The translations under genes and the position numbers were made by a program. The notes beneath the pieces were generated by a model. That model was not told where the DNA came from. It saw only the letters and a list, made by a program, of their open reading frames with translations, and did not search any database. This document shows positions 1 through 64,000 of a DNA stretch of 64,000 bases, one piece after another. Source of the DNA: an uncultured Bacilli bacterium (lineage in GTDB: Bacteria > Bacillota_I > Bacilli_A > RF39 > UBA660); assembly GCA_934101185.1 (NCBI GenBank), contig CAKOQD010000001.1, forward strand, positions 25,681 through 89,680, given 5' to 3'. How positions within the stretch are numbered: position 1 is the first letter of the stretch; each line of letters opens with the position of its first letter.

Positions 1-690
1 ACTTTCTTTACTTATATCAGCAACAATCTCATAATCCTCATTTGAAACCAAACTATTTTTTAACCTTAAAGCATCATCATAATTATCAAAACTATCTTTT
101 ATCTCATTAGAAATAATAACCTCATCCAAAGATTTATTCCTAACCTTAGTAATACCACCAGTAACTTCCACATACTTAGACTTAAAATCATTAACTATAT
201 CCTCTGCATCCTTTAAAGTCTTTTTAACTACATCAATACTCTTTAAACTATATTCATAATCATTAGATACTTCATACGAAAAATTATCAAACTCAGTATT
301 TAAAAAATTAATACGTTTATCTAAAAGATCCTTATCCTTAAACCTTTCACTAAGTTTAATAACAAAAAGTGCATTCTTATACTCTTTCTCATACAAAGGA
401 AGATTATTTTTATAATCATCAAAAGAATTAAAAACTTTAGTCACTTTATCATCACTTAAAACAGAATTAACCCTAATATCATAAGAATAAAAACCACCTG
501 TCTTTAAAACATTCTTTCTAATTTCCTCTAACTTTTTAATAACATTATCTTTCTTTTCATTAGCAAGTACCTCACTACTAAACACTTCATTAATACTATA
601 ATCATCAACATTTTTCTTATAATCAACTGCATAAGTTGTATTTAAAAATGCAAAAAATGAAATAAATCCAATAAGTAAAAACTTTTTCAT
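1..690 (-). CDS. secreted hypothetical protein, N-terminal 230 codons only (3' end beyond window edge)
   Basis: ATG at 688-690 with a GGAGAG RBS a few nt upstream. MKKFLLIGFISFFAFLNTTYA is a signal peptide. My hand translation stays open to base 1. It is absent from the ORF track because it runs off the edge. It lies directly downstream of the sortase B-like gene. Confidence 0.5.
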   Translation of the reverse strand, partial: MKKFLLIGFISFFAFLNTTYAVDYKKNVDDYSINEVFSSEVLANEKKDNVIKKLEEIRKNVLKTGGFYSYDIRVNSVLSDDKVTKVFNSFDDYKNNLPLYEKEYKNALFVIKLSERFKDKDLLDKRINFLNTEFDNFSYEVSNDYEYSLKSIDVVKKTLKDAEDIVNDFKSKYVEVTGGITKVRNKSLDEVIISNEIKDSFDNYDDALRLKNSLVSNEDYEIVADISKES

Positions 691-702
691 AAAATCACTC
701 TC

Positions 703-1392
703 CTAAAAATTAACTCTCTTTGCACTTATAACAAGAAGATCACCATCTCTATTATAAATACAAGTCTGTAATACTAATAAATAATCATCATAAGACACAT
801 CAACTCCTGTATCATATAAAGAATTATTCTTAAGATACTTAACCCTATCACTAAATGAAGAAGAAAAATCAAGATGATTCTCACTATTAGTAACATTAAT
901 AGAAAATATCTCATAAGTAAAAACACCATCTACACTAATTAAAGAAATATATCTATTATCTTTATAAAAATCTTTATCTAAATACTTTTCAAGTCTTTTA
1001 AATACTACGTCATAATACCTAGAATTATGACCATAAATATTAATCTGTTTACTAGAAAAATCATTCCGATAATCCATAAATAAAGAACCAAGAACACTAA
1101 CCCTTCCATCAACAAGATGATTTAAATAATAACTATTATCCACTCCCTTAACCACTAACTCATTAATATTCAAACCATCAATAACTAAAATACCAATAAT
1201 ATCATCATTATTATATTTATTCCTATAAGTTAAAATAACATCACTATTAGAAAAAGATTCACTAACACTATTAGTTTCTTTAAAACTAACCTCTATTTTT
1301 TTATTATCAATATAAAAAATAACACTCTTAAAAAAACAATAAAATATTAAAACAATCAATATAATAAAAATAATATAATATAATCTCTTCAT
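703..1392 (-). CDS. class B sortase-like transpeptidase
   Basis: N-terminal TM anchor, His motif NIYGHN, Cys motif LLVLQTC and a downstream Arg (SAKRV). The length and layout resemble SrtB. Confidence 0.7.
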   Translation of the reverse strand: MKRLYYIIFIILIVLIFYCFFKSVIFYIDNKKIEVSFKETNSVSESFSNSDVILTYRNKYNNDDIIGILVIDGLNINELVVKGVDNSYYLNHLVDGRVSVLGSLFMDYRNDFSSKQINIYGHNSRYYDVVFKRLEKYLDKDFYKDNRYISLISVDGVFTYEIFSINVTNSENHLDFSSSFSDRVKYLKNNSLYDTGVDVSYDDYLLVLQTCIYNRDGDLLVISAKRVNF

Positions 1393-1421
1393 AACATCAC
1401 CACAAATGTATATAATTAACT

Positions 1422-2222
1422 ATGAATAATTTTTTAAAAAGCATACTAGTAGGAATATTTAACATCTTACCTGGAGTAAGTGGTTCCTCATTCTTAATTG
1501 TTTTAGGACTATATGATAAATGCTTACTTGCAATAAGTAATATTTTTAAAAACCCTAAAAAAAGCATTACATTTCTATTACCAATAGCAACAGGAATAGC
1601 AATAGGTACATATCTATTTAGTAATGTAATATTCTACTTTCTAAATAGATACCCAACCATAACATCACTAGTATTCGTAGGACTAATCTTTGGAACAATT
1701 CCCTCATTAATACAAGAATCAACTAAAAAAGGATTCAAAGATAAATATCTAATACTATTTTTTATCACCTTCTCTATAGGAATAATGTTACTATTCTATA
1801 AAAGTAATACCACTATCTACAACATAGATATAAATATCAAAAACTATATCCTTCTATTTGCAACAGGTATCTTAATAGCAAGCTCTACCATCATTCCTGG
1901 TATTTCATCTACTGTACTACTATCAATGATTGGCATGTATGGCGTCTACATAAATGCCATCAACACTATAAATATTACAATACTATTTCCAATAATTATG
2001 GGGTTTCTTGTCGGAGGATTCATTTTATCTAAAATAATTACTAAACTATTAAACAAATACTACGGATACACATACTTTGCTATACTAGGATTCACCATAT
2101 CAACAATACCAGCCTTAATAAAAACAAAACTAGTATTAGACCAAAACCTCCTAATTGGACTAATACTAGCTATAATTGCATTCTATATAACAAAAATAAG
2201 CTTAAACATAAAAAAAGAGTAA
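1422..2222 (+). CDS. DUF368 family polytopic membrane protein (PopT-type, linked to undecaprenyl-phosphate recycling)
   Basis: PGVSGSS motif near the N-terminus and a second IIPGISST half-repeat; about 8 hydrophobic helices. Confidence 0.6.
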   Translation: MNNFLKSILVGIFNILPGVSGSSFLIVLGLYDKCLLAISNIFKNPKKSITFLLPIATGIAIGTYLFSNVIFYFLNRYPTITSLVFVGLIFGTIPSLIQESTKKGFKDKYLILFFITFSIGIMLLFYKSNTTIYNIDINIKNYILLFATGILIASSTIIPGISSTVLLSMIGMYGVYINAINTINITILFPIIMGFLVGGFILSKIITKLLNKYYGYTYFAILGFTISTIPALIKTKLVLDQNLLIGLILAIIAFYITKISLNIKKE

Positions 2223-2349
2223 AACTTACTCATTATACCCTATCAATTTTAAAAAACCTACTAAAAAAACTCCATTATTAATAGAGTTTTCCAACATTTT
2301 CGAACAAGACTACTTATAACTCGTACCACTAAGAAGCAATAATTCCATT

Positions 2350-2769
2350 TTATATGCTTTTTAATTTCTCATAGATATACTCATTTTCTTTTATATAACG
2401 ATAAAACTGTGGCACTACAAAGTTTTTTTCTTTCTTTTTTATTTCACTTAAATAAATTGGTGTTTTAAATTTAACTGCTTTAGCTATTTTAAGAGCATAA
2501 CATTTATCACAGCCATTAAAATAATCTATTATATCACTATTATTTTTATTATTAGTCGCTTCTAATATATAATTAATATTTCCTTCAAGGATTTTATCTA
2601 CAACTATATATCCTACTATTGCTTTTTCCTCTTCGGAAGAATAAACAAATATTTTTTTATTACAATTTTTTTCTCCAATACTTTTTCTTCTGTACTCATA
2701 TAACTTTGTTCCATTAAAAATCTGATTTGCATATTTTGTTTTTATTGAAATTAGCATAATTTGTTTCAT
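2350..2769 (-). CDS. ASCH (PUA-like) domain protein
   Basis: 139 aa. The N-terminus 'LISIKTKYANQIFNGTKLYEYRRK' and the C-terminal 'PQFYRYI' are typical of small ASCH-domain proteins. Confidence 0.5.
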   Translation of the reverse strand: MKQIMLISIKTKYANQIFNGTKLYEYRRKSIGEKNCNKKIFVYSSEEEKAIVGYIVVDKILEGNINYILEATNNKNNSDIIDYFNGCDKCYALKIAKAVKFKTPIYLSEIKKKEKNFVVPQFYRYIKENEYIYEKLKSI

Positions 2770-2933
2770 TACAACACCTCATAAATATTATACCATTAAA
2801 ACAATATTTTTTTGTTGATTTTTAATAATAACTTTTCATATTATAGTATAAAAAATTAAACATTATAAAACAAGAAACAATACTAAACATATACATATTA
2901 TTAAATATAACTATTTTGAAGGGAGAAAATATA

Positions 2934-3677
2934 ATGAACAATACAATAGTAGCCTTTATAATATCATCAATCGCTGGACTATCCACATTAATCGGAGCAA
3001 CACTAATACTAATTAAAAAGAAAAATATAAACAACTTTATCCTAAAAACAATGGCATTCTCTGCAGGAGTCATGTTTTCTCTATCAGTATTAGATTTATT
3101 ACCAGAATCAATAAAATTCCTAAGTACCAATTTTTATAAATTTCCCTCTATTATAATATCATTAATATTTGTATCAATCGGTGTATTAATATCAATATTT
3201 ATAGACAAAAAAGTACCAACAGACAACAATAATAATCTATATAAAGTAGGCTTTGTATCAATGATAGCAATAATTATTCACAATATCCCCGAAGGAATAG
3301 CAACATTCATAACAACAAAAAGCGATATAACACTAGGAATATCCTTAGCAATTGCAATAGCACTACATAACATCCCCGAAGGAATAAGTATTGCCCTTCC
3401 AATCTATTACGGAACAAACAAAAAGAAAAAAGCATTCTTCTACACATTCATATCAGGAATAAGTGAACCATTCGGTGCATTACTGGCATTATTATTTTTA
3501 AAACCATCAAACATAGTACTAGGAATAATATTTGGTCTAATCGCCGGAATAATGACTCATATATCCTGTTATGAATTAATGCCTTCATCACTAAAATATA
3601 AAAACTACCAATCATCAATACTATATTTCATAATTGGTAGCATATTTGTAATAATAAATTTAATTTTATTTAATTAG
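2934..3677 (+). CDS. zupT: ZIP family zinc transporter ZupT
   Basis: Duplicated HNIPEGIA / HNIPEGISIALP motifs and 8 TM helices. The ATG at 2934 sits 8 nt after GGGAG; the track start at 2916 is a TTG. Confidence 0.8.
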   Translation: MNNTIVAFIISSIAGLSTLIGATLILIKKKNINNFILKTMAFSAGVMFSLSVLDLLPESIKFLSTNFYKFPSIIISLIFVSIGVLISIFIDKKVPTDNNNNLYKVGFVSMIAIIIHNIPEGIATFITTKSDITLGISLAIAIALHNIPEGISIALPIYYGTNKKKKAFFYTFISGISEPFGALLALLFLKPSNIVLGIIFGLIAGIMTHISCYELMPSSLKYKNYQSSILYFIIGSIFVIINLILFN

Positions 3678-5502
3678 AACCCTCTTCTTGAGAAGGAACA
3701 TTAGAACCATCTTCACTTCCAGTATCAACAGAAGACTCATCCTTACCTTCATCTTTGTTATCTGAAGATGTATCATCTTTATTACCAGATTCATCAGTAT
3801 TATTTCCATCATCAGGTACACTATGAACAACATCATCTTTTTTATCAGCAGAAGTATTATCACTATTATCTACAGGCTCTTTAACCTCTTCTTTTTTTAC
3901 TTCCTCTTTCTTTACTGTAGTCTTACTACTAGTACTACTCTTCTTAGAAACATTAGACTTAGTAACACTATGAACAGTACCATCACTATCAGTATAAGAA
4001 GACTCTAAAACTTCTCCATTAAGTACTTTATTAATCAATTCTTTACCCTTTTCTACACTCTCTTCCTTAGGTTCCATAACATATAATTGTTGATAACTAT
4101 AAGAATACGTATATTTAGAAGCATTATAACCATCTAAACTATTCGTACTAATAGTCCAACTAGTATTATTCTTAAGTTGCATCTTAACCAAAGACAACAT
4201 TGTTTTCGTAGGCATATTAGTAATAATACTACCCTTTACAGAATTAAGTAAACTAGTATACTTAGTAAGTATTTCTTTACTAACACACTTATTTATCATT
4301 GCACTAATAAGAGCCTGTTGATTAATACCCCGTTGCCTATCCCCATTAGCAAAAGTCTTTCTTTCTCTTACAAAAGCAAGCGCAGCATTACCATCTACTT
4401 TATTATAACCCTTAGTAAAATGATATCCATTCCATGTACTAAAAGATTGATCAGCATAAACATTAACTCCACCAAGAGCATCAACTATATCAATTAAACT
4501 AGTAAAATTAACCTTAAAATAATAATTAATATCTATACCAAGTAAATCCTCAATAGTCTTAATAGAACAATCAGTACCATATATACCAGCATGAGTAAGT
4601 TTATCTTTATAACCAGTAGTATCATGAAGCTGTACATAATAATCTCTAGGAATTGAAGTAAGTAAAACTTGTCTAGTATTAGGATTCACTGTAACTACTA
4701 TATTAACATCACTACGTGAAACAGAAGAAACAGTTCCATATGTATCAATACCACTTATATAAATATTAAACACTTCAGAAACAACATTTACATCCTTACT
4801 AGTATTATCTTTCTTTACTTTAAATGAAAATGTATAAATAGTCTTAGTCTTATCTTTAAAATCTTTTACTTCATTATATTCATTATCATCTTGATCATCA
4901 ATAAGAGTCTTTTTATAATTATCCTCTAAAACAATAACATTAGTCTCTTTATTTAATAAATCAGTAGCAAGAGTATTTAAATTAATATAACTCTTAGACT
5001 CTTTACCAAGCTTATTAACCTTTTCAACCAATAACTTATTTTCATTAGTCTTAGTCTCATAATAACTAATAACCTCATTCTTAATATCAGAAACACTATT
5101 ATAATCACTATCTTTTAATACCATAACAGAATAATTATAAGTTTCATAATCAGTATCAATCATTCCAGATATTACACCATAAGTTTTATATAAATAAAAT
5201 GATCCCACTACAAAGACAATTGATAAAAGAACTGATATAACAGAAAAGAACTTCTTTATACCTTTCTTTAATCTACTCTTAAAAAGTATAAGAAAGAAAA
5301 TAACATCTAATATAGCAAGTGCTAATAAAAGAAGAAGTAAATACTTCATAGGAAGAACATCTATTATAAACACAAAACCAAATAATACTACAGAACACAC
5401 TATCTGTAAAATAGATATTATCTTAAAAACTATACCTTTCTTTTTATTTTTAACTTTATCTTTTTTATCTATACTATCTTTATTTTTATTTCTTTTTCTC
5501 AT
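3670..5502 (-). CDS. LytR-CpsA-Psr (LCP) family cell-wall polymer ligase with long acidic Ser/Asp/Glu-rich C-terminal tail
   Basis: 'LLTSIPRDYYVQL', 'DKLTHAGIYG' and 'NYYFKVNFTSLIDIVDALGGVNV' form the LCP core. There is an N-terminal TM region. The likely start is MRKRNKNK at 5502, preceded by GAGGTG. Confidence 0.8.
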   Translation of the reverse strand: MRKRNKNKDSIDKKDKVKNKKKGIVFKIISILQIVCSVVLFGFVFIIDVLPMKYLLLLLLALAILDVIFFLILFKSRLKKGIKKFFSVISVLLSIVFVVGSFYLYKTYGVISGMIDTDYETYNYSVMVLKDSDYNSVSDIKNEVISYYETKTNENKLLVEKVNKLGKESKSYINLNTLATDLLNKETNVIVLEDNYKKTLIDDQDDNEYNEVKDFKDKTKTIYTFSFKVKKDNTSKDVNVVSEVFNIYISGIDTYGTVSSVSRSDVNIVVTVNPNTRQVLLTSIPRDYYVQLHDTTGYKDKLTHAGIYGTDCSIKTIEDLLGIDINYYFKVNFTSLIDIVDALGGVNVYADQSFSTWNGYHFTKGYNKVDGNAALAFVRERKTFANGDRQRGINQQALISAMINKCVSKEILTKYTSLLNSVKGSIITNMPTKTMLSLVKMQLKNNTSWTISTNSLDGYNASKYTYSYSYQQLYVMEPKEESVEKGKELINKVLNGEVLESSYTDSDGTVHSVTKSNVSKKSSTSSKTTVKKEEVKKEEVKEPVDNSDNTSADKKDDVVHSVPDDGNNTDESGNKDDTSSDNKDEGKDESSVDTGSEDGSNVPSQEEGSN

Positions 5503-5586
5503 AGAAACACCTCTCAAATAATTATAACACAAAACTATTATATAAAAAAATAAACAACATACAAAAAGCACATTGTTTACGTTAAA

Positions 5587-6303
5587 TCATTTTAATATTT
5601 CATTCAAATACTCTTGATACTTCTTTTTCTTAGTATAATTTATATAACCATCTATATATTCTTGTTCAGTATAAGGAACAACTTCAGTAACATCCACATC
5701 AACATAAGTATCCTCTTCCTTAACAACTCTACGAGTGATTAAATTAACTATGCCATTAACCATTAGTACCGATAACCAAATAGTAAACACACCCATACTA
5801 GATTGGATAAGAACCATTGTATTAGTACTAGAATAAATAGAAACTTTTTCATACACATCTATATCCGCTGTAACAATAGAATCAATAATAAGAATAGTAA
5901 GAAGTCCAATAATTAAACAAGAAAGCAAATTACAAAGTCTAAAAAATGAACTATATTTCTTATTAAAAATACTATATACCATTATCAACATAGAAATAAT
6001 AAGCATACACATATAAGATATAATATTAGGAAAATATATTGCAGTAAATAACTTTTCAATAAAAGCATCCCCAATTAAAACTATTCCACTACCATACTTA
6101 ATAAATACTAAAATAGTAACAACTACATAAACCAAACCTATACCAATATATAAAAATGGTCTTTTTTCTTTATCTATTTTATTACTTAATAAAAATGCAA
6201 TTACAGTAATAACTCCAATTATAAATAAAGCTATAAAAAATGAAGATGAGAAAAACATAGAAAGAACTCTAGTTATTCTTTCAAAAAATGTAAATTCTTC
6301 CAT
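5587..6303 (-). CDS. polytopic membrane protein, unknown function
   Basis: 238 aa with about 6 hydrophobic helices and no recognisable motif. It sits between the sortase and LCP genes and ends in TGA. Confidence 0.5.
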   Translation of the reverse strand: MEEFTFFERITRVLSMFFSSSFFIALFIIGVITVIAFLLSNKIDKEKRPFLYIGIGLVYVVVTILVFIKYGSGIVLIGDAFIEKLFTAIYFPNIISYMCMLIISMLIMVYSIFNKKYSSFFRLCNLLSCLIIGLLTILIIDSIVTADIDVYEKVSIYSSTNTMVLIQSSMGVFTIWLSVLMVNGIVNLITRRVVKEEDTYVDVDVTEVVPYTEQEYIDGYINYTKKKKYQEYLNEILK

Positions 6304-6323
6304 GTAATCATCTCCCTTTTATT

Positions 6324-7013
6324 CTATTCTACCGAAACTTGTTCTAAAATATAAACAGTTTGCAATGTTTTAGAATTTTTAGTACACGTAATAAGAGTCA
6401 TAGTACGTTTAGTTCTATCTCTTTTAACAGTAACCTTACCATTCTTTTTAACATTATATATATCTACAACTTTATATGTATATTTAGTATCATTATAATA
6501 TACATAAGCATTATTACCCTTCTTAAGCTTATATAAATTCTTAAAAAAACTAAACCAAACATTACCAGAATGTCCCGCTATTATAAGATTACCACCATCA
6601 ACATCAGGAAGTGATGAACCTTTCATAACTTGAATATTCTTATCAACATCATTATATACACTATCAATTTTATAAAAACTTCGGTTAAAATTAATCTTAG
6701 GAATCATAAGTCTACCAAGATAATCATCTTTACTCACAGAAGGTTTATTTGAATTACCCTTATTATCAGTACTAGTACCATTATTATCTTTTTTTTCATT
6801 ATTTTTAATATCTTTTATCTGTTCTTCTATTTTTTCCTTTTCATACTTTTCTTGATCTTCTATATAAGAAGGTAAACTAGCAATTTCATAATACATAGTA
6901 TCATAAACTTGATTTTTCTTCTCTAAAAGATAGTTCCAAGAAATAATAATTATACCAATAAAAACTAATAAAACACCAATAGTTATCTTGATTTTTAAAG
7001 ACTTATATTCCAT
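6324..7013 (-). CDS. sortase family protein (class A/D-like), no Arg after the TLITC motif
   Basis: TM anchor plus 'LIIAGHSG' and 'TMTLITC'. The C-terminal 19 aa (TKNSKTLQTVYILEQVSVE) contain no Arg. Confidence 0.65.
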   Translation of the reverse strand: MEYKSLKIKITIGVLLVFIGIIIISWNYLLEKKNQVYDTMYYEIASLPSYIEDQEKYEKEKIEEQIKDIKNNEKKDNNGTSTDNKGNSNKPSVSKDDYLGRLMIPKINFNRSFYKIDSVYNDVDKNIQVMKGSSLPDVDGGNLIIAGHSGNVWFSFFKNLYKLKKGNNAYVYYNDTKYTYKVVDIYNVKKNGKVTVKRDRTKRTMTLITCTKNSKTLQTVYILEQVSVE

Positions 7014-7104
7014 ATACTATTCCACCAATTATATTATAATGAAAAAAAAAACATTTTTCAATAGCTAATCTAAAAGTTGACATAACAAAACAAAAAGAAA
7101 TAGA

Positions 7105-8082
7105 TTACTCTATTCCTTCTTTGAGTACATTAAGCTCTTCAAATGAAAGTCCAGTACATTCTGTAATAAGATCAAATGATAAGTTATTTTGAATCATCTT
7201 AAGAGCAGTTTCTCTTGCTTTTTCTAAAGCACCTTCTTCTCGGCCTTCTTCTCGGCCTTCTTCTCGACCAGATTCAAGCCCTTCATTATATGCTTCTTCT
7301 CTATTTTCTCTTATCTCTGCTCTTTTTAACATTTCATCATTTAACTCTTTGTCATACATTCCAATCACTTCGTCTTGCTCACTTGCATTTTTAGAATCTT
7401 CAATGTATTCTTTCATGATATCATCACCCTCACTTAACATATCAAGGACTTCATCATCCTCTTCATTAAAGATTAATAACAACTTTTCATAATCTTCAAG
7501 ACTATTATAATCTTTTTTTCTTATGTTAGGCAAGTAAATATTGATAATATGTACTTTATTTGTATATATTTCATCGATATTACTAAGATTGACTATCATA
7601 TACTCATCCAATACTTCATCTTTTCCTTCAAATGCAAAATTATTTACGTTGATTTGCAGACAGCTTTCATAATTGTCTTCATCTCCAATCTTCATTCCTC
7701 CACCATGAAGTCTAAACATATAATCAAGATTTCTTTCTAGATTAGTTCTTGTCTTATTCTTATTCATTTCAACATTTACTAATACCCCATCTATTCTACA
7801 TAGATAATCAACTGTCTTTCTAGATTTATCTGCTTTTTCTTCATCTACTGTTGGTTTAATTAATGTAGTATTTTCAAATATTTCATTATAATCTTGATTA
7901 AGTAAAAGAGCGATTAGATAACATCCGTACTTTTTTCTACTCTCATTAAAAAACATAGTTCTAAACATTACATCTGATACAAGTGGTATCCTGTAACCTT
8001 TATGTCTTGTTTTAAGTTTATATGCCATATCATTAGATACAGACTTATCTAAAAGAGCTAATTTATTACCTGTTAAGTTCAT
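7105..8082 (-). CDS. Rpn/YhgA-like PD-(D/E)XK nuclease family 'transposase'
   Basis: 'DYLCRIDGVLVNVEMNKNK' is a nuclease-core-like block. The C-terminal 'GREEGREEGREEGALEKARETALKMI...TGLSFEEL' tail is typical of this family. ATG at 8082 follows GGGAGGTG. Confidence 0.6.
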   Translation of the reverse strand: MNLTGNKLALLDKSVSNDMAYKLKTRHKGYRIPLVSDVMFRTMFFNESRKKYGCYLIALLLNQDYNEIFENTTLIKPTVDEEKADKSRKTVDYLCRIDGVLVNVEMNKNKTRTNLERNLDYMFRLHGGGMKIGDEDNYESCLQINVNNFAFEGKDEVLDEYMIVNLSNIDEIYTNKVHIINIYLPNIRKKDYNSLEDYEKLLLIFNEEDDEVLDMLSEGDDIMKEYIEDSKNASEQDEVIGMYDKELNDEMLKRAEIRENREEAYNEGLESGREEGREEGREEGALEKARETALKMIQNNLSFDLITECTGLSFEELNVLKEGIE

Positions 8083-8322
8083 ACTTTTCACCTCCCTTCA
8101 CAAAGAATACTCCCTTGCTAAACCAATATAAAACATATAAAAAACCTTGTCAAACGACCAATTTTAAGATTTCATCATATGAAAAAGAACCAATTTTTAA
8201 AATTGATTCAATTATTTTAATTATAAGTATCAAAAATGTATTATGACTACACTTTTCTTAACGAATGTTTTTTGAAATGTCTGTTTTATATAGAATCGCA
8301 CTTTTTTTAAAAAATTACAAAA

Positions 8323-8344
8323 AAGACTCCAAAAATGAAGTCTT
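8323..8344 (-). terminator. putative intrinsic terminator after the 1238-aa adhesin gene
   Basis: AAGACT / AGTCTT stem followed by a T-rich tract on the minus strand. Confidence 0.35.
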
Positions 8345-8347
8345 ATA

Positions 8348-11300
8348 TTATTTATTCTTTCTTTTTATAATCAATATCGAAGAAACACCTCCGACAATAA
8401 GTAATGTCCCTATTACAATAACCATTTTATTATCAAAAACACCAGTCTTAGGAACATCAGGAACTATTTCCTCTTTATCATTAACTACATAAATACCACT
8501 ACCTTCATAAACAGAATAATGCCTATCTTCATTTGAAGTAATAGTAACAATACCACTCTCATCAACATTAAAGTTAAATGATAAATTAACATCAACATAA
8601 TTTTTAGGAGGTTCTACTTCAATGAACTTATAATTTCCTGATTTCATATTCAAAGTATAATATCCATCTTCCATAGCAAACTCAGCTACTTTATTACCTT
8701 CTTCATCTACTACTCTATACTTACCACCAGTAATACTTTCTTTACTAACACTATCTTGTTTTAAGAACAACACTGATCTTCTCAAATTTTCAACCTTTTT
8801 AGAAACACTTTCTTTATCCAAAGTAATCTCCACTAATTCATCATTTAATATATAAATATCTTCAGTTTCAAGTTCCTTTAAATAATACGTATCAAATAAT
8901 AAATTAGAAACCTCAGCTTTACCATTGTCATCAGTAGTAAGAACCACTATTTCATTACCATCCTTATCAGTAGCACGACTAACTTTATCAGATTTTAATA
9001 ACTCAAACTTAACACCCTTAATAGGTTTTTCATCACTAGCATCTATCTTTTTAACAATAATCTTACCAGTATCAGCAACAATCTTTTTATTTGAAACAAC
9101 AATAACATTAGTAGTATCCGCAAGTAAGCACTTATCATTTAACGTATACCCATCTGGTGCAGAGAGTTCTTTTATATAGTAGGTCTTTGAATCATCTACT
9201 ACAAATGATAAAGAACCATATCCATCAGTTTTACCCTTATTGTTACCAACAAAATCAGTAACACTAACACTACAACTATTATCACTATAAAGTCCAAATT
9301 CTACTCCAGGTAAAACAACACTATCATCATCACTATCTACTTTTAAAATATCAATAGTACCATAAGTAACTTCTTTTGTATCAGAAATAGTAATACTTCC
9401 TCCGACTGTTGCAGTATGGCAATCACTATCTTTAGTATATCCATCTGGTGCTGAAACTTCTTTTATATAATATGACTGTGAATCATCCACTTCAAATGAA
9501 GCAATACCATCACTCGAAGTAGTAACATTAGTTACACTATTCTTATCATAATAAGGAATTCTACATGATTTATCTAAGAATATTCCAAATGTTGCACCAC
9601 TAAGTGTTGCATTAGTAGCCTTATCTACTTTTTTTACATCTACTTTTTTGTAAGTTTTATTCTTTTCATTTTCCATTGTAATAGTAGCATCAGCCACTAA
9701 CTTCTTACATGAACTATCCATAGTATATCCAGAAGGAGCATTAAGTTCTTTAGTATAATATGTCTTTGACTTATCAACATTAAATGTTGCAATTCCAGAT
9801 GCATCAGTTATCTTCGTACTATTACCAAAAGCATCTTCGGTAGCATTACTACAACTACTATCTGAATATATACCAAACGCTGCACCACTAAGAACTTTAC
9901 TCTTATCATTTTTATCTACTTTCTTTATACTAACATCTGCATACTCAATTTCTTTTACATCATTTTCTACTGTAATAGTTCCACCAATAATACCTACTCT
10001 ACAAGTAGAATCAAGTTGATAAGTAGGTGGAGCTTCAATTTCTTTTACATAATATGTCTTTGACTTATCAACATCAAAGAATGATAAACCACTCTTACCT
10101 GATTTAGATTTATACTTACCAGTTCTATCAAAAGCTAAATTAGTACAATTACTATCTGAATATAAAGCAAATACTGCTCCCTCAACTGGTACAGAGTTAT
10201 CACTCTTATTAACCTTTTTAATATTTATATAATCATATTGAGGAAGTAACTCTTGTTCCTCATTTTCAAATGTAACAGAACCACCCGGAGCAATTTGTCT
10301 ACAAGAAACAATATCATTTTCATAACCTGATGGTGCCACTACTTCTTTTACAAAATATAATTTAGTAGATTCAAGTACAAATGTTAAAGTACCATCTACT
10401 CCTGTTTCTAACACATCTTTACCATTTACATCAGTAGTAATAGTCTTACAAGTAGAATCAGAGAACAATCCTATTTTAGCGCCACTAAGACCTTCCCTAG
10501 TAGTCTTATCAACTTTCTTAACAGTTGATTCTTTATAAGAATCATTTTCAATAACCATCTTAGTTCCAATAGAAGCCCTCATACATACTGAATTAAGTGA
10601 ATAACCACTCGGAGCACTTAACTCTTTTATATAATAACTTGAACCTCTTTCTACTCTAAATGAAATAACACCACTATCACCTGTTGTTTTTTTATTAATT
10701 CCATCAGCATCACTAACTAAATCATTACAATTACTATCACTATAAAGACCAAACTCTGCCCCTGCCAAAGTTTTACTACTATCAGTCTTATCAACTTTTT
10801 CTATATCAATAGTATCATATTCTGGTTCAACACCAATTTCTGTATTAGTAAATGTTTCATAAACATCATTTTCTTTTACATCAACTCTTCTACATTCATT
10901 AGATGATTGATATCCATCTGGTGCAGATGTTTCTTTTACATAATATGTTTTATTAGGTTCAACAACAAATGCTAAACTACCATCTTCACTAGTAGCACTA
11001 TCTATTCTAGTAGAACAACTACTATCACTATAAAGACCAAATCCTGCCCCACTTAAATACTTTCCATCATCACTCTTTTTAATAATTGCAAGCTCTACTT
11101 TACCAGCCTCCTTAGGTATTACTGTTATACTAGAACTAGCAGATTGACTAGCAGATTTTTCAACTGTTTTAGGAATAACATTTCTAAAACCAACACGTTG
11201 TAAATTAGTAATTCTAGTCTTATTACTTTCACTTTTAATTGGAACATAAGCAATAAGTTCATACTTTTTATAGGTACAACTATTAGTATATTGATTAGAT

Positions 11301-12064
11301 TTTAAATGAAGTTTAGTACTAACAACTTGTTTTATAGAATCTTTAGGAATCTTAATATATAAAGTACTAGCACTAGTATTAGTAACACTTCTAGTACCAC
11401 TAAGACTATCAGTTATAATAGCACCACTAATTGAAGTAGTTAAACTAGGAGTATAAGAACTAACTTTACCTTTCATACTAACACTTGCTTTATAAACAAA
11501 ATAATTTTCATAATCAGGTTGTTTAGTAGTACTCAAAGAAATAGTATTACCTTTATCGATTGGAGTATCCTTTTTACTACCACCACAATCACTCGATACA
11601 TAAGGCTCATCACAAGTAGTATTTAAACACTTATCCTTTGGAGCATGACATTTAGATTGAATATATCTTATTCTGTTATGCCTATTCTTTTCAGTAGTAC
11701 CTGTATACTTATAAAAAGCACAAGCTGGACCACCAGTAATAGTAGCATCATACATAATAGAGTTATTTACAGGAGCATTAAAACCCTTATTTAAACAATA
11801 AAGCCTATATCTAGTACTACCATCAACATAAGAAAGTTCAAAAATATTACCACCAGTACTAGAATCAGAAACATCTGTATTAGTACAATAATTAACCTTT
11901 TTAGCAGGCAATATCTTATTATTACTAGTCAAAGTCCAATCGTTTAACATATTACCATTATTTGAAGTATTACACCTAGCACCCTTAACTTGCTCAGTTG
12001 CATTAACATTAAATGGAATAAAACAAATACAAATCAAAAATATAAATAATAACTTCTTCTTCAT
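8348..12064 (-). CDS. sortase-anchored surface adhesin with Cys-rich N-terminal domain and 9 Cna-B/SpaA-type repeats
   Basis: Signal peptide and a roughly 330-aa Cys-rich head. Seven tandem repeats carry 'GA.FG(L/I)YSDSSC ... YY(I/V)KE.SAP.GY ... C', followed by 2 Cys-free repeats. The C-terminus is VPDVPKTG, a hydrophobic helix, then KRKNK. Confidence 0.85.
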   Translation of the reverse strand: MKKKLLFIFLICICFIPFNVNATEQVKGARCNTSNNGNMLNDWTLTSNNKILPAKKVNYCTNTDVSDSSTGGNIFELSYVDGSTRYRLYCLNKGFNAPVNNSIMYDATITGGPACAFYKYTGTTEKNRHNRIRYIQSKCHAPKDKCLNTTCDEPYVSSDCGGSKKDTPIDKGNTISLSTTKQPDYENYFVYKASVSMKGKVSSYTPSLTTSISGAIITDSLSGTRSVTNTSASTLYIKIPKDSIKQVVSTKLHLKSNQYTNSCTYKKYELIAYVPIKSESNKTRITNLQRVGFRNVIPKTVEKSASQSASSSITVIPKEAGKVELAIIKKSDDGKYLSGAGFGLYSDSSCSTRIDSATSEDGSLAFVVEPNKTYYVKETSAPDGYQSSNECRRVDVKENDVYETFTNTEIGVEPEYDTIDIEKVDKTDSSKTLAGAEFGLYSDSNCNDLVSDADGINKKTTGDSGVISFRVERGSSYYIKELSAPSGYSLNSVCMRASIGTKMVIENDSYKESTVKKVDKTTREGLSGAKIGLFSDSTCKTITTDVNGKDVLETGVDGTLTFVLESTKLYFVKEVVAPSGYENDIVSCRQIAPGGSVTFENEEQELLPQYDYINIKKVNKSDNSVPVEGAVFALYSDSNCTNLAFDRTGKYKSKSGKSGLSFFDVDKSKTYYVKEIEAPPTYQLDSTCRVGIIGGTITVENDVKEIEYADVSIKKVDKNDKSKVLSGAAFGIYSDSSCSNATEDAFGNSTKITDASGIATFNVDKSKTYYTKELNAPSGYTMDSSCKKLVADATITMENEKNKTYKKVDVKKVDKATNATLSGATFGIFLDKSCRIPYYDKNSVTNVTTSSDGIASFEVDDSQSYYIKEVSAPDGYTKDSDCHTATVGGSITISDTKEVTYGTIDILKVDSDDDSVVLPGVEFGLYSDNSCSVSVTDFVGNNKGKTDGYGSLSFVVDDSKTYYIKELSAPDGYTLNDKCLLADTTNVIVVSNKKIVADTGKIIVKKIDASDEKPIKGVKFELLKSDKVSRATDKDGNEIVVLTTDDNGKAEVSNLLFDTYYLKELETEDIYILNDELVEITLDKESVSKKVENLRRSVLFLKQDSVSKESITGGKYRVVDEEGNKVAEFAMEDGYYTLNMKSGNYKFIEVEPPKNYVDVNLSFNFNVDESGIVTITSNEDRHYSVYEGSGIYVVNDKEEIVPDVPKTGVFDNKMVIVIGTLLIVGGVSSILIIKRKNK

Positions 12065-12065
12065 A

Positions 12066-12617
12066 CTAATAAACCCCCTTTATAAAATCATTAAATCTAT
12101 TAGTAAAATCCTTTTTTTCAGAATCAGTCCAGTAATTATCCGGAGTATCTCCATCAATAGTAAGTGAAGTCTCACTATCATAATATATAACCTTTCCATT
12201 CTTTAAATACAATGTATATGGAACACGTAAAACCTCTTTACCATTATCATCTAAATGTAAAGTACCAGTAAGCAGTTTAATAAGGCTTTTATATTCATCA
12301 CTTGAAACAGAAACATCATTAATAGGTACATAATATAATTTCTTAACACTACTCTCCTTAGAAACAGAATCAAGTAACTTAGCATAACTACTACACCAAG
12401 AATTATCCTTATCACAAAAGAATACTACTCCAGTAAAATCAGACTCTAATACAGAGGATATATCAGTATAAACAAACTTATTATTAAAAGATACACCATA
12501 CTCTCTTTTAAACTTCATAGAATCACTAAACATAAATAATACAAATAAAATAATTAAAATAATTGCCACTATAATTATTATAAATAAAGTCTTCTTATCA
12601 TAGTTTTCTAGTCTCAT
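12066..12617 (-). CDS. membrane-anchored thioredoxin-fold-like protein with WCSSY (monothiol-type) motif
   Basis: N-terminal TM helix and 'VVFFCDKDNSWCSSYAKLL' in the position of a Trx WCxxC motif. It is a paralog of 14800-15348. Confidence 0.5.
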   Translation of the reverse strand: MRLENYDKKTLFIIIIVAIILIILFVLFMFSDSMKFKREYGVSFNNKFVYTDISSVLESDFTGVVFFCDKDNSWCSSYAKLLDSVSKESSVKKLYYVPINDVSVSSDEYKSLIKLLTGTLHLDDNGKEVLRVPYTLYLKNGKVIYYDSETSLTIDGDTPDNYWTDSEKKDFTNRFNDFIKGVY

Positions 12618-12667
12618 ACAAACACCTCTAGTATAAATATAACATTTTTTTACAAAAAAATAAAGAA

Positions 12668-12693
12668 AAAATCCCTAGATAACTAGAGATTTT
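12668..12693 (-). terminator. intrinsic terminator after the 695-aa adhesin gene
   Basis: 11-bp stem (AAAATCCCTAG / CTAGAGATTTT, one mismatch) with a 4-nt loop, followed by a T-run on the minus strand. Confidence 0.5.
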
Positions 12694-12696
12694 TAA

Positions 12697-14784
12697 CTAA
12701 CTATTTTTTCTTTTAATAATTATTATTGAAGAAGCACCACCAATAATCAATAATGCACCAAGTCCAATAATCATTCCATTAGTAAGTACACCAGTCTTAG
12801 GAACATCAGGTACTATCTCTTCTTTATTATTAACAATCATAATTCCACCATTATCATTTAAATAATAAAGCTTATTTTCTGCAGATGTTATAGTAGCAAT
12901 ACCATCATCTGATACTTTAAAATCAAAACTAACATTAGCATCAACATAACCTTTTGGAGGAGTAACTTCTATAAATGTGTATTTACCTTCAGCAAAAGCT
13001 TCACTATACACACCATCTTCCATAGTAAATTCAGCAACAGCATTACCTTCTTCATCTACTATTCTATATTTTCCACCACCAATTGCTTCTTTACTAACAC
13101 TATCTATTTTATAAAATGATAGTAATCTTTTCATATTGTTTACTGTAACAGTCTCAGAATCATCAGTTAAAACAATTTCAGTCAATTCATCACTTAACAT
13201 ATAAATATCTAATGTTTCAACTTCTTTTAAGTAATATGTTCCATAAGGAATATTTTCAACAGTAATCATACCTTCACTATTAGTAGTCAAAATTCCAAGA
13301 TCATTTTCTTCTATATCAGTAGCACTTGTAGTTTTATCTTCTTTTAACAATTGGAATTTTACTCCTTCAATTGGAGTACCATCAGTTATATCCAATTTCT
13401 TAACAATTATTTTTCCAACAAGTTCTTCTGGTTTTTTACTGTTTGAAACAGTAATTGTACCATCAGTAGTAGCTTTTTGACAAGTATTACTTAACACATA
13501 ACCATCTAAAGTACTAAGTTCTTTTATATAATATGTTGCATCTTCAGGAATAACAAATGAAGCATAACCATAACCAGAAGTAACACTTTCACTATCACCA
13601 TTAACATCAGCAACAGAAGTTTCACAACTTGAATCAGAATAAAGTCCAAATTTAACTCCCGCTAAAGTATCACCAGTATCAGCATCGATCTTTTTAATAT
13701 TTACTTCACTATTTCTAACATCAGGTTCATCTGGTATAATAGTAAAATCAATACTATCATTTTTTGTTTTATTTTCAACAGGTTTTACAGTTTTAACAAC
13801 CCTAAAGCCAATACGTTGAAATCCAACAACTCTCTCAGGTTCACCAGCAGAATTCTTTTTAGATGGATAATAATATACCATACCAAACTTATCATAAGTA
13901 CACGAAATACTATAAGTATCAGAAACAACATTTAAAGTAAGTGCAAGACTATCATCAACCGCAGAAACAGGAACTTTAACATAAAGAGTTGAACTACTAG
14001 TCGAAGTAACACTTGTATTTCCTGATAAAGTATCTGTTATAACAGCACCACTAACTGAAGTAGTAAGAGATGGAGTATATCCAGTTACCTTTCCACTCAT
14101 CTTAACACTTGCTTTATAAATATAAAAATTATCATCCTTAGAATATCTATCAATTCTAGTTATTTCTATACCATTACCAGCATCACTAGGTTTACTCTTT
14201 CTATCTCCAACACAATCATTAGATATAAATTTATCTGTACAAGGAGTAGCACTACAAGTATTACCATTTTCACCAGCACAAGCATATTGAATATATCTAA
14301 TTCTATTATGTCTAATTGTATCGCCAGTACCATTATATTTATAAAATGCGCATGATGGCCCCTTATCCATAATAACACCTGCTTGCCCAGTTTCAGAATC
14401 AACTTGATCATATTGTCTAGTTAAAGTTTGATCAGTCGGAGCATTAGCATTAAAGTTTAAGCAATAAGCTCTAATTTTTCCTTTTATTTTAGCATCGCTA
14501 GCACTATTATAATATAAAAGTTCATATATGTACTTTTCATCCTTGAACATATTTTCTCCATTAACTTTAGTATCATCGCCATTGTTACTATCATCTGTGG
14601 CATGGCAGTAATAAATATGGTTCTTTTCTAAAGTTTTTATATCCTTTATTGTCCAAGTATTAGTAACGTCAGAACCTCTAACCATTTTACAATCCTCATA
14701 AACAGAATCAGCAAAAACACTCATCGGTAATAACATAAACAAAGTTAAAACAAATAAGTACTTTAATTTAAATATTTTTTTCAT
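12697..14784 (-). CDS. sortase-anchored surface adhesin, short paralog of 8348-12064
   Basis: It has the same Cys-rich head (AFYKY.GT...RHNRIRYIQ, YKASV.M.GKV.GYTPSLTTS), one Cys-pair Cna-B-like repeat, 2 Cys-free repeats and a VPDVPKTG sorting signal. Confidence 0.85.
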   Translation of the reverse strand: MKKIFKLKYLFVLTLFMLLPMSVFADSVYEDCKMVRGSDVTNTWTIKDIKTLEKNHIYYCHATDDSNNGDDTKVNGENMFKDEKYIYELLYYNSASDAKIKGKIRAYCLNFNANAPTDQTLTRQYDQVDSETGQAGVIMDKGPSCAFYKYNGTGDTIRHNRIRYIQYACAGENGNTCSATPCTDKFISNDCVGDRKSKPSDAGNGIEITRIDRYSKDDNFYIYKASVKMSGKVTGYTPSLTTSVSGAVITDTLSGNTSVTSTSSSTLYVKVPVSAVDDSLALTLNVVSDTYSISCTYDKFGMVYYYPSKKNSAGEPERVVGFQRIGFRVVKTVKPVENKTKNDSIDFTIIPDEPDVRNSEVNIKKIDADTGDTLAGVKFGLYSDSSCETSVADVNGDSESVTSGYGYASFVIPEDATYYIKELSTLDGYVLSNTCQKATTDGTITVSNSKKPEELVGKIIVKKLDITDGTPIEGVKFQLLKEDKTTSATDIEENDLGILTTNSEGMITVENIPYGTYYLKEVETLDIYMLSDELTEIVLTDDSETVTVNNMKRLLSFYKIDSVSKEAIGGGKYRIVDEEGNAVAEFTMEDGVYSEAFAEGKYTFIEVTPPKGYVDANVSFDFKVSDDGIATITSAENKLYYLNDNGGIMIVNNKEEIVPDVPKTGVLTNGMIIGLGALLIIGGASSIIIIKRKNS

Positions 14785-14799
14785 ATCAATAAACCTCCC

Positions 14800-15348
14800 C
14801 TATTTAATATTTTCATAAAATTTCTTGAATTTAATATTAAAATCTCTAACTTCACTATCAGTCCAATATGTATTAACATCAGTATTTCCAACTACTAAAG
14901 ATGTTTCATTATCATGATTCATAATTACACCATCTTTGAAGAAAAACATATACGGTACAAGAAATTCATCATCACCATTCTTATCTTTATACAATCTGTT
15001 TTCCAATAAAGTAACAAGTTTATTATAACTATCACTCTTATTATCCATATCATTCTTAATATCAACATAATAAACCTTAGCACCATTATCTAAAGAAGCA
15101 TCATTAACTACTTTAGCATACTCCTTACACCAAGAATTATCACTATAACAAAAGAACACTATTCCACTTTTTTTATCATTTAACATATCAAATACATCAG
15201 ATAAACTACTATAAGAAAAATTATTAATTTTAGAAACATTATACTCTTTACTAAACTTAAATGAATCCTTAAAAGATATAAATCCTATTACTCCAAGTAA
15301 TAAAACTATTATTAAAACCAAAACTATTATTTTATTTTTCTTTTTCAT
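14800..15348 (-). CDS. membrane-anchored thioredoxin-fold-like protein with WCKEY motif
   Basis: TM helix plus 'IVFFCYSDNSWCKEYAKVV'. It is a paralog of 12066-12617 and lies immediately upstream of an adhesin gene. Confidence 0.5.
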   Translation of the reverse strand: MKKKNKIIVLVLIIVLLLGVIGFISFKDSFKFSKEYNVSKINNFSYSSLSDVFDMLNDKKSGIVFFCYSDNSWCKEYAKVVNDASLDNGAKVYYVDIKNDMDNKSDSYNKLVTLLENRLYKDKNGDDEFLVPYMFFFKDGVIMNHDNETSLVVGNTDVNTYWTDSEVRDFNIKFKKFYENIK

Positions 15349-15423
15349 AATAACCTCCTAAATTACAAAATTAATTAACTACATCAACAGAGCAAGACTG
15401 GACTTTGAAAAGACCCTATAAGC

Positions 15424-15945
15424 GACCTTTTATTTTTAACTGTGTCTAAGCCTATGATAAGACCTATCATCTACATTAATTGTAATATATTTCTTGCTTT
15501 TTTTCAATACTATTTACTCATTATTTTCAACCAAATATTTTGTTATTCTTTCTTCATGAATATTAACTAAATCTTTTAATATATTCTTCCAATTATTTGT
15601 TCCTTTATTCCATTTTTCTTCTAATTGTATCGTCCATAAATAAAGCACTCTCATTAAACTTTCTTTATTTTCAAACATTCCCTTTCCATTTGTTACTCTT
15701 CTTAATGCCGAATTCAATGATTCTATTGGATTTGTTGTATATATTATCTTTCTTACATTTTCTGGCACTTCAAATAATGAATAAATATGTTCTATTGAAA
15801 GTTCTACTTGTTTTAAAACTATTTTTTTATCTTTATACTTACTCATAAACTCTTTATACATTTCTTTTGCTTCTTCTAAATTATTTGATTGATATATCTT
15901 TTTTAATTAATTAACCACGTCAAACACAGATAAGTGGAAAGGGTC
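15424..15945. mobile_element. decayed IS256-family element (internal deletion derivative) bounded by imperfect terminal inverted repeats
   Basis: GACCTTTTATTTTTAACTGTGTCT (15424 onward, plus strand) matches GACCCTTTCCACTTATCTGTGTTT (15945 downward, minus strand). It matches the copy at 25111 downward (GACCCTTTTCACTTAACTGTGTCT) even better. Only the C-terminal third of a transposase lies between the repeats. Confidence 0.6.
15514..15906 (-). pseudogene. IS256 (Mutator-type) transposase, C-terminal fragment
   Basis: 'LKKIYQSNNLEEAKEMY...IYTTNPIESLNSALRRVTNGKGMFENKESLMRVLYL' matches the conserved C-terminal block of IS256-family transposases. The N-terminal and DDE regions are missing. Confidence 0.7.
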
Positions 15946-15948
15946 AGC

Positions 15949-18603
15949 CTAAGCACCAGCTCCAAGAAGGACTGCACGAGCAGAGTTGCTAGCGTTCGCG
16001 CCACCTTCGCCGCGGTAGAAGTTGAAGGCGCCGGCGTTAGCACCATCAAAGTAGTAACCGCCGCGCACAACCCAAGGGTAGTTAGAGAACACGAAGCTGG
16101 CGTTATCTTCATACCAGTTAGCTGTTCCACCTGTAGGAGCCATTTCTTTTGTTGCATCTCCTAATTTTCCTCTTGTATATTCTGTCCCACTTGTTCCGTA
16201 ACTATATTTGTCATAATACTTAGCAGTAGGGAATGCGTATGTTCCTGTTAATGATGTGCCATCATATAAAATTCCTGTAAATGCTGAATTATATGATGAT
16301 ACATGTCCACTCATTTGTTGTCCATTTGGATATACCATATTACCCATCATATATTCATATGCTCCACCACTCATGTCATATACTCCATATACATTTCCTG
16401 TAGTACTTGCACTTTGTCCTAATGCTGTTGTATATGAATTACATGTTGCACCATTTGATGTAGATCCTTCACTTTGTGGTCCACATCCTGTTGTATATGT
16501 ATTTGCACTATTTATTGCTACTTCTTTATTTATTCCATATTTACTATGTGACAAGTATACTACTGCTCCCCATTCTATATTCTTCATCATATGAGCTTCA
16601 TCAGTTGTTGCAAATCCATATTGGTTTCCTGATTCATTCATCTTTTGGATTCCATTAAAGAATGTTCCTACTTGTGCTCCTCTCCATGATGTTACATTGG
16701 GTAATATTCTCGGTCTTATTGTTTGTAAGTTACATCCTGAACCTACTGCTACATTTTTTGATACTGTACAACTAGTATCACTTGATACTTCAAACTTACC
16801 TACCCAGATTCCTGTTAATTCTTCATTTTTTTCTCTTACGTTGTTATCATTCTTATCCCACCAGAATGCTGGATGAGTATATGTAGAAGTTCCTGCTTTT
16901 AATCCTCCATTTATACTATCAGTACATGTTTCACTTGTACTACTAGTCCCTGTTACTGCATCAGTACACTTTATTGTACCAGTACTTGCTGTACTACTTT
17001 CAAACTTTATTTGTATTTCTTCTGGTGTATTTGTATTTAAATAAGTATAAGTATACCTTGGTACCCATACCCACATAGTATTAATACCATCCATTGGTAT
17101 CTCAGTACCAGCCTCTGCATTAAGTAAATCACTACGAGTACCAGCACTAACCATCTTATACTCATCAACCTTAGTAATAGTATTAGAAGCACTAACTATC
17201 TTATAAACACTAGTACAAGAAGTATCAGATCCATTAGGACACACATACTTACCAACTAAACTACTAGATATTGCACTACTAGTAGGACTAACCAAATCAT
17301 ACTTATTAGTACTAGTATTATAATTAATACCACTTCCAACTTTAGTACTATAAACAGTAGATGTTGTCTCACCACTTGCAGTCCAATTCTGACCAGATGT
17401 ACCACCAGCAGTAGCACTATCAGTATAAGTTACATGAGAATTACTAGGATAAGTAAAAGTATCCAAAACACCATTATCATTATTTTTATTGACACTACTA
17501 TCTTTTGCATACTTAACAGTAATTAAATAAACATCTCCAACTGCAGCAGTGTCTGAATAAGTATTACTATTGGTACCACTTATAGCATTAGCAACAGTAG
17601 TAGCACTACCACCATTCTTTGCAACTGTAACAGTCAATTTATCATAACTTGCCTCACTAGATACAGTAGCTTTAAATCCAAAAGTACCAGCAGTATTAAT
17701 ATTAACAGTTATTTTTGACATACTATTAGCACTATTAATATTATAACCACCACTTGTAAAAGAAGTATAAGTCTTATACTGATTAGAAGTACCAGAAATA
17801 GAAACCGTCTTATTACTTGTAACATCTTCCTTTTTAATATTCTCATCAACAGTCACAGCATTAGCCCACATCTTTTTATCATAATCATACCATTTATTAT
17901 TACTATCAATATTATTTACATCTGCTTTCTTCCATACATCCTTAGTGCTATCATAATAAACTGGTATCATATTACTAGATAATACTGGTTCATTTGCACC
18001 ACTATTATCTAAATTACCTACAATTTCACTAAAATACTGCTCAGCCTCAAGCTTCAACTTTAAAAATACTTGTTGTTCAGATATCTCATCTAAATTAGCA
18101 TCTTCACTAATCCATAATCTTAATTTATATGTGTCTTTTTTACCTGTTCTTAATTCTTTTTCATTTAATAAATCATCTAATTCTGACAATGTAAGTGGTC
18201 CAATTTCTTTACCATTTACCTCTAAACCTATCTTAATTAATCCTTTATCTAACAAAGTTCCAGTATAAGACGCTTTACTTGCCTCATCATCTATTAATAA
18301 AACTTTATACATTGCATTAGCACTACCAGTATTCTCTACCGTAAAACTATAAACATCTTCCTGAAGCAGTCCATCAACATCAGACATAGAACTAAGTCCT
18401 AAATCTATACCAGTTGATGGTTCAGTAAGAACAACTTCTAAACTACCAAGTTTAACTATTTGATTGTTTGAATCAGTAGTAGTCCCTGAAAATATCGCAT
18501 AAGACTGACCTACTAAAATAAGACAAAGCCCAATCAAACCTACACCAAATAATATAACTGATAATTTTGTTTTTCTATTCAAACTTAAAAATCTATCAAT
18601 CAT
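15949..18603 (-). CDS. secreted protein with TasA-type N-terminus, central beta-rich insert and C-terminal FGE-sulfatase/C-type-lectin-like domain carrying VR1 (DGR target-like)
   Basis: The FGE-like blocks are 'GIWVGKFEVS', 'HMMKNIEWGAVVYLSHS', 'GNVYGVYDMSGGAYEYMMGN' and 'PWVVRGG'. The N-terminus has a TM helix followed by 'GQSYAIFSG...LGSLEVVL'. The likely start is ATG at 18603 after GAGGAT; the track start at 18630 is a TTG. Confidence 0.8.
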   Translation of the reverse strand: MIDRFLSLNRKTKLSVILFGVGLIGLCLILVGQSYAIFSGTTTDSNNQIVKLGSLEVVLTEPSTGIDLGLSSMSDVDGLLQEDVYSFTVENTGSANAMYKVLLIDDEASKASYTGTLLDKGLIKIGLEVNGKEIGPLTLSELDDLLNEKELRTGKKDTYKLRLWISEDANLDEISEQQVFLKLKLEAEQYFSEIVGNLDNSGANEPVLSSNMIPVYYDSTKDVWKKADVNNIDSNNKWYDYDKKMWANAVTVDENIKKEDVTSNKTVSISGTSNQYKTYTSFTSGGYNINSANSMSKITVNINTAGTFGFKATVSSEASYDKLTVTVAKNGGSATTVANAISGTNSNTYSDTAAVGDVYLITVKYAKDSSVNKNNDNGVLDTFTYPSNSHVTYTDSATAGGTSGQNWTASGETTSTVYSTKVGSGINYNTSTNKYDLVSPTSSAISSSLVGKYVCPNGSDTSCTSVYKIVSASNTITKVDEYKMVSAGTRSDLLNAEAGTEIPMDGINTMWVWVPRYTYTYLNTNTPEEIQIKFESSTASTGTIKCTDAVTGTSSTSETCTDSINGGLKAGTSTYTHPAFWWDKNDNNVREKNEELTGIWVGKFEVSSDTSCTVSKNVAVGSGCNLQTIRPRILPNVTSWRGAQVGTFFNGIQKMNESGNQYGFATTDEAHMMKNIEWGAVVYLSHSKYGINKEVAINSANTYTTGCGPQSEGSTSNGATCNSYTTALGQSASTTGNVYGVYDMSGGAYEYMMGNMVYPNGQQMSGHVSSYNSAFTGILYDGTSLTGTYAFPTAKYYDKYSYGTSGTEYTRGKLGDATKEMAPTGGTANWYEDNASFVFSNYPWVVRGGYYFDGANAGAFNFYRGEGGANASNSARAVLLGAGA
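15952..16119 (-). other. DGR-type variable region VR1 (3' end of 15949-18603)
   Basis: The patch is about 55-60% G+C by eye. It encodes NWYEDNASFVFSNYPWVVRGGYYFDGANAGAFNFYRGEGGANASNSARAVLLGAGA. Its differences from VR3 follow an NNC-codon pattern (see findings). Confidence 0.7.
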
Positions 18604-18702
18604 AATATCATCCTCTATCGTTACAATCAATACTATTATCTAATATATATGATACCACATTTAATAATTCAAAACAAGAAAAAAAGACAAAGTATTAAAA
18701 CT

Positions 18703-21093
18703 TTATCTCACAACTATGTTAACTATTCTATTTTTAATAACAATAACCTTAACTATTTCCTTATTATCAATATGTCTTTTTACATTTTCATCATTAAGAG
18801 CCATTTCCTTTATAGCATCTTCATCTAAATCTAAAGACACAGTAATTTCTCCCCTTACCTTACCATTTACTTGAACAGCAATCTTCTTAAATGAATCAAC
18901 AAGTAAAGTATCATCATAACTAGGCCAAACCTCATAAGCAATACTCTTATCATGACCCATTAAACTCCATAACTCTTCAGTAACATAAGGACATACTGGA
19001 TTAAGCAACTTAATAAATTCTAAGGCATACTTTCTAGGAAAAACATCTTCCTTATAAACAGCATTAATAAATATCATCATTTGACTAATCGCAGTATTAA
19101 AATTAAGAGTTTCATAATCATTAGTAACCTTCTTAACAGTCTCATTATATATTCTATCTAAATTAGAATTATCTATATCCTTAATCTTATCACTTTCAGT
19201 ATATAAACGATAAACCCTTTCAATAAACTTTCTAGCACCAATAACACCAGTACTACTCCATGGCTTATCAGCTTCTAAAGGTCCCATAAACATTTCATAA
19301 AGACGCAAAGTATCAGCACCATACTCTCTTACTATATCATTAGGATTAATTGCATATTCTGGATATCTCTTACCCATCTTAATACCATTTTCTCCCAAAA
19401 TCATACCTTGATGAACTAACTTCTTAAATGGTTCTTTTACAGGAACAAGTCCCTTATCATACAAGTAATTATTCCACATTCTAGAATAAAGTAAATGTCC
19501 AACAGCATGTTCTGGTCCTCCAACATAAAGATCAACAGGCATCCAATGCTTAAGAAGCTCAAAATTAGCAAAACAAGAATCATTATCAGAATCAATATAT
19601 CTTAAAAAATACCAACTAGACCCAGCAGATCCTGGCATAGTAGAAGTCTCTCTCTTAGCATTTTTACCATTATAAACTATATTAACCCAAGAAGAAGCAG
19701 AATCAAGTGGAGCCTTACCATTCTTAGCCTTATAATCCTCCAGTTCTGGTAACACCAAAGGAAGTTCATCATCCTTTAAAGCACAACTACTACCATCTTC
19801 AAAATGAACAATAGGAATAGGTTCCCCCCAATATCTTTGACGTGCAAAAATCCAGTCCCTTAAACGATAATTAATCTTCTTACATCCAAGATTTTCACTC
19901 TCTAAATAAGAAATCATCTTATTAATTGCATCCTCTTTATTAAGACCATCCAAAAATCCTGAATTAATATGTACTCCATCTCCTGTATAAGCACTAGTAC
20001 TAATATCTCCACCCTCAATAACAGGAATAATATCAATACCAAACTTCTTAGCAAACAAATAATCCCTTTCATCATGTGCAGGAACAGCCATAATAGCACC
20101 AGTTCCATAAGTAACCAAAACATAATCACTTATCCAAATAGGAATTAATTTATTATTAACAGGATTAATAGCATAACTACCAGTAAATACACCAGTCTTA
20201 TCCTTATTTAACTCAGTTCTTTCAAGATCAGACTTTAAAGAACATTCCTTCTTATAGCAATCAACACTATCTCTATATTCATCTGTAACAATCTTATCAA
20301 CAAGCTCATGCTCAGGAGCAAGAACACAATAAGTAGCACCATATAAAGTATCACACCTAGTAGTAAACACAGTAAACTTATAATCACTATCACTAACTTT
20401 AAAATCTACCAAAGCCCCAACACTCTTACCTATCCAATTTCTTTGCATTTCCTTAGTAGAACTAGGCCAATCAACCTCATCAAGTCCATTAAGCAACTTC
20501 TCAGCATAAGAAGGCATATCAATAACCCATTGTTTCATATTCTTTCTAACAACAGGATACCCTCCTCTTTCACTCTTACCATCAATAACCTCATCATTAG
20601 CAAGAACAGTACCAAGTTCCTCACACCAATTAACAGGCATATCCACATACTTAGCAAGACCATCTTCATACATCCTTTTAAATATCCATTGAGTCCATTT
20701 ATAAAACTTAGGATCATGAGTAGACACACACTTACTCCAGTCAAAAGAAAAACCTAAAGACTTCAACTGTTCCATAAAAGTCTTTATATTAGCATCGGTA
20801 AACCCATTAGGATTCTTCCCAGTCTTAATAGCAAACTGTTCAGCAGGCAATCCAAAAGAATCAAACCCCATTGGATGTAAAACATTATAACCTTGCATTC
20901 TCTTCATACGAGAAACAATATCAGTCGCAGTATACCCCTCAGGATGCCCTGCATGAAGACCTACTCCTGATGGATATGGAAACATATCAAGCGCATAAAA
21001 CTTAGGCTTAGAAAAATCCCATACATCAGTCTTAAAAGTATCATTATCTTCCCAATACTTTCTCCATTTTTTTTCTATTTCACTATGATTCAT
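18703..21093 (-). CDS. leuS: leucine--tRNA ligase
   Basis: 796 aa. '[18 protein letters not shown]' is the HIGH region, and the CP1 editing domain and a 'KMGKR'-type KMSKS region are present. Confidence 0.95.
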
Positions 21094-21439
21094 TCTTAAT
21101 CAATCCCTTCTTTTTATAATAAAATCCTAATAATTTGTAACTTATAATTAAAAGAAACAACACACAAGGAATAGCAACTGCTATTTTAACTATAATAGAT
21201 GAAAACAACTCAGTAATAAGCAACATAATACCAGTATCACAAGCAATTATAACAATAAGCTTTTTCATAATACTATTATAAGATTCCTTCCTAGTATCAA
21301 CATTATACATATTTAAAAATAACTTTAACTCAACAGGCAAACCCCTCTTAGTAATCTTTTTAACCTTTCTTAACTCTATTAAATAATAATAAAACATAAC
21401 AAGTATAAAAGTTATAATAAATAAACACACATATCTCAT
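21083..21439 (-). CDS. small membrane protein, unknown function
   Basis: 118 aa with 3 hydrophobic helices; overlaps the leuS start by 11 nt. Confidence 0.4.
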
Positions 21440-21631
21440 ATAAAAACCTCCATATAACTAAACTAAACCTATTATAACACCAAACAAGTACTTTTAACAA
21501 TAGTAAAATAAAACCATTACAAACTTCTAAGCATTAAACATTTCATTCTTTTTTATAGCTATATTTTCACCAAAATATTGCATTAATCACATTTTTCCAT
21601 ACATTTTACAACTATTTTTACACATTTTTCC

Positions 21632-21658
21632 AAAACAAAACCTACCATAAAGGTAGGT
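21632..21658 (-). terminator. intrinsic terminator after tex
   Basis: ACCTACC / GGTAGGT stem with a 5-nt loop, followed on the minus strand by TTTTGTTTTGG. Confidence 0.6.
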
Positions 21659-21734
21659 AAAATATTATAATTATTTCTAATTCTAATTCAACTGAACAAT
21701 TTTTAAAAAATAAGAAAATTGTTCACTAAAAACA

Positions 21735-23867
21735 TTACTTCTTCAAAGTAAGAGCAACCTTATTCTTATCCTTAAACACCTCTAAAACATAACAATCAAT
21801 TATATCTCCAACACTAACCACATCACTAGGATGCTTAATATAACCATCACTAAGCTCTGATATATGAATTAACCCATCATTCTTAAGACCAATATCAACA
21901 AAACAACCAAAATCCACTACATTCCTAACAGTACCTTGAAGCTTCATACCAACACTAAGATCATCAATCTTTAAAATATCACTTTTCAAAACTGGTTTAA
22001 CAAGCTCATCCCTAGGATCAAGAAGAGGTTTTTTTAAATTATCAATTATATCAAGCAAAGTATATTCATCAACAAAATCTATACTAGATTTATCAAAACC
22101 ATCTAAAACACTATTAAAAGACTCTTTTCCTATATCAGAAATACTAAGTCCTAAAACATCAAGAAGTTTATAAACAACATCATAACTCTCAGGATGAATA
22201 TTAGTCCTATCAAGAGGATTATCCCCATCATTAATCCTAATAAAACCAATCGCCTGCTCATAAACCTTATCACTAATACCCTTAATCCTTTTTAAATCAT
22301 TTCTATTATTAAACTTACCAAGTCTATCTCTTTCATCAAGTATACAAGAAATACTTTTTTTATTAAGACCAGAAACATAAGAAAGAATCGAAGCACTACA
22401 AGTATTAGCATTAACTCCTACAGCATTCACAACACTAGAAACAGTAAAATCAAGAGCTTCACTAAGTTCTTTTTGCTTAACATCATGTTGATACAAACCA
22501 ACCCCAATACTCTTAGGATCAATCTTAACAAGCTCAGACAACGGATCTTGAAGCCTTCTTCCTATTGAAATAGCACTACGCTCTGAAACATCAAGCAAAG
22601 GAAACTCACTCTTAGCAAGACTACTAGCAGAATAAACAGAAGCACCTGCCTCATTTACAATAATATACTTACAATTACTATTACTACTTTTTAAAACATC
22701 CACTATAAAAGATTCACTCTCACGAGATGCTGTACCATTTCCAATAGCAATAACATCAATACTATACTTATCAATCAAAGAAAGAACTATTTCTTTACTT
22801 TCTTCATACAAACACTTAGGTTCATGAGGATAAATAACACTAATATCCAAAACCTTTCCAGTACAATCCAAAACTGCTAACTTACAACCAGTACGAAAAG
22901 CAGGATCAAAACCCATTACATTAATACCCTTCATCGGCGGAGTCATAAGTAAACTCTTCAAATTACTAGAAAAATTATCAATTGCACTAACACTAGCCCT
23001 ATCAGTAAGTTCACTCCTTATCTCACGCTCAATACTAGGAAATATTAATCTTTTATAACTATCCTGTATACAAGATAAAACAAAAGAATAAACAAAAGAA
23101 GATTTATTCTTTATAACCTTATCATTAAGATAAGACAAAACATTATCTTTTAAATTATCTATACTAACACTAAGAATACCTTCCTTTTCTCCACGATTAA
23201 GAGCAAGAATACGATGAGGTTTAATCTTAGAAATAGACTCACTATAATCATAATACATCTCATATAAAAGACCCTCATCAACACTATTCTTCTTTTTACT
23301 AGAACTAATAACACTATTTTTATATAAATAATTTCTAATATACTTACGATAATAACTATTAACACTAATATACTCAGAAATTATATATCCCGCTCCAGTA
23401 AGTTTTTCATCATATGAAGATACTTTACACTTATAATTATTAACAAGATCTTCTAAACTACCATTAATAGGAAAAGACAAAATCATCTTAGCAAGACCCT
23501 CTAAACCATTAGCAATAGCATCACTTGCCTTAGTCTTTTTTCTTTCTTTATATGGTAAATAAATATCTTCAACATCAACAAGCTTAGAACATGAAATAAT
23601 CTTTCTCTTAAGATCATCATTCATCATACCCTTCTCATCAATAAGACGAATAACATCCTCTTTTCTCTTCATTAAATTAACTTGGTACATATAAACATCA
23701 TTAATCTTCTTAATATCATCCTCATTCATATTACCAGTAACCTCTTTACGATATCTAGCTATAAAAGGTATAGTATTCCCATCACTAAGTAAAGATAAAA
23801 CATTACTAACTCTAGATACACTAATACCTAAATCATTACTCATTTCTTTTATAATTAAATCATTCAT
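21735..23867 (-). CDS. tex: Tex-like transcription accessory protein (YqgF/HhH/S1 domains)
   Basis: 710 aa. The N-terminus 'IPFIARYRKE' and the C-terminal S1 domain 'GMKLQGTVRNVVDFGCFVDIGLKNDGLIHISEL' match Tex. Confidence 0.9.
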   Translation of the reverse strand: MNDLIIKEMSNDLGISVSRVSNVLSLLSDGNTIPFIARYRKEVTGNMNEDDIKKINDVYMYQVNLMKRKEDVIRLIDEKGMMNDDLKRKIISCSKLVDVEDIYLPYKERKKTKASDAIANGLEGLAKMILSFPINGSLEDLVNNYKCKVSSYDEKLTGAGYIISEYISVNSYYRKYIRNYLYKNSVISSSKKKNSVDEGLLYEMYYDYSESISKIKPHRILALNRGEKEGILSVSIDNLKDNVLSYLNDKVIKNKSSFVYSFVLSCIQDSYKRLIFPSIEREIRSELTDRASVSAIDNFSSNLKSLLMTPPMKGINVMGFDPAFRTGCKLAVLDCTGKVLDISVIYPHEPKCLYEESKEIVLSLIDKYSIDVIAIGNGTASRESESFIVDVLKSSNSNCKYIIVNEAGASVYSASSLAKSEFPLLDVSERSAISIGRRLQDPLSELVKIDPKSIGVGLYQHDVKQKELSEALDFTVSSVVNAVGVNANTCSASILSYVSGLNKKSISCILDERDRLGKFNNRNDLKRIKGISDKVYEQAIGFIRINDGDNPLDRTNIHPESYDVVYKLLDVLGLSISDIGKESFNSVLDGFDKSSIDFVDEYTLLDIIDNLKKPLLDPRDELVKPVLKSDILKIDDLSVGMKLQGTVRNVVDFGCFVDIGLKNDGLIHISELSDGYIKHPSDVVSVGDIIDCYVLEVFKDKNKVALTLKK

Positions 23868-23940
23868 ATCATTAACCTCCGAAAAGATTATACAATAAAA
23901 AAAGAAAAAAAAGCAATAATAAATATATAAGTTATATTAC

Positions 23941-24013
23941 TTAGTGAACGGATGTGAACGGTACTGAACGCTAGTGAACGGTACTGAACGCTAGTGAACG
24001 GTACTGAACGCTA
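23941..24013. repeat. phased tandem repeat: TGAACG x7 at exact 10-bp spacing (20-bp unit GTGAACGGTACTGAACGCTA x3)
   Basis: Read directly from the sequence: TGAACG ends every printed 10-nt block from 23941 to 24010. The array is GC-richer than its flanks and lies about 75 nt upstream of the tex start. Confidence 0.9.
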
Positions 24014-24096
24014 GTAACTAACCACCTTAAGAAGATCAAAGTATAATAAAAGAACTTAGTTTGGTGAAACACAAGTTCTTCTATATAAAATAACAC

Positions 24097-24367
24097 CTAT
24101 GAAATAACAATACTTTTTAACTCATTATACTTTTCAATTAAAGTATCTCTATAATCAATCTTACCAATATTACTTTCATATTCTTTAATTCATTCATCAT
24201 ATAATCCATAATCTTCTAAAATAAAATATATTCTTTAACTTCATCAAATCTTTCATAATAATTATCTTTAAAATATTTAATACCTTTATCTATATCTTTA
24301 TTAATAAAACATAAATCAACAATACATAAAATACAATCTTTAATATTTTCATTTTTATAATAAGAAT
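24097..24367 (-). pseudogene. degraded coding remnant (frameshift plus in-frame TGA), unknown family
   Basis: Minus-strand translation gives DSYYKNENIKDCILCIVDLCFINKDIDKGIKYFKDNYYERFDEVKEYILF, then a frameshift, then LEDYGLYDE-TGA-IKEYESNIGKIDYRDTLIEKYNELKSIVIS. Confidence 0.3.
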
Positions 24368-24991
24368 CTAAATCACTTTTAATATTTCCTTTAAATATAA
24401 TAATATTGCAAAATCAGAAAAATCAGAAGTTACTCTTTTTCTTTTTGATATTATAACCGGATCAAATGTCCCTTTCCTATCTCTTGGCATATCTATTGTT
24501 ATTTCTCCTGAACTTGTTTTTATTTTCTTTCCTTTTGATGAATGTCCATTTTTCTTATTCGTTATTTCTTCTTTTGTTTCTAATGTATACAATCTTTTTA
24601 TCTCTTCAGGCATTTTATTTTTATATGTATCTGCAAAATAAGGAAATGTTTTATCTATTAGTTTAAATAAATCTGGCATTACCTTTACTCCTTGAAAAGT
24701 CAATTGTGCCGCTCTTTTTCCTTTTTCTTCTCCAAGTGTTATATAAAGCACTTTTTCTGTTCCCCTTCTTGATATATTTTTAAATTGTTGCATCCAAAAG
24801 TCAGTATCATAATTTACATCTATACCATATGTTAAAAATCTTCTTTTACCTTCAATCGTTATTCCTATAAAAGTATACATGTCTCTTGTTCTAACCCTTC
24901 CTTCGACTTCAAGTTGTACTGGTGTCTTTATCGTATAAATCACCACATACATCCTATCTAACTCTCTATATTTTAGTTTCTTTAATTCCAT
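24368..24991 (-). pseudogene. scrambled or degenerate IS256-family transposase remnant
   Basis: Residues 1-140 resemble the central DDE region ('GRVRTRDMYTFIGITIEGKRRFLTYGI...FWMQQFKNISRRG'), but the Asp positions are not conserved. They are followed by an N-terminal-type block ('IDMPRDRKGTFDPVIISKRKR'). This order is impossible for an intact gene. The likely start is MELKK at 24991 after GGAGGGAGG. Confidence 0.55.
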
Positions 24992-25010
24992 TTTCTTTTC
25001 CTCCCTCCAT

Positions 25011-25043
25011 AAAAAAAACTTAATCATTTTTTAGATGATTAAG
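25011..25043 (-). terminator. intrinsic terminator after the 25119-27824 gene
   Basis: CTTAATCAT / ATGATTAAG 9-bp stem followed by T8 on the minus strand. One arm is duplicated at 25050-25060. Confidence 0.6.
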
Positions 25044-25071
25044 TTTTTTAGATGATTAAGTCTATTTTTTA

Positions 25072-25111
25072 ATTAATTAACCACGTCAGACACAGTTAAG
25101 TGAAAAGGGTC
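25072..25111. mobile_element. IS256-type terminal inverted-repeat copy abutting VR2
   Basis: The minus strand reads GACCCTTTTCACTTAACTGTGTCTGACGTGGTTAATTAATTAA. This is near-identical to the repeat at 15945-15905 and inverted relative to the one at 15424-15447. Confidence 0.55.
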
Positions 25112-25118
25112 GACTTCG

Positions 25119-27824
25119 TCAGTCCAGAACACCAAGCACGGCACGAGCAGAGTAGCTAGAGTCCGCGTGACCATCGAATCTGTCGTAGGAGAACGCGCCG
25201 GCTTTAGCACCACTGCCACAGACCCCACCACGGAAGAACCAAGGGGCGGAACGGCTAGGAAAGGCAACGTAATCTCCATACCATGAAGTAAAGTCAGATG
25301 AAACTGGAGCCATTTCTTTCGTTGCATCTCCTAGTTTTCCTCTTGTATATTCTGTATCTCTTGTTCCATAACTATATTTATCATAATATCTCTTACTTGG
25401 GAATGCATATGTCCCTGTAAATGATGTATTATCATTTCCTAAGTATCCAGTAAATGCTGAGTTATATCTACTATCTGTTGAATCACCACTCATTTGTTGT
25501 CCATTACTCCATACCATGTTACCCATCATATATTCAAGTGCTCCACCATTCATGTCATATACTCCATATACATTTCCTGTAGTACTTGCACTTTGTCCTA
25601 ATGTTGTTGTATATGAATTGCATGTTGCACCACTACTTGTTGAACCTGCACTTTGTGGTCCACATCCTGTTGTAAGTGTATTTGCACTATTTATTGCTAC
25701 TTCTTTATTTATTCCATATTTACTATGTGATAAATATGTTACTGCTCCCCATTCCATATTCTTCATCATATGTGTTTCATCAGTTGTTGCAAACCCATAT
25801 TGGTTTCCTGTTGCACTCATCTTTTGTATTCCATTAAAGAATGTTCCTACTTGTGCTCCTGTCCATGATGTTACATTTGGTTTTATTAATGGTCTTATTG
25901 TTTGTAAGTTACATCTTGAACCTACTGCTACATCATTTGATGCTGTACAACTAGTATCGCTTGATACTTCAAACTTACCTACCCAGATTCCTGTTAATTC
26001 TTCTCCGGTTTCTCTTACGTTGTTATCATTCTTATCCCACCAGAATGCTGGATGGGTATAAGTAGAAGTTCCTGCAACTAATCCATTATTTGTTGCATCA
26101 GTACATGTTTCACTTGTACTTGATGTTCCAGTAACATTATCAGTACATTTTATTGTACCAGTACTTTCTGTACCTTTTTCAAACTTAATCTTTATTTCTT
26201 GTGGTGTATTTGTATTTAAATATGTATAAGTATATCTTGGTACCCATACCCACATTGTATTAATTGCATCCATTGATATTTCAGTACCAACTTTTGAATT
26301 AATTAAATCATTACGTGTTACGGTCTTACTTTTATACTCATCAACCTTTGTAATACTACTAGAAGCAGTAACTATTTTATAAGGTGTAGTACAAGACAAA
26401 TCAGAACCAGTAGGACAAACAAACTTACCTACCAAAGAACTAGATACAGAAGACAAACTAATATTTTTAAGATCATATTTACTTGTAGAACTATTATAAG
26501 AAATAGAACTTCCTACTAAAACACCAGTACCACCAGTAATTGCTCCACTAGCAGTCCAATCTTGTCCAGAAGTACCACCAGCAGTAGCACTATCAGTAAA
26601 AGTAACAACACTATTCGCAGGATACGTAAATGTATCTAAAATAGCATTATCATTATAAGTATTACCACTACCATCTTTAGTATATTGAGCAGTTATAACA
26701 TAAACATCTCCAACTGCTGCAGCATCAGAATAAGTTTTACTAACATTATTACCACTTATTGCATTCGCAACAGTAGTAGCACTACCACTATTTTTACTAA
26801 CAGTAACAGTTAATTTATCCCAATTAGCTTCACTTGAAACAGTAGCCTTAAATCCAAAAGTACCAGCAGTCTTAATATTAACAGTTATCTTAGTATAACT
26901 CTTAGCATTATCAATATTATAACCCCCACTAGTAAAAGTAGAAGGAGGAACTGAAGCAATAGTTTTATTAGAAATAGAAACACTCTTATTCTTTGTAATA
27001 TCATCAGCTCTACTTGAAGAAACAACAGTTACTGCATTAGCCCACATCTTGTTATCATAATCATACCATTTATTAGCTTCTTTAGCATTATTACTATCAG
27101 CTTTCTTCCAACTATCACTAGTACTATCATAATAAACTGGTATCATATTTGATGTAAGTTCTGGTGCATTTGCTCCACTTGTATCTAATTTGCCTTCAGT
27201 AGTTTGCTCACTATATAATTGAATCTTATAACTCATTATAGTATTTTTATTTTTAACATTATAACTATTCGGAGTATCATAATCCAACCATAATTTCAAT
27301 TTATAAGAACTACTAGCAGACCTCTCTAATAAACCAGAATCAAGAATTATATTACCATCACTATCAACTTTTACAACTTTAAAATCTTCTCCATCTTTAC
27401 TTATACCAGCTTTAACATATTGAGCAGGAATACAAACATCAGCATTAACCGAAGAATCTCCTACTGTATAAGAATTACCAACAGTACAACTATTAATAAG
27501 AGACAATTTATATTTAGCATTAATACTACCAGTATTCTTTAATGTAAAATCATAAGTAGTACTATCACTAAGAGCCACATCATCCGGAGTAGGAATAGCA
27601 TTATTAACACTAATAACTGGAGTAGTATTTTCTAATGTTATTACCAAACTACCTGCACTAATAGTATTAATAGACTGAGTATAAACACTTTTAAATATAA
27701 AAGCATAAGATCCTCCGACAAATATAAATAATATAGAAATAATACCCAATAAGAAACTAATCTTAACACCAGGATTATCCTTATATTTTACCTTTAACTT
27801 ATCAAACTTATTAAAAAAATTCAT
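25119..27824 (-). CDS. secreted protein with TasA-type N-terminus, central insert and FGE/C-type-lectin-like C-terminal domain carrying VR2 (DGR target-like)
   Basis: 901 aa; paralog of 15949-18603, sharing 'KWYDYDNKMWANAVTV', 'NTMWVWVPRYTYTYLNTNTP' and 'GNVYGVYDMNGGALEYMMGN'. Confidence 0.8.
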   Translation of the reverse strand: MNFFNKFDKLKVKYKDNPGVKISFLLGIISILFIFVGGSYAFIFKSVYTQSINTISAGSLVITLENTTPVISVNNAIPTPDDVALSDSTTYDFTLKNTGSINAKYKLSLINSCTVGNSYTVGDSSVNADVCIPAQYVKAGISKDGEDFKVVKVDSDGNIILDSGLLERSASSSYKLKLWLDYDTPNSYNVKNKNTIMSYKIQLYSEQTTEGKLDTSGANAPELTSNMIPVYYDSTSDSWKKADSNNAKEANKWYDYDNKMWANAVTVVSSSRADDITKNKSVSISNKTIASVPPSTFTSGGYNIDNAKSYTKITVNIKTAGTFGFKATVSSEANWDKLTVTVSKNSGSATTVANAISGNNVSKTYSDAAAVGDVYVITAQYTKDGSGNTYNDNAILDTFTYPANSVVTFTDSATAGGTSGQDWTASGAITGGTGVLVGSSISYNSSTSKYDLKNISLSSVSSSLVGKFVCPTGSDLSCTTPYKIVTASSSITKVDEYKSKTVTRNDLINSKVGTEISMDAINTMWVWVPRYTYTYLNTNTPQEIKIKFEKGTESTGTIKCTDNVTGTSSTSETCTDATNNGLVAGTSTYTHPAFWWDKNDNNVRETGEELTGIWVGKFEVSSDTSCTASNDVAVGSRCNLQTIRPLIKPNVTSWTGAQVGTFFNGIQKMSATGNQYGFATTDETHMMKNMEWGAVTYLSHSKYGINKEVAINSANTLTTGCGPQSAGSTSSGATCNSYTTTLGQSASTTGNVYGVYDMNGGALEYMMGNMVWSNGQQMSGDSTDSRYNSAFTGYLGNDNTSFTGTYAFPSKRYYDKYSYGTRDTEYTRGKLGDATKEMAPVSSDFTSWYGDYVAFPSRSAPWFFRGGVCGSGAKAGAFSYDRFDGHADSSYSARAVLGVLD
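25122..25283 (-). other. DGR-type variable region VR2 (3' end of 25119-27824)
   Basis: GC-rich patch encoding WYGDYVAFPSRSAPWFFRGGVCGSGAKAGAFSYDRFDGHADSSYSARAVLGVLD. It keeps the same invariant skeleton (W, PW, RGG, GA.AGAF, SARAV) as VR1 and VR3. Confidence 0.65.
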
Positions 27825-27923
27825 AAATAAGCACCTCTTTATATAATAAAATATTAAATATAATATATCATAATAAAATATACTTTATCTAAAAATATAT
27901 CTTATTAAAATAATTATATACAC

Positions 27924-27949
27924 CTAGCAAAGCAAAAAAGCTTTGCTAG
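27924..27949 (-). terminator. 10-bp perfect hairpin downstream of 28013-29494 (possible terminator)
   Basis: CTAGCAAAGC-AAAAAA-GCTTTGCTAG. The T/A tract is in the loop rather than trailing the stem, so the form is non-canonical. Confidence 0.35.
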
Positions 27950-28012
27950 ACTCTATAACTAATTTTCTACTGCTCGCCGCAAGATTTTACCTTGCAGGCT
28001 CGCTCATGTTAC

Positions 28013-37675: not shown

Positions 37676-40600
37676 ATGTCTATTGATCCACAAACACAAG
37701 ATATTAATCGTGCTTTATATGAACTAGTAAAGAATCAAATAAAACCAAGTGATTATTCACTAAAAATGGCTGAAATATATTCTGATAGATTGTTTGAAAT
37801 ACCTAAAATTGAAAATTATGATTATAATGAAATCAGATTAAGAGATATGAAAATAAACTTTAATGAAGGTAAAGTCAGTTTAAAAGAAATTGTCAGGAAT
37901 TGGGAATTATTTAAAGACAAAGATTTAAGTTATTGTTTATTAAATGATGAGAATAATAAAAATAATATTATAGATAGTTCATTAAAAAAATTTATGAATA
38001 ATTATGGTACATTAGCGCCTTTAATAGTAGAAAATAATGATATATATACATTTATTGATACCATTTCTAATACAACTTCTGACGAGGAAAAATATAATTA
38101 TTTAAAACAATTTACTGATGATATATTAAGCAATACTTATAGAAAATATGGAGATTACAGACCACCTATTGAACTAACAGATGAACAATTTAAAGAAATA
38201 TTTAAGTACTCATCAATGGAAGAATATTTAAAAGTATTTAATGAATATAGTGCAATACCTGTAATAGAAGAATTAAAAACATTACCCCAAGACTATATTT
38301 TCAATATGTCAATTCCGTTTCAAGAATTATTAAACTCTGATGTTTTATCTTTCATTGGCACATATGGATTAAAAAACATTGTTGATTTCGATAATGAATG
38401 TGGTCATTTCTTCACAAAAAATAATTGTGAAATGTTAAAGCTGATGGATGATATGTATTTACATTATTCAAATAATGAACATGATCCTAATAAAACAATC
38501 CATACAAAAAAGTATAAAGATGAAAATGGTAATTATATTGATAGACCATATACTAAAGATGAATTCTATGAAGCAATGAAAAGAATGATAATATATGGAC
38601 CTAGTGATTGGAATTATGTTGATAAAGCTCCAGATTATAGAGATATGACAGGAGAATTCAGAACTAGAAATACAGAGTTATTTATTTCAGAAGAAGCACC
38701 AGAAGATTTACAAAAAATGTTTTATACAAAGTCTATTACTCCTCGACTATTATTAGAGCATCCAGAATATATTCAATTCTTAAACGGAAAAGATTTAAGT
38801 TCATGTTTAAAAAATAGAGACATACAAGTCAAAGGCAGTAATGCATTAGATGGATATGAGAATATTTATAAATTCCTAGGTAATAAAACTGACTTTAATG
38901 GAGTTATGAATTTTATTACTGAATACAGTGATGTTTTAGATATTGTCTTCAATAAAAGAATACCAGGCTACTATCAATATGAGATAGAATTTTCAATTAA
39001 TGATGATATAGACCAAATTCAAAGCAAAATTCATGAAACTTTAAGAAAACTTATTATTGAAAAAAGATTGACTTATCCTACACATATTCCTAAGAATTTA
39101 AGCGAAAAATATCCAACTATGTTTTTAGATAAAAATGCACCTCAAGAATTACAAGAAGCTTTTTATAGTAGAACAATATCATCAGAGTTTATTTTGTCAA
39201 ATCCATCATATAGAGAATATTTAAAAAATGTTGATTTAGAGGTTTTATTTAAATATATGCCTGTAAACATTGCAAATGAAGAAGATAGATATGAACAAGT
39301 TAATTTAGTTAGTGGTATTAAACAAATATTCGGTTCAGATGATGCCTTTGATGTAATGTCTATATATGGAAAATATATTGAACAAGTATATGAGGCAAAT
39401 AACCTTAAAAACTTCTTATATAATCCAGAGTTTACGCAAGATGGTTTTCTTGATGAACTTGATAAAACCATATTACAGAATATTATTGATGGAAATATGA
39501 AGTACGATGAGAATATTCCCAGTCATTTCAAAAATAATAATCCAACTTTATTCTTAGGAGCAAATGTGCCACAAGAAATAAAAGATAAATTCTATAATAG
39601 AGAATTTACATTAAAAGATTTTAACGATAATCCAGAATTATTAAATATATTTGAAAATACGAATATAGCATGTGCTTTTTCAGAAAATATGTCTTGGATT
39701 ATTCCATTATTTAATGATTCTGAAAATTTTAAAACTGGAAACTATAATCGTATGAAAGTTATATCAGAATATTCTAAAATACAAGATGTTGAACTTCAAA
39801 AAGAATTTAAAAAATATGTTATAGAATTTAAAACTAACATTAATGTAGAAAAAATAGAATATGTTTCAGAAGTTTTGTCAAGACTTTCATTATCAAATTC
39901 AAGTGAAATATTTACATTTAGAAAAGAACTTGCTACGCAAATATTAAAATCTAATAATCCTTTAGAAAGCTTAGGTAAGATCGAAGATATATTTATAAGA
40001 AATAATATTCCAACAGTTGGTAAAATATATTCTTGCTTTGAAATACTACATCCAGATTTTCAAGGTTTTAATTTTGAAAGTTCTATGGTTTCACCAGTAT
40101 TAAAAAAGTCATCAACAAAAAATAAAAAAATAATAGTTTTTTCAGATTTAATAAAATGTTCTTTCGGATCCAATAATAAGTCTGTTAATGCATATTTAAA
40201 AAATATAGAGTTTGGTTCTAGTCTATATGAAAGTATAAAAACTGGACAAATTCAATTTGATACACTTGGTGAAATAGAAAAAAGAAAATTAATAATATTT
40301 AGCAATCATTTGGCAACATTATATAATAATACAATGAAAGCAAAAATGGGAAACGAAATGTTTATATCTAGTGGAGATGTTTTAAATGATATTTTAGAAC
40401 TTTCAAAAAAACTCTCTCCAGATGGGACATTAGATTATAATTTAGCAGATAGAGTTATTCGAATGTTCTGTGGATTTACTGGAATTGACACATTAGAACA
40501 AGCTAAAGAATTTATTGAACAAAAAGTTAAAACAGCTGATTATAGAAATAGACATGCTTCTAACTCAGATATGATATTAGAGCAAGGAGATTTCATTAAA

Positions 40601-42019
40601 GGAATTGGCGATATTAAATATTTAAGAAATATTTTACAAAATGGTAGTGTTGCAAAAGAGTACTTAGGTTCAAGTGCTACTAGTGATGCAACTCCACTTG
40701 ATACTGATATTTCAATGATAATGAGTTCAGACGGAACAATAAGTGAAAAAATGGGTGCAACTATGGCTTCAAGTTATGGGCCTATATGGTTTGTACTTAA
40801 AAATGATGATAGATTTATGACTACTAGAACTAGTAGTGAAACATTAGAAGCAAAAAGAGATATATCCAAAATGGAGGTATTTTATACAGGAATTTTAGGA
40901 CAAGGACATTATGGAATTAGAACAGGTTTTGCTTCAAGTGAAATTAATTATATTGTTATGGAAAACTATGATCCAAGAGTTGGATTAGAAATAGCAATGA
41001 ATGGCTTTTACATTCCTGTAGCTAATAAAGAAGGTAAAATTGTATTTACTCCAAAAGATTATGATGAATTAAGAACTAAAATGAGTGGTTTATCGTATTT
41101 TGATGAGAATAATTATACTTTCTCTGAAAATCTAATTACAGAAGAAACAGAATATTTTGCCGAGCAAATAGAACAAAGCAATTATGAAGTTCAAGCAAAA
41201 AGAGAAAAGATTAATAGTATTATTAAAAAATCTCTTGAAGAATTAGGATTGCATTTAAAAACTAATATTGATGGTAATTTAACCGAAGGATTTGTAGAAT
41301 TAATTGATACTGGTTCAACTGGAAGAGGAACAAATAAACCTGGCGATGGGGATTTTGATTTTATGATGAGATTGGATAAAATAATATTATCAAACCCTTC
41401 TAGACTAAATGAATTAAAACAAACTATATTAAGAAATCTTGGTAGAGAAAATTCCTCTGAATTAACAGGAACTGGAGATTTTAGATTAAAGAGTGTTCAA
41501 ATAGATAGCAATACAAGTGTAGATATTGATATTACATTTACTGAAAAAACAGATAAAGTATCGTATTCTACTGATATGGCATTACAAGATAGACTTGCTA
41601 CTATTCAAAGAAATGACCCTGAAAAATATAAATATGTTGTTGCCAATATATTATTAGCTAAACAAGTACTTAAAAAAGCCGAAGCATATAAACCTAATCG
41701 TGGTGAAATTCCTCAAGGTGGTTTAGGTGGAGTTGGAATCGAAAATTGGATTCTTCAAAATGGTGGTTCATTCATTGATGCTGCTAAAAGTTTTGTTGAG
41801 TCTGCTAATGGAAAAAGTTTTTCAGAATTTCAATCAACTTACCAAATATGGGATTTTGGAGAAAATCATCTAGCCGAAAGAAGAGGATTATATTCACATG
41901 ATAATTTTGTTTCAAATAATATGAGTGAAGCAGGATATCAAAAAATGGTTCAAGCTTTAAAAGAATATTTAAAATCTATGGAGATTTCACAAATAGATAC
42001 TGAAACTATAAAACGATGA
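37676..42019 (+). CDS. giant (1447-aa or longer) cytoplasmic repeat protein with C-terminal Pol-beta-superfamily nucleotidyltransferase domain
   Basis: 'DTGSTGRGTNKPGDGDFDFMMRLD ... SVDIDITF' is the NTase G[ST]x9-13DxD signature plus a third Asp. Three units of about 145 aa repeat ('AP(E/Q)(D/E)LQ..FY(T/S)(K/R)(S/T)I...'). The frame is open upstream to 37448, and an RBS plus ATG lie at 37412 in the same frame, interrupted only by TGA at 37445. Confidence 0.8.
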   Translation: MSIDPQTQDINRALYELVKNQIKPSDYSLKMAEIYSDRLFEIPKIENYDYNEIRLRDMKINFNEGKVSLKEIVRNWELFKDKDLSYCLLNDENNKNNIIDSSLKKFMNNYGTLAPLIVENNDIYTFIDTISNTTSDEEKYNYLKQFTDDILSNTYRKYGDYRPPIELTDEQFKEIFKYSSMEEYLKVFNEYSAIPVIEELKTLPQDYIFNMSIPFQELLNSDVLSFIGTYGLKNIVDFDNECGHFFTKNNCEMLKLMDDMYLHYSNNEHDPNKTIHTKKYKDENGNYIDRPYTKDEFYEAMKRMIIYGPSDWNYVDKAPDYRDMTGEFRTRNTELFISEEAPEDLQKMFYTKSITPRLLLEHPEYIQFLNGKDLSSCLKNRDIQVKGSNALDGYENIYKFLGNKTDFNGVMNFITEYSDVLDIVFNKRIPGYYQYEIEFSINDDIDQIQSKIHETLRKLIIEKRLTYPTHIPKNLSEKYPTMFLDKNAPQELQEAFYSRTISSEFILSNPSYREYLKNVDLEVLFKYMPVNIANEEDRYEQVNLVSGIKQIFGSDDAFDVMSIYGKYIEQVYEANNLKNFLYNPEFTQDGFLDELDKTILQNIIDGNMKYDENIPSHFKNNNPTLFLGANVPQEIKDKFYNREFTLKDFNDNPELLNIFENTNIACAFSENMSWIIPLFNDSENFKTGNYNRMKVISEYSKIQDVELQKEFKKYVIEFKTNINVEKIEYVSEVLSRLSLSNSSEIFTFRKELATQILKSNNPLESLGKIEDIFIRNNIPTVGKIYSCFEILHPDFQGFNFESSMVSPVLKKSSTKNKKIIVFSDLIKCSFGSNNKSVNAYLKNIEFGSSLYESIKTGQIQFDTLGEIEKRKLIIFSNHLATLYNNTMKAKMGNEMFISSGDVLNDILELSKKLSPDGTLDYNLADRVIRMFCGFTGIDTLEQAKEFIEQKVKTADYRNRHASNSDMILEQGDFIKGIGDIKYLRNILQNGSVAKEYLGSSATSDATPLDTDISMIMSSDGTISEKMGATMASSYGPIWFVLKNDDRFMTTRTSSETLEAKRDISKMEVFYTGILGQGHYGIRTGFASSEINYIVMENYDPRVGLEIAMNGFYIPVANKEGKIVFTPKDYDELRTKMSGLSYFDENNYTFSENLITEETEYFAEQIEQSNYEVQAKREKINSIIKKSLEELGLHLKTNIDGNLTEGFVELIDTGSTGRGTNKPGDGDFDFMMRLDKIILSNPSRLNELKQTILRNLGRENSSELTGTGDFRLKSVQIDSNTSVDIDITFTEKTDKVSYSTDMALQDRLATIQRNDPEKYKYVVANILLAKQVLKKAEAYKPNRGEIPQGGLGGVGIENWILQNGGSFIDAAKSFVESANGKSFSEFQSTYQIWDFGENHLAERRGLYSHDNFVSNNMSEAGYQKMVQALKEYLKSMEISQIDTETIKR

Positions 42020-42352
42020 CTTATAATGATAAGCCATCGTCTTTTTCTTTGTCTTTCCTTGTATAATAGAATTCTTCAGCAGATTCTTCCATTTCTTGAT
42101 TAATTTGTTTAACAAATTAAATCCTTTAAATCTTCTTTATTATTTTCTTTTAACTTCAGGATCATATTATTGCTTAAAATATTTTAAACCTAAACCACTA
42201 TGATTAAATAAATGGTCAACTATTGTCTTAATAAATTCTGGTAAATTTTGAAAGACTTTATTTAAGTGATTAATAAGATAAACTGTTTTTTCTTTTAAAT
42301 TTCTATATTAGTTTACTTACAATATTAATCTTAATAAAATTCTTTCTTAACA

Positions 42353-42385
42353 CAAAAAATATCAATTTCTTTTAAAAATTGATAT
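42353..42385 (-). terminator. intrinsic terminator after ppdK and tRNA-Cys
   Basis: ATATCAATTT / AAATTGATAT 10-bp stem followed by T6 on the minus strand. Confidence 0.6.
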
Positions 42386-42431
42386 TCTATATATTAAGTT
42401 CAAACTCTAAAAGTTTAAAGAAACTTTTTAA

Positions 42432-42505
42432 TGGAGGAGCTAACCGGATTTGAACCGGTGCTCAAGGTTTTGCAGACCCATGCCTTACCGCTTGGCTATA
42501 GCTCC
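42432..42505 (-). tRNA. tRNA-Cys (anticodon GCA)
   Basis: Acceptor GGAGCTA/TAGCTCC, anticodon loop CTGCAAA, T-loop GGTTCAAATCC, encoded CCA. Confidence 0.9.
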
Positions 42506-42589
42506 ATCAAGTTGTAAATTAATTATACCATTATAATTATATAATTACAACATTTTTTTATGCGTTTTTCAAAAGAAAAAGACTAGATT

Positions 42590-45205
42590 CTAATCTAATC
42601 TTTCACGAATTACACTTTTCGCTGCGGCAAGACGCGCTATTGCAACACGGTAAGGACTACATGATACATAATCAAGACCTAATTCATTACAGAAATAAAC
42701 AGAAGAAGGATCCCCACCATGTTCACCACATATACCAAGTTCAATATCAGGATTAACACTCTTAGCTTTTTCAATTGCAATCCTCATAAGAGAACCAACT
42801 CCATTAGTATCAAGTCTCATAAATGGATCATTTAAGAAAATCTTCTTATCATAATAATCATTCAAGAATTTTGAAGCATCATCACGAGAAAAACCATAAG
42901 TCATTTGAGTCAAATCATTCGTACCAAATGAGAAAAACTCTGCTTCTTTTGCAATCTCATCAGCCATAACAGTAGCTCTAGGTACCTCAATCATTGTACC
43001 AATCATATATTTAATAGAAACATCACTAGAACTAATCATATCATCACAAACTTCTTTAATAATATTTTTAATATACTTTAATTCATTTACATCTCCCACT
43101 AAAGGAACCATTATTTCAGGTTTTACAACAATTCCATTTTTACTACAAGAAATAGCAGCACCAATAATTGCTTTAGTTTGCATAACAACTATCTCAGGAT
43201 ACGTAATAGAAAGCCTACAACCACGATGCCCCATCATTGGATTAAACTCTTTCAAACTAACTATCTTCTTCTTTAAATCTGAAGCACTAATACCAAGAGA
43301 ATCAGCCAAAGTAGCAATATCACTATCTTTACTAGGTAAAAACTCATGTAAAGGGGGATCAAGAAGCCTAATAATAACAGGATAACCATTCATTACATTA
43401 AACAAATCCATAAAATCATTCTTTTGATATGGAAGAATTTCCATAAGAGCTTCTTCCCTTTGTTCCTTAGTTTCAGAAACAATCATCTTTCTAAAACTAA
43501 ATATTCTACTCTCATCAAAGAACATATGCTCAGTCCTACAAAGACCAATACCCTCTGCACCAAAATCTCTAGCAACTTTAGCATCTCTATAATTATCAGC
43601 ATTAGCTCTAACACCAAGCTTTCTAATACTATCAGCCCAAGACATAAAAGTTTCAAAATCTCCACTTATCGATGGTGCAACAGTATCAAGTTTTCCAAGA
43701 TATACAAGGCCAGTCGAACCATCTAAACTAATATAATCTCCCATAGAAAGAACTGTACCACCTTCACATGTAAGAGTCTTATTAACATTATCAATACTTA
43801 AACTACCACATCCAGAAACACAACATGCACCCATTCCACGAGCAACAACTGCAGCATGAGAAGTCATACCACCACGAATTGTAAGAATACCATTACATAT
43901 TGCCATTCCTTCGATATCCTCAGGACTTGTTTCAAGTTTTACTAAAATATAATCATCATCTTTATTTTTTATATCCTTAACATCAAAAATAATCTTACCA
44001 TAAGCCGCTCCAGGAGAAGCTGCAAGTCCTTTAGCTATCACTTTTCCTTTTTTAAGAGATTCATTATCAAACGTATCATGAAGTAAGCTATCAAGCAACT
44101 TTTCATCAACTCTCATAAGAGCTTCTTCCTTAGTAATTAAACCTTCATTAACCATATCAACTGCAATCTTAACCGCAGCCTTACCAGTTCTCTTACCATT
44201 TCTAGTTTGTAACATATAAAGCTTTCCATTTTCAATAGTAAACTCCATATCTTGCATATCTTTATAATGTTTTTCCAAAATATCACATATCTTACAAAAC
44301 TCCATATAACAATCAGGCATTACATCTTTTAAAGTATCAATACCAAGCGGAGTTCTAATACCCGCAACAACATCCTCACCTTGAGCATTAATCAAATATT
44401 CACCAAATAAAACATCTTCACCAGTCGCAGGATTTCTAGTAAAAGCAACCCCAGTACCAGAATTATCATTCAAATTACCATAAACCATTTCTTGAACATT
44501 AACCGCAGTACCCCAAGAATCAGGTATTTCATTCATCTTTCTATAAAAAATAGCCCTATCATTATTCCAAGACCTAAAAACAGCCTTAATAGCCTCAAGA
44601 AGTTGAACCTTAGGATCACTAGGAAAATCTACTCCCGCAAGCTTCCTATACTCACTCTTATAAATATCAACAACTTCCATAAGATCAGATAAAGACAAAT
44701 CACTATCCTTAGAAATACCCTTATCTTCCTTTATCTTATCAAAAAGCCTTTCAAAACTAGACTTAGGAAACCCCATAACAACATCAGAAAACATCTGAAT
44801 AAAACGACGATAACTATCATAAACAAATCTACCATTCGAAGTTTTCTCACTAAATGATTTAACAACCTCATCATTAAGACCCAAGTTAAGAACAGTATCC
44901 ATCATCCCAGGCATACTAACCCTAGCACCACTTCTTACACTAACTAAAAGAGGATTTTCTAAATCACCAAACTTTTTACCAGTATACTCCTCAAGTTTTT
45001 TTATCTCACTAAATATTTCCTCTTCAATCGAAGAATTAATACTACAATCATCTTCATAATACCTTAAACATGCATCACAAGAAACAGTAAATCCCATAGG
45101 AACAGGAAGCCCTAAACCAACCATTTCTGCAAGATTTGCACCTTTACCACCAAGAATATCCTTCATATCCTTGTTACCTTCTTTAAAACTATATACGTAT
45201 TTCAT
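42590..45205 (-). CDS. ppdK: pyruvate, phosphate dikinase
   Basis: 871 aa. 'GGKGANLAEM', the phospho-His region 'GGMTSHAAVVARGMG' and the C-terminal PEP-utilising TIM-barrel block 'GICGEHGGDP' are present. Confidence 0.95.
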   Translation of the reverse strand: MKYVYSFKEGNKDMKDILGGKGANLAEMVGLGLPVPMGFTVSCDACLRYYEDDCSINSSIEEEIFSEIKKLEEYTGKKFGDLENPLLVSVRSGARVSMPGMMDTVLNLGLNDEVVKSFSEKTSNGRFVYDSYRRFIQMFSDVVMGFPKSSFERLFDKIKEDKGISKDSDLSLSDLMEVVDIYKSEYRKLAGVDFPSDPKVQLLEAIKAVFRSWNNDRAIFYRKMNEIPDSWGTAVNVQEMVYGNLNDNSGTGVAFTRNPATGEDVLFGEYLINAQGEDVVAGIRTPLGIDTLKDVMPDCYMEFCKICDILEKHYKDMQDMEFTIENGKLYMLQTRNGKRTGKAAVKIAVDMVNEGLITKEEALMRVDEKLLDSLLHDTFDNESLKKGKVIAKGLAASPGAAYGKIIFDVKDIKNKDDDYILVKLETSPEDIEGMAICNGILTIRGGMTSHAAVVARGMGACCVSGCGSLSIDNVNKTLTCEGGTVLSMGDYISLDGSTGLVYLGKLDTVAPSISGDFETFMSWADSIRKLGVRANADNYRDAKVARDFGAEGIGLCRTEHMFFDESRIFSFRKMIVSETKEQREEALMEILPYQKNDFMDLFNVMNGYPVIIRLLDPPLHEFLPSKDSDIATLADSLGISASDLKKKIVSLKEFNPMMGHRGCRLSITYPEIVVMQTKAIIGAAISCSKNGIVVKPEIMVPLVGDVNELKYIKNIIKEVCDDMISSSDVSIKYMIGTMIEVPRATVMADEIAKEAEFFSFGTNDLTQMTYGFSRDDASKFLNDYYDKKIFLNDPFMRLDTNGVGSLMRIAIEKAKSVNPDIELGICGEHGGDPSSVYFCNELGLDYVSCSPYRVAIARLAAAKSVIRERLD

Positions 45206-45283
45206 ATTTAACCTCCTACTATAATTTTACCAAAAAAATGAACCAAATAAAAGAAAAACAAAAAAATAAAAGCCAAAAGACTT

Positions 45284-46063
45284 CTATTTAGTATTAATAT
45301 TTATATCTCCTACTCCACCATCTATCTCAATAACATTACGACCAGTTCCTAAAACACTATCCTTAACAACATCAGTACCATTAACCTTAACAGAACCAAT
45401 TCCTAAAGACAAATCAAGAGATAAATCTGACATATCATTAAAAAGATTAAGAACAAGCTTACCAACACCACAATCAACCTCACTAGAACCATTAATAAAA
45501 GCATTAATATTGGTATCACCTGCACCCATATCATAATCTAAATTATTAATATTACCATTCTTAATAACAAACTTACCAGCTCCTCCATCAATCGAAGTAT
45601 CATTATAAACAACTAAATCATTAATAACTACATTACCTACTCCAATATCAAATGAAAGATTCTTAGTAACAAGCTTATCAATATTAACACTACCAAAACC
45701 AGCATCAATCAAAACATCATCAAAAACATAAGAAGAAGGAACAATAACAGTAACAACATCTGACATATCAAAACTAAAATGACCCTTTTCTTTTATAGTA
45801 ATCTTATTATTATCATTATTAACACTTATATACTTACTATCAGTAGAAACATCAAAACTATCTCCACTTTTAATCTCTAATCTACTAAACTTAAGAGAAA
45901 CATCCAAATAATTTGAATTCAAAGAAACATTTCTATCATTACTAGTCACAAAAGAATTACCAATCGATAAAACAATATCAATCAAAAAAGAAAATATACT
46001 AAATATTAAAAGAAAAGCAACCCCTATACCAAAATACTTAACTATCCTTTGAGTACTACTCAT
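45284..46063 (-). CDS. LiaG/DUF4097-like beta-helical putative adhesin
   Basis: TM anchor followed by repetitive 'D.G.G.V.I' beta-strand periodicity. It overlaps the LiaF-like gene by 4 nt. Confidence 0.4.
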   Translation of the reverse strand: MSSTQRIVKYFGIGVAFLLIFSIFSFLIDIVLSIGNSFVTSNDRNVSLNSNYLDVSLKFSRLEIKSGDSFDVSTDSKYISVNNDNNKITIKEKGHFSFDMSDVVTVIVPSSYVFDDVLIDAGFGSVNIDKLVTKNLSFDIGVGNVVINDLVVYNDTSIDGGAGKFVIKNGNINNLDYDMGAGDTNINAFINGSSEVDCGVGKLVLNLFNDMSDLSLDLSLGIGSVKVNGTDVVKDSVLGTGRNVIEIDGGVGDININTK

Positions 46064-46737
46064 TTAATCTCTACTCCTCCAAATAAACAAGTAGCATTAA
46101 TATAAATAGTCTTATTCTTTGAATCAAAATCTCTTTCCTTCTTTTCTACTCCTCCAAAAATAGAAGTAGAAACAACCTTAACATTAACATCACTAGGTAC
46201 AATAATAGTAATACCTCCAAAAACACTAAGAGTATTTATAACAACATCATTCTTAATATTACTCTTAAAAATATTACACTTAATACCTCCAAAAACCGCA
46301 GTCATATCACAACCACTAAAATCCTCATCAGAAAAATCCAAATCCTGTCCTGAAAAAGTAGCACAATACTCCTTATTAGAACCTTTCTTATTAAGTTTTT
46401 TAACCTCTTTTCTTACTTTACTAGACACCTTATCCTTAAATATAATAGAAAATCCAATAATAACAAGAATAACAGGTACAATAAGCTTAAACAAAATATC
46501 AAAACCAATAATATCTTGACATCCAAGCAATAAACAAACTCCCACTAATAAACCAATAAAACTACCAGTTTTATCCTCATCACTAAGTAACCCAATAAAG
46601 CAAGGAACAATTATAAAAAGTGTCCACCATCCTGCAAAAAATATATTGATATCAACCAAACCAGTTGCATTAAGTCCTAAAATAAGACCCAAAACAATTA
46701 AAACAATCCCCCATAAAGTATTTGAAATATTCTTCAT
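46060..46737 (-). CDS. LiaF-like cell-wall stress membrane protein (DUF2154-type C-terminus)
   Basis: 4 TM helices ('LWGIVLIVLGLILGL') plus repeated 'FGG(I/V)' C-terminal strands. Confidence 0.45.
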   Translation of the reverse strand: MKNISNTLWGIVLIVLGLILGLNATGLVDINIFFAGWWTLFIIVPCFIGLLSDEDKTGSFIGLLVGVCLLLGCQDIIGFDILFKLIVPVILVIIGFSIIFKDKVSSKVRKEVKKLNKKGSNKEYCATFSGQDLDFSDEDFSGCDMTAVFGGIKCNIFKSNIKNDVVINTLSVFGGITIIVPSDVNVKVVSTSIFGGVEKKERDFDSKNKTIYINATCLFGGVEIK

Positions 46738-46815
46738 CTTATCACCTCTAACTTAATTATACACAATTAAAAATAAATGTCAAATAAAAAAATTCCCATA
46801 ATCAGAAATTTTTAA

Positions 46816-48105
46816 TTACGAAACACCTATAATATAAGGATTATCCAAAGTTCCAGTACCAGAAAGATATTTAACACCATTATCTAAATAGAAAACTGGT
46901 CTAGATGTATGAGAATTAACACTATATCTAAATGCATCTAACGTTCCTGTTGACTTAATACCATTTGCATAATAATGTGAACATCCATTACAATAAACTG
47001 AAATAGTCCATTCATCTGTATCAACACTTGTATCATTATTACTTTGATGTAACCAAGACTTTAGCAACGGATAAGATTTATTTCTCCATGCAGTAGTTTT
47101 TATTCCAACACTACCAAGAGATAACCCAATATCTGAATCATACATTAGCCCAATTTTACTACTAGAAGTACTTGAGCTCAATTCTTTTTTGTAAGCAGCT
47201 TCAAATGTACTACTATAACTCATTACTACAGCATAATTCCAATCAATAATAGATGAATACCAAGAAGTATTCGTACTTAAATAAGGATAAGAAGAAGTAT
47301 TTGTTAAAAAATGCGGACCATTTACATTAGTTCTTATTAAACTAACATCCCAACTAGCAGTGCTATTTGTAGCATACCATAAACTCTTATTCTTCAATTG
47401 CTTATACTTAATAAGCTTTACATGATTAACACTATTTGAATCCTTAAAGACCCCTATAATTCTATACATATATGTATCAGGATTATTAATACAATCACTC
47501 TTGTTATCAGTACCAAAACAAACATAATTATCTGGACTTAAACCAGTATATCTATAACCATCATTTGTAAGACCAGATTGCCATACCATTCTTTTTAAAA
47601 TAATATGTTCTGCTAAATTTTCCTCTGAAACAACAGTAATAGTTTTATTAAGTACATCCTTAGTATAAGGGCTAATAGTCTTAACACTTAACCCAATACT
47701 TTCTTGCTCATTAAACAAAGCACCCTCTCTCAAAGCAAGTTTAAGAGTATAATTTTTTGTAGTCTTTGCTCCACCTGCAATTGTAATATTCATTTTATTA
47801 TCATCAGATATTTTATCATCTACAACTAAACCAAATACAGAAGAATCAATACTAACTTCAAAAACAGTATCCAAATCAGTCTCATTTGAAGAAACATAAT
47901 TATTAAGTACAAGATCAATAATCAATGACTGATCATCTTCTTTTACATACTTATCGTATGAAACATCAGAAGAGTTATACATCTTATCACTAGTTATTTG
48001 AGTACTCTTTGAAACATCAAACTTATACCTAGCACCAGTATATGAAGTTGAGATAGATAAAAATAATATAACTACAATAATCATTAAAAACTTTTTATTC
48101 ATCAA
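46816..48105 (-). CDS. secreted protein with TasA-type N-terminus and C-terminal DUF1566/DUF6273-like domain (AT-rich, not variable)
   Basis: 'STSYTGARYKFDVS' N-terminus, plus 'YVCFGTDNKS...MYRIIGVF', 'IGLMYDSD' and 'SRPVFYLDNGVKYLSGTGTLDNPYIIG'. It is the last gene of the sipW operon. Confidence 0.65.
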   Translation of the reverse strand: MMNKKFLMIIVVILFLSISTSYTGARYKFDVSKSTQITSDKMYNSSDVSYDKYVKEDDQSLIIDLVLNNYVSSNETDLDTVFEVSIDSSVFGLVVDDKISDDNKMNITIAGGAKTTKNYTLKLALREGALFNEQESIGLSVKTISPYTKDVLNKTITVVSEENLAEHIILKRMVWQSGLTNDGYRYTGLSPDNYVCFGTDNKSDCINNPDTYMYRIIGVFKDSNSVNHVKLIKYKQLKNKSLWYATNSTASWDVSLIRTNVNGPHFLTNTSSYPYLSTNTSWYSSIIDWNYAVVMSYSSTFEAAYKKELSSSTSSSKIGLMYDSDIGLSLGSVGIKTTAWRNKSYPLLKSWLHQSNNDTSVDTDEWTISVYCNGCSHYYANGIKSTGTLDAFRYSVNSHTSRPVFYLDNGVKYLSGTGTLDNPYIIGVS

Positions 48106-48114
48106 AACATCTCC

Positions 48115-48612
48115 TTACAACTCACTTTGTTCTACATTTGCTTCTATTTTAACATAATCACTAATATTTTGATAAATATATGATTTATCACTTTCATTCC
48201 ATATAATTTCTAAAACATAATTATCAGTAACTTTAGAACCCGCTGCTAACTGAAATTTGTCACTCCTATTATCAGTAAGAAGTAACTCTTCTCTCTGATT
48301 ATCATCAACTCTATAAAGTTTAAACTCTAAAGGTAAATTATCAACATTAACAAATAAAGAATAATAAAGTGCAATATCATTAACTAAATCATTATTAAAA
48401 TTAGTAACCTGAAAAGGAATTTCAATATTTTTAACTGGACTAACCTTTTCACTAACATCAGTAATTGAAAGATTTAAGATAGGTTTAGCAATATACATTT
48501 TATTACTAAGTTCAATGTTTTCATTATATTTAGAAATACTCGGAGACATAAAAAGCACTAAAAAAAGCATGAAATATATAATTAAAAAATACAAATATTT
48601 TTTCTTTAGCAC
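48115..48612 (-). CDS. small TasA/camelysin-like secreted protein
   Basis: 165 aa with a signal anchor followed by 'SISKYNENIELS...YIAKPILNLS'. It sits within the operon. Confidence 0.4.
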   Translation of the reverse strand: MLKKKYLYFLIIYFMLFLVLFMSPSISKYNENIELSNKMYIAKPILNLSITDVSEKVSPVKNIEIPFQVTNFNNDLVNDIALYYSLFVNVDNLPLEFKLYRVDDNQREELLLTDNRSDKFQLAAGSKVTDNYVLEIIWNESDKSYIYQNISDYVKIEANVEQSEL

Positions 48613-48626
48613 ATTATCCCTCCTAA

Positions 48627-49073
48627 CTATTTTTTACTAGGTATTAAAGCAGTTATAATAAAACCAAATATAAACAGAACTATCCAAAACAACGGTTTAG
48701 ATGTATATCTAACAATACAACTAGTATTTAAAATCAAAACAACTTTACCAACAACATCACTAACACGAATTGGATCATCTAAAGCATTATTATAATCACC
48801 TTTAGTTACTACATTAAGTTCATTAACTCCAACAATTCTATGAGTTATATAATCATCATCATTTTTATATGTTACTATATCATTAACAAAATAAGTATCT
48901 TGTTTCTTAATCAATATTATATCCCCAACCTTAATAGTGGGTTGCATACTTCCAGAAACAACTGTAAACATCTGATAACCAAAAAATGAAATATGTAAGA
49001 TATTTAATAGTTTTATAATTAAAATAAGTATAACTAAAATATAAAAGAAAATACTAAATATTTTTTTTAACAT
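48627..49073 (-). CDS. sipW: signal peptidase I, SipW (archaeal/ER Ser-His) type
   Basis: 'VVSGSMQPTIKVGDIILIKK', 'THRIVG', 'TKGDYNNALD' and a C-terminal TM helix. Confidence 0.8.
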   Translation of the reverse strand: MLKKIFSIFFYILVILILIIKLLNILHISFFGYQMFTVVSGSMQPTIKVGDIILIKKQDTYFVNDIVTYKNDDDYITHRIVGVNELNVVTKGDYNNALDDPIRVSDVVGKVVLILNTSCIVRYTSKPLFWIVLFIFGFIITALIPSKK

Positions 49074-49082
49074 CTTTTAACC

Positions 49083-49649
49083 TCATAAATTTATTAATTC
49101 AGTAACATTTGTATCATACTGAGTACCAACAATTTCAATAGGTACCACCAATTCACTAACATTCATTCCAACATAAGTATCATTATCAATATCATCCACT
49201 ATATACAGCCATTTCCAATATATATTAATATCAATACCATCTATATCATTATGTTTAAGTGTACCTTCTATACCATTACTACTAAGTTCTTTAGTCATCT
49301 CTTTATCAGTATAAAACTTCAAATTATTTGGTGCATTTACAATCCCATTAATTTTAACATTAAACTTAACACCAGTCTCAGTATTAGCATTATTTAATTT
49401 AAGATTAATTACACCACTAGTTCCTGGAGCAATTTTACCATTAGAAAGAGTCGATTCATCATATGTACCATTAATATTTATATTTATAACAGTATTTTTA
49501 TTATCACCAAGAAATGTCCACTTTGCAACATTTAAAAAGCCATAATTTGAAACATTATCAGTATAACTTGCATAAGTCAAAGTATTACCAAAAACTACAA
49601 TACCAATAACTATAAACAAAACAACCATTAATAATCTTTTAACCCTCAT
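49083..49649 (-). CDS. TasA/camelysin-like fibre subunit candidate
   Basis: 'LTYASYTDNVSNYGFLNVAKWTF', 'IAPGTSGVINLKLNN' and 'NIYWKWLY'. It is comparable with B. subtilis TasA 'TWAAFND...', 'KPGDK' and the C-terminal W. Confidence 0.5.
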   Translation of the reverse strand: MRVKRLLMVVLFIVIGIVVFGNTLTYASYTDNVSNYGFLNVAKWTFLGDNKNTVINININGTYDESTLSNGKIAPGTSGVINLKLNNANTETGVKFNVKINGIVNAPNNLKFYTDKEMTKELSSNGIEGTLKHNDIDGIDINIYWKWLYIVDDIDNDTYVGMNVSELVVPIEIVGTQYDTNVTELINL

Positions 49650-50137
49650 TCCTCCATCACCACCTTATTTTTGTTTAAAATAAACTTATCTAAAACAAAG
49701 AATAACAAGAAGAAAATAATTATCAAAAACTTATACTTTAAAAACAAAGTAATAATTAAAAACTTATAAACATACTTTCCAACAACATCATCAATAGATA
49801 TCATTTCATCACATGCACCATTAGCATCACCCTTTGTTATTATTCCATCATCTGCTATAGAAACAATTCTATGAGTAACATAAGAATCATCAACTTTATA
49901 AGTAATGATATCCCCCACTTTATAATTATCATAACTTTTTACAACAATCAAATCATTAATATGCAATTCACTTTCCATACTAGATGATGCAACTTCAAAG
50001 AAATAATACTTATCAAAAAATGAAACAACATCTTTATTAGTCAATCTCTGATACCCAACTATACAAATATATATAATCAATACAATGCATATAAAATAAA
50101 AAGTAAAATCAACTATTTTCCTTAAAAAATTAATCAT
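49646..50137 (-). CDS. sipW: second SipW-type signal peptidase I
   Basis: 'VASSSMESELHINDLIVVKS', 'THRIVS', 'TKGDANGACDE' and a C-terminal TM helix. Confidence 0.7.
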   Translation of the reverse strand: MINFLRKIVDFTFYFICIVLIIYICIVGYQRLTNKDVVSFFDKYYFFEVASSSMESELHINDLIVVKSYDNYKVGDIITYKVDDSYVTHRIVSIADDGIITKGDANGACDEMISIDDVVGKYVYKFLIITLFLKYKFLIIIFFLLFFVLDKFILNKNKVVMEE

Positions 50138-50864
50138 TTATCTGTTCTGCCTTTATATTAATTTTTAATTTGTAATTAGCAACACCACTACTACCAATTG
50201 ACGTATCATTTGAACTATCAAACCATTTCCATTCAAGATAGTATGTGTCATCATTACCACTAAATAAATTAACATCATTTTGATTTAAACTTGTATAATA
50301 AGACCAATCACTAACAATATAATTATTACCATTTAACAAACGATATTTCATATTAATACTATAATCATTTGTTTCTTCAAAAAGCATAGTATATTTAATA
50401 TTAAACCTAGTTTTATTACTAACAACAAATTTATATTTTCCAGTAATTCCCGGTGCAATAATATTAGAATTTTTATAAGTAGAATTCTCAAATATTTTTA
50501 AATCGTTATCAGAACGCCAAGAAATATTATCATCATAAATTTCTATCTCATCACTATACTCTGTTTTTGAATTATTATTGCTAGTATTATCATTATTATC
50601 AAAGTTATTTATTTTACTATTTTCATACTTGCCAACAGATGTACTTGTTTTATTACCACTGACATTATCATCAGAACTAATATTATTATCAGTATCTTGT
50701 TTGTCATTACACTTACAATCATAATCACATTTTATTTCAAAAACATTAACAACATCTTCACAATCATCTTTAGTAAAAAAGCCATTAAAACATATAAAAA
50801 ATAATAACAATAAAATTATAACTATTAAAATCACAATTGTAATCTTATATTTTTTATTACTCAT
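50130..50864 (-). CDS. membrane-anchored protein with Cys cluster, Asn-rich linker and TasA-like C-terminal domain
   Basis: Start MSNKKYK at 50864 after GAGGTG. It has a TM helix, 'CEDVVNVFEIKCDYDCKC', and then 'IAPGITGKYKFVVSN ... YYLEWKWFD'. Confidence 0.45.
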   Translation of the reverse strand: MSNKKYKITIVILIVIILLLLFFICFNGFFTKDDCEDVVNVFEIKCDYDCKCNDKQDTDNNISSDDNVSGNKTSTSVGKYENSKINNFDNNDNTSNNNSKTEYSDEIEIYDDNISWRSDNDLKIFENSTYKNSNIIAPGITGKYKFVVSNKTRFNIKYTMLFEETNDYSINMKYRLLNGNNYIVSDWSYYTSLNQNDVNLFSGNDDTYYLEWKWFDSSNDTSIGSSGVANYKLKINIKAEQIND

Positions 50865-50936
50865 AAATTCACCTCTTATTGTTCCACTAAAGACTACAAA
50901 ACTATAATCTTTAGTGGAAGAATAATCTTCCAACCA

Positions 50937-51497
50937 TTAAGCAATATGTTGTTTAACAACTACATTAACAGGAATTTCTAATGTTCCAGCATTAATTCCA
51001 GTTGCAGTATCTTTAGTATTATTAGCTTCATCATTAGCCCATTCTACTTCAATAGTAACATTTACTTTAGTACCATCAGTAACTTCTGTTAAAGATAAAC
51101 TACCAGTATATGCTCCATTAGAACTAGTTAAAGCATTATCGCCAACTTTTACTGATTTAATTGCTAAACCAGCATCAGTTAAATTAGAAGCATCAATTGA
51201 GATAGAATAATCAATAGCAACTTCTGATCCAGTTGGGTCAATAGTAAGGTTCCCAACAGCAGTACTTCCAGGTGCAACTTTTCCAGAAACTACATTAGCA
51301 TTAGCAGTAACAGTAAATGGAACTTTAACAGAATCAGATAATTCATTAGTACCATCAGTAACTTTAACTGCCCATTTTGCAACACTAACTTCACCTTTTC
51401 CAGAAACTTCAGTCACATAACGTGCAAAAGTAAAACCACCAAAACTTAACAATAATGCCACAACTAATAATAATGTTACTAAATTTCTTTTTTTCAT
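50937..51497 (-). CDS. TasA/camelysin-like fibre subunit candidate (first gene of the operon)
   Basis: 'FGGFTFARYVTEVSGKGEVSVAKWAV', 'VAPGSTAVGNLTI' and 'IEVEWAND'. Its codon usage and operon position suggest it is the major subunit. Confidence 0.55.
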   Translation of the reverse strand: MKKRNLVTLLLVVALLLSFGGFTFARYVTEVSGKGEVSVAKWAVKVTDGTNELSDSVKVPFTVTANANVVSGKVAPGSTAVGNLTIDPTGSEVAIDYSISIDASNLTDAGLAIKSVKVGDNALTSSNGAYTGSLSLTEVTDGTKVNVTIEVEWANDEANNTKDTATGINAGTLEIPVNVVVKQHIA

Positions 51498-51630
51498 AAA
51501 TACTCCTCCTTACAACATATTAGTAGAGTACAAACAATACCCTACTATAATGAATTATATCATATATTGTCGAAAAATGAAACAAAAAATAAATCAATTA
51601 CCAATAACTACAAAAAAATAAACAATAAAA

Positions 51631-51654
51631 ACAAAAAAGAGTCATAAAACTCTT
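51631..51654 (-). terminator. intrinsic terminator after tRNA-Arg(CCT)
   Basis: AAGAGT / ACTCTT stem followed by TTTTTGTTTTT on the minus strand. Confidence 0.5.
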
Positions 51655-51665
51655 ATAACACTAAA

Positions 51666-51742
51666 TGGCGTCCCCGATTGGATTTGAACCAACGACCTAT
51701 TGCTTAGGAGGCAATTGCTCTATCCAGCTGAGCTACGAGGAC
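51666..51742 (-). tRNA. tRNA-Arg (anticodon CCT)
   Basis: Acceptor GTCCTCG/CGGGGAC (one G-U pair), anticodon loop CTCCTAA, T-loop GGTTCAAATCC, encoded CCA. Confidence 0.9.
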
Positions 51743-51750
51743 AAAAAAGA

Positions 51751-52233
51751 TTATCTAAAGAAGCAAAAACTTATAACCAAACATAAAAATGAATACTTAG
51801 CAAAATAATATCTACAAGACATAATCTCATATATCGCAGAAACATCATCAATAATATCCACAATAACACTTTCTAAATACTTAGGAACTTTTCCCCCAAT
51901 AGGAAACATATGAGAACATATAATATTCTTTTCCATATCATTTAAACTAACTAAATTACTAGCATTAACAATTGCTCTTTCATAATGATGAGTAAGCCTA
52001 TACAATTTACTATTAGAACTAAACTCTTCATTAAAAAAATAATCATGAAGAAGACCCGCTTTACTAGCACTAACATAATCTAAACCAAGTCTTTTACATA
52101 CTTTATAAGCTCTATAAGAAACCCTAATAGAATGATCAAGCCTACTACCATGATGATGTACTTCATCATCAAGCTTCTTAAAAGATTCGTTATCTAAAAT
52201 ATCACTAACTATATCCAAATACTCTTTATTCAT
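51751..52233 (-). CDS. HD-domain phosphohydrolase
   Basis: 'HHHGSRLDHSIRVS' and 'LHDYF' form the HD signature; 160 aa. Confidence 0.65.
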   Translation of the reverse strand: MNKEYLDIVSDILDNESFKKLDDEVHHHGSRLDHSIRVSYRAYKVCKRLGLDYVSASKAGLLHDYFFNEEFSSNSKLYRLTHHYERAIVNASNLVSLNDMEKNIICSHMFPIGGKVPKYLESVIVDIIDDVSAIYEIMSCRYYFAKYSFLCLVISFCFFR

Positions 52234-52297
52234 AAATCAACCCACCAAAAAAATTATAACACAAAATAAAAAACCCTACAAGGGTTATTAAACATAA

Positions 52298-52374
52298 TGG
52301 TCGGAGAGACAGGATTTGAACCTGCAACCCCTTGGTCCCAAACCAAGTGCTCTACCAAGTTGAGCCACTCTCCG
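52298..52374 (-). tRNA. tRNA-Pro (anticodon TGG)
   Basis: Acceptor CGGAGAG/CTCTCCG, anticodon loop TTTGGGA, T-loop GGTTCAAATCC, encoded CCA. Confidence 0.9.
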
Positions 52375-52378
52375 ATAA

Positions 52379-52455
52379 TGGCGTCCTGGAAGGGATTCGA
52401 ACCCCTGACCGCCGGCTTAGAAGGCCGATGCTCTATCCAGCTGAGCTACCAGGAC
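52379..52455 (-). tRNA. tRNA-Arg (anticodon TCT)
   Basis: Acceptor GTCCTGG/CCAGGAC, anticodon loop CTTCTAA, T-loop GGTTCGAATCC, encoded CCA. Confidence 0.9.
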
Positions 52456-52499
52456 ATCCATCTGCATTTCATAAATGCTATTTAATTATACAACAAAAC

Positions 52500-53423
52500 T
52501 TAATAAATATCAATATCTTTTTTATCTTTTTCTAAAATTTTAACACCATCAACATTTATTTTAACCTTAGAAACAGAATAATTAGAAAACAAAGAACATA
52601 AAAGAGGCTTAACAACAGTATCAGAAACATTATCAAAAGAATCAGTAAAATCAAGACTAATAACATCATCATCTATATCATAAGAAACTAACTTAACACT
52701 ATCACTAAGCATAGAAATCAAATTATCATGATACAAAAAACTAGATAACTCCTCCACTATTATCTCAAGCTTTTCCCTCTTATCATTAACATACTTAGTA
52801 ACAGGAATCAAATAATAATCATCATTATTCTTAGTATAGTAATAAAGATTAATCCTCTTAATATCCATATTACTACTAAGAGAATAACTCTTATTTATAC
52901 CATAATCATCATACAAAACAGTAGGCAATTTCTTGTTAGTATTAGGAACATATTTAAGAAGTGAGTCTTCAACATATATCTCAACACCAACAACCTCATC
53001 AAAACCAAGCAAAGTATAAAGTAAAGACTCAATCATAGCATCAGACTGTTCACTACTAATATTAAGAAGCTCCTTAGAAAAAACAACCTTTAAAATATCC
53101 CCATCCAACTTAACAGAAATAAGCTTAGTATCTCTAGGTAATATAGGCTTAAAATAACTAGGTAACAAAGAATTCTTATTATTATCAATAATCATAATAT
53201 CAATAACATTAGAAACCTTCTCCTCCAAAGTATCCCCATCAAGAAACACACTAGTCATAGAAACATAAGAATCATCATTAATAGTATATAAAGAAACTTT
53301 ATAAGAAGAATTAGAATAAGACTCTTTATCAACACCAGTCTTACTAAAACTAAAAAGTACAAAAGCAATAAACACAATCAAAGTAGTAAAAAATATCTTA
53401 TTAATAGACCTTTTCCAAAACAT
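52500..53423 (-). CDS. GerM-like sporulation/germination lipoprotein-type protein (GerMN repeats)
   Basis: TM/signal anchor followed by two similar halves of about 130 aa ('VKLDGDILKVVFSKELL', 'YDIDDDVISLDFTDSF'). It sits next to the gerE-like gene. The start is probably ATG at 53423. Confidence 0.45.
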   Translation of the reverse strand: MFWKRSINKIFFTTLIVFIAFVLFSFSKTGVDKESYSNSSYKVSLYTINDDSYVSMTSVFLDGDTLEEKVSNVIDIMIIDNNKNSLLPSYFKPILPRDTKLISVKLDGDILKVVFSKELLNISSEQSDAMIESLLYTLLGFDEVVGVEIYVEDSLLKYVPNTNKKLPTVLYDDYGINKSYSLSSNMDIKRINLYYYTKNNDDYYLIPVTKYVNDKREKLEIIVEELSSFLYHDNLISMLSDSVKLVSYDIDDDVISLDFTDSFDNVSDTVVKPLLCSLFSNYSVSKVKINVDGVKILEKDKKDIDIY

Positions 53424-53471
53424 ACACCTCACCAATTAAATATATGAAAAAACATGTGCATTTAGCACATG

Positions 53472-53723
53472 TTATAGTGATAATTCCCTTAGTTTCAAAA
53501 GTTCTACAACTGCAGCAGCTCGTCCTTTAACCCCAAGTTTCTGCATAGCATTGGAAATATGATTCCTTACTGTCTTTTCACTAATATTAAGCTTACTAGC
53601 AATTTCCTTAGTAGTCTTATTCAAAATCAATAATTCAAACACTTCTTTTTCCCTTTTTGTAAGTATAGATTTTCTCAAAAAGCATTCCCTCACTTTCAGA
53701 TTGGGTGGTTTTATATTATCCAA
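53472..53723 (-). CDS. gerE: LuxR/GerE-type HTH transcription regulator
   Basis: 83 aa. 'LTKREKEVFELLILNKTTKEIASKLNISEKTVRNHISNAMQKLGV' is a stand-alone GerE-like HTH. Confidence 0.65.
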   Translation of the reverse strand: MDNIKPPNLKVRECFLRKSILTKREKEVFELLILNKTTKEIASKLNISEKTVRNHISNAMQKLGVKGRAAAVVELLKLRELSL

Positions 53724-53752
53724 TATATTTTATGAGAAAAATCTATAAAACG

Positions 53753-54256
53753 TTACTTAGAAAACTTTACAGAAACACTAACATAAGAATTAAACTCATC
53801 TTGAACCAAATTCATAATCTTATTAGCAAGCTTCACATCATGATCCTTCTTATCAACAACAACAGAAACTTTAGAAGAATCAACCTCTACAAAACTATTA
53901 AGAGAAAGTTCATTCTTAATCTTAGAAACAAGAGCCTCCTCCATTGCCTTAGTAGAATTAATATTCTTAATACCCTCATAAGCACCATTCTTATCACTAG
54001 TACTAGCACTACTATCAGACAAAATAGACTCATACTTCTTCAAAGACTCATTCCTCTTCTCATCAAGCTCAATCTTTAAAGTAGCTAAATAATTAGACTC
54101 AGAAACCTCCTTATTAACAGACTTAGTATCAGTAGAAGTATCATTATCAATAATACTATTAGTAAACACTTCGTTAGGCATTGTTATATAATATACACTA
54201 AGTACTAATACCAAACTAAATAAAGTTAAAAACCACAACCCTTGCTTATTTATCAT
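53753..54256 (-). CDS. SpoIIIAH-like protein
   Basis: The N-terminus 'INKQGLWFLTLFSLVLVLSVYYITMP' parallels Bacillus SpoIIIAH 'KKQTVWLLTMLSLVVVLSVYY'. A YscJ/FliF-like C-terminal part follows. Confidence 0.5.
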   Translation of the reverse strand: MINKQGLWFLTLFSLVLVLSVYYITMPNEVFTNSIIDNDTSTDTKSVNKEVSESNYLATLKIELDEKRNESLKKYESILSDSSASTSDKNGAYEGIKNINSTKAMEEALVSKIKNELSLNSFVEVDSSKVSVVVDKKDHDVKLANKIMNLVQDEFNSYVSVSVKFSK

Positions 54257-54283
54257 ATAATAAACCTCCTAAAGAATTATATG

Positions 54284-54308
54284 AAAAAAAAGAGTTATTA
54301 GAACTCTT
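54284..54308 (-). terminator. intrinsic terminator about 180 nt downstream of the VR3 gene
   Basis: AAGAGTT-ATTAG-AACTCTT stem followed by a T-run on the minus strand. Confidence 0.6.
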
Positions 54309-54485
54309 TATAATTTGCTATTCAATCAACACGATGAAACCAAAAATGAAAAGGAAAAGTACGAAAGTTGTAAAACATTTTTTTCCTTTCTTTCTATTTT
54401 GCTGTGCCAGTTCTTTGAACTGGGTCAGTTTGGGAGAAAAAAAATAACAATTAGTTTATCATCTCCAAAGGAGCCACTGACTTCG

Positions 54486-64000: not shown

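What the first reader, a model, noticed from the sequence alone, without database searches (positions are those of the whole stretch)
15949..56918. Multi-target diversity-generating retroelement (DGR) signature with no retroelement core anywhere in 64 kb
Seen in the sequence: three paralogous minus-strand genes (15949-18603, 25119-27824, 54486-56918) share a 3' scaffold of about 1 kb that is roughly 85-90% identical by eye. Each scaffold ends in a patch of about 160 nt where identity collapses and G+C rises to about 55-60%, in a locus that is otherwise about 25-30% G+C. A fourth gene (28013-29494) has a comparable GC-rich 3' patch on a different fold.

Established knowledge: DGR variable regions sit at the extreme C-terminus of C-type-lectin/FGE-sulfatase-fold proteins such as Bordetella phage Mtd and Treponema TvpA. 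They are rewritten from a template repeat (TR) by a dedicated reverse transcriptase with adenine-specific mutagenesis.

Inference: these genes are DGR targets served in trans. No ORF in the window has RT palm motifs, there is no Avd-like small helical ORF, and I could not find an A-rich template copy of any VR. The core is therefore either elsewhere in the genome (remote targets or a prophage-borne core) or has been lost. IS256-type ends abut two of the VRs, which could be related to such a loss.
Basis: partly seen in the sequence, partly recalled or inferred. Interest (0 to 1): 0.9.

Follow-up and report, generated by a model that had tools for sequence, protein, structure and literature searches.

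The report
Remote DGR target genes, core elsewhere
Three (probably four) surface-protein genes of an uncultured, AT-rich human-gut Bacilli bacterium end in short GC-rich cassettes written by a diversity-generating retroelement whose template and reverse transcriptase lie outside this window; I found that machinery in related strains, and in this strain's lineage the cassettes look frozen, two of them next to an insertion-sequence scar.

Summary
Genes A (15949-18603), B (25119-27824) and C (54486-56918) share a 3' scaffold of about 1 kb at 87-88% identity. Each ends in a 150-160-nt patch of about 60% G+C in a 28.5% G+C window. No TR, RT, Avd or MutS-like gene is in the 64 kb.

The DGR reading is supported. 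In related gut strains I found the core: TR, then a MutS-I-like ORF, bAvd and an RT with IGNYTSQ and YMDD motifs. It sits next to a paralogous target. There are two template families:
- C differs from TR1 at 18 adenines and 2 other bases.
- A differs from TR1 at 18 adenines and 8 other bases.
- B differs from TR2 at 22 adenines and 6 other bases.

In strains that carry the core, every sample has a different cis VR, with 0-1 non-adenine mismatches. The scaffold models as a C-type-lectin/FGE fold, closest to the DGR protein TaqVP.

In the window's own lineage, VRs A, B and C are invariant across samples. IS256-family ends lie 24-25 nt past the VRs of A and B. In B the IS end destroys the conserved stop-codon hairpin. 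C keeps the hairpin and spacer, but the sequence diverges 19 nt before the point where the TR begins elsewhere.

Gene D shows a DGR-like allele pattern, but no template was found for it.

This is a new member of a known kind, of moderate interest.

The parts
15949..18603 (-). Gene A: 884-aa DGR target paralogue with an N-terminal hydrophobic segment and a C-terminal CLec/FGE-fold domain
   Evidence: ORF. The exact protein is in public collections as P0142. Fold. Its positional orthologue is followed directly by the DGR core in L033.
15949..16103 (-). VR-A. The TR-homologous core is 15976-16103 and the 3' IMH-like end is 15949-15975. Type-1 backbone.
   Evidence: 18 adenine and 8 non-adenine mismatches to TR1 over 123 nt, P = 1.9e-6. 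Identical in 6 samples. G+C 0.59.
15424..15945 (-). Internally deleted IS256-family remnant with both inverted-repeat ends. It contains the transposase C-terminal fragment 15514-15861 and starts 3 nt after gene A's stop codon.
   Evidence: Pfam Transposase_mut, 2.6e-15, profile positions 294-378 of 379. IR ends. The element is absent from strain L001, which lacks about 550 bp here.
25119..27824 (-). Gene B: 901-aa DGR target paralogue
   Evidence: ORF. Protein identical in 11-12 contigs.
25119..25270 (-). VR-B. Type-2 backbone, partly decayed.
   Evidence: 22 adenine and 6 non-adenine mismatches to TR2 of L006, P = 3.2e-11. Identical in L001-L004.
24368..25111 (-). IS256-family fragment. The left inverted repeat is 25084-25111 and the transposase N-terminal fragment is 24368-25027. 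The IS end replaces the 3' arm of the stop-codon hairpin (25107-25123).
   Evidence: Pfam Transposase_mut, 7.2e-25, profile positions 7-113 of 379. IR match. The hairpin no longer folds. The fragment is present in all strains L001-L004.
54486..56918 (-). Gene C: 810-aa DGR target paralogue. Its N-terminal part resembles gene D.
   Evidence: ORF. The exact protein is P0150. Alignment.
54486..54646 (-). VR-C. Type-1 backbone, a near-perfect adenine-mutagenised copy of TR1.
   Evidence: 18 adenine and 2 non-adenine mismatches to TR1, P = 6.9e-10. Both non-adenine sites recur in A_win and L048, and one of them also in L047. Invariant in window-lineage samples apart from one AAC/AGC site.
54476..54490 (-). 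Hairpin ACTGAC-GAA-GTCAGT overlapping gene C's stop codon, at the exact point where VR and TR homology ends
   Evidence: Folds in C_win and in the cis targets of L007 and L033. Absent from the TR flank. Conserved in all cis targets seen.
54318..54475 (-). Remnant of the VR-to-TR spacer. It is conserved with core-bearing loci up to GGTTTCATCGTGTTGATTGAATAG, which ends 19 nt before the TR in L007 and L049. After that the sequence diverges towards the SpoIIIAH-like gene.
   Evidence: Alignment, sequences, coordinates. The same breakpoint is present in L017-L023.
28013..29485 (-). Gene D: 490-aa protein with a weak DUF6273 match. It is a probable fourth DGR target on a different scaffold.
   Evidence: Pfam DUF6273, E = 1.7e-4, below the curated cut-off. 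The exact protein is P0164.
28082..28204 (-). GC-rich candidate VR of gene D. It ends about 23 codons before the stop codon.
   Evidence: Window allele against the L050 allele: 30 of 120 differences in the patch (12/14/4 by codon position) against 30 of 1350 elsewhere (9/10/11). No template was found.

Best explanation
**What it is.** Genes A, B and C, and probably D, are target genes of a chromosomal diversity-generating retroelement in an uncultured, low-G+C, spore-forming Bacilli bacterium of the human gut. Each ends in a variable repeat (VR) that forms the C-terminal ligand-binding face of a C-type-lectin/FGE-fold domain.

**How the VRs were written.** This follows the standard DGR route:
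- A non-coding template repeat (TR) is transcribed.
- The DGR reverse transcriptase, with bAvd and here a MutS-domain-I-like accessory protein, copies it while misincorporating opposite template adenines.
- The cDNA replaces the VR. Replacement is guided by 5' homology and by the 3' end of the VR plus a hairpin placed exactly where TR and VR homology stops.

**Where the core is.** In related strains the core (TR, MSL, Avd, RT) sits immediately downstream of another paralogue of the same family, next to Big_2 and tsaEBD genes. It is not in this window, so A, B and C are remote targets.

**Two template families.** TR1 and TR2 circulate in the population. The same gene position carries a TR1-type or a TR2-type VR in different strains. 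In the window, C and A are TR1-derived and B is TR2-derived.

**Current state (inferred).** In the window's lineage the three VRs are no longer being rewritten.
- B lost the 3' arm of its hairpin to an IS256-family insertion. That insertion is old and shared by all strains seen, and B has since collected non-adenine changes.
- A has an IS remnant 3 nt after its stop codon.
- C keeps its hairpin and spacer, but the sequence breaks off 19 nt before the position of the TR.

The cognate TR1 core is either lost or silent in this lineage.
For: **Shown**
1. *The core exists in relatives.* The TR is followed by ORFs matching Pfam MutS_I (2.9e-8), bAvd (2e-21; NCBIfam DGR Avd 7e-18, below its cut-off) and RVT_1 (1e-14). 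The RT sequence contains IGNYTSQ and YMDD.
2. *Canonical layout.* VR, hairpin, spacer of about 330 nt, TR, then the core, in L007, L008, L033 and L043.
3. *The core is active in relatives.* Seven different cis VRs lie next to one identical TR. They carry 14-23 adenine mismatches and 0-1 non-adenine mismatches. The gene-A orthologue in strain L001 has 14 and 0.
4. *TR1.* It was predicted from the window's type-1 VRs and then found in L049.
5. *Window VRs against the templates.* C is 18 adenine and 2 other; A is 18 and 8; B is 22 and 6 against TR2. P ranges from 7e-10 to 2e-6.
6. *Fold.* The AF2 model has pLDDT 81 and pTM 0.86. The best PDB match is the DGR variable protein TaqVP (5VF4, E = 7.5e-7, probability 1.0). 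Mtd, FGE enzymes and TvpA follow, but only with non-significant scores (E 0.08 to about 7).
7. *VR invariance in the window lineage.* A is identical in 6 samples. B is identical in 11-12 contigs. C is identical in 6 loci and in 11 of 13 full-length cluster members.
8. *IS next to the VRs.*. The hairpin is broken in B.
9. *Synteny.* The core lies directly 3' of the gene-A position in L033.

**Established knowledge**
- A hairpin/cruciform just beyond the end of TR/VR homology is needed for efficient homing (PMC3240598).
- Remote targets and MSL accessory genes are documented (PMC5758913).
Against: - No TR or RT from this very genome was seen. TR1 comes from a 1-kb contig of another sample (L049), where the adjacent cis VR is type 2, so that contig may be chimeric.
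- A and B carry 8 and 6 non-adenine mismatches to the best available templates. Their true templates were different alleles, or the VRs have drifted.
- VR invariance was measured on contigs found through exact-protein look-ups, which favour near-clonal relatives. The same bias applied to the core-bearing contigs, though, and those VRs all differ.
- Bacteroides DGRs can be tightly controlled rather than lost (bioRxiv 10.1101/2024.11.15.621889), so a silent but intact core elsewhere in the genome is not excluded.
- The causal role of the IS insertions is inferred from position only.
Confidence: 0.8

Rival explanations
1. The targets are still live and served in trans. The same genome carries an intact TR1-type core outside the 64 kb, for example at the radical-SAM/tsaEBD locus. 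At least VR-C, and possibly A, is still diversified, but rarely or only under particular conditions, so assemblies show one dominant allele.
For: - C keeps an intact hairpin and spacer and is an almost perfect TR1 derivative, 18 adenine and 2 other mismatches.
- One AAC/AGC difference at a template adenine separates C alleles between samples.
- The species does possess the core: strain L001, 97.6% identical, has a gene-A VR with 14 adenine and 0 other mismatches to TR2.
- Consensus assemblies hide minority variants.
- Some gut DGRs are tightly controlled (bioRxiv 10.1101/2024.11.15.621889).
Against: - VR-C is the same in 6 loci and in 11 of 13 full-length cluster members, although their scaffolds differ.
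- VR-A and VR-B are identical across 5-12 contigs.
- With the same kind of sampling, cis VRs next to an intact core differ in every sample.
- A and B have IS sequence where the 3' recognition elements should be.
Confidence: 0.25
2. Differences between strains at these loci come mainly from recombination or gene conversion among the paralogous targets, or from exchange between strains, which swaps whole 3' ends. Retrohoming in each lineage plays little part, and the DGR acted only in a distant ancestor.
For: - Scaffolds are mosaic. Gene A of L001 carries a C-like insertion upstream of the VR.
- The target in L033 is an A-5'/other-3' hybrid.
- L021 and L029 have divergent scaffolds but identical VRs.
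- The same gene position carries type-1 or type-2 VRs in different strains.
Against: - Conversion cannot create new adenine-restricted variants, yet every core-bearing sample has a unique cis VR with 0-1 non-adenine changes.
- The VR of gene A in L001 is a perfect derivative of the TR from the Hadza MAG (L006), a genome from the same Hadza dataset, not a copy of any paralogue seen.
- Conversion and retrohoming can both operate. This rival is complementary rather than exclusive.
Confidence: 0.15
3. There is no DGR involvement. The patches are ordinary fast-evolving paralogue ends, or foreign GC-rich DNA acquired horizontally.
For: None beyond the absence of a core in the window.
Against: - Cognate templates with a DGR core were found in relatives.
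- Mismatches concentrate on template adenines, with P from 2e-6 to 3e-11.
- Variation follows the NNC codon pattern.
- The fold is CLec, closest to a DGR variable protein.
- The hairpin is conserved at the boundary of homology.
Confidence: 0.02

Closest known systems
Treponema denticola DGR (TvpA plus remote targets)
   Same: - One chromosomal, non-phage core serves several paralogous CLec/FGE-fold targets.
- Some targets are far from the RT; seven non-adjacent targets are reported for Treponema in PMC5758913.
- The VR is at the extreme C-terminus.
   Different: - The Treponema DGR uses an HRDC accessory gene (architecture C in PMC5758913). This one has MSL plus Avd.
- TvpA is only a weak structural match (2Y3C, E = 1.1).
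- Here two template families share the same targets across strains.
- In the window the core is absent.
Legionella pneumophila DGR and other architecture-D (MSL-containing) DGRs (PMC5758913)
   Same: - A small MutS-like accessory ORF is present together with avd and the RT.
- The element is chromosomal.
- The targets are cell-surface proteins.
   Different: - Gene order here is TR, MSL, avd, RT, with the target upstream.
- The host is an AT-rich Firmicute.
- The target family has no Pfam model: no precomputed domain on any of the 120 listed homologues, of 4,766 with E <= 1e-5.
- I did not place the RT in a phylogeny.
Thermus aquaticus TaqVP (PDB 5VF4, PMC6328139)
   Same: - It is the best structural match of the VR-bearing domain (Foldseek E = 7.5e-7, probability 1.0).
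- It is the only sequence-profile hit in the PDB (E = 0.075).
- The CLec fold has the variable residues at the C-terminal end.
   Different: - Only 14-15% sequence identity and TM-scores of 0.4-0.5.
- There are large insertions.
- The proteins here are 800-900 aa with long N-terminal regions.
Bordetella phage BPP-1 DGR (Mtd; IMH and hairpin/cruciform target recognition, PMC3240598)
   Same: - Adenine-specific TR-to-VR transfer.
- A stem-loop placed directly after the point where TR and VR homology ends, overlapping the stop codon.
- Avd plus RT.
   Different: - BPP-1 is a phage DGR with a single adjacent target.
- Its hairpin has an 8-bp GC stem and a GRNA tetraloop. Here the stem is 6 bp with a GAA loop.
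- For the cis targets, TR and VR are identical right up to the hairpin, so no separate IMH/IMH* difference is visible.

Membership tests
Diversity-generating retroelement (whole system) | A DGR-clade reverse transcriptase encoded in the locus | tested here: not met
   **Window.** No RT by tblastn, and none by a profile of 120 DGR RTs on the six-frame translation (best 6.6 bits; control 520 bits).

**Relatives.** The feature is met in L005-L016, L033-L044. The 333-aa RT matches RVT_1 at 1e-14 and carries IGNYTSQ and YMDD motifs.
Diversity-generating retroelement (whole system) | A template repeat (TR) homologous to the VR and lying outside the target's coding sequence | tested here: not met
   **Window.** No fourth copy of any patch. 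The other GC island examined, 52271-52492, is two tRNA genes.

**Relatives.** TR2-family templates are found in L005-L014, L033-L043. TR1 is found in L049.
Diversity-generating retroelement (target / VR) | VR-TR mismatches restricted to template adenines | tested here: inconclusive
   The templates used come from other strains.
- C against TR1: 18 adenine and 2 other mismatches, essentially met.
- A against TR1: 18 and 8.
- B against TR2: 22 and 6.

All three are highly enriched for adenines, with P from 7e-10 to 2e-6, but not exclusive. In core-bearing relatives the criterion is fully met, with 13-23 adenine and 0-1 other mismatches.
Diversity-generating retroelement (target / VR) | VR at the C-terminus of a C-type-lectin/FGE-sulfatase-fold domain | tested here: met
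   - AF2 model of the last 317 aa of gene A: pLDDT 81, pTM 0.86.
- Foldseek top hits: TaqVP 5VF4 (E = 7.5e-7), then Mtd, FGE enzymes and TvpA, but only with non-significant scores (E 0.08 to about 7).
- Pfam FGE-sulfatase is only sub-threshold.
Diversity-generating retroelement (target / VR) | 3' target-recognition elements: a GC-rich VR end followed by a hairpin/cruciform where homology ends | tested here: met
   - **C:** the hairpin ACTGAC-GAA-GTCAGT at 54476-54490 is intact and identical to that of the cis targets.
- **B:** the 3' arm is replaced by an IS end and the hairpin no longer folds.
- **A:** IS sequence starts 24 nt after the VR 3' motif, and no comparable hairpin is present.
Diversity-generating retroelement (target / VR) | Hypervariability confined to the VR within populations | tested here: not met
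   **Window lineage.** VR-A is identical in 6 samples, VR-B in 5 loci and 11-12 contigs, and VR-C in 6 loci apart from one AAC/AGC site.

**Across lineages.** The feature is met. The same gene positions carry different VRs, and cis VRs differ in each core-bearing sample. Read-level heterogeneity could not be tested.
Diversity-generating retroelement (accessory genes) | An Avd, HRDC or MSL accessory gene next to the RT | tested here: not met
   **Window.** None.

**Relatives.** bAvd matches PF22296 at 2e-21, and the MSL ORF matches MutS_I at 2.9e-8. This corresponds to architecture D of PMC5758913.
IS256 / Mutator-family insertion sequence (the elements abutting VR-A and VR-B) | A Mutator-family transposase flanked by terminal inverted repeats | tested here: met
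   - Only fragments are present: N-terminal profile positions 7-113 of 379 next to B and C-terminal positions 294-378 of 379 next to A.
- Imperfect inverted ends flank the gene-A remnant.
- No intact copy is in the window.

The most novel reading that the evidence does not exclude
**Reading 1: the IS as an off-switch.** The IS256-family element in this clade may insert preferentially at the DNA structure that marks a DGR target, the VR 3' end with its hairpin. It would then act as a natural off-switch that freezes individual VRs.
- All four distinct copies of its end in the DNA I fetched lie 24-37 nt past a VR or inside a DGR spacer.
- Both copies in the unbiased 64-kb window do so.
- The junctions differ, so the insertions were independent.

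**Reading 2: template replacement.** Two template alleles, TR1 and TR2, served by near-identical cores, may reprogramme the same set of remote targets when one template replaces the other by recombination. Whole repertoires of surface proteins would then switch backbone at once.
Probability: 0.25. Interest if true: 0.55.

Novelty: new member of a known kind. Interest (0 to 1): 0.4.

Why it matters
- **Method.** DGR targets can be recognised from raw sequence alone in an AT-rich genome. The signal is a GC-rich patch at a paralogue's 3' end, variable in the NNC codon pattern. The missing template can then be predicted from the VRs and recovered from public data.
- **New DGR system.** This adds a multi-target, MSL-type chromosomal DGR in an uncultured human-gut Bacilli lineage.
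- **Unannotated target family.** The target family has 4,766 homologues at E <= 1e-5, and none of the 120 listed carries a Pfam domain. Modelling shows a CLec fold.
- **A natural experiment.** Closely related strains carry live, switched or frozen VRs at the same loci. The frozen ones coincide with IS insertions in the target-recognition region or with absence of the core. This bears on how DGR activity is turned off, and on how often 'orphan' VRs in MAGs are relics rather than active targets.
- **Overall.** It does not change the understanding of how DGRs work.

Tried and rejected
1. **First search patterns were over-specified.**
   - The combined type-1/type-2 pattern found only TR2 in GTDB genomes and nothing in IMG/VR.
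   - The first type-1 pattern found nothing in JGI metagenomes.
   - Later VRs (L047) showed that positions I had fixed, TTT.ATGGTGCT, are themselves variable.
   - A corrected pattern gave one hit, L048. This is a 1.4x-coverage contig with a type-1 VR next to a TR2-like element carrying a VR-type 3' flank. I treat it as probably chimeric.
2. **I first read gene C as the cis target whose core had been deleted.** The adjacency of C to the SpoIIIAH-like gene is the norm: of 22 contigs, all six loci with upstream sequence show it. The break is therefore old, or C is a segmental copy of target plus spacer.
3. **Sister RT clusters (P0005, P0135) did not carry TR1.** They carry further TR2-family alleles.
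4. **The first structure model was too poor to use.** It covered 366 aa with 39 sequences and reached pLDDT 58. Foldseek returned only noise. I replaced it with a trimmed, deeper model.
5. **The GC island at 52271-52492 is not a hidden template.** It is tRNA-Arg plus tRNA-Pro.
6. **No template for gene D was found.** Nothing in the window or the fetched loci. The three IMG/VR hits to its 3' motif are chance matches in phages of 58-67% G+C.
7. **Pfam and NCBIfam do not place the target domain.** Only a sub-threshold FGE-sulfatase match appears.
8. **I could not retrieve the window's own 284-kb NCBI contig** to look for the core beyond the window.


Full report

Yes. The window is a 28.5% G+C bacterial chromosome segment. 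It carries LeuRS, Tex, FtsA/FtsZ, SpaA pilins, sporulation genes and five tRNAs.

Three minus-strand genes match proteins held in public collections exactly:
- A, 15949-18603
- B, 25119-27824
- C, 54486-56918

Over 900 nt of their 3' halves they are 86.7-88.1% identical, and the differences are biased to third codon positions (29-33, 31-33 and 47-55 differences at codon positions 1, 2 and 3).

Each gene ends in a patch of 150-160 nt:
- G+C reaches 0.62-0.64 per 100 nt.
- Identity drops to 80% (A-C), 68% (A-B) and 60% (B-C).
- The A-C differences fall 14/12/6 by codon position, the reverse of the scaffold bias. Codons look like NNC.

Only six islands in the window reach 0.47 G+C per 100 nt: the three patches, the patch in gene D, a tRNA-Arg/tRNA-Pro pair, and the 5' end of an amidase gene.

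**2. Is the core really absent from the window?**

Yes.
- Low-stringency blastn finds no further copy of any patch.
- tblastn with the cognate RT, Avd and MutS-like proteins finds nothing better than E = 0.4.
- Profile HMMs built from 120 DGR RTs and from the Avd and MSL proteins score at most about 10 bits (E >= 0.03) on the six-frame translation. The RT positive control scores 520 bits.

**3. Finding the core elsewhere**

I wrote the conserved positions of the patches as a degenerate pattern, with N at the variable positions, and scanned one genome per GTDB species. Two 'Bacilli bacterium' MAGs matched, one of them from the Hadza gut dataset.

In both MAGs the match is a non-coding, AAC-rich copy. 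It is followed by three ORFs:
- a 117-143-aa ORF with MutS domain I (Pfam 2.9e-8)
- bAvd (Pfam 2e-21; NCBIfam DGR Avd 7e-18, below its cut-off)
- a 333-aa reverse transcriptase (RVT_1 1e-14) containing IGNYTSQ and YMDD

From my own knowledge, the [I/L]GxxxSQ motif is the hallmark of DGR RTs.

Longer contigs carrying the same or a 98%-identical RT show the full canonical layout:
- the 3' end of a paralogous target gene with its VR
- a stop-codon hairpin
- a spacer of about 330 nt
- the TR, then MSL, Avd and RT
- then a Big_2 protein, DUF421, DUF308, tsaE/B/D, rplM and rpsI

The core is therefore chromosomal, not prophage-borne. It corresponds to the MSL-containing 'architecture D' of Wu et al. 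(PMC5758913).

**4. The core is active in those relatives**

Nine contigs share one identical TR. Eight of them include the adjacent cis VR, and these give seven different VRs, with 14-23 mismatches at template adenines and 0-1 elsewhere.

Strain L001 is 97.6% identical to the window over 21.9 kb. Its gene-A orthologue has a VR that differs from the Hadza MAG's TR at 14 adenines and at no other base.

**5. Two template families**

The window's B, and gene A of L001, have the 'type 2' backbone of these TRs. The window's A and C have a different 'type 1' backbone (...TTCGTG.NC TCT ... CCTTGGGTT.TGCGCGGCGG...).

Type-1 VRs with other residues at the variable positions occur in other strains and in other paralogues (P0143, P0144, P0149/L047, L045, L048). 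Type 1 is therefore a genuinely diversified class.

From these VRs I inferred the TR1 sequence. Gene callers place a spurious minus-strand ORF over the TR, so I searched the protein collection with that ORF. One hit, P0292, read almost exactly as predicted.

Its contig, L049, carries TR1 with the same spacer and the same downstream leader as the other cores.

Mismatches of the window VRs to the best template over a 123-nt core:

| VR | Template | Adenine mismatches | Other mismatches | Hypergeometric P |
|---|---|---|---|---|
| C | TR1 | 18 | 2 | 6.9e-10 |
| A | TR1 | 18 | 8 | 1.9e-6 |
| B | TR2 | 22 | 6 | 3.2e-11 |

The two non-adenine sites in C (TTT/TTC and GGG/GGT) both recur in A_win and L048, and the first also in L047. 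They look like allelic differences in the template rather than drift.

**6. The scaffold fold**

Pfam and NCBIfam do not place the domain. FGE-sulfatase appears only below threshold. The family has 4,766 homologues at E <= 1e-5, and none of the 120 listed carries a precomputed Pfam domain.

- A first AlphaFold model was too poor to use.
- A model of the last 317 residues with 95 sequences reached pLDDT 81 and pTM 0.86.
- Its best PDB matches are the Thermus aquaticus DGR variable protein TaqVP (5VF4, E = 7.5e-7, probability 1.0), then Bordetella Mtd, formylglycine-generating enzymes and Treponema TvpA.
- TaqVP is also the only hit of the family's sequence profile against PDB sequences (E = 0.075; identity of the entry confirmed in PMC6328139).

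**7. State of the three VRs in the window's lineage**

They look static.
- VR-A is identical in six independent samples, including one whose upstream scaffold differs.
- The whole B protein is identical in 11-12 contigs, and VR-B is identical in L001-L004.
- VR-C is identical in six loci and in 11 of 13 full-length members of its 90% cluster, apart from one AAC/AGC site.

These contigs were found by exact-protein look-ups, which favour close relatives. The core-bearing contigs were found the same way, through an identical RT protein, and their VRs all differ. The contrast is therefore meaningful.

**8. What flanks each VR**

*Gene C.* It keeps the hairpin ACTGAC-GAA-GTCAGT across its stop codon. 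This is exactly the element found after every cis VR, it sits where TR and VR homology ends, and it is absent from the TR flank. C also keeps the spacer up to GGTTTCATCGTGTTGATTGAATAG. In L007 and L049 that sequence ends 19 nt before the TR. After it the window diverges into a SpoIIIAH-like gene. The same break is present in all six loci that show this junction, including the divergent strain L017. The break is therefore old. Either a core was deleted here long ago, or C is a segmental copy of a cis target plus its spacer.

*Gene B.* An IS256/Mutator-family end (GACCCTTTTCACTTAACTGTGTCT...) replaces the 3' arm of the hairpin, which no longer folds. An N-terminal transposase fragment follows. 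This is shared by all strains seen. It fits with B being the VR that has collected non-adenine changes.

*Gene A.* An internally deleted remnant of the same IS, about 520 bp long, starts 3 nt after the stop codon. It has both inverted ends and a C-terminal transposase fragment. It is absent from L001, whose gene-A VR is a perfect TR2 derivative.

*The IS end across all fetched DNA.* A solo copy of the IS end sits 2 nt after the stop codon of gene A in L045, at a different junction. Another lies inside the spacer of L013. All four distinct copies of this IS end that I fetched are 24-37 nt past a VR or inside a DGR spacer.

*Why position matters.* In the Bordetella phage system, a hairpin/cruciform just beyond the end of homology is required for efficient homing (PMC3240598). 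An IS landing there should plausibly disable a target. That step is inference, not shown.

**9. Where the core normally lives**

- In L034 and L043 the cis target is a 631-632-aa paralogue downstream of a radical-SAM gene; in L034 rpoA and rplQ lie further upstream.
- In L033, a 189-kb contig, the core follows a 603-aa hybrid gene. Its 5' part is the positional orthologue of gene A. Tex is 97.5% identical to the window, and LeuRS plus the 5' end of gene A are 91.6% identical.
- The downstream context is always Big_2 to tsaEBD.

Recombination between the paralogous targets therefore seems to move the junction. None of these neighbouring genes is in the window.

**10. Gene D**

D (28013-29485) has a different scaffold, with a weak DUF6273 match. 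Its GC patch lies at 28082-28204 and ends about 23 codons before the stop codon.

Between the window allele and the only divergent allele found (L050):
- 30 of 120 patch positions differ, 12/14/4 by codon position.
- 30 of 1350 positions differ elsewhere, 9/10/11 by codon position.

This is a DGR-like signature, but I found no template. D is a probable fourth target of an unknown TR, not a demonstrated one.

**11. Composition**

TR1 is 72% G+C among its non-adenine positions. The MSL-Avd-RT genes beside it are 23% G+C. The GC-rich patches are therefore a property of the template itself, copied into every target. They are not foreign DNA in the target genes.

**12. Verdict**

The genes are remote targets of a multi-target chromosomal DGR whose core is outside the window.

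New here:
- the core and both template families
- the adenine test for each VR
- the fold
- the population contrast between live and frozen VRs
- the repeated association of an IS256-family element with VR 3' ends

Multi-target DGRs with remote targets and MSL accessory genes are known (PMC5758913), and VRs on CLec folds are the rule (PMC8144416). This is a new member of a known kind.

Whether this genome still has a TR1 core cannot be decided from the window.

Noticed in passing
window 15424-15945 and 24368-25111; L045 about 10684; L013 about 75-100: All four distinct copies of one IS256-family inverted-repeat end in the DNA I fetched lie 24-37 nt past a DGR VR or inside a DGR spacer. The junctions differ, so the insertions were independent. 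This may reflect a target preference for the VR 3' hairpin region.
   Followed up: partly
L048 1680-2330 and L049 (read on the minus strand) 930-300: Two short metagenome contigs pair a cis VR of one type with an adjacent TR of the other type: a type-1 VR next to TR2 in L048, and a type-2 VR next to TR1 in L049. In L048 the TR-like copy also has a VR-type 3' flank with the hairpin. These are either assembly chimeras across the shared spacer or real template replacement.
   Followed up: partly
P0189 (homologue; C-terminus printed): In this target protein the reading frame runs from the VR straight into the translated 3' flank of the TR (...ALDYTIRRDLCYYLDNIKFHISNYLYNFGS). VR and TR appear to have recombined, deleting the spacer, or the contig is misassembled.
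   Followed up: no
L033 6752-8563: The 603-aa cis target here is a hybrid. Its 5' part is the gene-A orthologue next to LeuRS and its 3' part resembles other paralogues. The DGR core therefore sits next to Tex and LeuRS in this strain, whereas it follows a radical-SAM gene in L034 and L043 (with rpoA and rplQ further upstream in L034). This suggests a large rearrangement through recombination between paralogues.
   Followed up: partly
TR1 in L049; core genes in L043 5316-7002: The template is 72% G+C among its non-adenine positions, while the adjacent MSL-Avd-RT genes are 23% G+C. The extreme local composition of the TR in an AT-rich genome is unexplained. Avoidance of adenines would not by itself favour G or C over T.
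   Followed up: no
window 48627-49073 and 49646-50137: Two archaeal/SipW-type signal peptidase I genes (TIGR02228, 6.5e-23 and 1.1e-21) sit among small unannotated ORFs. A, B and D have N-terminal '...G.SYA.F' or 'GTYAF' segments reminiscent of SipW-type signal peptides. No link was tested.
   Followed up: no
window 8348-14784: A SpaA-type pilin gene cluster (1238-aa and 695-aa SpaA-domain proteins plus 182-183-aa ORFs) lies directly downstream of gene A. In L046 it is followed by a sortase gene.
   Followed up: no
window 23954-24015: A perfect 20-bp tandem repeat (GTGAACGGTACTGAACGCTA, 3.1 copies) lies between the IS fragment downstream of gene B and Tex.
   Followed up: no
window 37676-42019 (+): A 1447-aa ORF on the opposite strand has no Pfam match. 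It lies in the only stretch where the GC skew changes sign (about 35-42 kb).
   Followed up: no
window 27965-28010: A GC-rich imperfect inverted repeat (GAGCGAGCCTGCAAGGTAAAATCTTGCGGCGAGC) follows gene D's stop codon. It is absent from the L050 allele, where different genes follow D and gene B is missing.
   Followed up: no
L002 16314-17651 and L033 2484-3821, compared with window about 21500-21700: Some strains carry an extra AAA_14/DUF4143 ATPase gene between Tex and the 118-aa ORF. The Fic-gene neighbourhood near 36 kb also varies between strains.
   Followed up: no

Follow-up and report, generated by a model that had tools for sequence, protein, structure and literature searches.

Genes and variable regions in the window

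The 64-kb stretch of DNA analysed here (the window) contains the genes for three paralogous large surface proteins, P1, P2 and P3. P1 is an 884-residue protein encoded on the minus strand (15949–18603; open reading frame 15949–18603/18630). Its start is assigned, from the open reading frame list and start context, to the ATG at 18603, which has an AGAGGA ribosome-binding site just before it. The protein has an N-terminal signal or anchor sequence of the ...SYAIF type and a C-terminal C-type-lectin (CLec)/FGE-like domain that contains the variable region VR1, encoded at the 3′ end of the gene. The exact P1 protein is found in public assemblies. Its gene is located between that for LeuRS and one encoding 182 residues. 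VR2 (25122–25280, minus strand) lies at the 3′ end of P2 (25119–27824), is 69% identical to VR1 and belongs to a second backbone type that is common to the loci L128 and L130. VR3 (54489–54644, minus strand), at the 3′ end of P3 (54486–56918), is the comparison copy used below. The GC content of VR1 is 0.59, against about 0.28 for the genome.

Single-sequence searches of Pfam and the PDB with P1 returned nothing. Structure prediction and profile comparison indicate a C-type-lectin/FGE-like fold with VR1 at its C-terminus. An AF2 model of the last 283 residues of P1 has a pLDDT of 94.5 (an earlier model built from 38 close homologues was unusable, with a pLDDT of 37), and Foldseek matches it best to TaqVP (5vf4; E = 3e-7, probability 1.0) and next to Mtd, TvpA and FGE, with modest TM-scores of 0.44–0.48. 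A profile of the P1 family has a sole match among PDB sequences, again TaqVP 5vf4 (E = 0.004), and PF03781 is matched weakly by 14 of 74 family representatives.

VR1 differs from a template repeat mainly at adenines

In diversity-generating retroelement (DGR) systems, reverse transcription of RNA from a template repeat (TR) is error-prone at adenines and the resulting cDNA takes the place of the VR, with the outcome that NNC codons vary at positions 1 and 2 (PMC3240598). An AAC-rich, non-coding TR is present at positions 824–982 (minus strand) of locus L107, on the MAG CAKOIB01 from related gut Bacilli, which is a different genome from that of the window. This TR has 37 adenines over 150 nt, most of them within AAC codons. 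Aligned to it, VR1 proper is a collinear span of 150 nt (GCC AGC TTC ... GGT GCT; 15952–16101, minus strand). TR homology begins at ..AC GCC, and the six codons AAC TGG TAT GAA GAT AAC (16102–16119, minus strand) lie upstream of the matching span. A preliminary description of the DNA had bounded VR1 at 15952–16119, of which about 15952–16101 is templated and the first six codons fall outside the match.

VR3 differs from the TR at 18 of 37 adenine sites and at 1 of 113 other sites (Fisher p = 3.6e-12), agreeing with it at 112 of the 113 non-adenine positions. For VR1 the mismatches number 18 of 37 at adenines and 11 of 113 elsewhere (Fisher p = 1.4e-6), and for the VR of locus L095 they number 25 of 37 and 4 of 113. 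The mismatches of these pairs are thus concentrated on TR adenines, with the TR taken from a related genome and VR1 showing an excess of non-adenine mismatches. Disagreement between a TR and VR1 at non-adenine positions, which the preliminary description had set against its own reading, exists in part, at the 11 positions counted here. Its reading of the NNC pattern as a footprint of adenine mutagenesis is borne out by the L107 comparison, which supports VR1 as a genuine DGR-written variable region at the level of sequence.

The same pattern can be followed codon by codon between VR1 and VR3 over 56 codons, from AAC TGG TAT (16119) to GCT (15952). Exactly 18 of the 56 share their third base but differ at the first, the second or both, where a hand count had given about 18, and the codon pairs offered as examples are all present (13/13). 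So is the invariant skeleton of WY, PW, RGG, GAxAGAF, SARAV and GCAGTCCTTCTTGG, the last of which occurs in the window only in VR1 and VR3 (chance expectation 0.12 matches). Another nine codons, absent from the earlier count, differ at the third base alone; eight of these nine changes are synonymous, and most of the nine fall within the 3′ third of the VR.

The substitution spectrum that had been proposed as a check gives a mixed answer. The raw split over codon positions (14:12:9) is not significantly non-uniform (chi-square p = 0.58), but it does differ (p = 0.02) from the 32:31:60 split in an upstream control of 317 codons of the P1 and P3 paralogues. Classified by the TR, VR1 and VR3 differ at 23 of 37 adenine sites and at 10 of 113 others (p = 2e-10), so that, as judged from these alignments, the adenine signal becomes unambiguous only once the TR serves as the reference. 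Across 91 members of the P1 family, codons whose first or second position is an adenine in the TR have a residue entropy of 2.86 bits, against 1.08 bits for the remaining codons.

We found neither a TR nor an RT in the 64-kb window, which has no RT-like open reading frame and no RT-sized frame with YxDD. Nor did an RT turn up on the 17-kb MAG contig bearing the TR or in the other fetched loci, and there is no TR or RT downstream of the P3 orthologues, all of which are directly followed by spoIIIAH. Exact-pattern TR scans of metagenome contigs (performed twice) and of viral contigs gave no match, nor did a protein-based scan of viral contigs, and the permease gene adjoining the MAG TR, followed as a route to an RT, led to three poor homologues only. 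The scan of a genome collection used an 18-nt degenerate pattern with 17 specified bases, which proved too short: nearly all of the 118 loci returned are chance matches in GC-rich genomes, and the relevant ones are L095 and L107. A segment downstream of VR3 (54318–54368, minus strand) is homologous to the sequence just upstream of the L107 TR (blastn, 93–100% identity).

An IS256-family remnant lies at the native stop codon of P1

VR1 ends GCT TAG GCT and is then followed by GACCC..., placing an IS end 3 nt past the stop codon, as originally described. The element is a 522-bp IS256-family remnant (15424–15945, minus strand), recognized by its terminal inverted repeats, both of which are kept, and by a transposase fragment; its interior is deleted. 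The left repeat (GACCCTTTCCACTTATCTGTGT...; 15915–15945, minus strand) is paired with a right repeat that reads GACCTTTTATTTTTAACTGTGTCT on the plus strand from 15424 and is also given as GACCTTTTATTTTTAACTGTGT. The transposase fragment of 115 residues (15514–15861, minus strand) covers only positions 294–378 of the 379-position Pfam Transposase_mut model (PF00872, E = 2.6e-15) and matches the IS256-family model NF033543 (E = 1.6e-16) with 60 bits against a full-length cut-off of 150 bits. What remains is therefore a fragment of a Mutator/IS256-type DDE transposase, in an element of 522 bp rather than a complete autonomous one of about 1.3 kb.

IS256-family elements typically make duplications of 8–9 bp. 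Here one copy of the target-site duplication, GCTTAGGCT (15946–15954, minus strand), comprises the last codon of P1, the stop and 3 nt, and the other, GCTTA[TA]GGGT (15413–15423, minus strand), is decayed by a 2-nt insertion and collinear with L095. The remnant is accordingly preceded by GCTTAGGCT and followed by GCTTA(TA)GGGTCTTTTCAAAGTCCAGTCTTGCTCTG, with GCTTAGG on both sides; the duplication, of about 9 bp, is imperfect, altered by one substitution and the 2-nt insertion. In L095 the target is present in single copy as GCTTAGGGT. Beyond the second copy lies CTTTTCAAAGTCCAGTCTTGCTCTG (15388–15412, minus strand), the displaced original 3′ flank of VR1, homologous to the sequence that flanks the TAG-type VR of L095, where there is no IS (blastn of L095 4568–4598 against window 15387–15418, 94% identity). 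Because GCTTAGG stands on both sides and the flank after the IS is collinear with L095, the TAG stop is native and the IS inserted into GCTTAGGGT with a duplication of about 9 bp.

The IS had been thought to have replaced the codons CTG GAC TGA and a hairpin at the end of VR1. This is contradicted by IS-free paralogues with the same end: L095 terminates in ...GGCGCT TAG GGTCTTTCGAAGTCCAGTCTTGCTCTG and L131/P0076 in ...GGCGCT TAG T.... The comparison with IS-free relatives shows instead that the flank of VR1 was displaced 522 bp downstream. Since L095 and P0076 end in GCT TAG without an IS, both the TAG stop (15949–15951, minus strand) and the hairpin-less tail predate the insertion. On this sequence evidence P1 natively ends in ...GAGA-TAG, a TAG-type tail that is found in several family members.

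Two further junctions carry the same IS left end. The left end of a second copy (25081–25111, minus strand) adjoins VR2 after TGA CGAAGTC, a position inside the hairpin of VR3, and a rearranged transposase fragment of this copy lies at 24368–25027. A solo left end adjoins the P1 orthologue in L121, after an altered tail.

Tail integrity tracks agreement with the template

The 3′ hairpin of VR3, ACTGAC-GAA-GTCAGT (54476–54490, minus strand; identified by DNA folding), overlaps the TGA stop and has a 6-bp stem with a C(GAA)G loop. Hairpin energies here are small and do not stand out from those of shuffled sequence (z-score −1.1 for VR3), and what counts for our argument is instead where the hairpin lies and its C(GAA)G motif. 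VR2 and VR3 had both been described as ending in CTG GAC TGA followed by a hairpin; the codon ends are as stated in both and the hairpin is present at VR3, but that of VR2 is cut by the IS end after CGAAGTC. The tail of VR1 departs from the TR after GCAGTCCTTCTTGG, and DNA folding detects no VR3-type hairpin 3′ of VR1 in either the present flank or the reconstructed pre-IS flank. VR1 consequently lacks the 3′ recognition module of GC-rich IMH-like end and hairpin, which VR3 has (6-bp stem, GAA loop).

Eight family VRs of the VR1/VR3 backbone could be compared for tail integrity. VR3 and L125, with an intact TR-like end and the CGAAG hairpin, have non-adenine mismatches to the TR at 1 of 103 sites, and L095, whose TAG tail still has the CGAAG motif, at 3 of 103. 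In VRs whose tails are interrupted by an IS, truncated or hairpin-less, the count is 8–41 of 103. The highest value belongs to L122, where the GC content of the VR is down to 0.41. Among these eight VRs, then, only those with intact or little-altered TR-like 3′ ends match the TR.

VR1 has 10 private non-adenine differences from the TR and VR3, of which 9 are at codon position 3, 8 are synonymous and 7 are changes from GC to AT. Third-position divergence between VR1 and VR3 (9/56) equals the background in the upstream paralogue control (60/317), indicating that VR1 has long not been re-synchronized with the TR. The suggestion that VR1 may be frozen is thus plausible in view of its private, drift-like changes, although it can be explained without the IS; IS-free VRs are equally out of step. 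VR1 is probably no longer being rewritten, having drifted at non-adenine, mostly synonymous sites with its protein intact. This probably stems from a defect of the 3′ recognition end, in which a divergent IMH-like tail without a hairpin is followed by the IS, and not from the IS alone.

A contrast had been predicted in which VR1 is static while VR3 varies, and this is not seen. The strains with an identical VR1 are 99.5–99.9% identical overall, a near-clonal set that is uninformative on stasis, and VR3 is essentially invariant in 11 protein variants, while a strain with 1.3% divergence differs in it at one adenine site. The whole DGR system may be inactive here. Private third-position drift in VR2 (IS in the hairpin), L128 and L130, at 5, 10 and 5 changes, is uninformative.

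Comparison with known systems

Like Mtd of Bordetella phage BPP-1, TvpA of Treponema denticola and TaqVP of Thermus aquaticus, P1 has a CLec/FGE-like domain with the VR at its very C-terminal end, and among the DGR proteins TaqVP is its best structural match. The systems also share a TR rich in AAC codons, VR/TR mismatches on adenines, a GC-rich 3′ end and a short hairpin after the stop, represented here by that of VR3. The consensus for phage DGR hairpins has a stem of 7–10 bp and a GRNA loop of 4 nt (PMC3240598), from which the VR3 hairpin, with its 6-bp stem and 3-nt GAA loop, differs. In contrast to those systems, the targets here are large (800–900 residues) chromosomal proteins of low-GC gut Bacilli with SYAxF-type signal peptides and no Pfam family match; several paralogous targets are dispersed among core genes; and no RT, Avd or TR lies nearby, the TR of the related MAG likewise not being followed by an RT gene. 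P1 with its VR1 is an ordinary DGR target.

The remnant resembles IS256-family elements in its transposase fragment, its imperfect terminal inverted repeats starting with GACC at both ends and its flanking direct repeat of about 9 bp. It differs from full members of the family in that it is non-autonomous, measures 522 bp, has kept no more than the last ~85 transposase residues and is flanked by a decayed duplication. Degenerate or inactive target copies in DGR surveys are reportedly VRs that no longer match the TR at non-adenine sites. VR1 is like them in keeping its adenine-site footprint while having gained non-adenine mismatches, and its orthologues have decayed further (L122). Unlike the copies in surveys, intact and damaged 3′ ends can here be compared within one protein family, where tail integrity tracks agreement with the TR.

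History of VR1 and alternative explanations

Most probably, P1 is a chromosomal DGR target in which mutagenic retrohoming once rewrote VR1, now frozen, and the IS inserted later at the native stop. An AAC-rich TR would have been the source of retrohoming that rewrote the C-type-lectin/FGE-like domain of P1. An IS256-family element later entered GCTTAGGGT at the P1 stop with a target duplication of about 9 bp and has decayed to the 522-bp remnant in which both inverted repeats are left. Since its last homing event VR1 would have drifted at non-adenine, mostly synonymous sites.

That VR1 once ended in CTG GAC TGA and a hairpin, and that the IS removed both, created the TAG and froze VR1, would account for an IS end 3 nt past the stop with no hairpin after it, and the case of VR2 demonstrates that the same IS can cut a VR3-type hairpin. 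The GCTTAGG duplicated around the remnant, a post-IS flank that continues exactly as the L095 GCT TAG GGTCTTTCGAAGTCCAGTCTTGCTCTG, and the GCT TAG end of the IS-free P0076 nevertheless make such a replacement very unlikely. Still less credible is an origin without any retroelement, by ordinary divergence of paralogues, with diversifying selection acting at the residues that contact the ligand and a GC-rich tail inherited as a quirk of composition. The window does lack an RT and a TR, and the raw 14:12:9 split is not significantly non-uniform; against this stand the non-coding AAC-rich copy in a related genome, differences at 23 of 37 adenines and 10 of 113 other sites (p = 2e-10), the agreement of VR3 with the TR at 112 of 113 non-adenine sites and a fold resembling DGR variable proteins.

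VR1 could also still be active if it were templated by another TR elsewhere in the genome, either a variant of TR1 or an older allele, in which case its non-adenine differences would not be drift. At least two VR backbones do coexist in the lineage (that of VR2, L128 and L130 versus that of VR3), L121 has a mosaic VR, some VR1-specific bases (GGC, GCG, TCT GCT CGT) are common to the second backbone, and the GC content of VR1 is still 0.59. We consider this unlikely, however. The private mismatches of VR1 overlap the second backbone at 4 of 10 positions, which is not significant (P = 0.12; third positions, P = 0.38), they are mostly synonymous and AT-ward, as expected of drift at 28% GC, and no other VR with the backbone of VR1 was found. 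VR1 also has no hairpin, and 522 bp of IS separate it from its native flank. The reading of VR1 as a frozen DGR product is therefore preferred.

Implications

The insertion history set out here corrects a plausible but wrong account of IS damage to P1. The same IS left end is present at three DGR-target junctions, namely VR1 (after TAG GCT), VR2 (in the CGAAG hairpin) and L121 (solo, at an altered tail). It is conceivable, if rather doubtful, that the IS256-family element favours DGR target sites for insertion because their DNA is structured or nicked. In that case the IS would be a natural off-switch for single DGR targets, and the family would form a comparative series in which 3′-end integrity predicts VR–TR agreement.

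The small natural series fits the experimental rule known from the Bordetella phage, in that agreement with the TR goes with an intact TR-like 3′ end and a hairpin, and VRs with broken ends have drifted. It also carries a warning for annotation, in that a clean NNC footprint does not equate to a currently active VR. Clustered at 90% identity, the P1 family falls into more than 7,000 groups of sequences, and at 50% into about 3,200. The analysis assigns these surface proteins of gut Bacilli, a very large family that lacks annotation and in which P1 has no Pfam match, to the class of DGR-diversified C-type-lectin proteins.

Predicted fold of P1 and position of VR1

The window has a GC content of about 28% and is a Firmicute chromosome segment with core genes for LeuRS, Tex, FtsA/FtsZ, PPDK and SpoIIIAH. 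VR1 (15952-16119) forms the 3′ end of P1 (ORF 15949-18630, minus strand; likely start ATG 18603; 884 aa), an AT-rich surface-protein gene that is still intact and carries a GC-rich island over its last ~170 nt. A blastn search of the window with the VR1 tail recovers VR3 (54485-54723, 81% identity) at the 3′ end of the paralogue P3 (54486-56918) and VR2 (25134-25370, 69% identity) at the 3′ end of P2 (25119-27824), but no further copy, and hence no template repeat (TR). Most window genes lie on one strand; a 1,447-aa ORF without a Pfam match (37676-42019) lies on the other, plus, strand.

Searches with P1, P2 and P3 gave no match among Pfam and NCBIfam families or PDB sequences, yet the P1 family is very large, with 7,252 clusters at a cut-off of E<1e-5 and 3,212 at 50% identity. 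The predicted model of the last 283 residues of P1, based on a diverse alignment (pLDDT 94.5, pTM 0.92), has a significant Foldseek match only to TaqVP, the variable protein of a Thermus aquaticus diversity-generating retroelement (DGR) (5vf4, E=3e-7); E-values for the next matches, to Mtd, TvpA and formylglycine-generating enzymes, are not significant. The family profile likewise matches 5vf4 alone in a PDB sequence search (E=0.004; identity confirmed), and 14 of 74 family representatives match PF03781 weakly. The likeness to TaqVP, found by both structure and profile search, thus places VR1 at the C terminus of a predicted CLec/FGE-like fold, the usual site of a DGR variable region.

A prepilin-type N-terminal methylation motif (PF07963) occurs in 14 of 74 family representatives (alignment A2), whereas the N termini of P1, P2 and the protein encoded at 28013-29482 carry ...SYAxF / GTYAF signal-anchor motifs instead. 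Candidate signal-peptidase genes lie at ~48.6-50.1 kb, and their orthologues at locus L125 have weak precomputed S24/S26 matches. These features are a hint that secretion or assembly follows a dedicated route.

Changes concentrate on template adenines

A computed codon alignment of VR1 and VR3 bears out the NNC-type substitutions of the preliminary description: 18 of 56 codons (AAC TGG TAT to GCT) change at position 1 and/or 2 and keep the third base, every codon pair it listed is present, and the conserved skeleton matches, as does GCAGTCCTTCTTGG, a 14-mer confined within the window to VR1 and VR3. The pattern is real. Nine more codons, absent from that account, differ at the third base only, and the raw split over codon positions (14:12:9) does not depart significantly from uniformity (p=0.58). 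It does lean away from the third position when set against the 32:31:60 of 317 codons farther upstream in the two genes (p=0.02).

A scan of the species-representative genome collection used a pattern so short that most matches were due to chance. Two loci from that scan belong to CAKOIB01 ("uncultured Bacilli bacterium"), a related MAG of low GC content from the Hadza gut. A non-coding TR lies on contig 14 of this MAG (16001-17143, locus L107; TR at 824-982, minus strand). It is collinear with VR1 and VR3 and has AAC or AAT at the variable codons, its sequence being GCC AAC TTC GTG AAC TCT AAC AAC CCT TGG GTT CTG CGC GGC GGT AAC TAC AAT AAT GGT GCT AAC ... AAC AAC TCC GCC CGC GCA GTC CTT CTT GGG GCC GGC GCT CTG GAC. 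VR3 has changed at 18 of 37 TR adenines and 1 of 113 other sites (Fisher, p=3.6e-12) and VR1 at 18 of 37 and 11 of 113 (p=1.4e-6); for the L095 variable region, from the same MAG as the TR, the values are 25/37 and 4/113. VR1 and VR3 themselves differ at 23/37 adenine sites versus 10/113 others (p=2e-10). Codons whose first or second base is an adenine in the TR have a residue entropy of 2.86 bits across 91 homologues; the remaining codons have 1.08 bits. Adenine mutagenesis as the origin of the NNC pattern, and with it the DGR interpretation of VR1, is supported by these comparisons with a relative's TR rather than one from this genome. TR homology starts at GCC (16101), so that the first six codons originally assigned to VR1 fall outside the templated span, and the remainder is collinear with the TR.

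No reverse transcriptase (RT) gene was found in the window, the TR-bearing contig or the other fetched loci. The TR is followed by ~300 nt of non-coding DNA and then an AI-2E-type permease gene, not an RT gene; the remaining 15 kb of the contig also lacks one, and on the upstream side of the TR the contig ends after 160 nt. Separation of TR and RT would be unusual in a DGR. Downstream of VR3, a ~50-nt segment (54318-54368) shares homology with the stretch that immediately precedes the MAG TR (L107 1002-1135). What comes next in the window, after a TTATAAA junction, is the spoIIIAH intergenic terminator and not a TR, so a TR adjoining VR3 may have been lost. This arrangement suggests a former VR–TR cassette minus its TR, or a recombined cassette fragment.

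A fourth GC-rich patch (28105-28195, minus strand) lies in the ORF at 28013-29482, which encodes a 490-aa secreted protein with only a weak DUF6273 match. Its cluster member P0317 differs almost solely in this patch of ~30 codons (QVSGNSFNVFDVRSNCYVYDLSSVNGYEH versus QNSGNAYDAFLVFSRGCVSSTSFSNNVF), which is bordered by invariant EWLLPQ and AVRPVLYL. It resembles a DGR-type variable region of a second class, which would have its own template.

An insertion sequence at the P1 stop codon

The IS256-family remnant beside VR1 (IRL 15915-15945, IRR from 15424, both starting GACC) is 522 bp long with an internal deletion, and a 115-aa ORF downstream of VR1 corresponds to the last ~85 positions of the transposase. 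As first described, VR1 ends GCT TAG GCT followed by GACCC..., and VR2 and VR3 end CTG GAC TGA. The proposal that the IS had replaced CTG GAC TGA and a hairpin is contradicted by the flanks. The IS-free L095 region ends ...GGC GCT TAG GGTCTTTCGAAGTCCAGTCTTGCTCTG and IS-free P0076, a family member, likewise ends GCT TAG, so GAGA-TAG is a native tail type. GCTTAGGCT directly before the IS and GCTTA(TA)GGGT directly after it form a decayed 9-bp target duplication of single-copy GCTTAGGGT, and the post-IS sequence is collinear with the L095 flank (94% identity). Together these indicate that the IS inserted at the P1 stop codon, moving the old flank 522 bp off and replacing nothing. Folding finds the hairpin ACTGAC-GAA-GTCAGT downstream of VR3 only; the reconstructed pre-IS flank of VR1 lacks it, its 5′ arm being GTCTTT.

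A second, rearranged copy of the IS adjoins VR2 after TGA CGAAGTC, within the hairpin position. Its 219-aa ORF (24368-25027, minus strand) holds middle and N-terminal transposase parts in scrambled order, and IRR is not present in this copy. Different genes follow the P2 orthologue of another strain (L132), which points to a probable IS-mediated rearrangement. Between this degraded IS and the Tex gene, the 20-bp unit GTGAACGGTACTGAACGCTA is repeated perfectly in tandem (23954-24015, 3.1 copies). A solo left end adjoins the P1 orthologue in L121 (6660-6720). The same left end therefore stands at the 3′ ends of three DGR target genes (25081-25118, 15915-15954 and L121 6660-6720), each time at a different junction but always with the IRL side facing the variable region; the IS may prefer DGR target ends for insertion, or the pattern may be coincidental.

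VR1 is likely frozen

Ten non-adenine differences in VR1 are absent from both VR3 and the TR: third codon positions account for nine, eight leave the amino acid unchanged and seven go from GC to AT. VR1 and VR3 are as diverged at third positions (9/56) as the paralogous sequence that flanks them (60/317); under regular rewriting from a shared TR this divergence would have stayed near zero. Over eight VRs of the VR1/VR3 backbone, compared at 103 non-adenine sites up to CTTCTTGG, mismatches track the integrity of the 3′ tail. VR3 and L125, with an intact TR-like end and hairpin, have 1/103, and L095, whose TAG tail retains CGAAG, has 3/103. Higher values accompany the TAG tail and IS of VR1 (8/103), hairpin loss in L132 (8/103), the altered tail and solo IS end of L121 (9/103), the truncated tail of L124 (10/103), the TAG tail without CGAAG of P0076 (11/103) and the truncated tail of L122 (41/103; GC down to 0.41). 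This relationship fits the Bordetella phage DGR, in which the 3′ hairpin is required by experiment (PMC3240598).

The VR1 backbone could instead derive from a second or older TR. A second backbone (TTC CCT .. CGT ... TCT GCT CGT GCC GTG CTT) does exist, shared by VR2 (25122-25280) and the P3 orthologues of other strains (L128, L130), which implies a second TR type, and the L121 region is a mosaic of both (GGG GCC TGT GGC AGT). The overlap of the VR1 changes with this backbone is not significant (P=0.12).

Third-position divergence at the level of the flanking sequence favours the suggestion that VR1 is frozen, but the IS is not a needed cause, since IS-free variable regions are as out of step with the TR as VR1. 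The strains sharing VR1 are near-clonal. VR3, too, hardly varies among 11 protein variants or in a strain 1.3% diverged; the single difference falls on an adenine site in a locally conserved region. VR1 is likely frozen on grounds broader than the IS: P1 with VR1 is a chromosomal DGR target on its way to becoming a fossil, in a CLec-fold family that lacks annotation, beside an IS256 remnant.

Follow-up and report, generated by a model that had tools for sequence, protein, structure and literature searches.

VR2, one of three variable repeats (VRs; VR1, VR2, and VR3) of diversity-generating retroelements (DGRs) in the window, that is, in the whole 64-kb stretch of DNA that was analyzed, is probably a DGR target VR whose last rewriting was from a type-B template repeat (TR) and whose downstream element was cut by an IS; we put the probability of this reading at roughly three in four. 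On this reading, VR2 is a clear but ordinary case of the retirement of a hypermutation target, and the picture of how DGRs work is unchanged by it. The features on which this reading is based are listed in Table 1.

Table 1. Positions of the genes, VRs, inverted repeats, and IS remnants in the window.
Feature	Position	Strand	Basis
G2, DGR target (variable protein) gene, 901 aa	25119..27824	(-)	ORF list
G1, VR1 gene, paralogue of G2	15949..18630		
G3, VR3 gene, paralogue of G2	54486..56975		
VR2, TR-homologous stretch, 150 nt, type B	25121..25270	(-)	alignment to TR-B of L012
VR1, type A, some B states toward the 3' end	15949..16103	(-)	alignment to TR-A
VR3, type A	54488..54646	(-)	alignment to TR-A of L016
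Truncated inverted repeat: 5' arm ACTGAC (overlaps the TGA stop), loop GAA, GTC of the 3' arm	25112..25123	(-)	comparison with VR3, L033, L034, L035, L019
Intact inverted repeat ACTGAC-GAA-GTCAGT after VR3	54476..54490	(-)	DNA fold, -5.7 kcal/mol
Left terminal inverted repeat, IS256 family, from 7 nt past the VR2 stop	25081..25111	(-)	same end, 3 mismatches, at 15915-15945
Transposase ORF, IS256 family, scrambled and truncated, IS remnant	24368..25027	(-)	Pfam and NCBIfam
IS256-family copy, internally deleted, at the VR1 stop codon	15400..15950	(-)	551-nt insertion relative to L001
Leader relic (the leader precedes the TR in related cassettes)	54318..54368	(-)	alignment to L012, L016, L028, L034

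The VR2 gene and its predicted protein

VR2 is the extreme C-terminus of the G2 protein, and its translation ends with SWYGDYVAFPSRSAPWFFRGGVCGSGAKAGAFSYDRFDGHADSSYSARAVLGVLD at the stop codon. The N-terminus of G2 is a membrane or signal segment. The C-terminal approximately 390 aa are predicted to adopt an FGE-type C-type-lectin fold, as in DGR variable proteins. The AlphaFold2 model of this domain reached a pLDDT of 95.8; a first model, built on a shallow alignment of close relatives (pLDDT 41), was discarded and a deeper alignment was used instead. The best Foldseek match of the model was TaqVP (PDB 5vf4; E = 2e-8, probability 1.00), followed by PvdO, TvpA, EgtB, and FGE. Pfam and NCBIfam gave no above-threshold match for the target proteins, and the FGE-sulfatase matches in Pfam, seen for the paralogues as well as for 9 of 75 relatives, were all below the threshold. 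Searches of the PDB by sequence and by profile returned no match for the target protein, and an exact look-up of the G1 and G3 proteins gave no record. Altogether, the target family includes several thousand relatives that lack Pfam annotation.

Excess divergence of VR2 is found only in the VR

The earlier note had described a protein skeleton that is kept in VR2 (W-Y-G-D, P-W, R-G-G, G-A-x-A-G-A-F, S-A-R-A-V) together with codons at which VR2 departs from the two other VRs, and both observations were borne out: where VR1 and VR3 have GCC, TTC GTG, TCT, and GTT nTG CGC GGC GGT in common, VR2 has GTT, TTT CCT, CGT, and TTC TTC CGT GGT GGG. In a three-way alignment of the region 25122-25283, VR2 is the odd one out at 33 sites, compared with 6 sites for VR1 and 13 for VR3. 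The corresponding numbers for the 900 nt upstream are 46, 49, and 44 for the VR2, VR1, and VR3 genes, respectively (Fisher p = 2.4e-4 versus the VR). The three genes are therefore equidistant in the region before the VR, and the excess divergence of VR2 is found only within the VR. Because of this equidistance, the alternative that VR2 is simply part of a diverged allele, with uniform divergence across the whole gene, fails.

Two template repeats are present in related genomes

Related gut 'Bacilli' MAGs, in which TRs were located by a pattern scan and via RT homologues, contain two TRs, TR-A and TR-B, which are 80.4% identical and have the same flanks. TR-A was found as an orphan copy in L016, and TR-B in L012, L011, and L019-L024, with a variant in L028. 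L025 and the distal part of L034, in which VR-like halves are joined to TR-like halves, were excluded as probable assembly chimeras. The orphan TR-A of one MAG has kept the leader and the spacer, with no accessory genes or RT behind it. TR-A and TR-B are located on different contigs of one MAG, which could mix strains.

The order of the cassette in related genomes is target gene, about 300 nt, TR, a spacer of about 200 nt, MutS-like gene, avd, and RT. The three cassette genes, which match MutS_I (MutS-like, MSL, 143 aa), bAvd (E = 2e-21), and RVT_1, lie on one strand with the TR. The RT adjoining TR-B in L011, L012, and L019-L032 is an RVT_1 protein of 333 aa with the motif IGNYTSQYFAN. The TR copies themselves are non-coding and AAC-rich and are situated beside the MSL-Avd-RT genes. 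Taken with the strong adenine specificity of the substitutions described below, these copies refute the notion that the GC-rich patch is a structural motif conserved within a paralogous family and not the product of a retroelement; the lack of a TR in the window would agree with that notion, the probability of which is practically nil.

Within the 64-kb window, a sensitive blastn search with each VR detected no TR and matched only the three VRs, and tblastn gave no match for RT, Avd, or MSL. However, blastn with the cassette matched 26/26 and 26/28 nt at the leader relic beside the VR3 gene, which marks the scar of a deleted TR-RT cassette. A scan of JGI metagenomes for the 3' end of the TR yielded a single chance match in an unrelated gene, and a scan of viral contigs yielded no match.

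VR2 is a product of TR-B, VR1 and VR3 are products of TR-A

The earlier note had called for a TR search that allows for more than one TR, and with the two TRs of the related MAGs it is clear that no single TR fits all three VRs: VR2 is a TR-B product, whereas VR1 and VR3 are TR-A products. This assignment makes use of TRs from related MAGs, no TR or RT having been seen from the window's own genome. At 24 diagnostic non-adenine sites, VR2 has the A state at none, the B state at 22, and another state at 2. The numbers are 23 A and 1 B for VR3, and 18 A and 6 B for VR1. Compared with TR-B of L012, VR2 is changed at 22 of 35 adenines and at 8 of 115 non-adenines, with one 3-nt gap, and the adenine bias is highly significant (Fisher p = 1.8e-11, calculated with the counts of an earlier alignment, 22/12 versus 8/105). 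Compared with TR-A, in contrast, VR2 has 31 non-adenine mismatches. The differences of VR3 from TR-A of L016 are at 18 of 39 adenines and at a single one of 120 non-adenines; for VR1 versus TR-A, the counts are 18 of 38 for the adenines and 13 of 117 for the non-adenines. When the TR-B cassette was used as the query, its best match in the window was the VR2 stretch (79% identity over 146 nt, E = 1.5e-31). The homology between TR and VR stops at CTGGACT.

A different TR or drift after the end of homing had been proposed as the two possible sources of the divergence of VR2. The first stands. Drift away from a template shared with VR1 and VR3 has a vanishingly small probability: it would have to explain the mismatches to TR-A and the lack of the A state at all 24 diagnostic sites, 22 of which have the B state, the same B states are seen again in other, independent VRs (those of the G1 gene of L001, of L009, L013, and L033-L035), and divergence is not in excess in the 900 nt upstream. 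The equidistance upstream and the diagnostic sites together refute it. VR2 does have a few non-adenine differences from any known TR, and drift could account for at most these 4-6 changes, which are the differences not explained by the nearest TR-B; two of them are already explained by another TR-B allele.

VR2 had also been noted to be three codons shorter before the terminal CTG GAC TGA. The difference in length, relative to VR3, is real, but it is not the result of decay, because TR-B itself is two codons shorter than TR-A at this place and the third missing codon is common to VR2-like alleles with differing contents of the adenine sites.

The VR1 gene has an orthologue with a type-B VR in a strain of 97.6% identity, and therefore both types circulate in the population.

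An IS256-family insertion interrupts the inverted repeat after VR2

The stop codon of VR2 is followed by CGAAGTC (25118-25112) and then by GACCCTTTTCACTTAACTGTGTCTGACGTGG (25111-25081), exactly as previously read, and what had been taken for an IS-type repeat turned out to be the left terminal inverted repeat of an IS256-family element. It splits a sequence that is intact in VR3, L033, L034, L035, and L019. The junction between CGAAGTC and AGTGGCTCC is interrupted at VR2, whereas the uninterrupted CGAAGTCAGTGGCTCC is present at VR3 and at the three VR2-like alleles L033-L035; the restored, IS-free sequence downstream of VR2 was taken to be AGTGGCTCCTTCGGGACAG.

The inverted repeat ACTGAC-GAA-GTCAGT found after VR3 is likewise intact in L033, L034, L035, and L019. 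VR3 continues with AGTGG, which completes a 6-bp hairpin, and DNA folding left VR2 with an alternative stem of 4 bp, in line with the earlier description. With a stem of 6 bp, 50% GC, and a 3-nt loop, the hairpin misses the published pattern of a GC-rich stem of 7-10 bp and a GRNA loop. By itself, the hairpin did not stand out from shuffled sequences, of which 25 of 200 folded equally well (z = -1.15), and a consensus fold of the post-VR flanks revealed no supported pairs and no covariation. By analogy, the 6-bp hairpin may have functional weight in retrohoming. At VR3, a second small hairpin (CTCC-TTT-GGAG) is present further downstream.

The 31-nt repeat occurs twice in the window, each time just past a VR stop, while 0 copies are expected from shuffles. 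The same IS end precedes the start of a transposase in L028/L029 and follows the VR in L009. The transposase ORF of the remnant at VR2 matches Pfam Transposase_mut (E = 7e-25, residues 102-213 versus profile positions 7-113) and NCBIfam transpos_IS256 (E = 4e-23, residues 13-156 versus positions 107-251), the latter match being below the full-length cut-off, which is due to the fragmentary, scrambled state of the ORF. The right end, the target duplication, and the original downstream sequence have been lost from this remnant, and a continuation of AGTGGCTCC was not found downstream of it. The copy at the VR1 gene is composed of an IRL (15915-15945), a C-terminal transposase fragment (15514-15861, Pfam Transposase_mut profile positions 294-378 of 379), and an IRR (15424-15445). 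Its target duplication of 9 bp is imperfect (GCTTAGGCT versus GCTTATAGG), and L001 lacks this copy. A plasmid search with the IS remnant gave no match.

No strain without the IS at the G2 locus was found, the IS being present in all 5 of the 5 G2 contigs read. Only one G2 allele has another VR (L036); the context downstream of it is different, and this allele may be a recombinant or a chimera.

IS ends are located 3-12 nt past the VR stops of G1 and G2 of the window, of L009 (with a doubled end), and of L013; further IS remnants follow VRs in L007 and L033, and the IS also adjoins the TR leader in L028/L029. This might hint at a preference of the IS256-family element for structured DNA just 3' of DGR VRs, an idea that we regard as speculative and rather doubtful. 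If it were true, the transposon would recognize the hairpin of DGR targets, or a nicked intermediate, and would retire targets repeatedly.

Proposed history of VR2

In the system of the related genomes, the RT copies the TR RNA into cDNA, with misincorporation opposite adenines, and the cDNA replaces the 3' end of the target gene, resulting in variation on the ligand-binding face of the FGE/C-type-lectin-fold domain. The lineage of the window has been exposed to two templates, with VR2 stemming from type B and VR1 and VR3 from type A. The core cassette is missing from the window, where the leader relic near the VR3 gene is all that is left of it. The IS256-family insertion 7 nt past the VR2 stop split ACTGAC-GAA-GTCAGT and removed the conserved downstream module, and the IS decayed thereafter. 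By analogy with phage BPP-1, the loss of the structure 3' of VR2 would make VR2 a poor or dead target for retrohoming, which would leave it as a fossil of the type-B template.

VR2 could, alternatively, still be active, if TR-B and an RT are encoded elsewhere in the genome and the small inverted repeat is dispensable. Remote targets are common in DGRs, only a 64-kb window of the genome has been seen, and the hairpin departs from the canonical pattern. Moreover, in L009 and L013, too, an IS end adjoins a type-B VR, and even so the differences between the two are almost exclusively at adenine sites. However, 12 contigs of different samples have exactly the same VR2, RT, Avd, and MSL are missing from the window, where the leader relic marks the deleted cassette, and VR3 is the same except for one base in a strain with the same relic. 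Continued activity of VR2 is thus improbable.

The block from 24.5 to 28.5 kb has zero differences from L001 and L002, and its flanks differ by 2-5%. Samples with this block include ERZ4560186, ERZ27287381, and ERZ28613805. The identity of VR2 is weak evidence for inactivation, because this whole block was recently shared. VR3 and the type-B allele of VR1 are nearly static, too, and a general loss of the DGR core fits this stasis as well as damage by the IS does.

The identity of the block between strains, within flanks that are not identical, would also be in accord with an import, by homologous recombination or gene conversion, of the type-B C-terminal segment or of the whole G2 block, the donor being a paralogue or another strain and the IS either already attached or acquired later. 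C-terminal segments have indeed been exchanged among paralogues, as the G2 allele P0003/L036 has a different C-terminal region of about 400 nt with a type-A VR, and the VR1 gene of L001 differs from that of the window across the whole C-terminal half. Nevertheless, G2 is equidistant from G1 and G3 upstream, and no conversion tract ending at the VR is visible, so that we consider import possible, albeit on the unlikely side. An imported segment would still be a TR-B product; import changes the place of writing, but not the identity of VR2 as a VR last rewritten from a type-B TR.

Comparison with known systems

Three paralogous DGR targets, each in a different state, are found on one contig together with the scar of a deleted TR-RT cassette: VR3 is a fresh-looking type-A VR with an intact downstream element, VR1 is of type A with an IS at the stop, and VR2 is of type B with an IS in the inverted repeat. 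In condensed form, the contig thus records the turnover of templates and the retirement of targets in nature, in a gut lineage with an otherwise undescribed target family.

The insertions resemble the IS256 family in the transposase fragments, the terminal inverted repeat of about 26 bp, and, for the copy at VR1, the target duplication of about 9 bp. They are unusual in that both copies in the window are decayed and are situated within 3-7 nt of a VR stop. The VR stop is not known to be a preferred site of this family.

The G2 protein is similar to TaqVP (PDB 5vf4) and TvpA (PDB 2y3c) in the location of the VR at the C-terminus and in the predicted fold, but the sequence identity is only about 16%, the TM-score is about 0.42, and the N-terminal half of G2 is unrelated. 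The order TR, MutS-like gene, Avd, and RT is that of MSL-containing DGRs of architecture D (Wu et al., 2018; PMC5758913), which differ from the related MAG described here that has a second, orphan TR.

In the Bordetella phage BPP-1, the target site consists of the IMH and a downstream hairpin/cruciform, and the latter is needed for efficient retrohoming (Guo et al., 2011; PMC3240598). As in BPP-1, the inverted repeat comes immediately after the 3' end of the VR and overlaps the stop codon or adjoins it. However, BPP-1 and its relatives have GC-rich stems of 7-10 bp and a 4-nt GRNA loop, whereas the putative recognition hairpin described here has 6 bp, 50% GC, and the 3-nt loop GAA. VR2 can be viewed as a natural 'mutant' with respect to the need for the small post-VR inverted repeat in MSL-type DGRs.

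A close parallel is provided by the DGRs of Treponema denticola, in which two TR types of about 81% identity are found in one species, and in some strains VRs persist that correspond to a TR type after the loss of its core cassette (Nimkulrat et al., 2016; PMC4891356). Two TR types (80.4% identity here), several paralogous targets with the FGE/C-type-lectin fold, and leftover VRs are common to both systems. In contrast to T. denticola, the host is an uncultured gut Bacilli bacterium, a MutS-like gene is present besides avd, and the leftover VR2 has a visible lesion, the IS end inside the post-VR sequence.

Divergence of VR2 from VR1 and VR3

The window has a G+C content of about 28% and contains four short GC-rich patches, at about 16.0, 25.1, 28.1 and 54.5 kb, three of which are the ends of the paralogous target genes G1, G2 and G3. 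The C-terminal ~390 aa of the three products are 85-95% identical up to the last ~55 codons. The fourth patch (46% vs 28% G+C) is the C-terminus of a 493-aa gene immediately upstream of G2, which has a weak match to DUF6273 and ends in ...NGYEHAVRPVLYL. This patch looks like a VR of another target class; no TR matching it turned up, either in the window or in the loci fetched.

Coordinates of the features in the window
Feature	Position	Strand	Remark
G1	15949..18630	minus	paralogous target gene ending in GC-rich patch
G2	25119..27824	minus	paralogous target gene ending in GC-rich patch; VR2 at its end
G3	54486..56975	minus	paralogous target gene ending in GC-rich patch
Fourth GC-rich patch	28013-28200		C-terminus of the 493-aa gene
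493-aa gene	28013..29494	minus	weak DUF6273 match
IS256-family end at VR1	15915-15945		start at 15945
IS256-family end at VR2	25081-25111		start at 25111
Tandem 20-nt units (ACTAGCGTTCAGTACCGTTC)	~23960-24030	minus	three units and a partial fourth, between IS remnant and Tex gene
Block identical in L001 and L002	~24500-28500		takes in the IS remnant, G2 and, from the next gene, the 3' end that carries the GC-rich patch
Segment after the VR3 stop	54313-54480		168 nt, up to the next gene

Every sequence feature described in the earlier note is present: the conserved residues of VR2, its codon differences from VR1 and VR3, and the shared CTGGACTGACGAAGTC at its end, followed by a switch to GACCCTTTTCAC... 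where VR3 reads on AGTGG. The last 1.2 kb of G1, G2 and G3 were aligned, and each site was scored by its odd-one-out gene. Upstream (25401-26300), G2, G1 and G3 were the odd one at 46, 49 and 44 sites, respectively, compared with 33, 6 and 13 sites in the region of the finding (25122-25283), a significant difference (Fisher p = 2.4e-4). The identity of G2 to G1 and G3 drops from ~90% to 56-60%, a drop confined to the patch, where G1 and G3 are still 82% identical. A uniform divergence of G2 is rejected, as the excess of odd sites in VR2 occurs only inside the patch.

Templates and cassettes in related genomes

The window contains no fourth copy of the repeat, and no RT, Avd or MutS-like gene was detected there by tblastn. 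A degenerate pattern derived from the invariant core was scanned across one genome per GTDB species and matched 13 loci, distributed over four human-gut MAGs labelled 'uncultured Bacilli'. Three of these matches are non-coding, AAC-rich template repeats, of two types, TR-A and TR-B, which share 80.4% identity and differ by a 6-nt indel close to the 3' end. In two loci (L012 and L011), TR-B heads a cassette in which a ~200-nt spacer separates it from the genes for, in this order, a 143-aa protein with a MutS_I domain, bAvd and a 333-aa reverse transcriptase (RVT_1) that carries the DGR motif IGNYTSQ. TR-A was found in L016, with the same leader and spacer; because the sequence becomes an unrelated membrane-protein gene ~170 nt past the repeat, TR-A is an orphan TR there. 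L016 and L012 belong to the same MAG, CAKOIB, which thus has two TRs, the orphan with leader and ~200-nt spacer kept (L016:570-1143) and the one in a full cassette (L012:4716-5283). The orphan could be a second template served in trans, or the bin could mix two strains.

Through homologues of the RT, further copies of TR-B were located in L019-L024, and a variant of it in L028/L029. In three loci (L019, L020 and L034) the TR is preceded at a distance of ~300 nt by a target gene and its VR, so the full cassette reads target - TR - MSL - avd - RT, the layout that Wu et al. call architecture D (PMC5758913). Two joins of VR-like and TR-like halves were also seen: a target gene runs into the TR 3' flank (L025:1-300), and a TR leader runs into the gene end ...AVISNLN* (L034:2260-2450). 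Both probably arose when the assembly crossed the repeat and joined unrelated halves, genuine TR/VR recombinants being the less probable reading.

Assignment of the VRs to templates

The 24 differences between TR-A and TR-B without adenine in either template served as diagnostic sites.

Template states and changed positions of the VRs
VR	A state	B state	Other	Template compared	Adenines changed	Non-adenines changed
VR1	18	6	0			
VR2	0	22	2	TR-B	22/35	8/115 + one 3-nt gap
VR2				TR-A	26/39	31/111
VR3	23	1	0	TR-A	18/39	1/120

These states support the earlier proposal that VR2 was written from a different TR. The adenine bias of VR2 against TR-B is strong (Fisher p = 1.8e-11; separate alignment counts, 22/12 and 8/105). 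Two of the eight non-adenine differences fall in the final six bases, and two more, CGT for GGT and GAT for AAC, disappear when the comparison is made with L028, whose allele reads AGT and AAT at these places. The remaining four (GCT>GTT, AAC>AAA, TTC>TAC and AAC>AGA) are unexplained; drift is one possible source, a TR-B allele outside the sample another. Residuals of similar size (6-8) occur in other type-B VRs. In L001, a strain 97.6% identical to the window, the G1 orthologue has a type-B VR. Therefore, both template types circulate in the population of the window.

VR2 had also been described as three codons shorter. The shorter 3' end is real, but it does not reflect post-mortem decay, as two of the codons are natively missing from TR-B relative to TR-A. 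The third is likewise absent from the VR2-like alleles L033, L034 and L035, whose adenine-site content differs; its absence is a trait of the target lineage of VR2 rather than such decay.

An IS256-family element at the VR ends

The sequence GACCCTTTTCACTTAACTGTGTCT... occurs twice in the window, starting 7 nt past the stop codon of VR2 and 3 nt past that of VR1. At G2, it is followed by a 219-aa ORF that matches the Transposase_mut and IS256 models in scrambled order; neither the right end nor the AGTGGCTCC continuation was found downstream. Relative to L001, the copy at G1 inserts 551 nt; it consists of IRL, a C-terminal transposase piece of 115 aa and IRR, with an imperfect 9-bp duplication. 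In L028/L029, the same end precedes the transposase start. Taken together, the transposase matches, the structure of the G1 insertion and the L028/L029 end identify what had been called an IS-type repeat as a true IS256-family terminal repeat.

Such ends or remnants lie a few bases from VR stops both in the window and in related loci (L009:~7650-7700, L013:~1640-1700, L007 and L033). The junctions across the window and these loci differ (TAGGCT|GACCC, TGACGAAGTC|GACCC, TGACG|GACCC and TGATGA|GACCC), and the element also adjoins the TR leader (L028/L029:1-100). The only two copies in the window both sit at VR ends. This pattern could be due to structure-targeted insertion or to co-duplication with the paralogues.

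After the VR, CTGGACTGA CGAAGTCAGT... is present in VR3, L033, L034, L035 and L019, and a further region with a small stem-loop comes next. VR2 reads up to CGAAGTC, where the IS begins. Comparison of the folds bears out the suggested weakening of the post-stop stem: ACTGAC/GTCAGT at VR3 has -5.7 kcal/mol, whereas VR2 keeps only a 4-bp alternative of -2.0 kcal/mol. In phage BPP-1, such a structure immediately 3' of the VR is needed for efficient retrohoming (PMC3240598); compared with it, the stem in the window has fewer base pairs and a lower GC content, and its loop measures 3 nt. Because the stem is short, is not significant against shuffles and lacks covariation in the family alignment, we can only infer that the IS inactivated VR2.

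Conservation of the VRs and probable loss of the DGR core

The exact 901-aa G2 protein was found in 12 contigs from different samples, and the VR2 DNA was identical in the five of five contigs read. In L001 and L002, a block of ~24.5-28.5 kb is 100% identical to the window; as there are no differences inside it while the flanks differ by 2-5%, the alignment indicates that the block was recently passed on by recombination. In the L001-type G1 gene, the type-B VR likewise does not vary among 12 contigs, and VR3 differs at one adenine-site base in a strain with the same G3 region. Given this recent sharing and the near-identity of the other VRs, the identity of VR2 is a weaker sign of freezing than it first seems.

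The position downstream of G3 that the TR cassette occupies in related genomes holds only a relic of the TR leader, both in the window and in the strain with the same G3 region. The segment after the VR3 stop, absent from the closest GTDB MAG (L008), includes fragments of the leader found ahead of the TR in related cassettes and is the scar left when a TR-MSL-avd-RT cassette was deleted. On the simplest reading, the DGR core has disappeared from the G3 site and the three VRs have all become largely static; VR2 would then bear a further lesion private to itself, the IS.

Fold of the target proteins

The target proteins had no match at threshold in Pfam, NCBIfam or PDB sequences; weak FGE-sulfatase matches were obtained for G1, G3 and 9 of 75 distant relatives. 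An AlphaFold2 model, built from an alignment of 75 representatives of a family of >3,000, reached a pLDDT of 95.8, and its best PDB matches were TaqVP, a DGR variable protein (E = 2e-8), followed by PvdO, TvpA, EgtB and FGE. The target domain is thus predicted to adopt the FGE-type C-type-lectin fold of DGR variable proteins, and the VR occupies the C-terminal end of that fold. The relatives of G2 comprise 4,933 matches at E<=1e-5 in a 90%-clustered collection (3,362 representatives at 50% clustering), and Pfam annotates none of them above threshold. Of the 75 sampled, 16 have an N-terminal methylation motif of the prepilin type, and some have a camelysin-type signal.

Comparison with known DGRs

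The results support the reading of VR2 as a fossil DGR variable repeat of type B, severed from its downstream element by an IS256-family remnant. Two-TR DGRs have been recorded (PMC6642488), and Treponema denticola has both two TR types, ~81% identical, in one species and target genes that remain after loss of the core cassette (PMC4891356). In comparison with T. denticola, the present example comes from an uncultured gut Bacilli lineage and has an MSL-type cassette. The IS lesion, situated at the end involved in target recognition, is the only thing unusual about it.

Follow-up and report, generated by a model that had tools for sequence, protein, structure and literature searches.

The window analysed here, a 64,000-nucleotide stretch from an uncultured Bacilli bacterium, carries a seven-gene operon (46816-51497) with genes for two intact ER/SipW-type signal peptidases, for four proteins of the TasA superfamily and for a DUF6273-type protein of 429 aa. 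Large hypervariable proteins encoded 3-30 kb away begin with the TasA-type module of this operon, and may therefore be the interchangeable adhesive heads of its fibre. The full model, a SipW/TasA-type extracellular fibre operon with the large variable proteins as interchangeable heads, is given an even chance. Based on sequence, the link between operon and large proteins is supported by bridging profile alignments (hhalign), a DUF6273 head common to p46816, p28013 and p54486, and a conserved junction. The observation behind the original prediction is confirmed and its overall interpretation is partly supported.

The operon and its two signal peptidases

All seven ORFs in the ORF list lie on the minus strand and two pairs overlap (49646-49649 and 50130-50137), in agreement with the predicted run of co-directional, partly overlapping genes:

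51544..51573, minus: promoter-like site upstream of p50937
50937..51497, minus: p50937, 186 aa, first gene; signal peptide, 'GGFTFA/RYV' junction, beta-sandwich
50130..50933, minus: p50130, 267 aa as listed; C-terminal TasA-like domain
49646..50137, minus: p49646, signal peptidase 1, 163 aa, ER/archaeal (SipW) type (TIGR02228, Pfam S24/S26, motifs)
49083..49649, minus: p49083, 188 aa, second TasA-like subunit; 'TLTYA/SYT' junction
48627..49073, minus: p48627, signal peptidase 2, 148 aa, ER/archaeal (SipW) type (TIGR02228, motifs)
48115..48612, minus: p48115, 165 aa, TasA-like subunit
46816..48105, minus: p46816, 429 aa, last gene; 'SYTGA/RYKF' junction, C-terminal DUF6273-like domain
46756-46783, minus: perfect consensus promoter (12/12) of the next, LiaF-like transcription unit

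The 12/12 promoter starts the LiaF-like unit and therefore bounds the operon downstream. Promoter-like sites in total occur at the chance count, and only the 12/12 site is exceptional.

Both peptidases are of the predicted SipW (Ser-His) type. They exceed the 51.85-bit cut-off of NCBIfam TIGR02228 (archaeal/ER-type signal peptidase I), with 77.3 bits for p49646 and 81.3 bits for p48627. The Ser...His...Asp motifs, without a catalytic Lys, are SSSM (S53), THR (H89) and GDANGACD in p49646, and SGSM (S42), THR (H78) and GDYNNALDD in p48627. Against NF046067 SipW, p48627 scores 65.5 bits, under the equivalog cut-off of 190. TasA, TapA and BsaA are SipW substrates (PMC11580942), and the two enzymes would process the TasA-superfamily subunits of the operon.

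The four small proteins have no direct Pfam or NCBIfam match, and no window protein matches Pfam PF12389 directly; among 41 p50937 homologues, none is named and none has a Pfam match. At the profile level, the four belong to one superfamily. p50937 and p49083 match by BLASTP (2e-9), and p49083 aligns over their entire family (A1), with A-K-W, APG, W and Q positions conserved. This family is matched by the p48115 family (hhalign 97.8%, E 7e-13, 159 columns) and, with no involvement of the signal peptide, by the p50130 C-domain (aa 148-263; 95.5%, E 1.6e-8). These profile-profile alignments unite the four proteins that the original prediction called TasA/camelysin-like, but the motifs it proposed are not general to all four. 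The '(T/S)(Y/F)A' junction is present in p50937 (TFARY) and p49083 (TYASY) and absent from p48115 (SISKY), p50130 and the larger p46816 (YTGARY), 'APG' occurs in three of the four and 'W.W' in two (p49083 and p50130).

The AF2 model of p50937 has a pLDDT of 72.7, with disorder predicted around the junction (residues 22-37). Its Foldseek matches in the PDB include AbpA (7ueg), the Hyper2 tube (9bab), the TasA fibre (8aur) and the cannula CanA (9h8b), with E values of 3-7e-3 and probabilities of 0.99-1.0; these matches and those of the large-protein N-domain are weak overall (E 1e-3 to 1e-2, TM-scores 0.3-0.55). Relatives of the AbpA/TasA/CanA/Hyper2 type are the set given for the TasA superfamily (PMC12518558). 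By analogy with TasA, BsaA and archaeal bundling pili, the operon subunits may polymerise by donor-strand complementation, with p50937 as the candidate major subunit and p49083 and p48115 as putative minor or adaptor subunits. The true start of p50130 is likely the ATG at 50864. This protein combines an N-terminal membrane segment without a cleavage-type junction, a Cys-rich and Asn/Asp-rich linker and the C-terminal TasA-like domain, and is a candidate membrane-anchored base, in which an acceptor domain would stand behind an uncleaved anchor.

It is very improbable that the small proteins form no fibre and are instead secreted camelysin-type proteases or spore-coat-associated proteins, simply matured by the two peptidases. 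Such a role would agree with older TasA/CalY annotations, the Pfam name Peptidase_M73 (camelysin), the label 'spore coat-associated protein N' given to TasA in PDB 5of1, and the sporulation gene Spore_II_R on a related contig (L006). However, TasA, AbpA, CanA and related structures are donor-strand fibres, an unsystematic look noted no metalloprotease motif in the small proteins or their conserved alignment columns, and several paralogous subunits together with a lectin-headed subunit suit a pilus-like logic.

That lectin-headed subunit, p46816, is the candidate static head or tip subunit built into the operon. Its C-terminal DUF6273-like, C-type-lectin-like domain is homologous to p28013 (1e-7) and p54486 (4e-7), which confirms the predicted larger protein with a lectin-like C-terminal domain, and its N-terminal part is weakly TasA-like (hhalign 81% against the p48115 family). 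No GC-rich patch is present in p46816, and the codons of the C-terminal domain are native and AT-rich.

The operon synteny recurs in four related metagenomic contexts. The order peptidase, TasA-like, p50130-like, p48115-like, larger protein is found in L001, L004 and L006, each with a p50130 orthologue, and two peptidases are present in L004 and L006. In L001 and L006, the operon ends with a p46816 orthologue: that of L001 has 432 aa, 55% identity by BLASTP and a C-terminal-domain HMM match at 4e-105, and that of L006 has 634 aa and is assigned from position and N-terminal alignment only. In L004, the orthologue (451 aa) is followed by a second peptidase. In L007 and L008, a peptidase adjoins p50937-family genes.

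N-terminal modules of the large scattered proteins

Four large genes carry the junctions quoted in the original prediction, all present as written:

15949..18630, minus: p15949, 893 aa; 'VGQSYA/IFSG' junction, N-module at 18001-18603
25119..27824, minus: p25119, 901 aa; 'VGGSYA/FIF' junction, p15949 paralogue (64% identity)
28013..29494, minus: p28013, 493 aa; 'AVGTYA/FDK' junction, TasA-type N-module and DUF6273
54486..56975, minus: p54486, 829 aa; 'VTNSYA/KWSS' junction, long hydrophobic segment

An N-terminal hydrophobic segment is present in 30 ORFs of the window; only seven of them have [ST][YFW]A right behind it, and six of these belong to the operon/large-protein set. p15949, p25119 and p28013 share a front end in which the hydrophobic signal segment and a small-residue/aromatic/Ala cleavage-type junction precede a short disordered strand and then a TasA/camelysin-type beta-sandwich; the front end of p54486 has the junction and a short strand only. 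In all four, lectin-like heads are joined to the front end. In p15949, the N-module is followed by a middle region and a C-terminal domain of weak FGE-like similarity that ends in the variable region. In p54486, the junction is followed by a static DUF6273-like domain (aa 93-366), a domain of weak FGE-like similarity and the variable region; the TasA-like beta-sandwich is absent. The p28013 N-domain matches p15949 at 8.5e-4 and is scored at 2e-28 by the N-domain HMM. Its DUF6273 match reaches 21 bits, and most orthologues have precomputed PF19789 matches.

In p15949, p25119 and p28013, the first ~200 aa form a genuine module of the TasA/camelysin superfamily, beyond a shared tripeptide; the predicted TasA-fold relation holds for these three and fails for p54486. 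The N-domain profile has thousands of relatives, and 14 of the top 82 match PF12389 Peptidase_M73, one of them (P0183) at 27.1 bits, above the gathering cut-off of 22.5 bits. The match of the N-domain HMM to B. subtilis TasA (sequence checked against 8AUR; p = 3e-7 over aa 4-62) is limited to the signal peptide and first strands. The best PDB match of the N-domain AF2 model is the TasA-like archaeal bundling pilin AbpA, followed by the donor-strand pilins FimA, FimG, PapG and CfaB. Once the signal peptide is taken out, no direct match between the p50937 family and the N-domain family is left (hhalign 1-3%). The p48115 family (93.5%, E 2e-7, 138 mature-domain columns) and the p50130 C-domain (94.5%, E 8e-8, signal peptide not involved) both match the N-domain family and bridge it to the small proteins of the operon with no need of the signal peptide. 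In all ~150 top relatives, the domain is N-terminal, and its fusion partners include DUF6273, BspA-type LRR, Laminin_G_3, F5/8 type C, Flg_new and ALK_LTK_GRD.

These relations could also fit self-polymerising variable fibres, in which the full-N-domain proteins polymerise together and require SipW-type processing but not the structural subunits of the operon. The N-domain family is nearer to canonical TasA/camelysin than the small operon proteins are, and neither TasA nor BsaA needs other structural subunits to polymerise (PMC9674648; PMC11580942). In L068, proteins that consist of the N-domain alone are encoded together with a SipW-type peptidase in an operon of their own; this peptidase is closer to p48627 (34% identity, 5e-11) than to p49646 (26%, 5e-4). 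This alternative is nonetheless considered improbable: it leaves unexplained the junction-only p54486, which has no acceptor domain, the p48115 profile that matches both families, and the DUF6273-headed operon subunit, and heads of 300-700 aa on each subunit may impede packing.

Variable regions and diversity-generating retroelements

The C-termini of the large proteins have a classical DGR variable-region signature:

~15952-16119, minus: p15949 variable region (GC-rich end and NNC codons)
~25119-25290, minus: p25119 variable region
~54486-54660, minus: p54486 variable region
~28085-28207, minus: p28013 hypervariable patch, aa 430-470 (GC-rich, entropy spike)

GC content reaches 57-61% in the last 150 nt of p15949, p25119 and p54486, compared with ~31% in the remainder of each gene (57% and 32% in p15949); between the paralogues, codon positions 1-2 vary and position 3 is kept as C (NNC). 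Among 31 p28013 orthologues, the entropy spike coincides with the GC-rich patch (1.92 bits at aa 441-460, 0.0 at the junction), and conservation is highest in the junction and the strand behind it. The alignment of p25119 with its orthologue in MAG CAKOIB01 (L010) covers nt 1-2516 at 91% identity and ends before the variable region. DGRs are known to target DUF6273, a C-type-lectin-like domain in which the variable region is C-terminal (PMC11792537, PMC10743442).

No DGR template repeat (TR) or reverse transcriptase was found in the window or in the loci of the closest MAGs, and the tips of the lectin-like heads would be diversified by a DGR elsewhere in the genome. On the homologues L082 and L063, the DGR cassette is complete: TR and VR mismatch specifically at adenines, and both an Avd-like gene and a reverse transcriptase are present. 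The L063 target has a 'YTYA/MF' TasA-type junction, and the same MAG has a paralogue of this target 5 kb from the TasA-like/SipW operon of L068. As judged from its sequence, this independent MAG has a complete DGR, a TasA-type junction on the DGR target, and a sipW-TasA-like operon.

Proposed export and fibre attachment, and known systems

The elements co-occur in that MAG, but a SipW-type gene lies within 10 kb of only one of 79 loci homologous to the large genes. This scatter is consistent with large proteins that are independent of the operon: monomeric membrane- or wall-associated variable receptors with the N-domain as an inherited stalk or spacer, and with a signal peptide that the housekeeping type I peptidase removes or that stays on as a membrane anchor. 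Orthologues of p28013 occupy a conserved site beside ftsA-ftsZ or in the dcw cluster, away from sipW. The NCBI model for SipW-cognate signal peptides, TIGR04088, does not appear among the NCBIfam families at E <= 1 for window proteins, and the Ser/Thr-Tyr-Ala junction is also compatible with the general (-3, -1), Ala-X-Ala-type rule of type I signal peptidases. A P-type peptidase is present in a related genome (L001). The p54486 hydrophobic segment, in a protein without any beta-sandwich, is long enough for an uncleaved membrane anchor. In addition, type IV pilin-type N-termini carry the same variable domain in related genomes, and the claim that one signal-peptide type is common to all DGR-target-like proteins was overstated.

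Independence of the operon is, however, judged unlikely, if the most serious of the alternatives. The strong conservation of junction and strand in p28013 orthologues argues against it, as do retention of the junction even without the domain in the p54486 class, the ordinary signal peptides of other secreted window proteins (SpaA pilins, p56982), which have no such junction, the same head type on the last gene of the operon, and the N-terminal placement of the N-domain, as a donor-strand module requires. In the fibre model, the large proteins would be exported by Sec and cut by one SipW-type enzyme. They would then enter the fibre, or co-polymerise, via the N-terminal strand, and such insertion would therefore display interchangeable hypervariable binding heads.

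As the original prediction had supposed, no paper naming both DGRs and TasA was found in the literature searched. The closest known parallel is the DGR-diversified tip adhesins of Bacteroides type V pili. If the model is true, a gut Bacilli fibre with two dedicated signal peptidases presents interchangeable hypervariable adhesive heads. Finally, in the C. perfringens sipW-bsaA-bsaB-bsaC operon a larger binding-domain protein likewise comes last.

Operon layout and the two signal peptidases

Seven co-directional ORFs occupy 46816-51497 on the minus strand, with overlaps in two pairs (49646-49649 and 50130-50137), in agreement with the original prediction of seven partly overlapping genes. These ORFs, with proteins named by ORF coordinate, and the features that flank them are listed below.

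Features of the operon and its surroundings (window coordinates)
p50937, minus strand: 186 aa, first in transcription order
p50130, minus strand: 267 aa, second, with the ATG at 50864 as the probable start
p49646, minus strand: 163 aa, signal peptidase, third
p49083, minus strand: 188 aa, fourth
p48627, minus strand: 148 aa, signal peptidase, fifth
p48115, minus strand: 165 aa, sixth
p46816, minus strand: 429 aa, seventh
51573-51544, minus strand: promoter-like site upstream of the operon
46783-46756, minus strand: perfect consensus promoter (TTGACA-16-TATAAT) that starts the unit downstream of the operon
45284-46737, minus strand: next unit after the operon, with genes for a membrane protein of LiaF-like type (LiaF-TM and LiaF-like_C) and for a repeat protein of 259 aa
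51666-51742, minus strand: tRNA-Arg(CCT), between the operon promoter region and the upstream HD-domain-like gene
52298-52455, minus strand: tRNA-Pro and tRNA-Arg(TCT), 0.6 kb beyond tRNA-Arg(CCT), further upstream

The plus-strand ORFs listed at 52297-52535 are artefacts of the tRNA-Pro and tRNA-Arg(TCT) genes. The rest of the window is ordinary chromosome of ~28% GC (ftsA, ftsZ, leuS, tex, ppdK, sortase and SpaA pilin genes), and its nearest relatives among genomes are MAGs of uncultured gut 'Bacilli' that come from Hadza samples, with orthologues at ~86-91% nucleotide identity. At 34000-42100, the GC skew changes sign and the genes lie on the plus strand; among them are genes for a four-LysM-repeat amidase, for tRNA-Trp and for a Fic-domain protein (36581-37183), besides an ORF of 1447 aa (37676-42019, plus strand) that has no Pfam match at all. 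The window also contains a sortase gene (703-1392, minus strand) and genes for two large proteins with SpaA domains (sortase pilin type; 1238 and 695 aa; within 8348-15348, minus strand), which gives the organism a second pilus system, of the sortase type. Each large SpaA protein is preceded by a homologous ~183-aa membrane-anchored protein (the pair is 40% identical) that carries a CxxC-like FFC...SWC motif.

Both operon peptidases match the archaeal/ER-type signal peptidase I model of NCBIfam (TIGR02228) at 77.3 (p49646) and 81.3 bits (p48627), above the cut-off of 51.85. Their scores against the Bacillus SipW equivalog (NF046067), 46.3 and 65.5 bits, are under its cut-off of 190. The catalytic motifs SGSM/SSSM, THR and GDxN..D place S42 and H78 in p48627 and S53 and H89 in p49646, with a His at the box-D position and no catalytic Lys; the Ser, His and Asp roles follow published work on SipW. 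Thus, the description of the two proteins as SipW-type holds for the peptidase type and does not extend to orthology with Bacillus SipW. The two enzymes are 43% identical, and the idea that one of them is specialized for the large proteins was set aside, as the small difference in similarity to the peptidase of the related locus L068 is too weak. A peptidase gene of this type lies beside TasA-like genes in the window and in loci L001, L004, L006, L007, L008 and L068 from other genomes; two such genes share one operon in L004 and L006 as well, and one is present in L001. TasA-like genes often adjoin a signal peptidase I gene (PMC12518558). Two further arrangements were observed in these loci. 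In L001 (660-4917), a P-type signal peptidase gene (178 aa, Peptidase_S26) immediately precedes the gene for a secreted protein of 1178 aa, which is unannotated and contains a long Asn/Asp-rich stretch; the TasA-like operon of that locus is 9 kb away. In L007 (1-12620, higher-GC and Clostridia-like), p50937-family genes and a SipW-type peptidase adjoin a sortase pilus cluster (two sortases, SpaA/LPXTG proteins), with several more TasA-like genes alongside.

When the seven operon proteins and the four large proteins encoded apart from the operon (p15949, p25119, p28013 and p54486) were scanned against Pfam and NCBIfam, only the peptidases and one sub-threshold DUF6273 match came out. Neither a window protein nor any of 39 p50937-family members matches PF12389 (Peptidase_M73), PDB sequence searches with profiles A1 (the p50937/p49083 family), A3 and A5 gave no match, and no functional name for any member of these families was found in the sources searched. 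The 41 homologues of p50937, all unnamed, have invariant positions (A-K-W, A-P and W) and a Q at the C-terminal end in common. For an AF2 model of p50937 (pLDDT 72.7), the five best Foldseek matches in the PDB include AbpA (7ueg), a cannula-like tube (9bab), the TasA fibre (8aur) and CanA (9h8b), with weak E-values of 3-7e-3. The other small proteins are connected to p50937 by sequence: p49083 by BLASTP (2e-9), and, using profiles built from the L001, L004 and L006 orthologues, the p48115 family (hhalign 97.8%, E 7e-13) and the p50130 C-terminal domain (95.5%), with the N-terminal part of p46816 matching the p48115 family in turn (81%). The TasA-like motifs ascribed to the four small proteins are present in part: APG in three of the four, W.W in only two, and the strict junction, (T/S)(Y/F)A after the N-terminal hydrophobic segment, only in p50937 and p49083. 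Taken as a whole, the seven-gene cluster is very probably a SipW/TasA-type fibre operon.

In p46816, the product of the last gene, the C-terminal 245 aa share homology with two other domains, the C-terminal one of p28013 and an internal one of p54486. This shared domain is DUF6273, which scores 21 bits (sub-threshold) in p28013 and has precomputed PF19789 matches in most p28013 orthologues. Published models of DUF6273 are C-type-lectin-like, and the domain is a known DGR (diversity-generating retroelement) target with the variable region (VR) at its C-terminal end (PMC11792537, PMC10743442). The lectin-like C-terminal domain that had been predicted for the operon's larger protein is therefore reasonable, the homology being to DUF6273 and the fold being taken from the literature.

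The N-terminal module of the large proteins

The junctions that had been quoted for p15949, p25119, p28013 and p54486 are present in all four proteins. The first three have in common a whole ~190-aa domain (the N-domain), not only the junction. In p54486 and many relatives, the hydrophobic segment and an (N)TSYAKW junction are kept and the beta-sandwich is absent. When a 1.84-billion-protein library was searched with a profile of the N-domain, as many as 8,149 clusters reached E <= 1e-3, of which 4,494 reached E <= 1e-10; both totals are upper bounds, since the profile extended beyond the N-domain. Among the best 150 matches, lengths range from 179 to 3,535 aa and the match begins within the first 50 residues in 148. 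When 82 of the best relatives were scanned, 14 matched the camelysin/TasA family of Pfam (Peptidase_M73, PF12389) at E < 0.01, and P0183, a stand-alone 200-aa family member, scores 27.1 bits against a gathering score of 22.5. The other Pfam domains in these 82 relatives are DUF6273, BspA-type LRR, ALK/LTK glycine-rich, Listeria-Bacteroides repeat, ConA-like lectin and discoidin, which, judged from domain matches, is the repertoire expected of adhesins.

The modelling proposed for the N-termini was carried out on the p15949 N-domain (AF2, pLDDT 77.4), and the best PDB match by Foldseek is AbpA, followed by chaperone-usher pilins; the same structural neighbourhood is described for the TasA superfamily (PMC12518558). 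A TasA-type fold is suggested by a weak E-value (~1e-3), and over both models (pLDDT 73 and 77) the matches to the TasA superfamily are weak (E 1e-3 to 7e-3, TM-scores 0.3-0.55). In these monomer models, the segment that follows the junction has a pLDDT below 50 and is predicted to be disordered (residues 22-37 of p50937 and 32-44 of the p15949 N-domain); in the p28013 orthologues this segment does not vary. B. subtilis TasA (sequence checked against 8AUR) resembles the N-domain only in the signal peptide, at the junction and in the first strands. Cleavage of TasA after GGGTWA is consistent with 8AUR beginning at A28, and the operon and N-domain junctions resemble GGGTWA|AF (vertical bar, presumed cleavage point) at the level of the motif only. 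The SipW-cognate signal peptide model of NCBIfam (TIGR04088) is absent at E <= 1 from the seven operon proteins and from 23 N-domain sequences.

Direct hhalign comparison of the p50937 and N-domain families gave 66% (94% with a deeper alignment) and fell to 1-3% once the signal peptide was removed; this comparison was not counted. The p48115 family aligns with the mature N-domain (93.5% over 138 columns), and the p50130 C-terminal domain aligns with the N-domain family (94.5%), the aligned part being without signal peptide. As p48115 and the p50130 C-terminal domain bridge the operon and N-domain families, a single superfamily is accepted, with both as intermediates. The N-terminal module of the large proteins can with good confidence be placed in the TasA/camelysin superfamily.

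Variable heads and their probable diversification by a DGR

In p15949, p25119 and p54486, the last 50-55 codons turn GC-rich (57-61% GC vs ~31%). The VRs of these proteins differ mainly at codon positions 1 and 2, and C is kept at position 3 (AAC, TAC, GCC, AGC, GGC etc.), a pattern that fits the classical footprint of adenine-directed DGR mutagenesis. In p28013, a shorter GC-rich patch is found at the C-terminal end of the DUF6273 domain. Across 31 p28013 orthologues (79-99% identity), column entropy reaches 1.92 bits at this patch; elsewhere the values are mostly 0.1-0.8, rising to 0.97 at aa 401-420 and dropping to 0.0 at the N-terminal junction. In p46816 and p54486, the DUF6273-like domains are written in the genome's normal AT-rich codons and thus look static; the idea that these domains vary too was dropped for the same reason. 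The variable 3' end of p25119 is followed, after 92 bp, by a 219-aa fragment of a Mutator-family (IS256-like) transposase (24368-25027, minus strand).

The 64-kb window contains no template repeat (TR) and no reverse transcriptase (RT), and the same holds for the loci retrieved from the nearest MAGs. The repeats found in the window and in the relatives' loci are VR-type copies at ORF 3' ends only, and the idea of a TR or RT in the window or in these loci was dropped; RTs occur only in the related loci L082 and L063. L082 contains a DGR cassette (VR 4082-4229, TR 4461-4607) with adenine-specific mismatches, an Avd-like accessory gene and an RT with IGNFTSQ and YMDD motifs, and L063 has a cassette of the same layout, also with adenine-specific mismatches. 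Based on these cassettes, the homologues of the variable C-terminal domain in L082 and L063 are bona fide DGR targets. The domain itself (~393-400 aa) has no Pfam or PDB sequence match; the L063 homologue has a weak FGE-sulfatase match (E 0.047).

The relatives of p15949 form a very large paralogous family, with at least 21 separate loci in CAKOIB01, 10 in CAKOLK01 and 3 in CAKOJO01 (L009-L041), in which the conserved 3' halves share 82-91% DNA identity with the window copies. The variable domain also occurs behind type IV pilin-type N-termini (KKGFTLVELLAVI...; N_methyl, PF07963, 31 bits in L082) in L012, L027, L042, L046, L048, L054, L062, L069, L075 and L080-L083. The pilin-type gene of L027, a locus from a close relative of this organism, lies ~80 bp from a divergent gene for a PilB/GspE-like ATPase (assigned by eye from its N-terminal sequence rather than by HMM), and another pseudopilin gene follows. 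Because the same variable domain is found on TasA-type and type IV pilin N-termini, the head has been repeatedly mounted on filament-forming modules.

Proposed attachment to the fibre and comparison with known systems

The proposal that the large proteins are processed by SipW and displayed on TasA-like fibres is partly supported. General adjacency of sipW to the variable-protein genes was rejected, since a SipW-type gene within 10 kb was found in 1 of 79 related loci (L068). This single occurrence argues against the link, as do the unmatched TIGR04088 model, the junction, which also satisfies the generic type I cleavage rule, and the P-type peptidase of a related genome (L001). The position of the p28013 orthologues counts against it as well. 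These genes have a fixed place right after ftsA-ftsZ and an unannotated 426-aa gene (window 28013-30837; L090 8649-11491) or, in another lineage, lie within the dcw cluster (mraZ...murG-murB-ftsQ; L091 10001-11485), which is an odd place for a hypervariable surface protein. Favouring the link, the N-module is homologous to a family whose founding members are known SipW substrates, the junction is extremely conserved, the operon has a DUF6273-headed subunit of its own (p46816), and the variable head is elsewhere fused to type IV pilin N-termini. Both elements also occur in one independent MAG (uncultured Clostridium sp. bin.8), in which the L063 DGR target begins YYTYA|MFTANVSSG and a paralogue of this target (L068) lies 5 kb from a TasA-like/SipW operon. 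The products of this operon are a SipW-type peptidase, two TasA-like proteins of canonical type (GATFAWFTATAAG...GNLVIEY) and a third protein of the N-domain family. On balance, the evidence leans slightly towards the large proteins being SipW substrates; that they are mounted on the fibre of this operon is conceivable, with the odds somewhat against it.

If they are so mounted, assembly might proceed by growth at the base, by analogy with the scheme proposed for BsaA (PMC11580942). Subunits would be exported by Sec and retained by their own signal peptides, the freed N-terminal strand of the previous subunit would enter the groove of the newcomer, and SipW would cut afterwards. Proteins with a full N-domain and a head (p15949, p25119, p28013 and p46816) would be able to start or join a fibre. 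The p54486 class has a donor strand and no acceptor domain and could therefore serve only as the first, distal unit. Since its acceptor domain lies behind an apparently uncleaved anchor, p50130 may act as a proximal terminator, and p48115 is a candidate for an adaptor because its profile fits both families. A broader reading, which we consider rather unlikely, is that one SipW/TasA-like fibre is the common scaffold for a plug-in repertoire of heads in uncultured gut Bacilli. There would be dozens of paralogues per genome (more than 20 loci in one MAG), their lectin-like tips rewritten by a DGR in trans and attached via a TasA-type donor strand. The N-module would then be a general display handle (up to ~8,000 clusters, an upper bound; partners LRR, ConA-like, discoidin, DUF6273 and FGE-like), and TasA-like fibres a Gram-positive counterpart of tip-adhesin pili.

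The current view of TasA fibres is that of a structural biofilm scaffold built from one or two small subunits, and the DGR targets of Gram-positive gut bacteria are mostly unplaced 'surface proteins'. If the variable lectin heads are processed and mounted by way of the TasA-type N-module, this would provide a mechanism for displaying DGR-diversified binding proteins in Bacillota, a parallel to the type V pilus tips of Bacteroides whose diversification by DGRs was described recently, and a role for an unannotated domain family of up to ~8,000 clusters. One peptidase/fibre operon would then control display of the whole hypervariable adhesin repertoire, a simple genetic handle on gut binding targets. 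SipW/TasA operons (Bacillus, C. perfringens, archaea), DGR heads on Bacteroides type V tips and phage DUF6273 variable heads are already known. A literature search for DGRs and TasA together found no paper mentioning both, which is in keeping with the earlier statement that no such link is known to have been described.

Like the biofilm fibre operons of B. subtilis (tapA-sipW-tasA) and B. cereus (sipW-tasA-calY), the operon described here combines ER-type signal peptidase genes of its own with genes for putative substrates that carry a Gly/Ser/Thr-aromatic-Ala junction. The Bacillus subunits are beta-sandwiches joined by N-terminal donor strands, with the accessory TapA also strand-complemented, and the present operon is likened to them from sequence and models. 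Unlike the Bacillus operons, it has two peptidases and four or five diverged subunits, none at the PF12389 or NCBIfam SipW equivalog cut-offs; one subunit is lectin-headed, and the N-module is reused by large proteins encoded elsewhere in the window and by many paralogues per genome in related MAGs. The gene order resembles that of C. perfringens sipW-bsaA-bsaB-bsaC, in which sipW and two remote TasA homologues are followed by a larger binding-domain protein; BsaA there depends on SipW and builds membrane-anchored oligomers by donor strands (PMC11580942). The head there is a vWA domain (in BsaC) rather than DUF6273/CLec, and no link to variable proteins is described; secretion in C. perfringens also needs type IV pilus genes (PMC11580942), and relatives here sometimes fuse the variable head to a type IV pilin N-terminus. 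Both models find their best structural matches in archaeal bundling pili (AbpA/AbpX) and cannulae (7ueg, 9bab, 9h8b), but these are archaeal, single-domain subunits without adhesin heads, and the likeness is at the level of the fold only (E ~1e-3). The DUF6273 DGR targets of phages (Faecalibacterium prophages, tentaclins) have the VR at the C-terminal end of the domain, exactly the p28013 layout; the phage proteins are tail or receptor-binding proteins (PMC11792537, PMC10743442), whereas those here are chromosomal, carry TasA-type N-modules and include static copies (p46816, p54486). The Bacteroides type V pilus tip adhesins (BfrT, BthT and BunT) share the layout proposed here, an N-terminal pilin-type domain for strand-mediated incorporation and a C-type-lectin head with a DGR VR, and in both systems static and diversified versions of one head coexist (PMC11601372). 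The Bacteroides system belongs to a different, Gram-negative phylum and uses a type V filament, lipoprotein precursors and processing by an Arg-protease, with an adjacent DGR of demonstrated activity (PMC11601372). In contrast, the pilin-type module here is TasA-like, SipW would carry out the processing, the window contains no DGR, and the related MAGs encode many paralogous heads.
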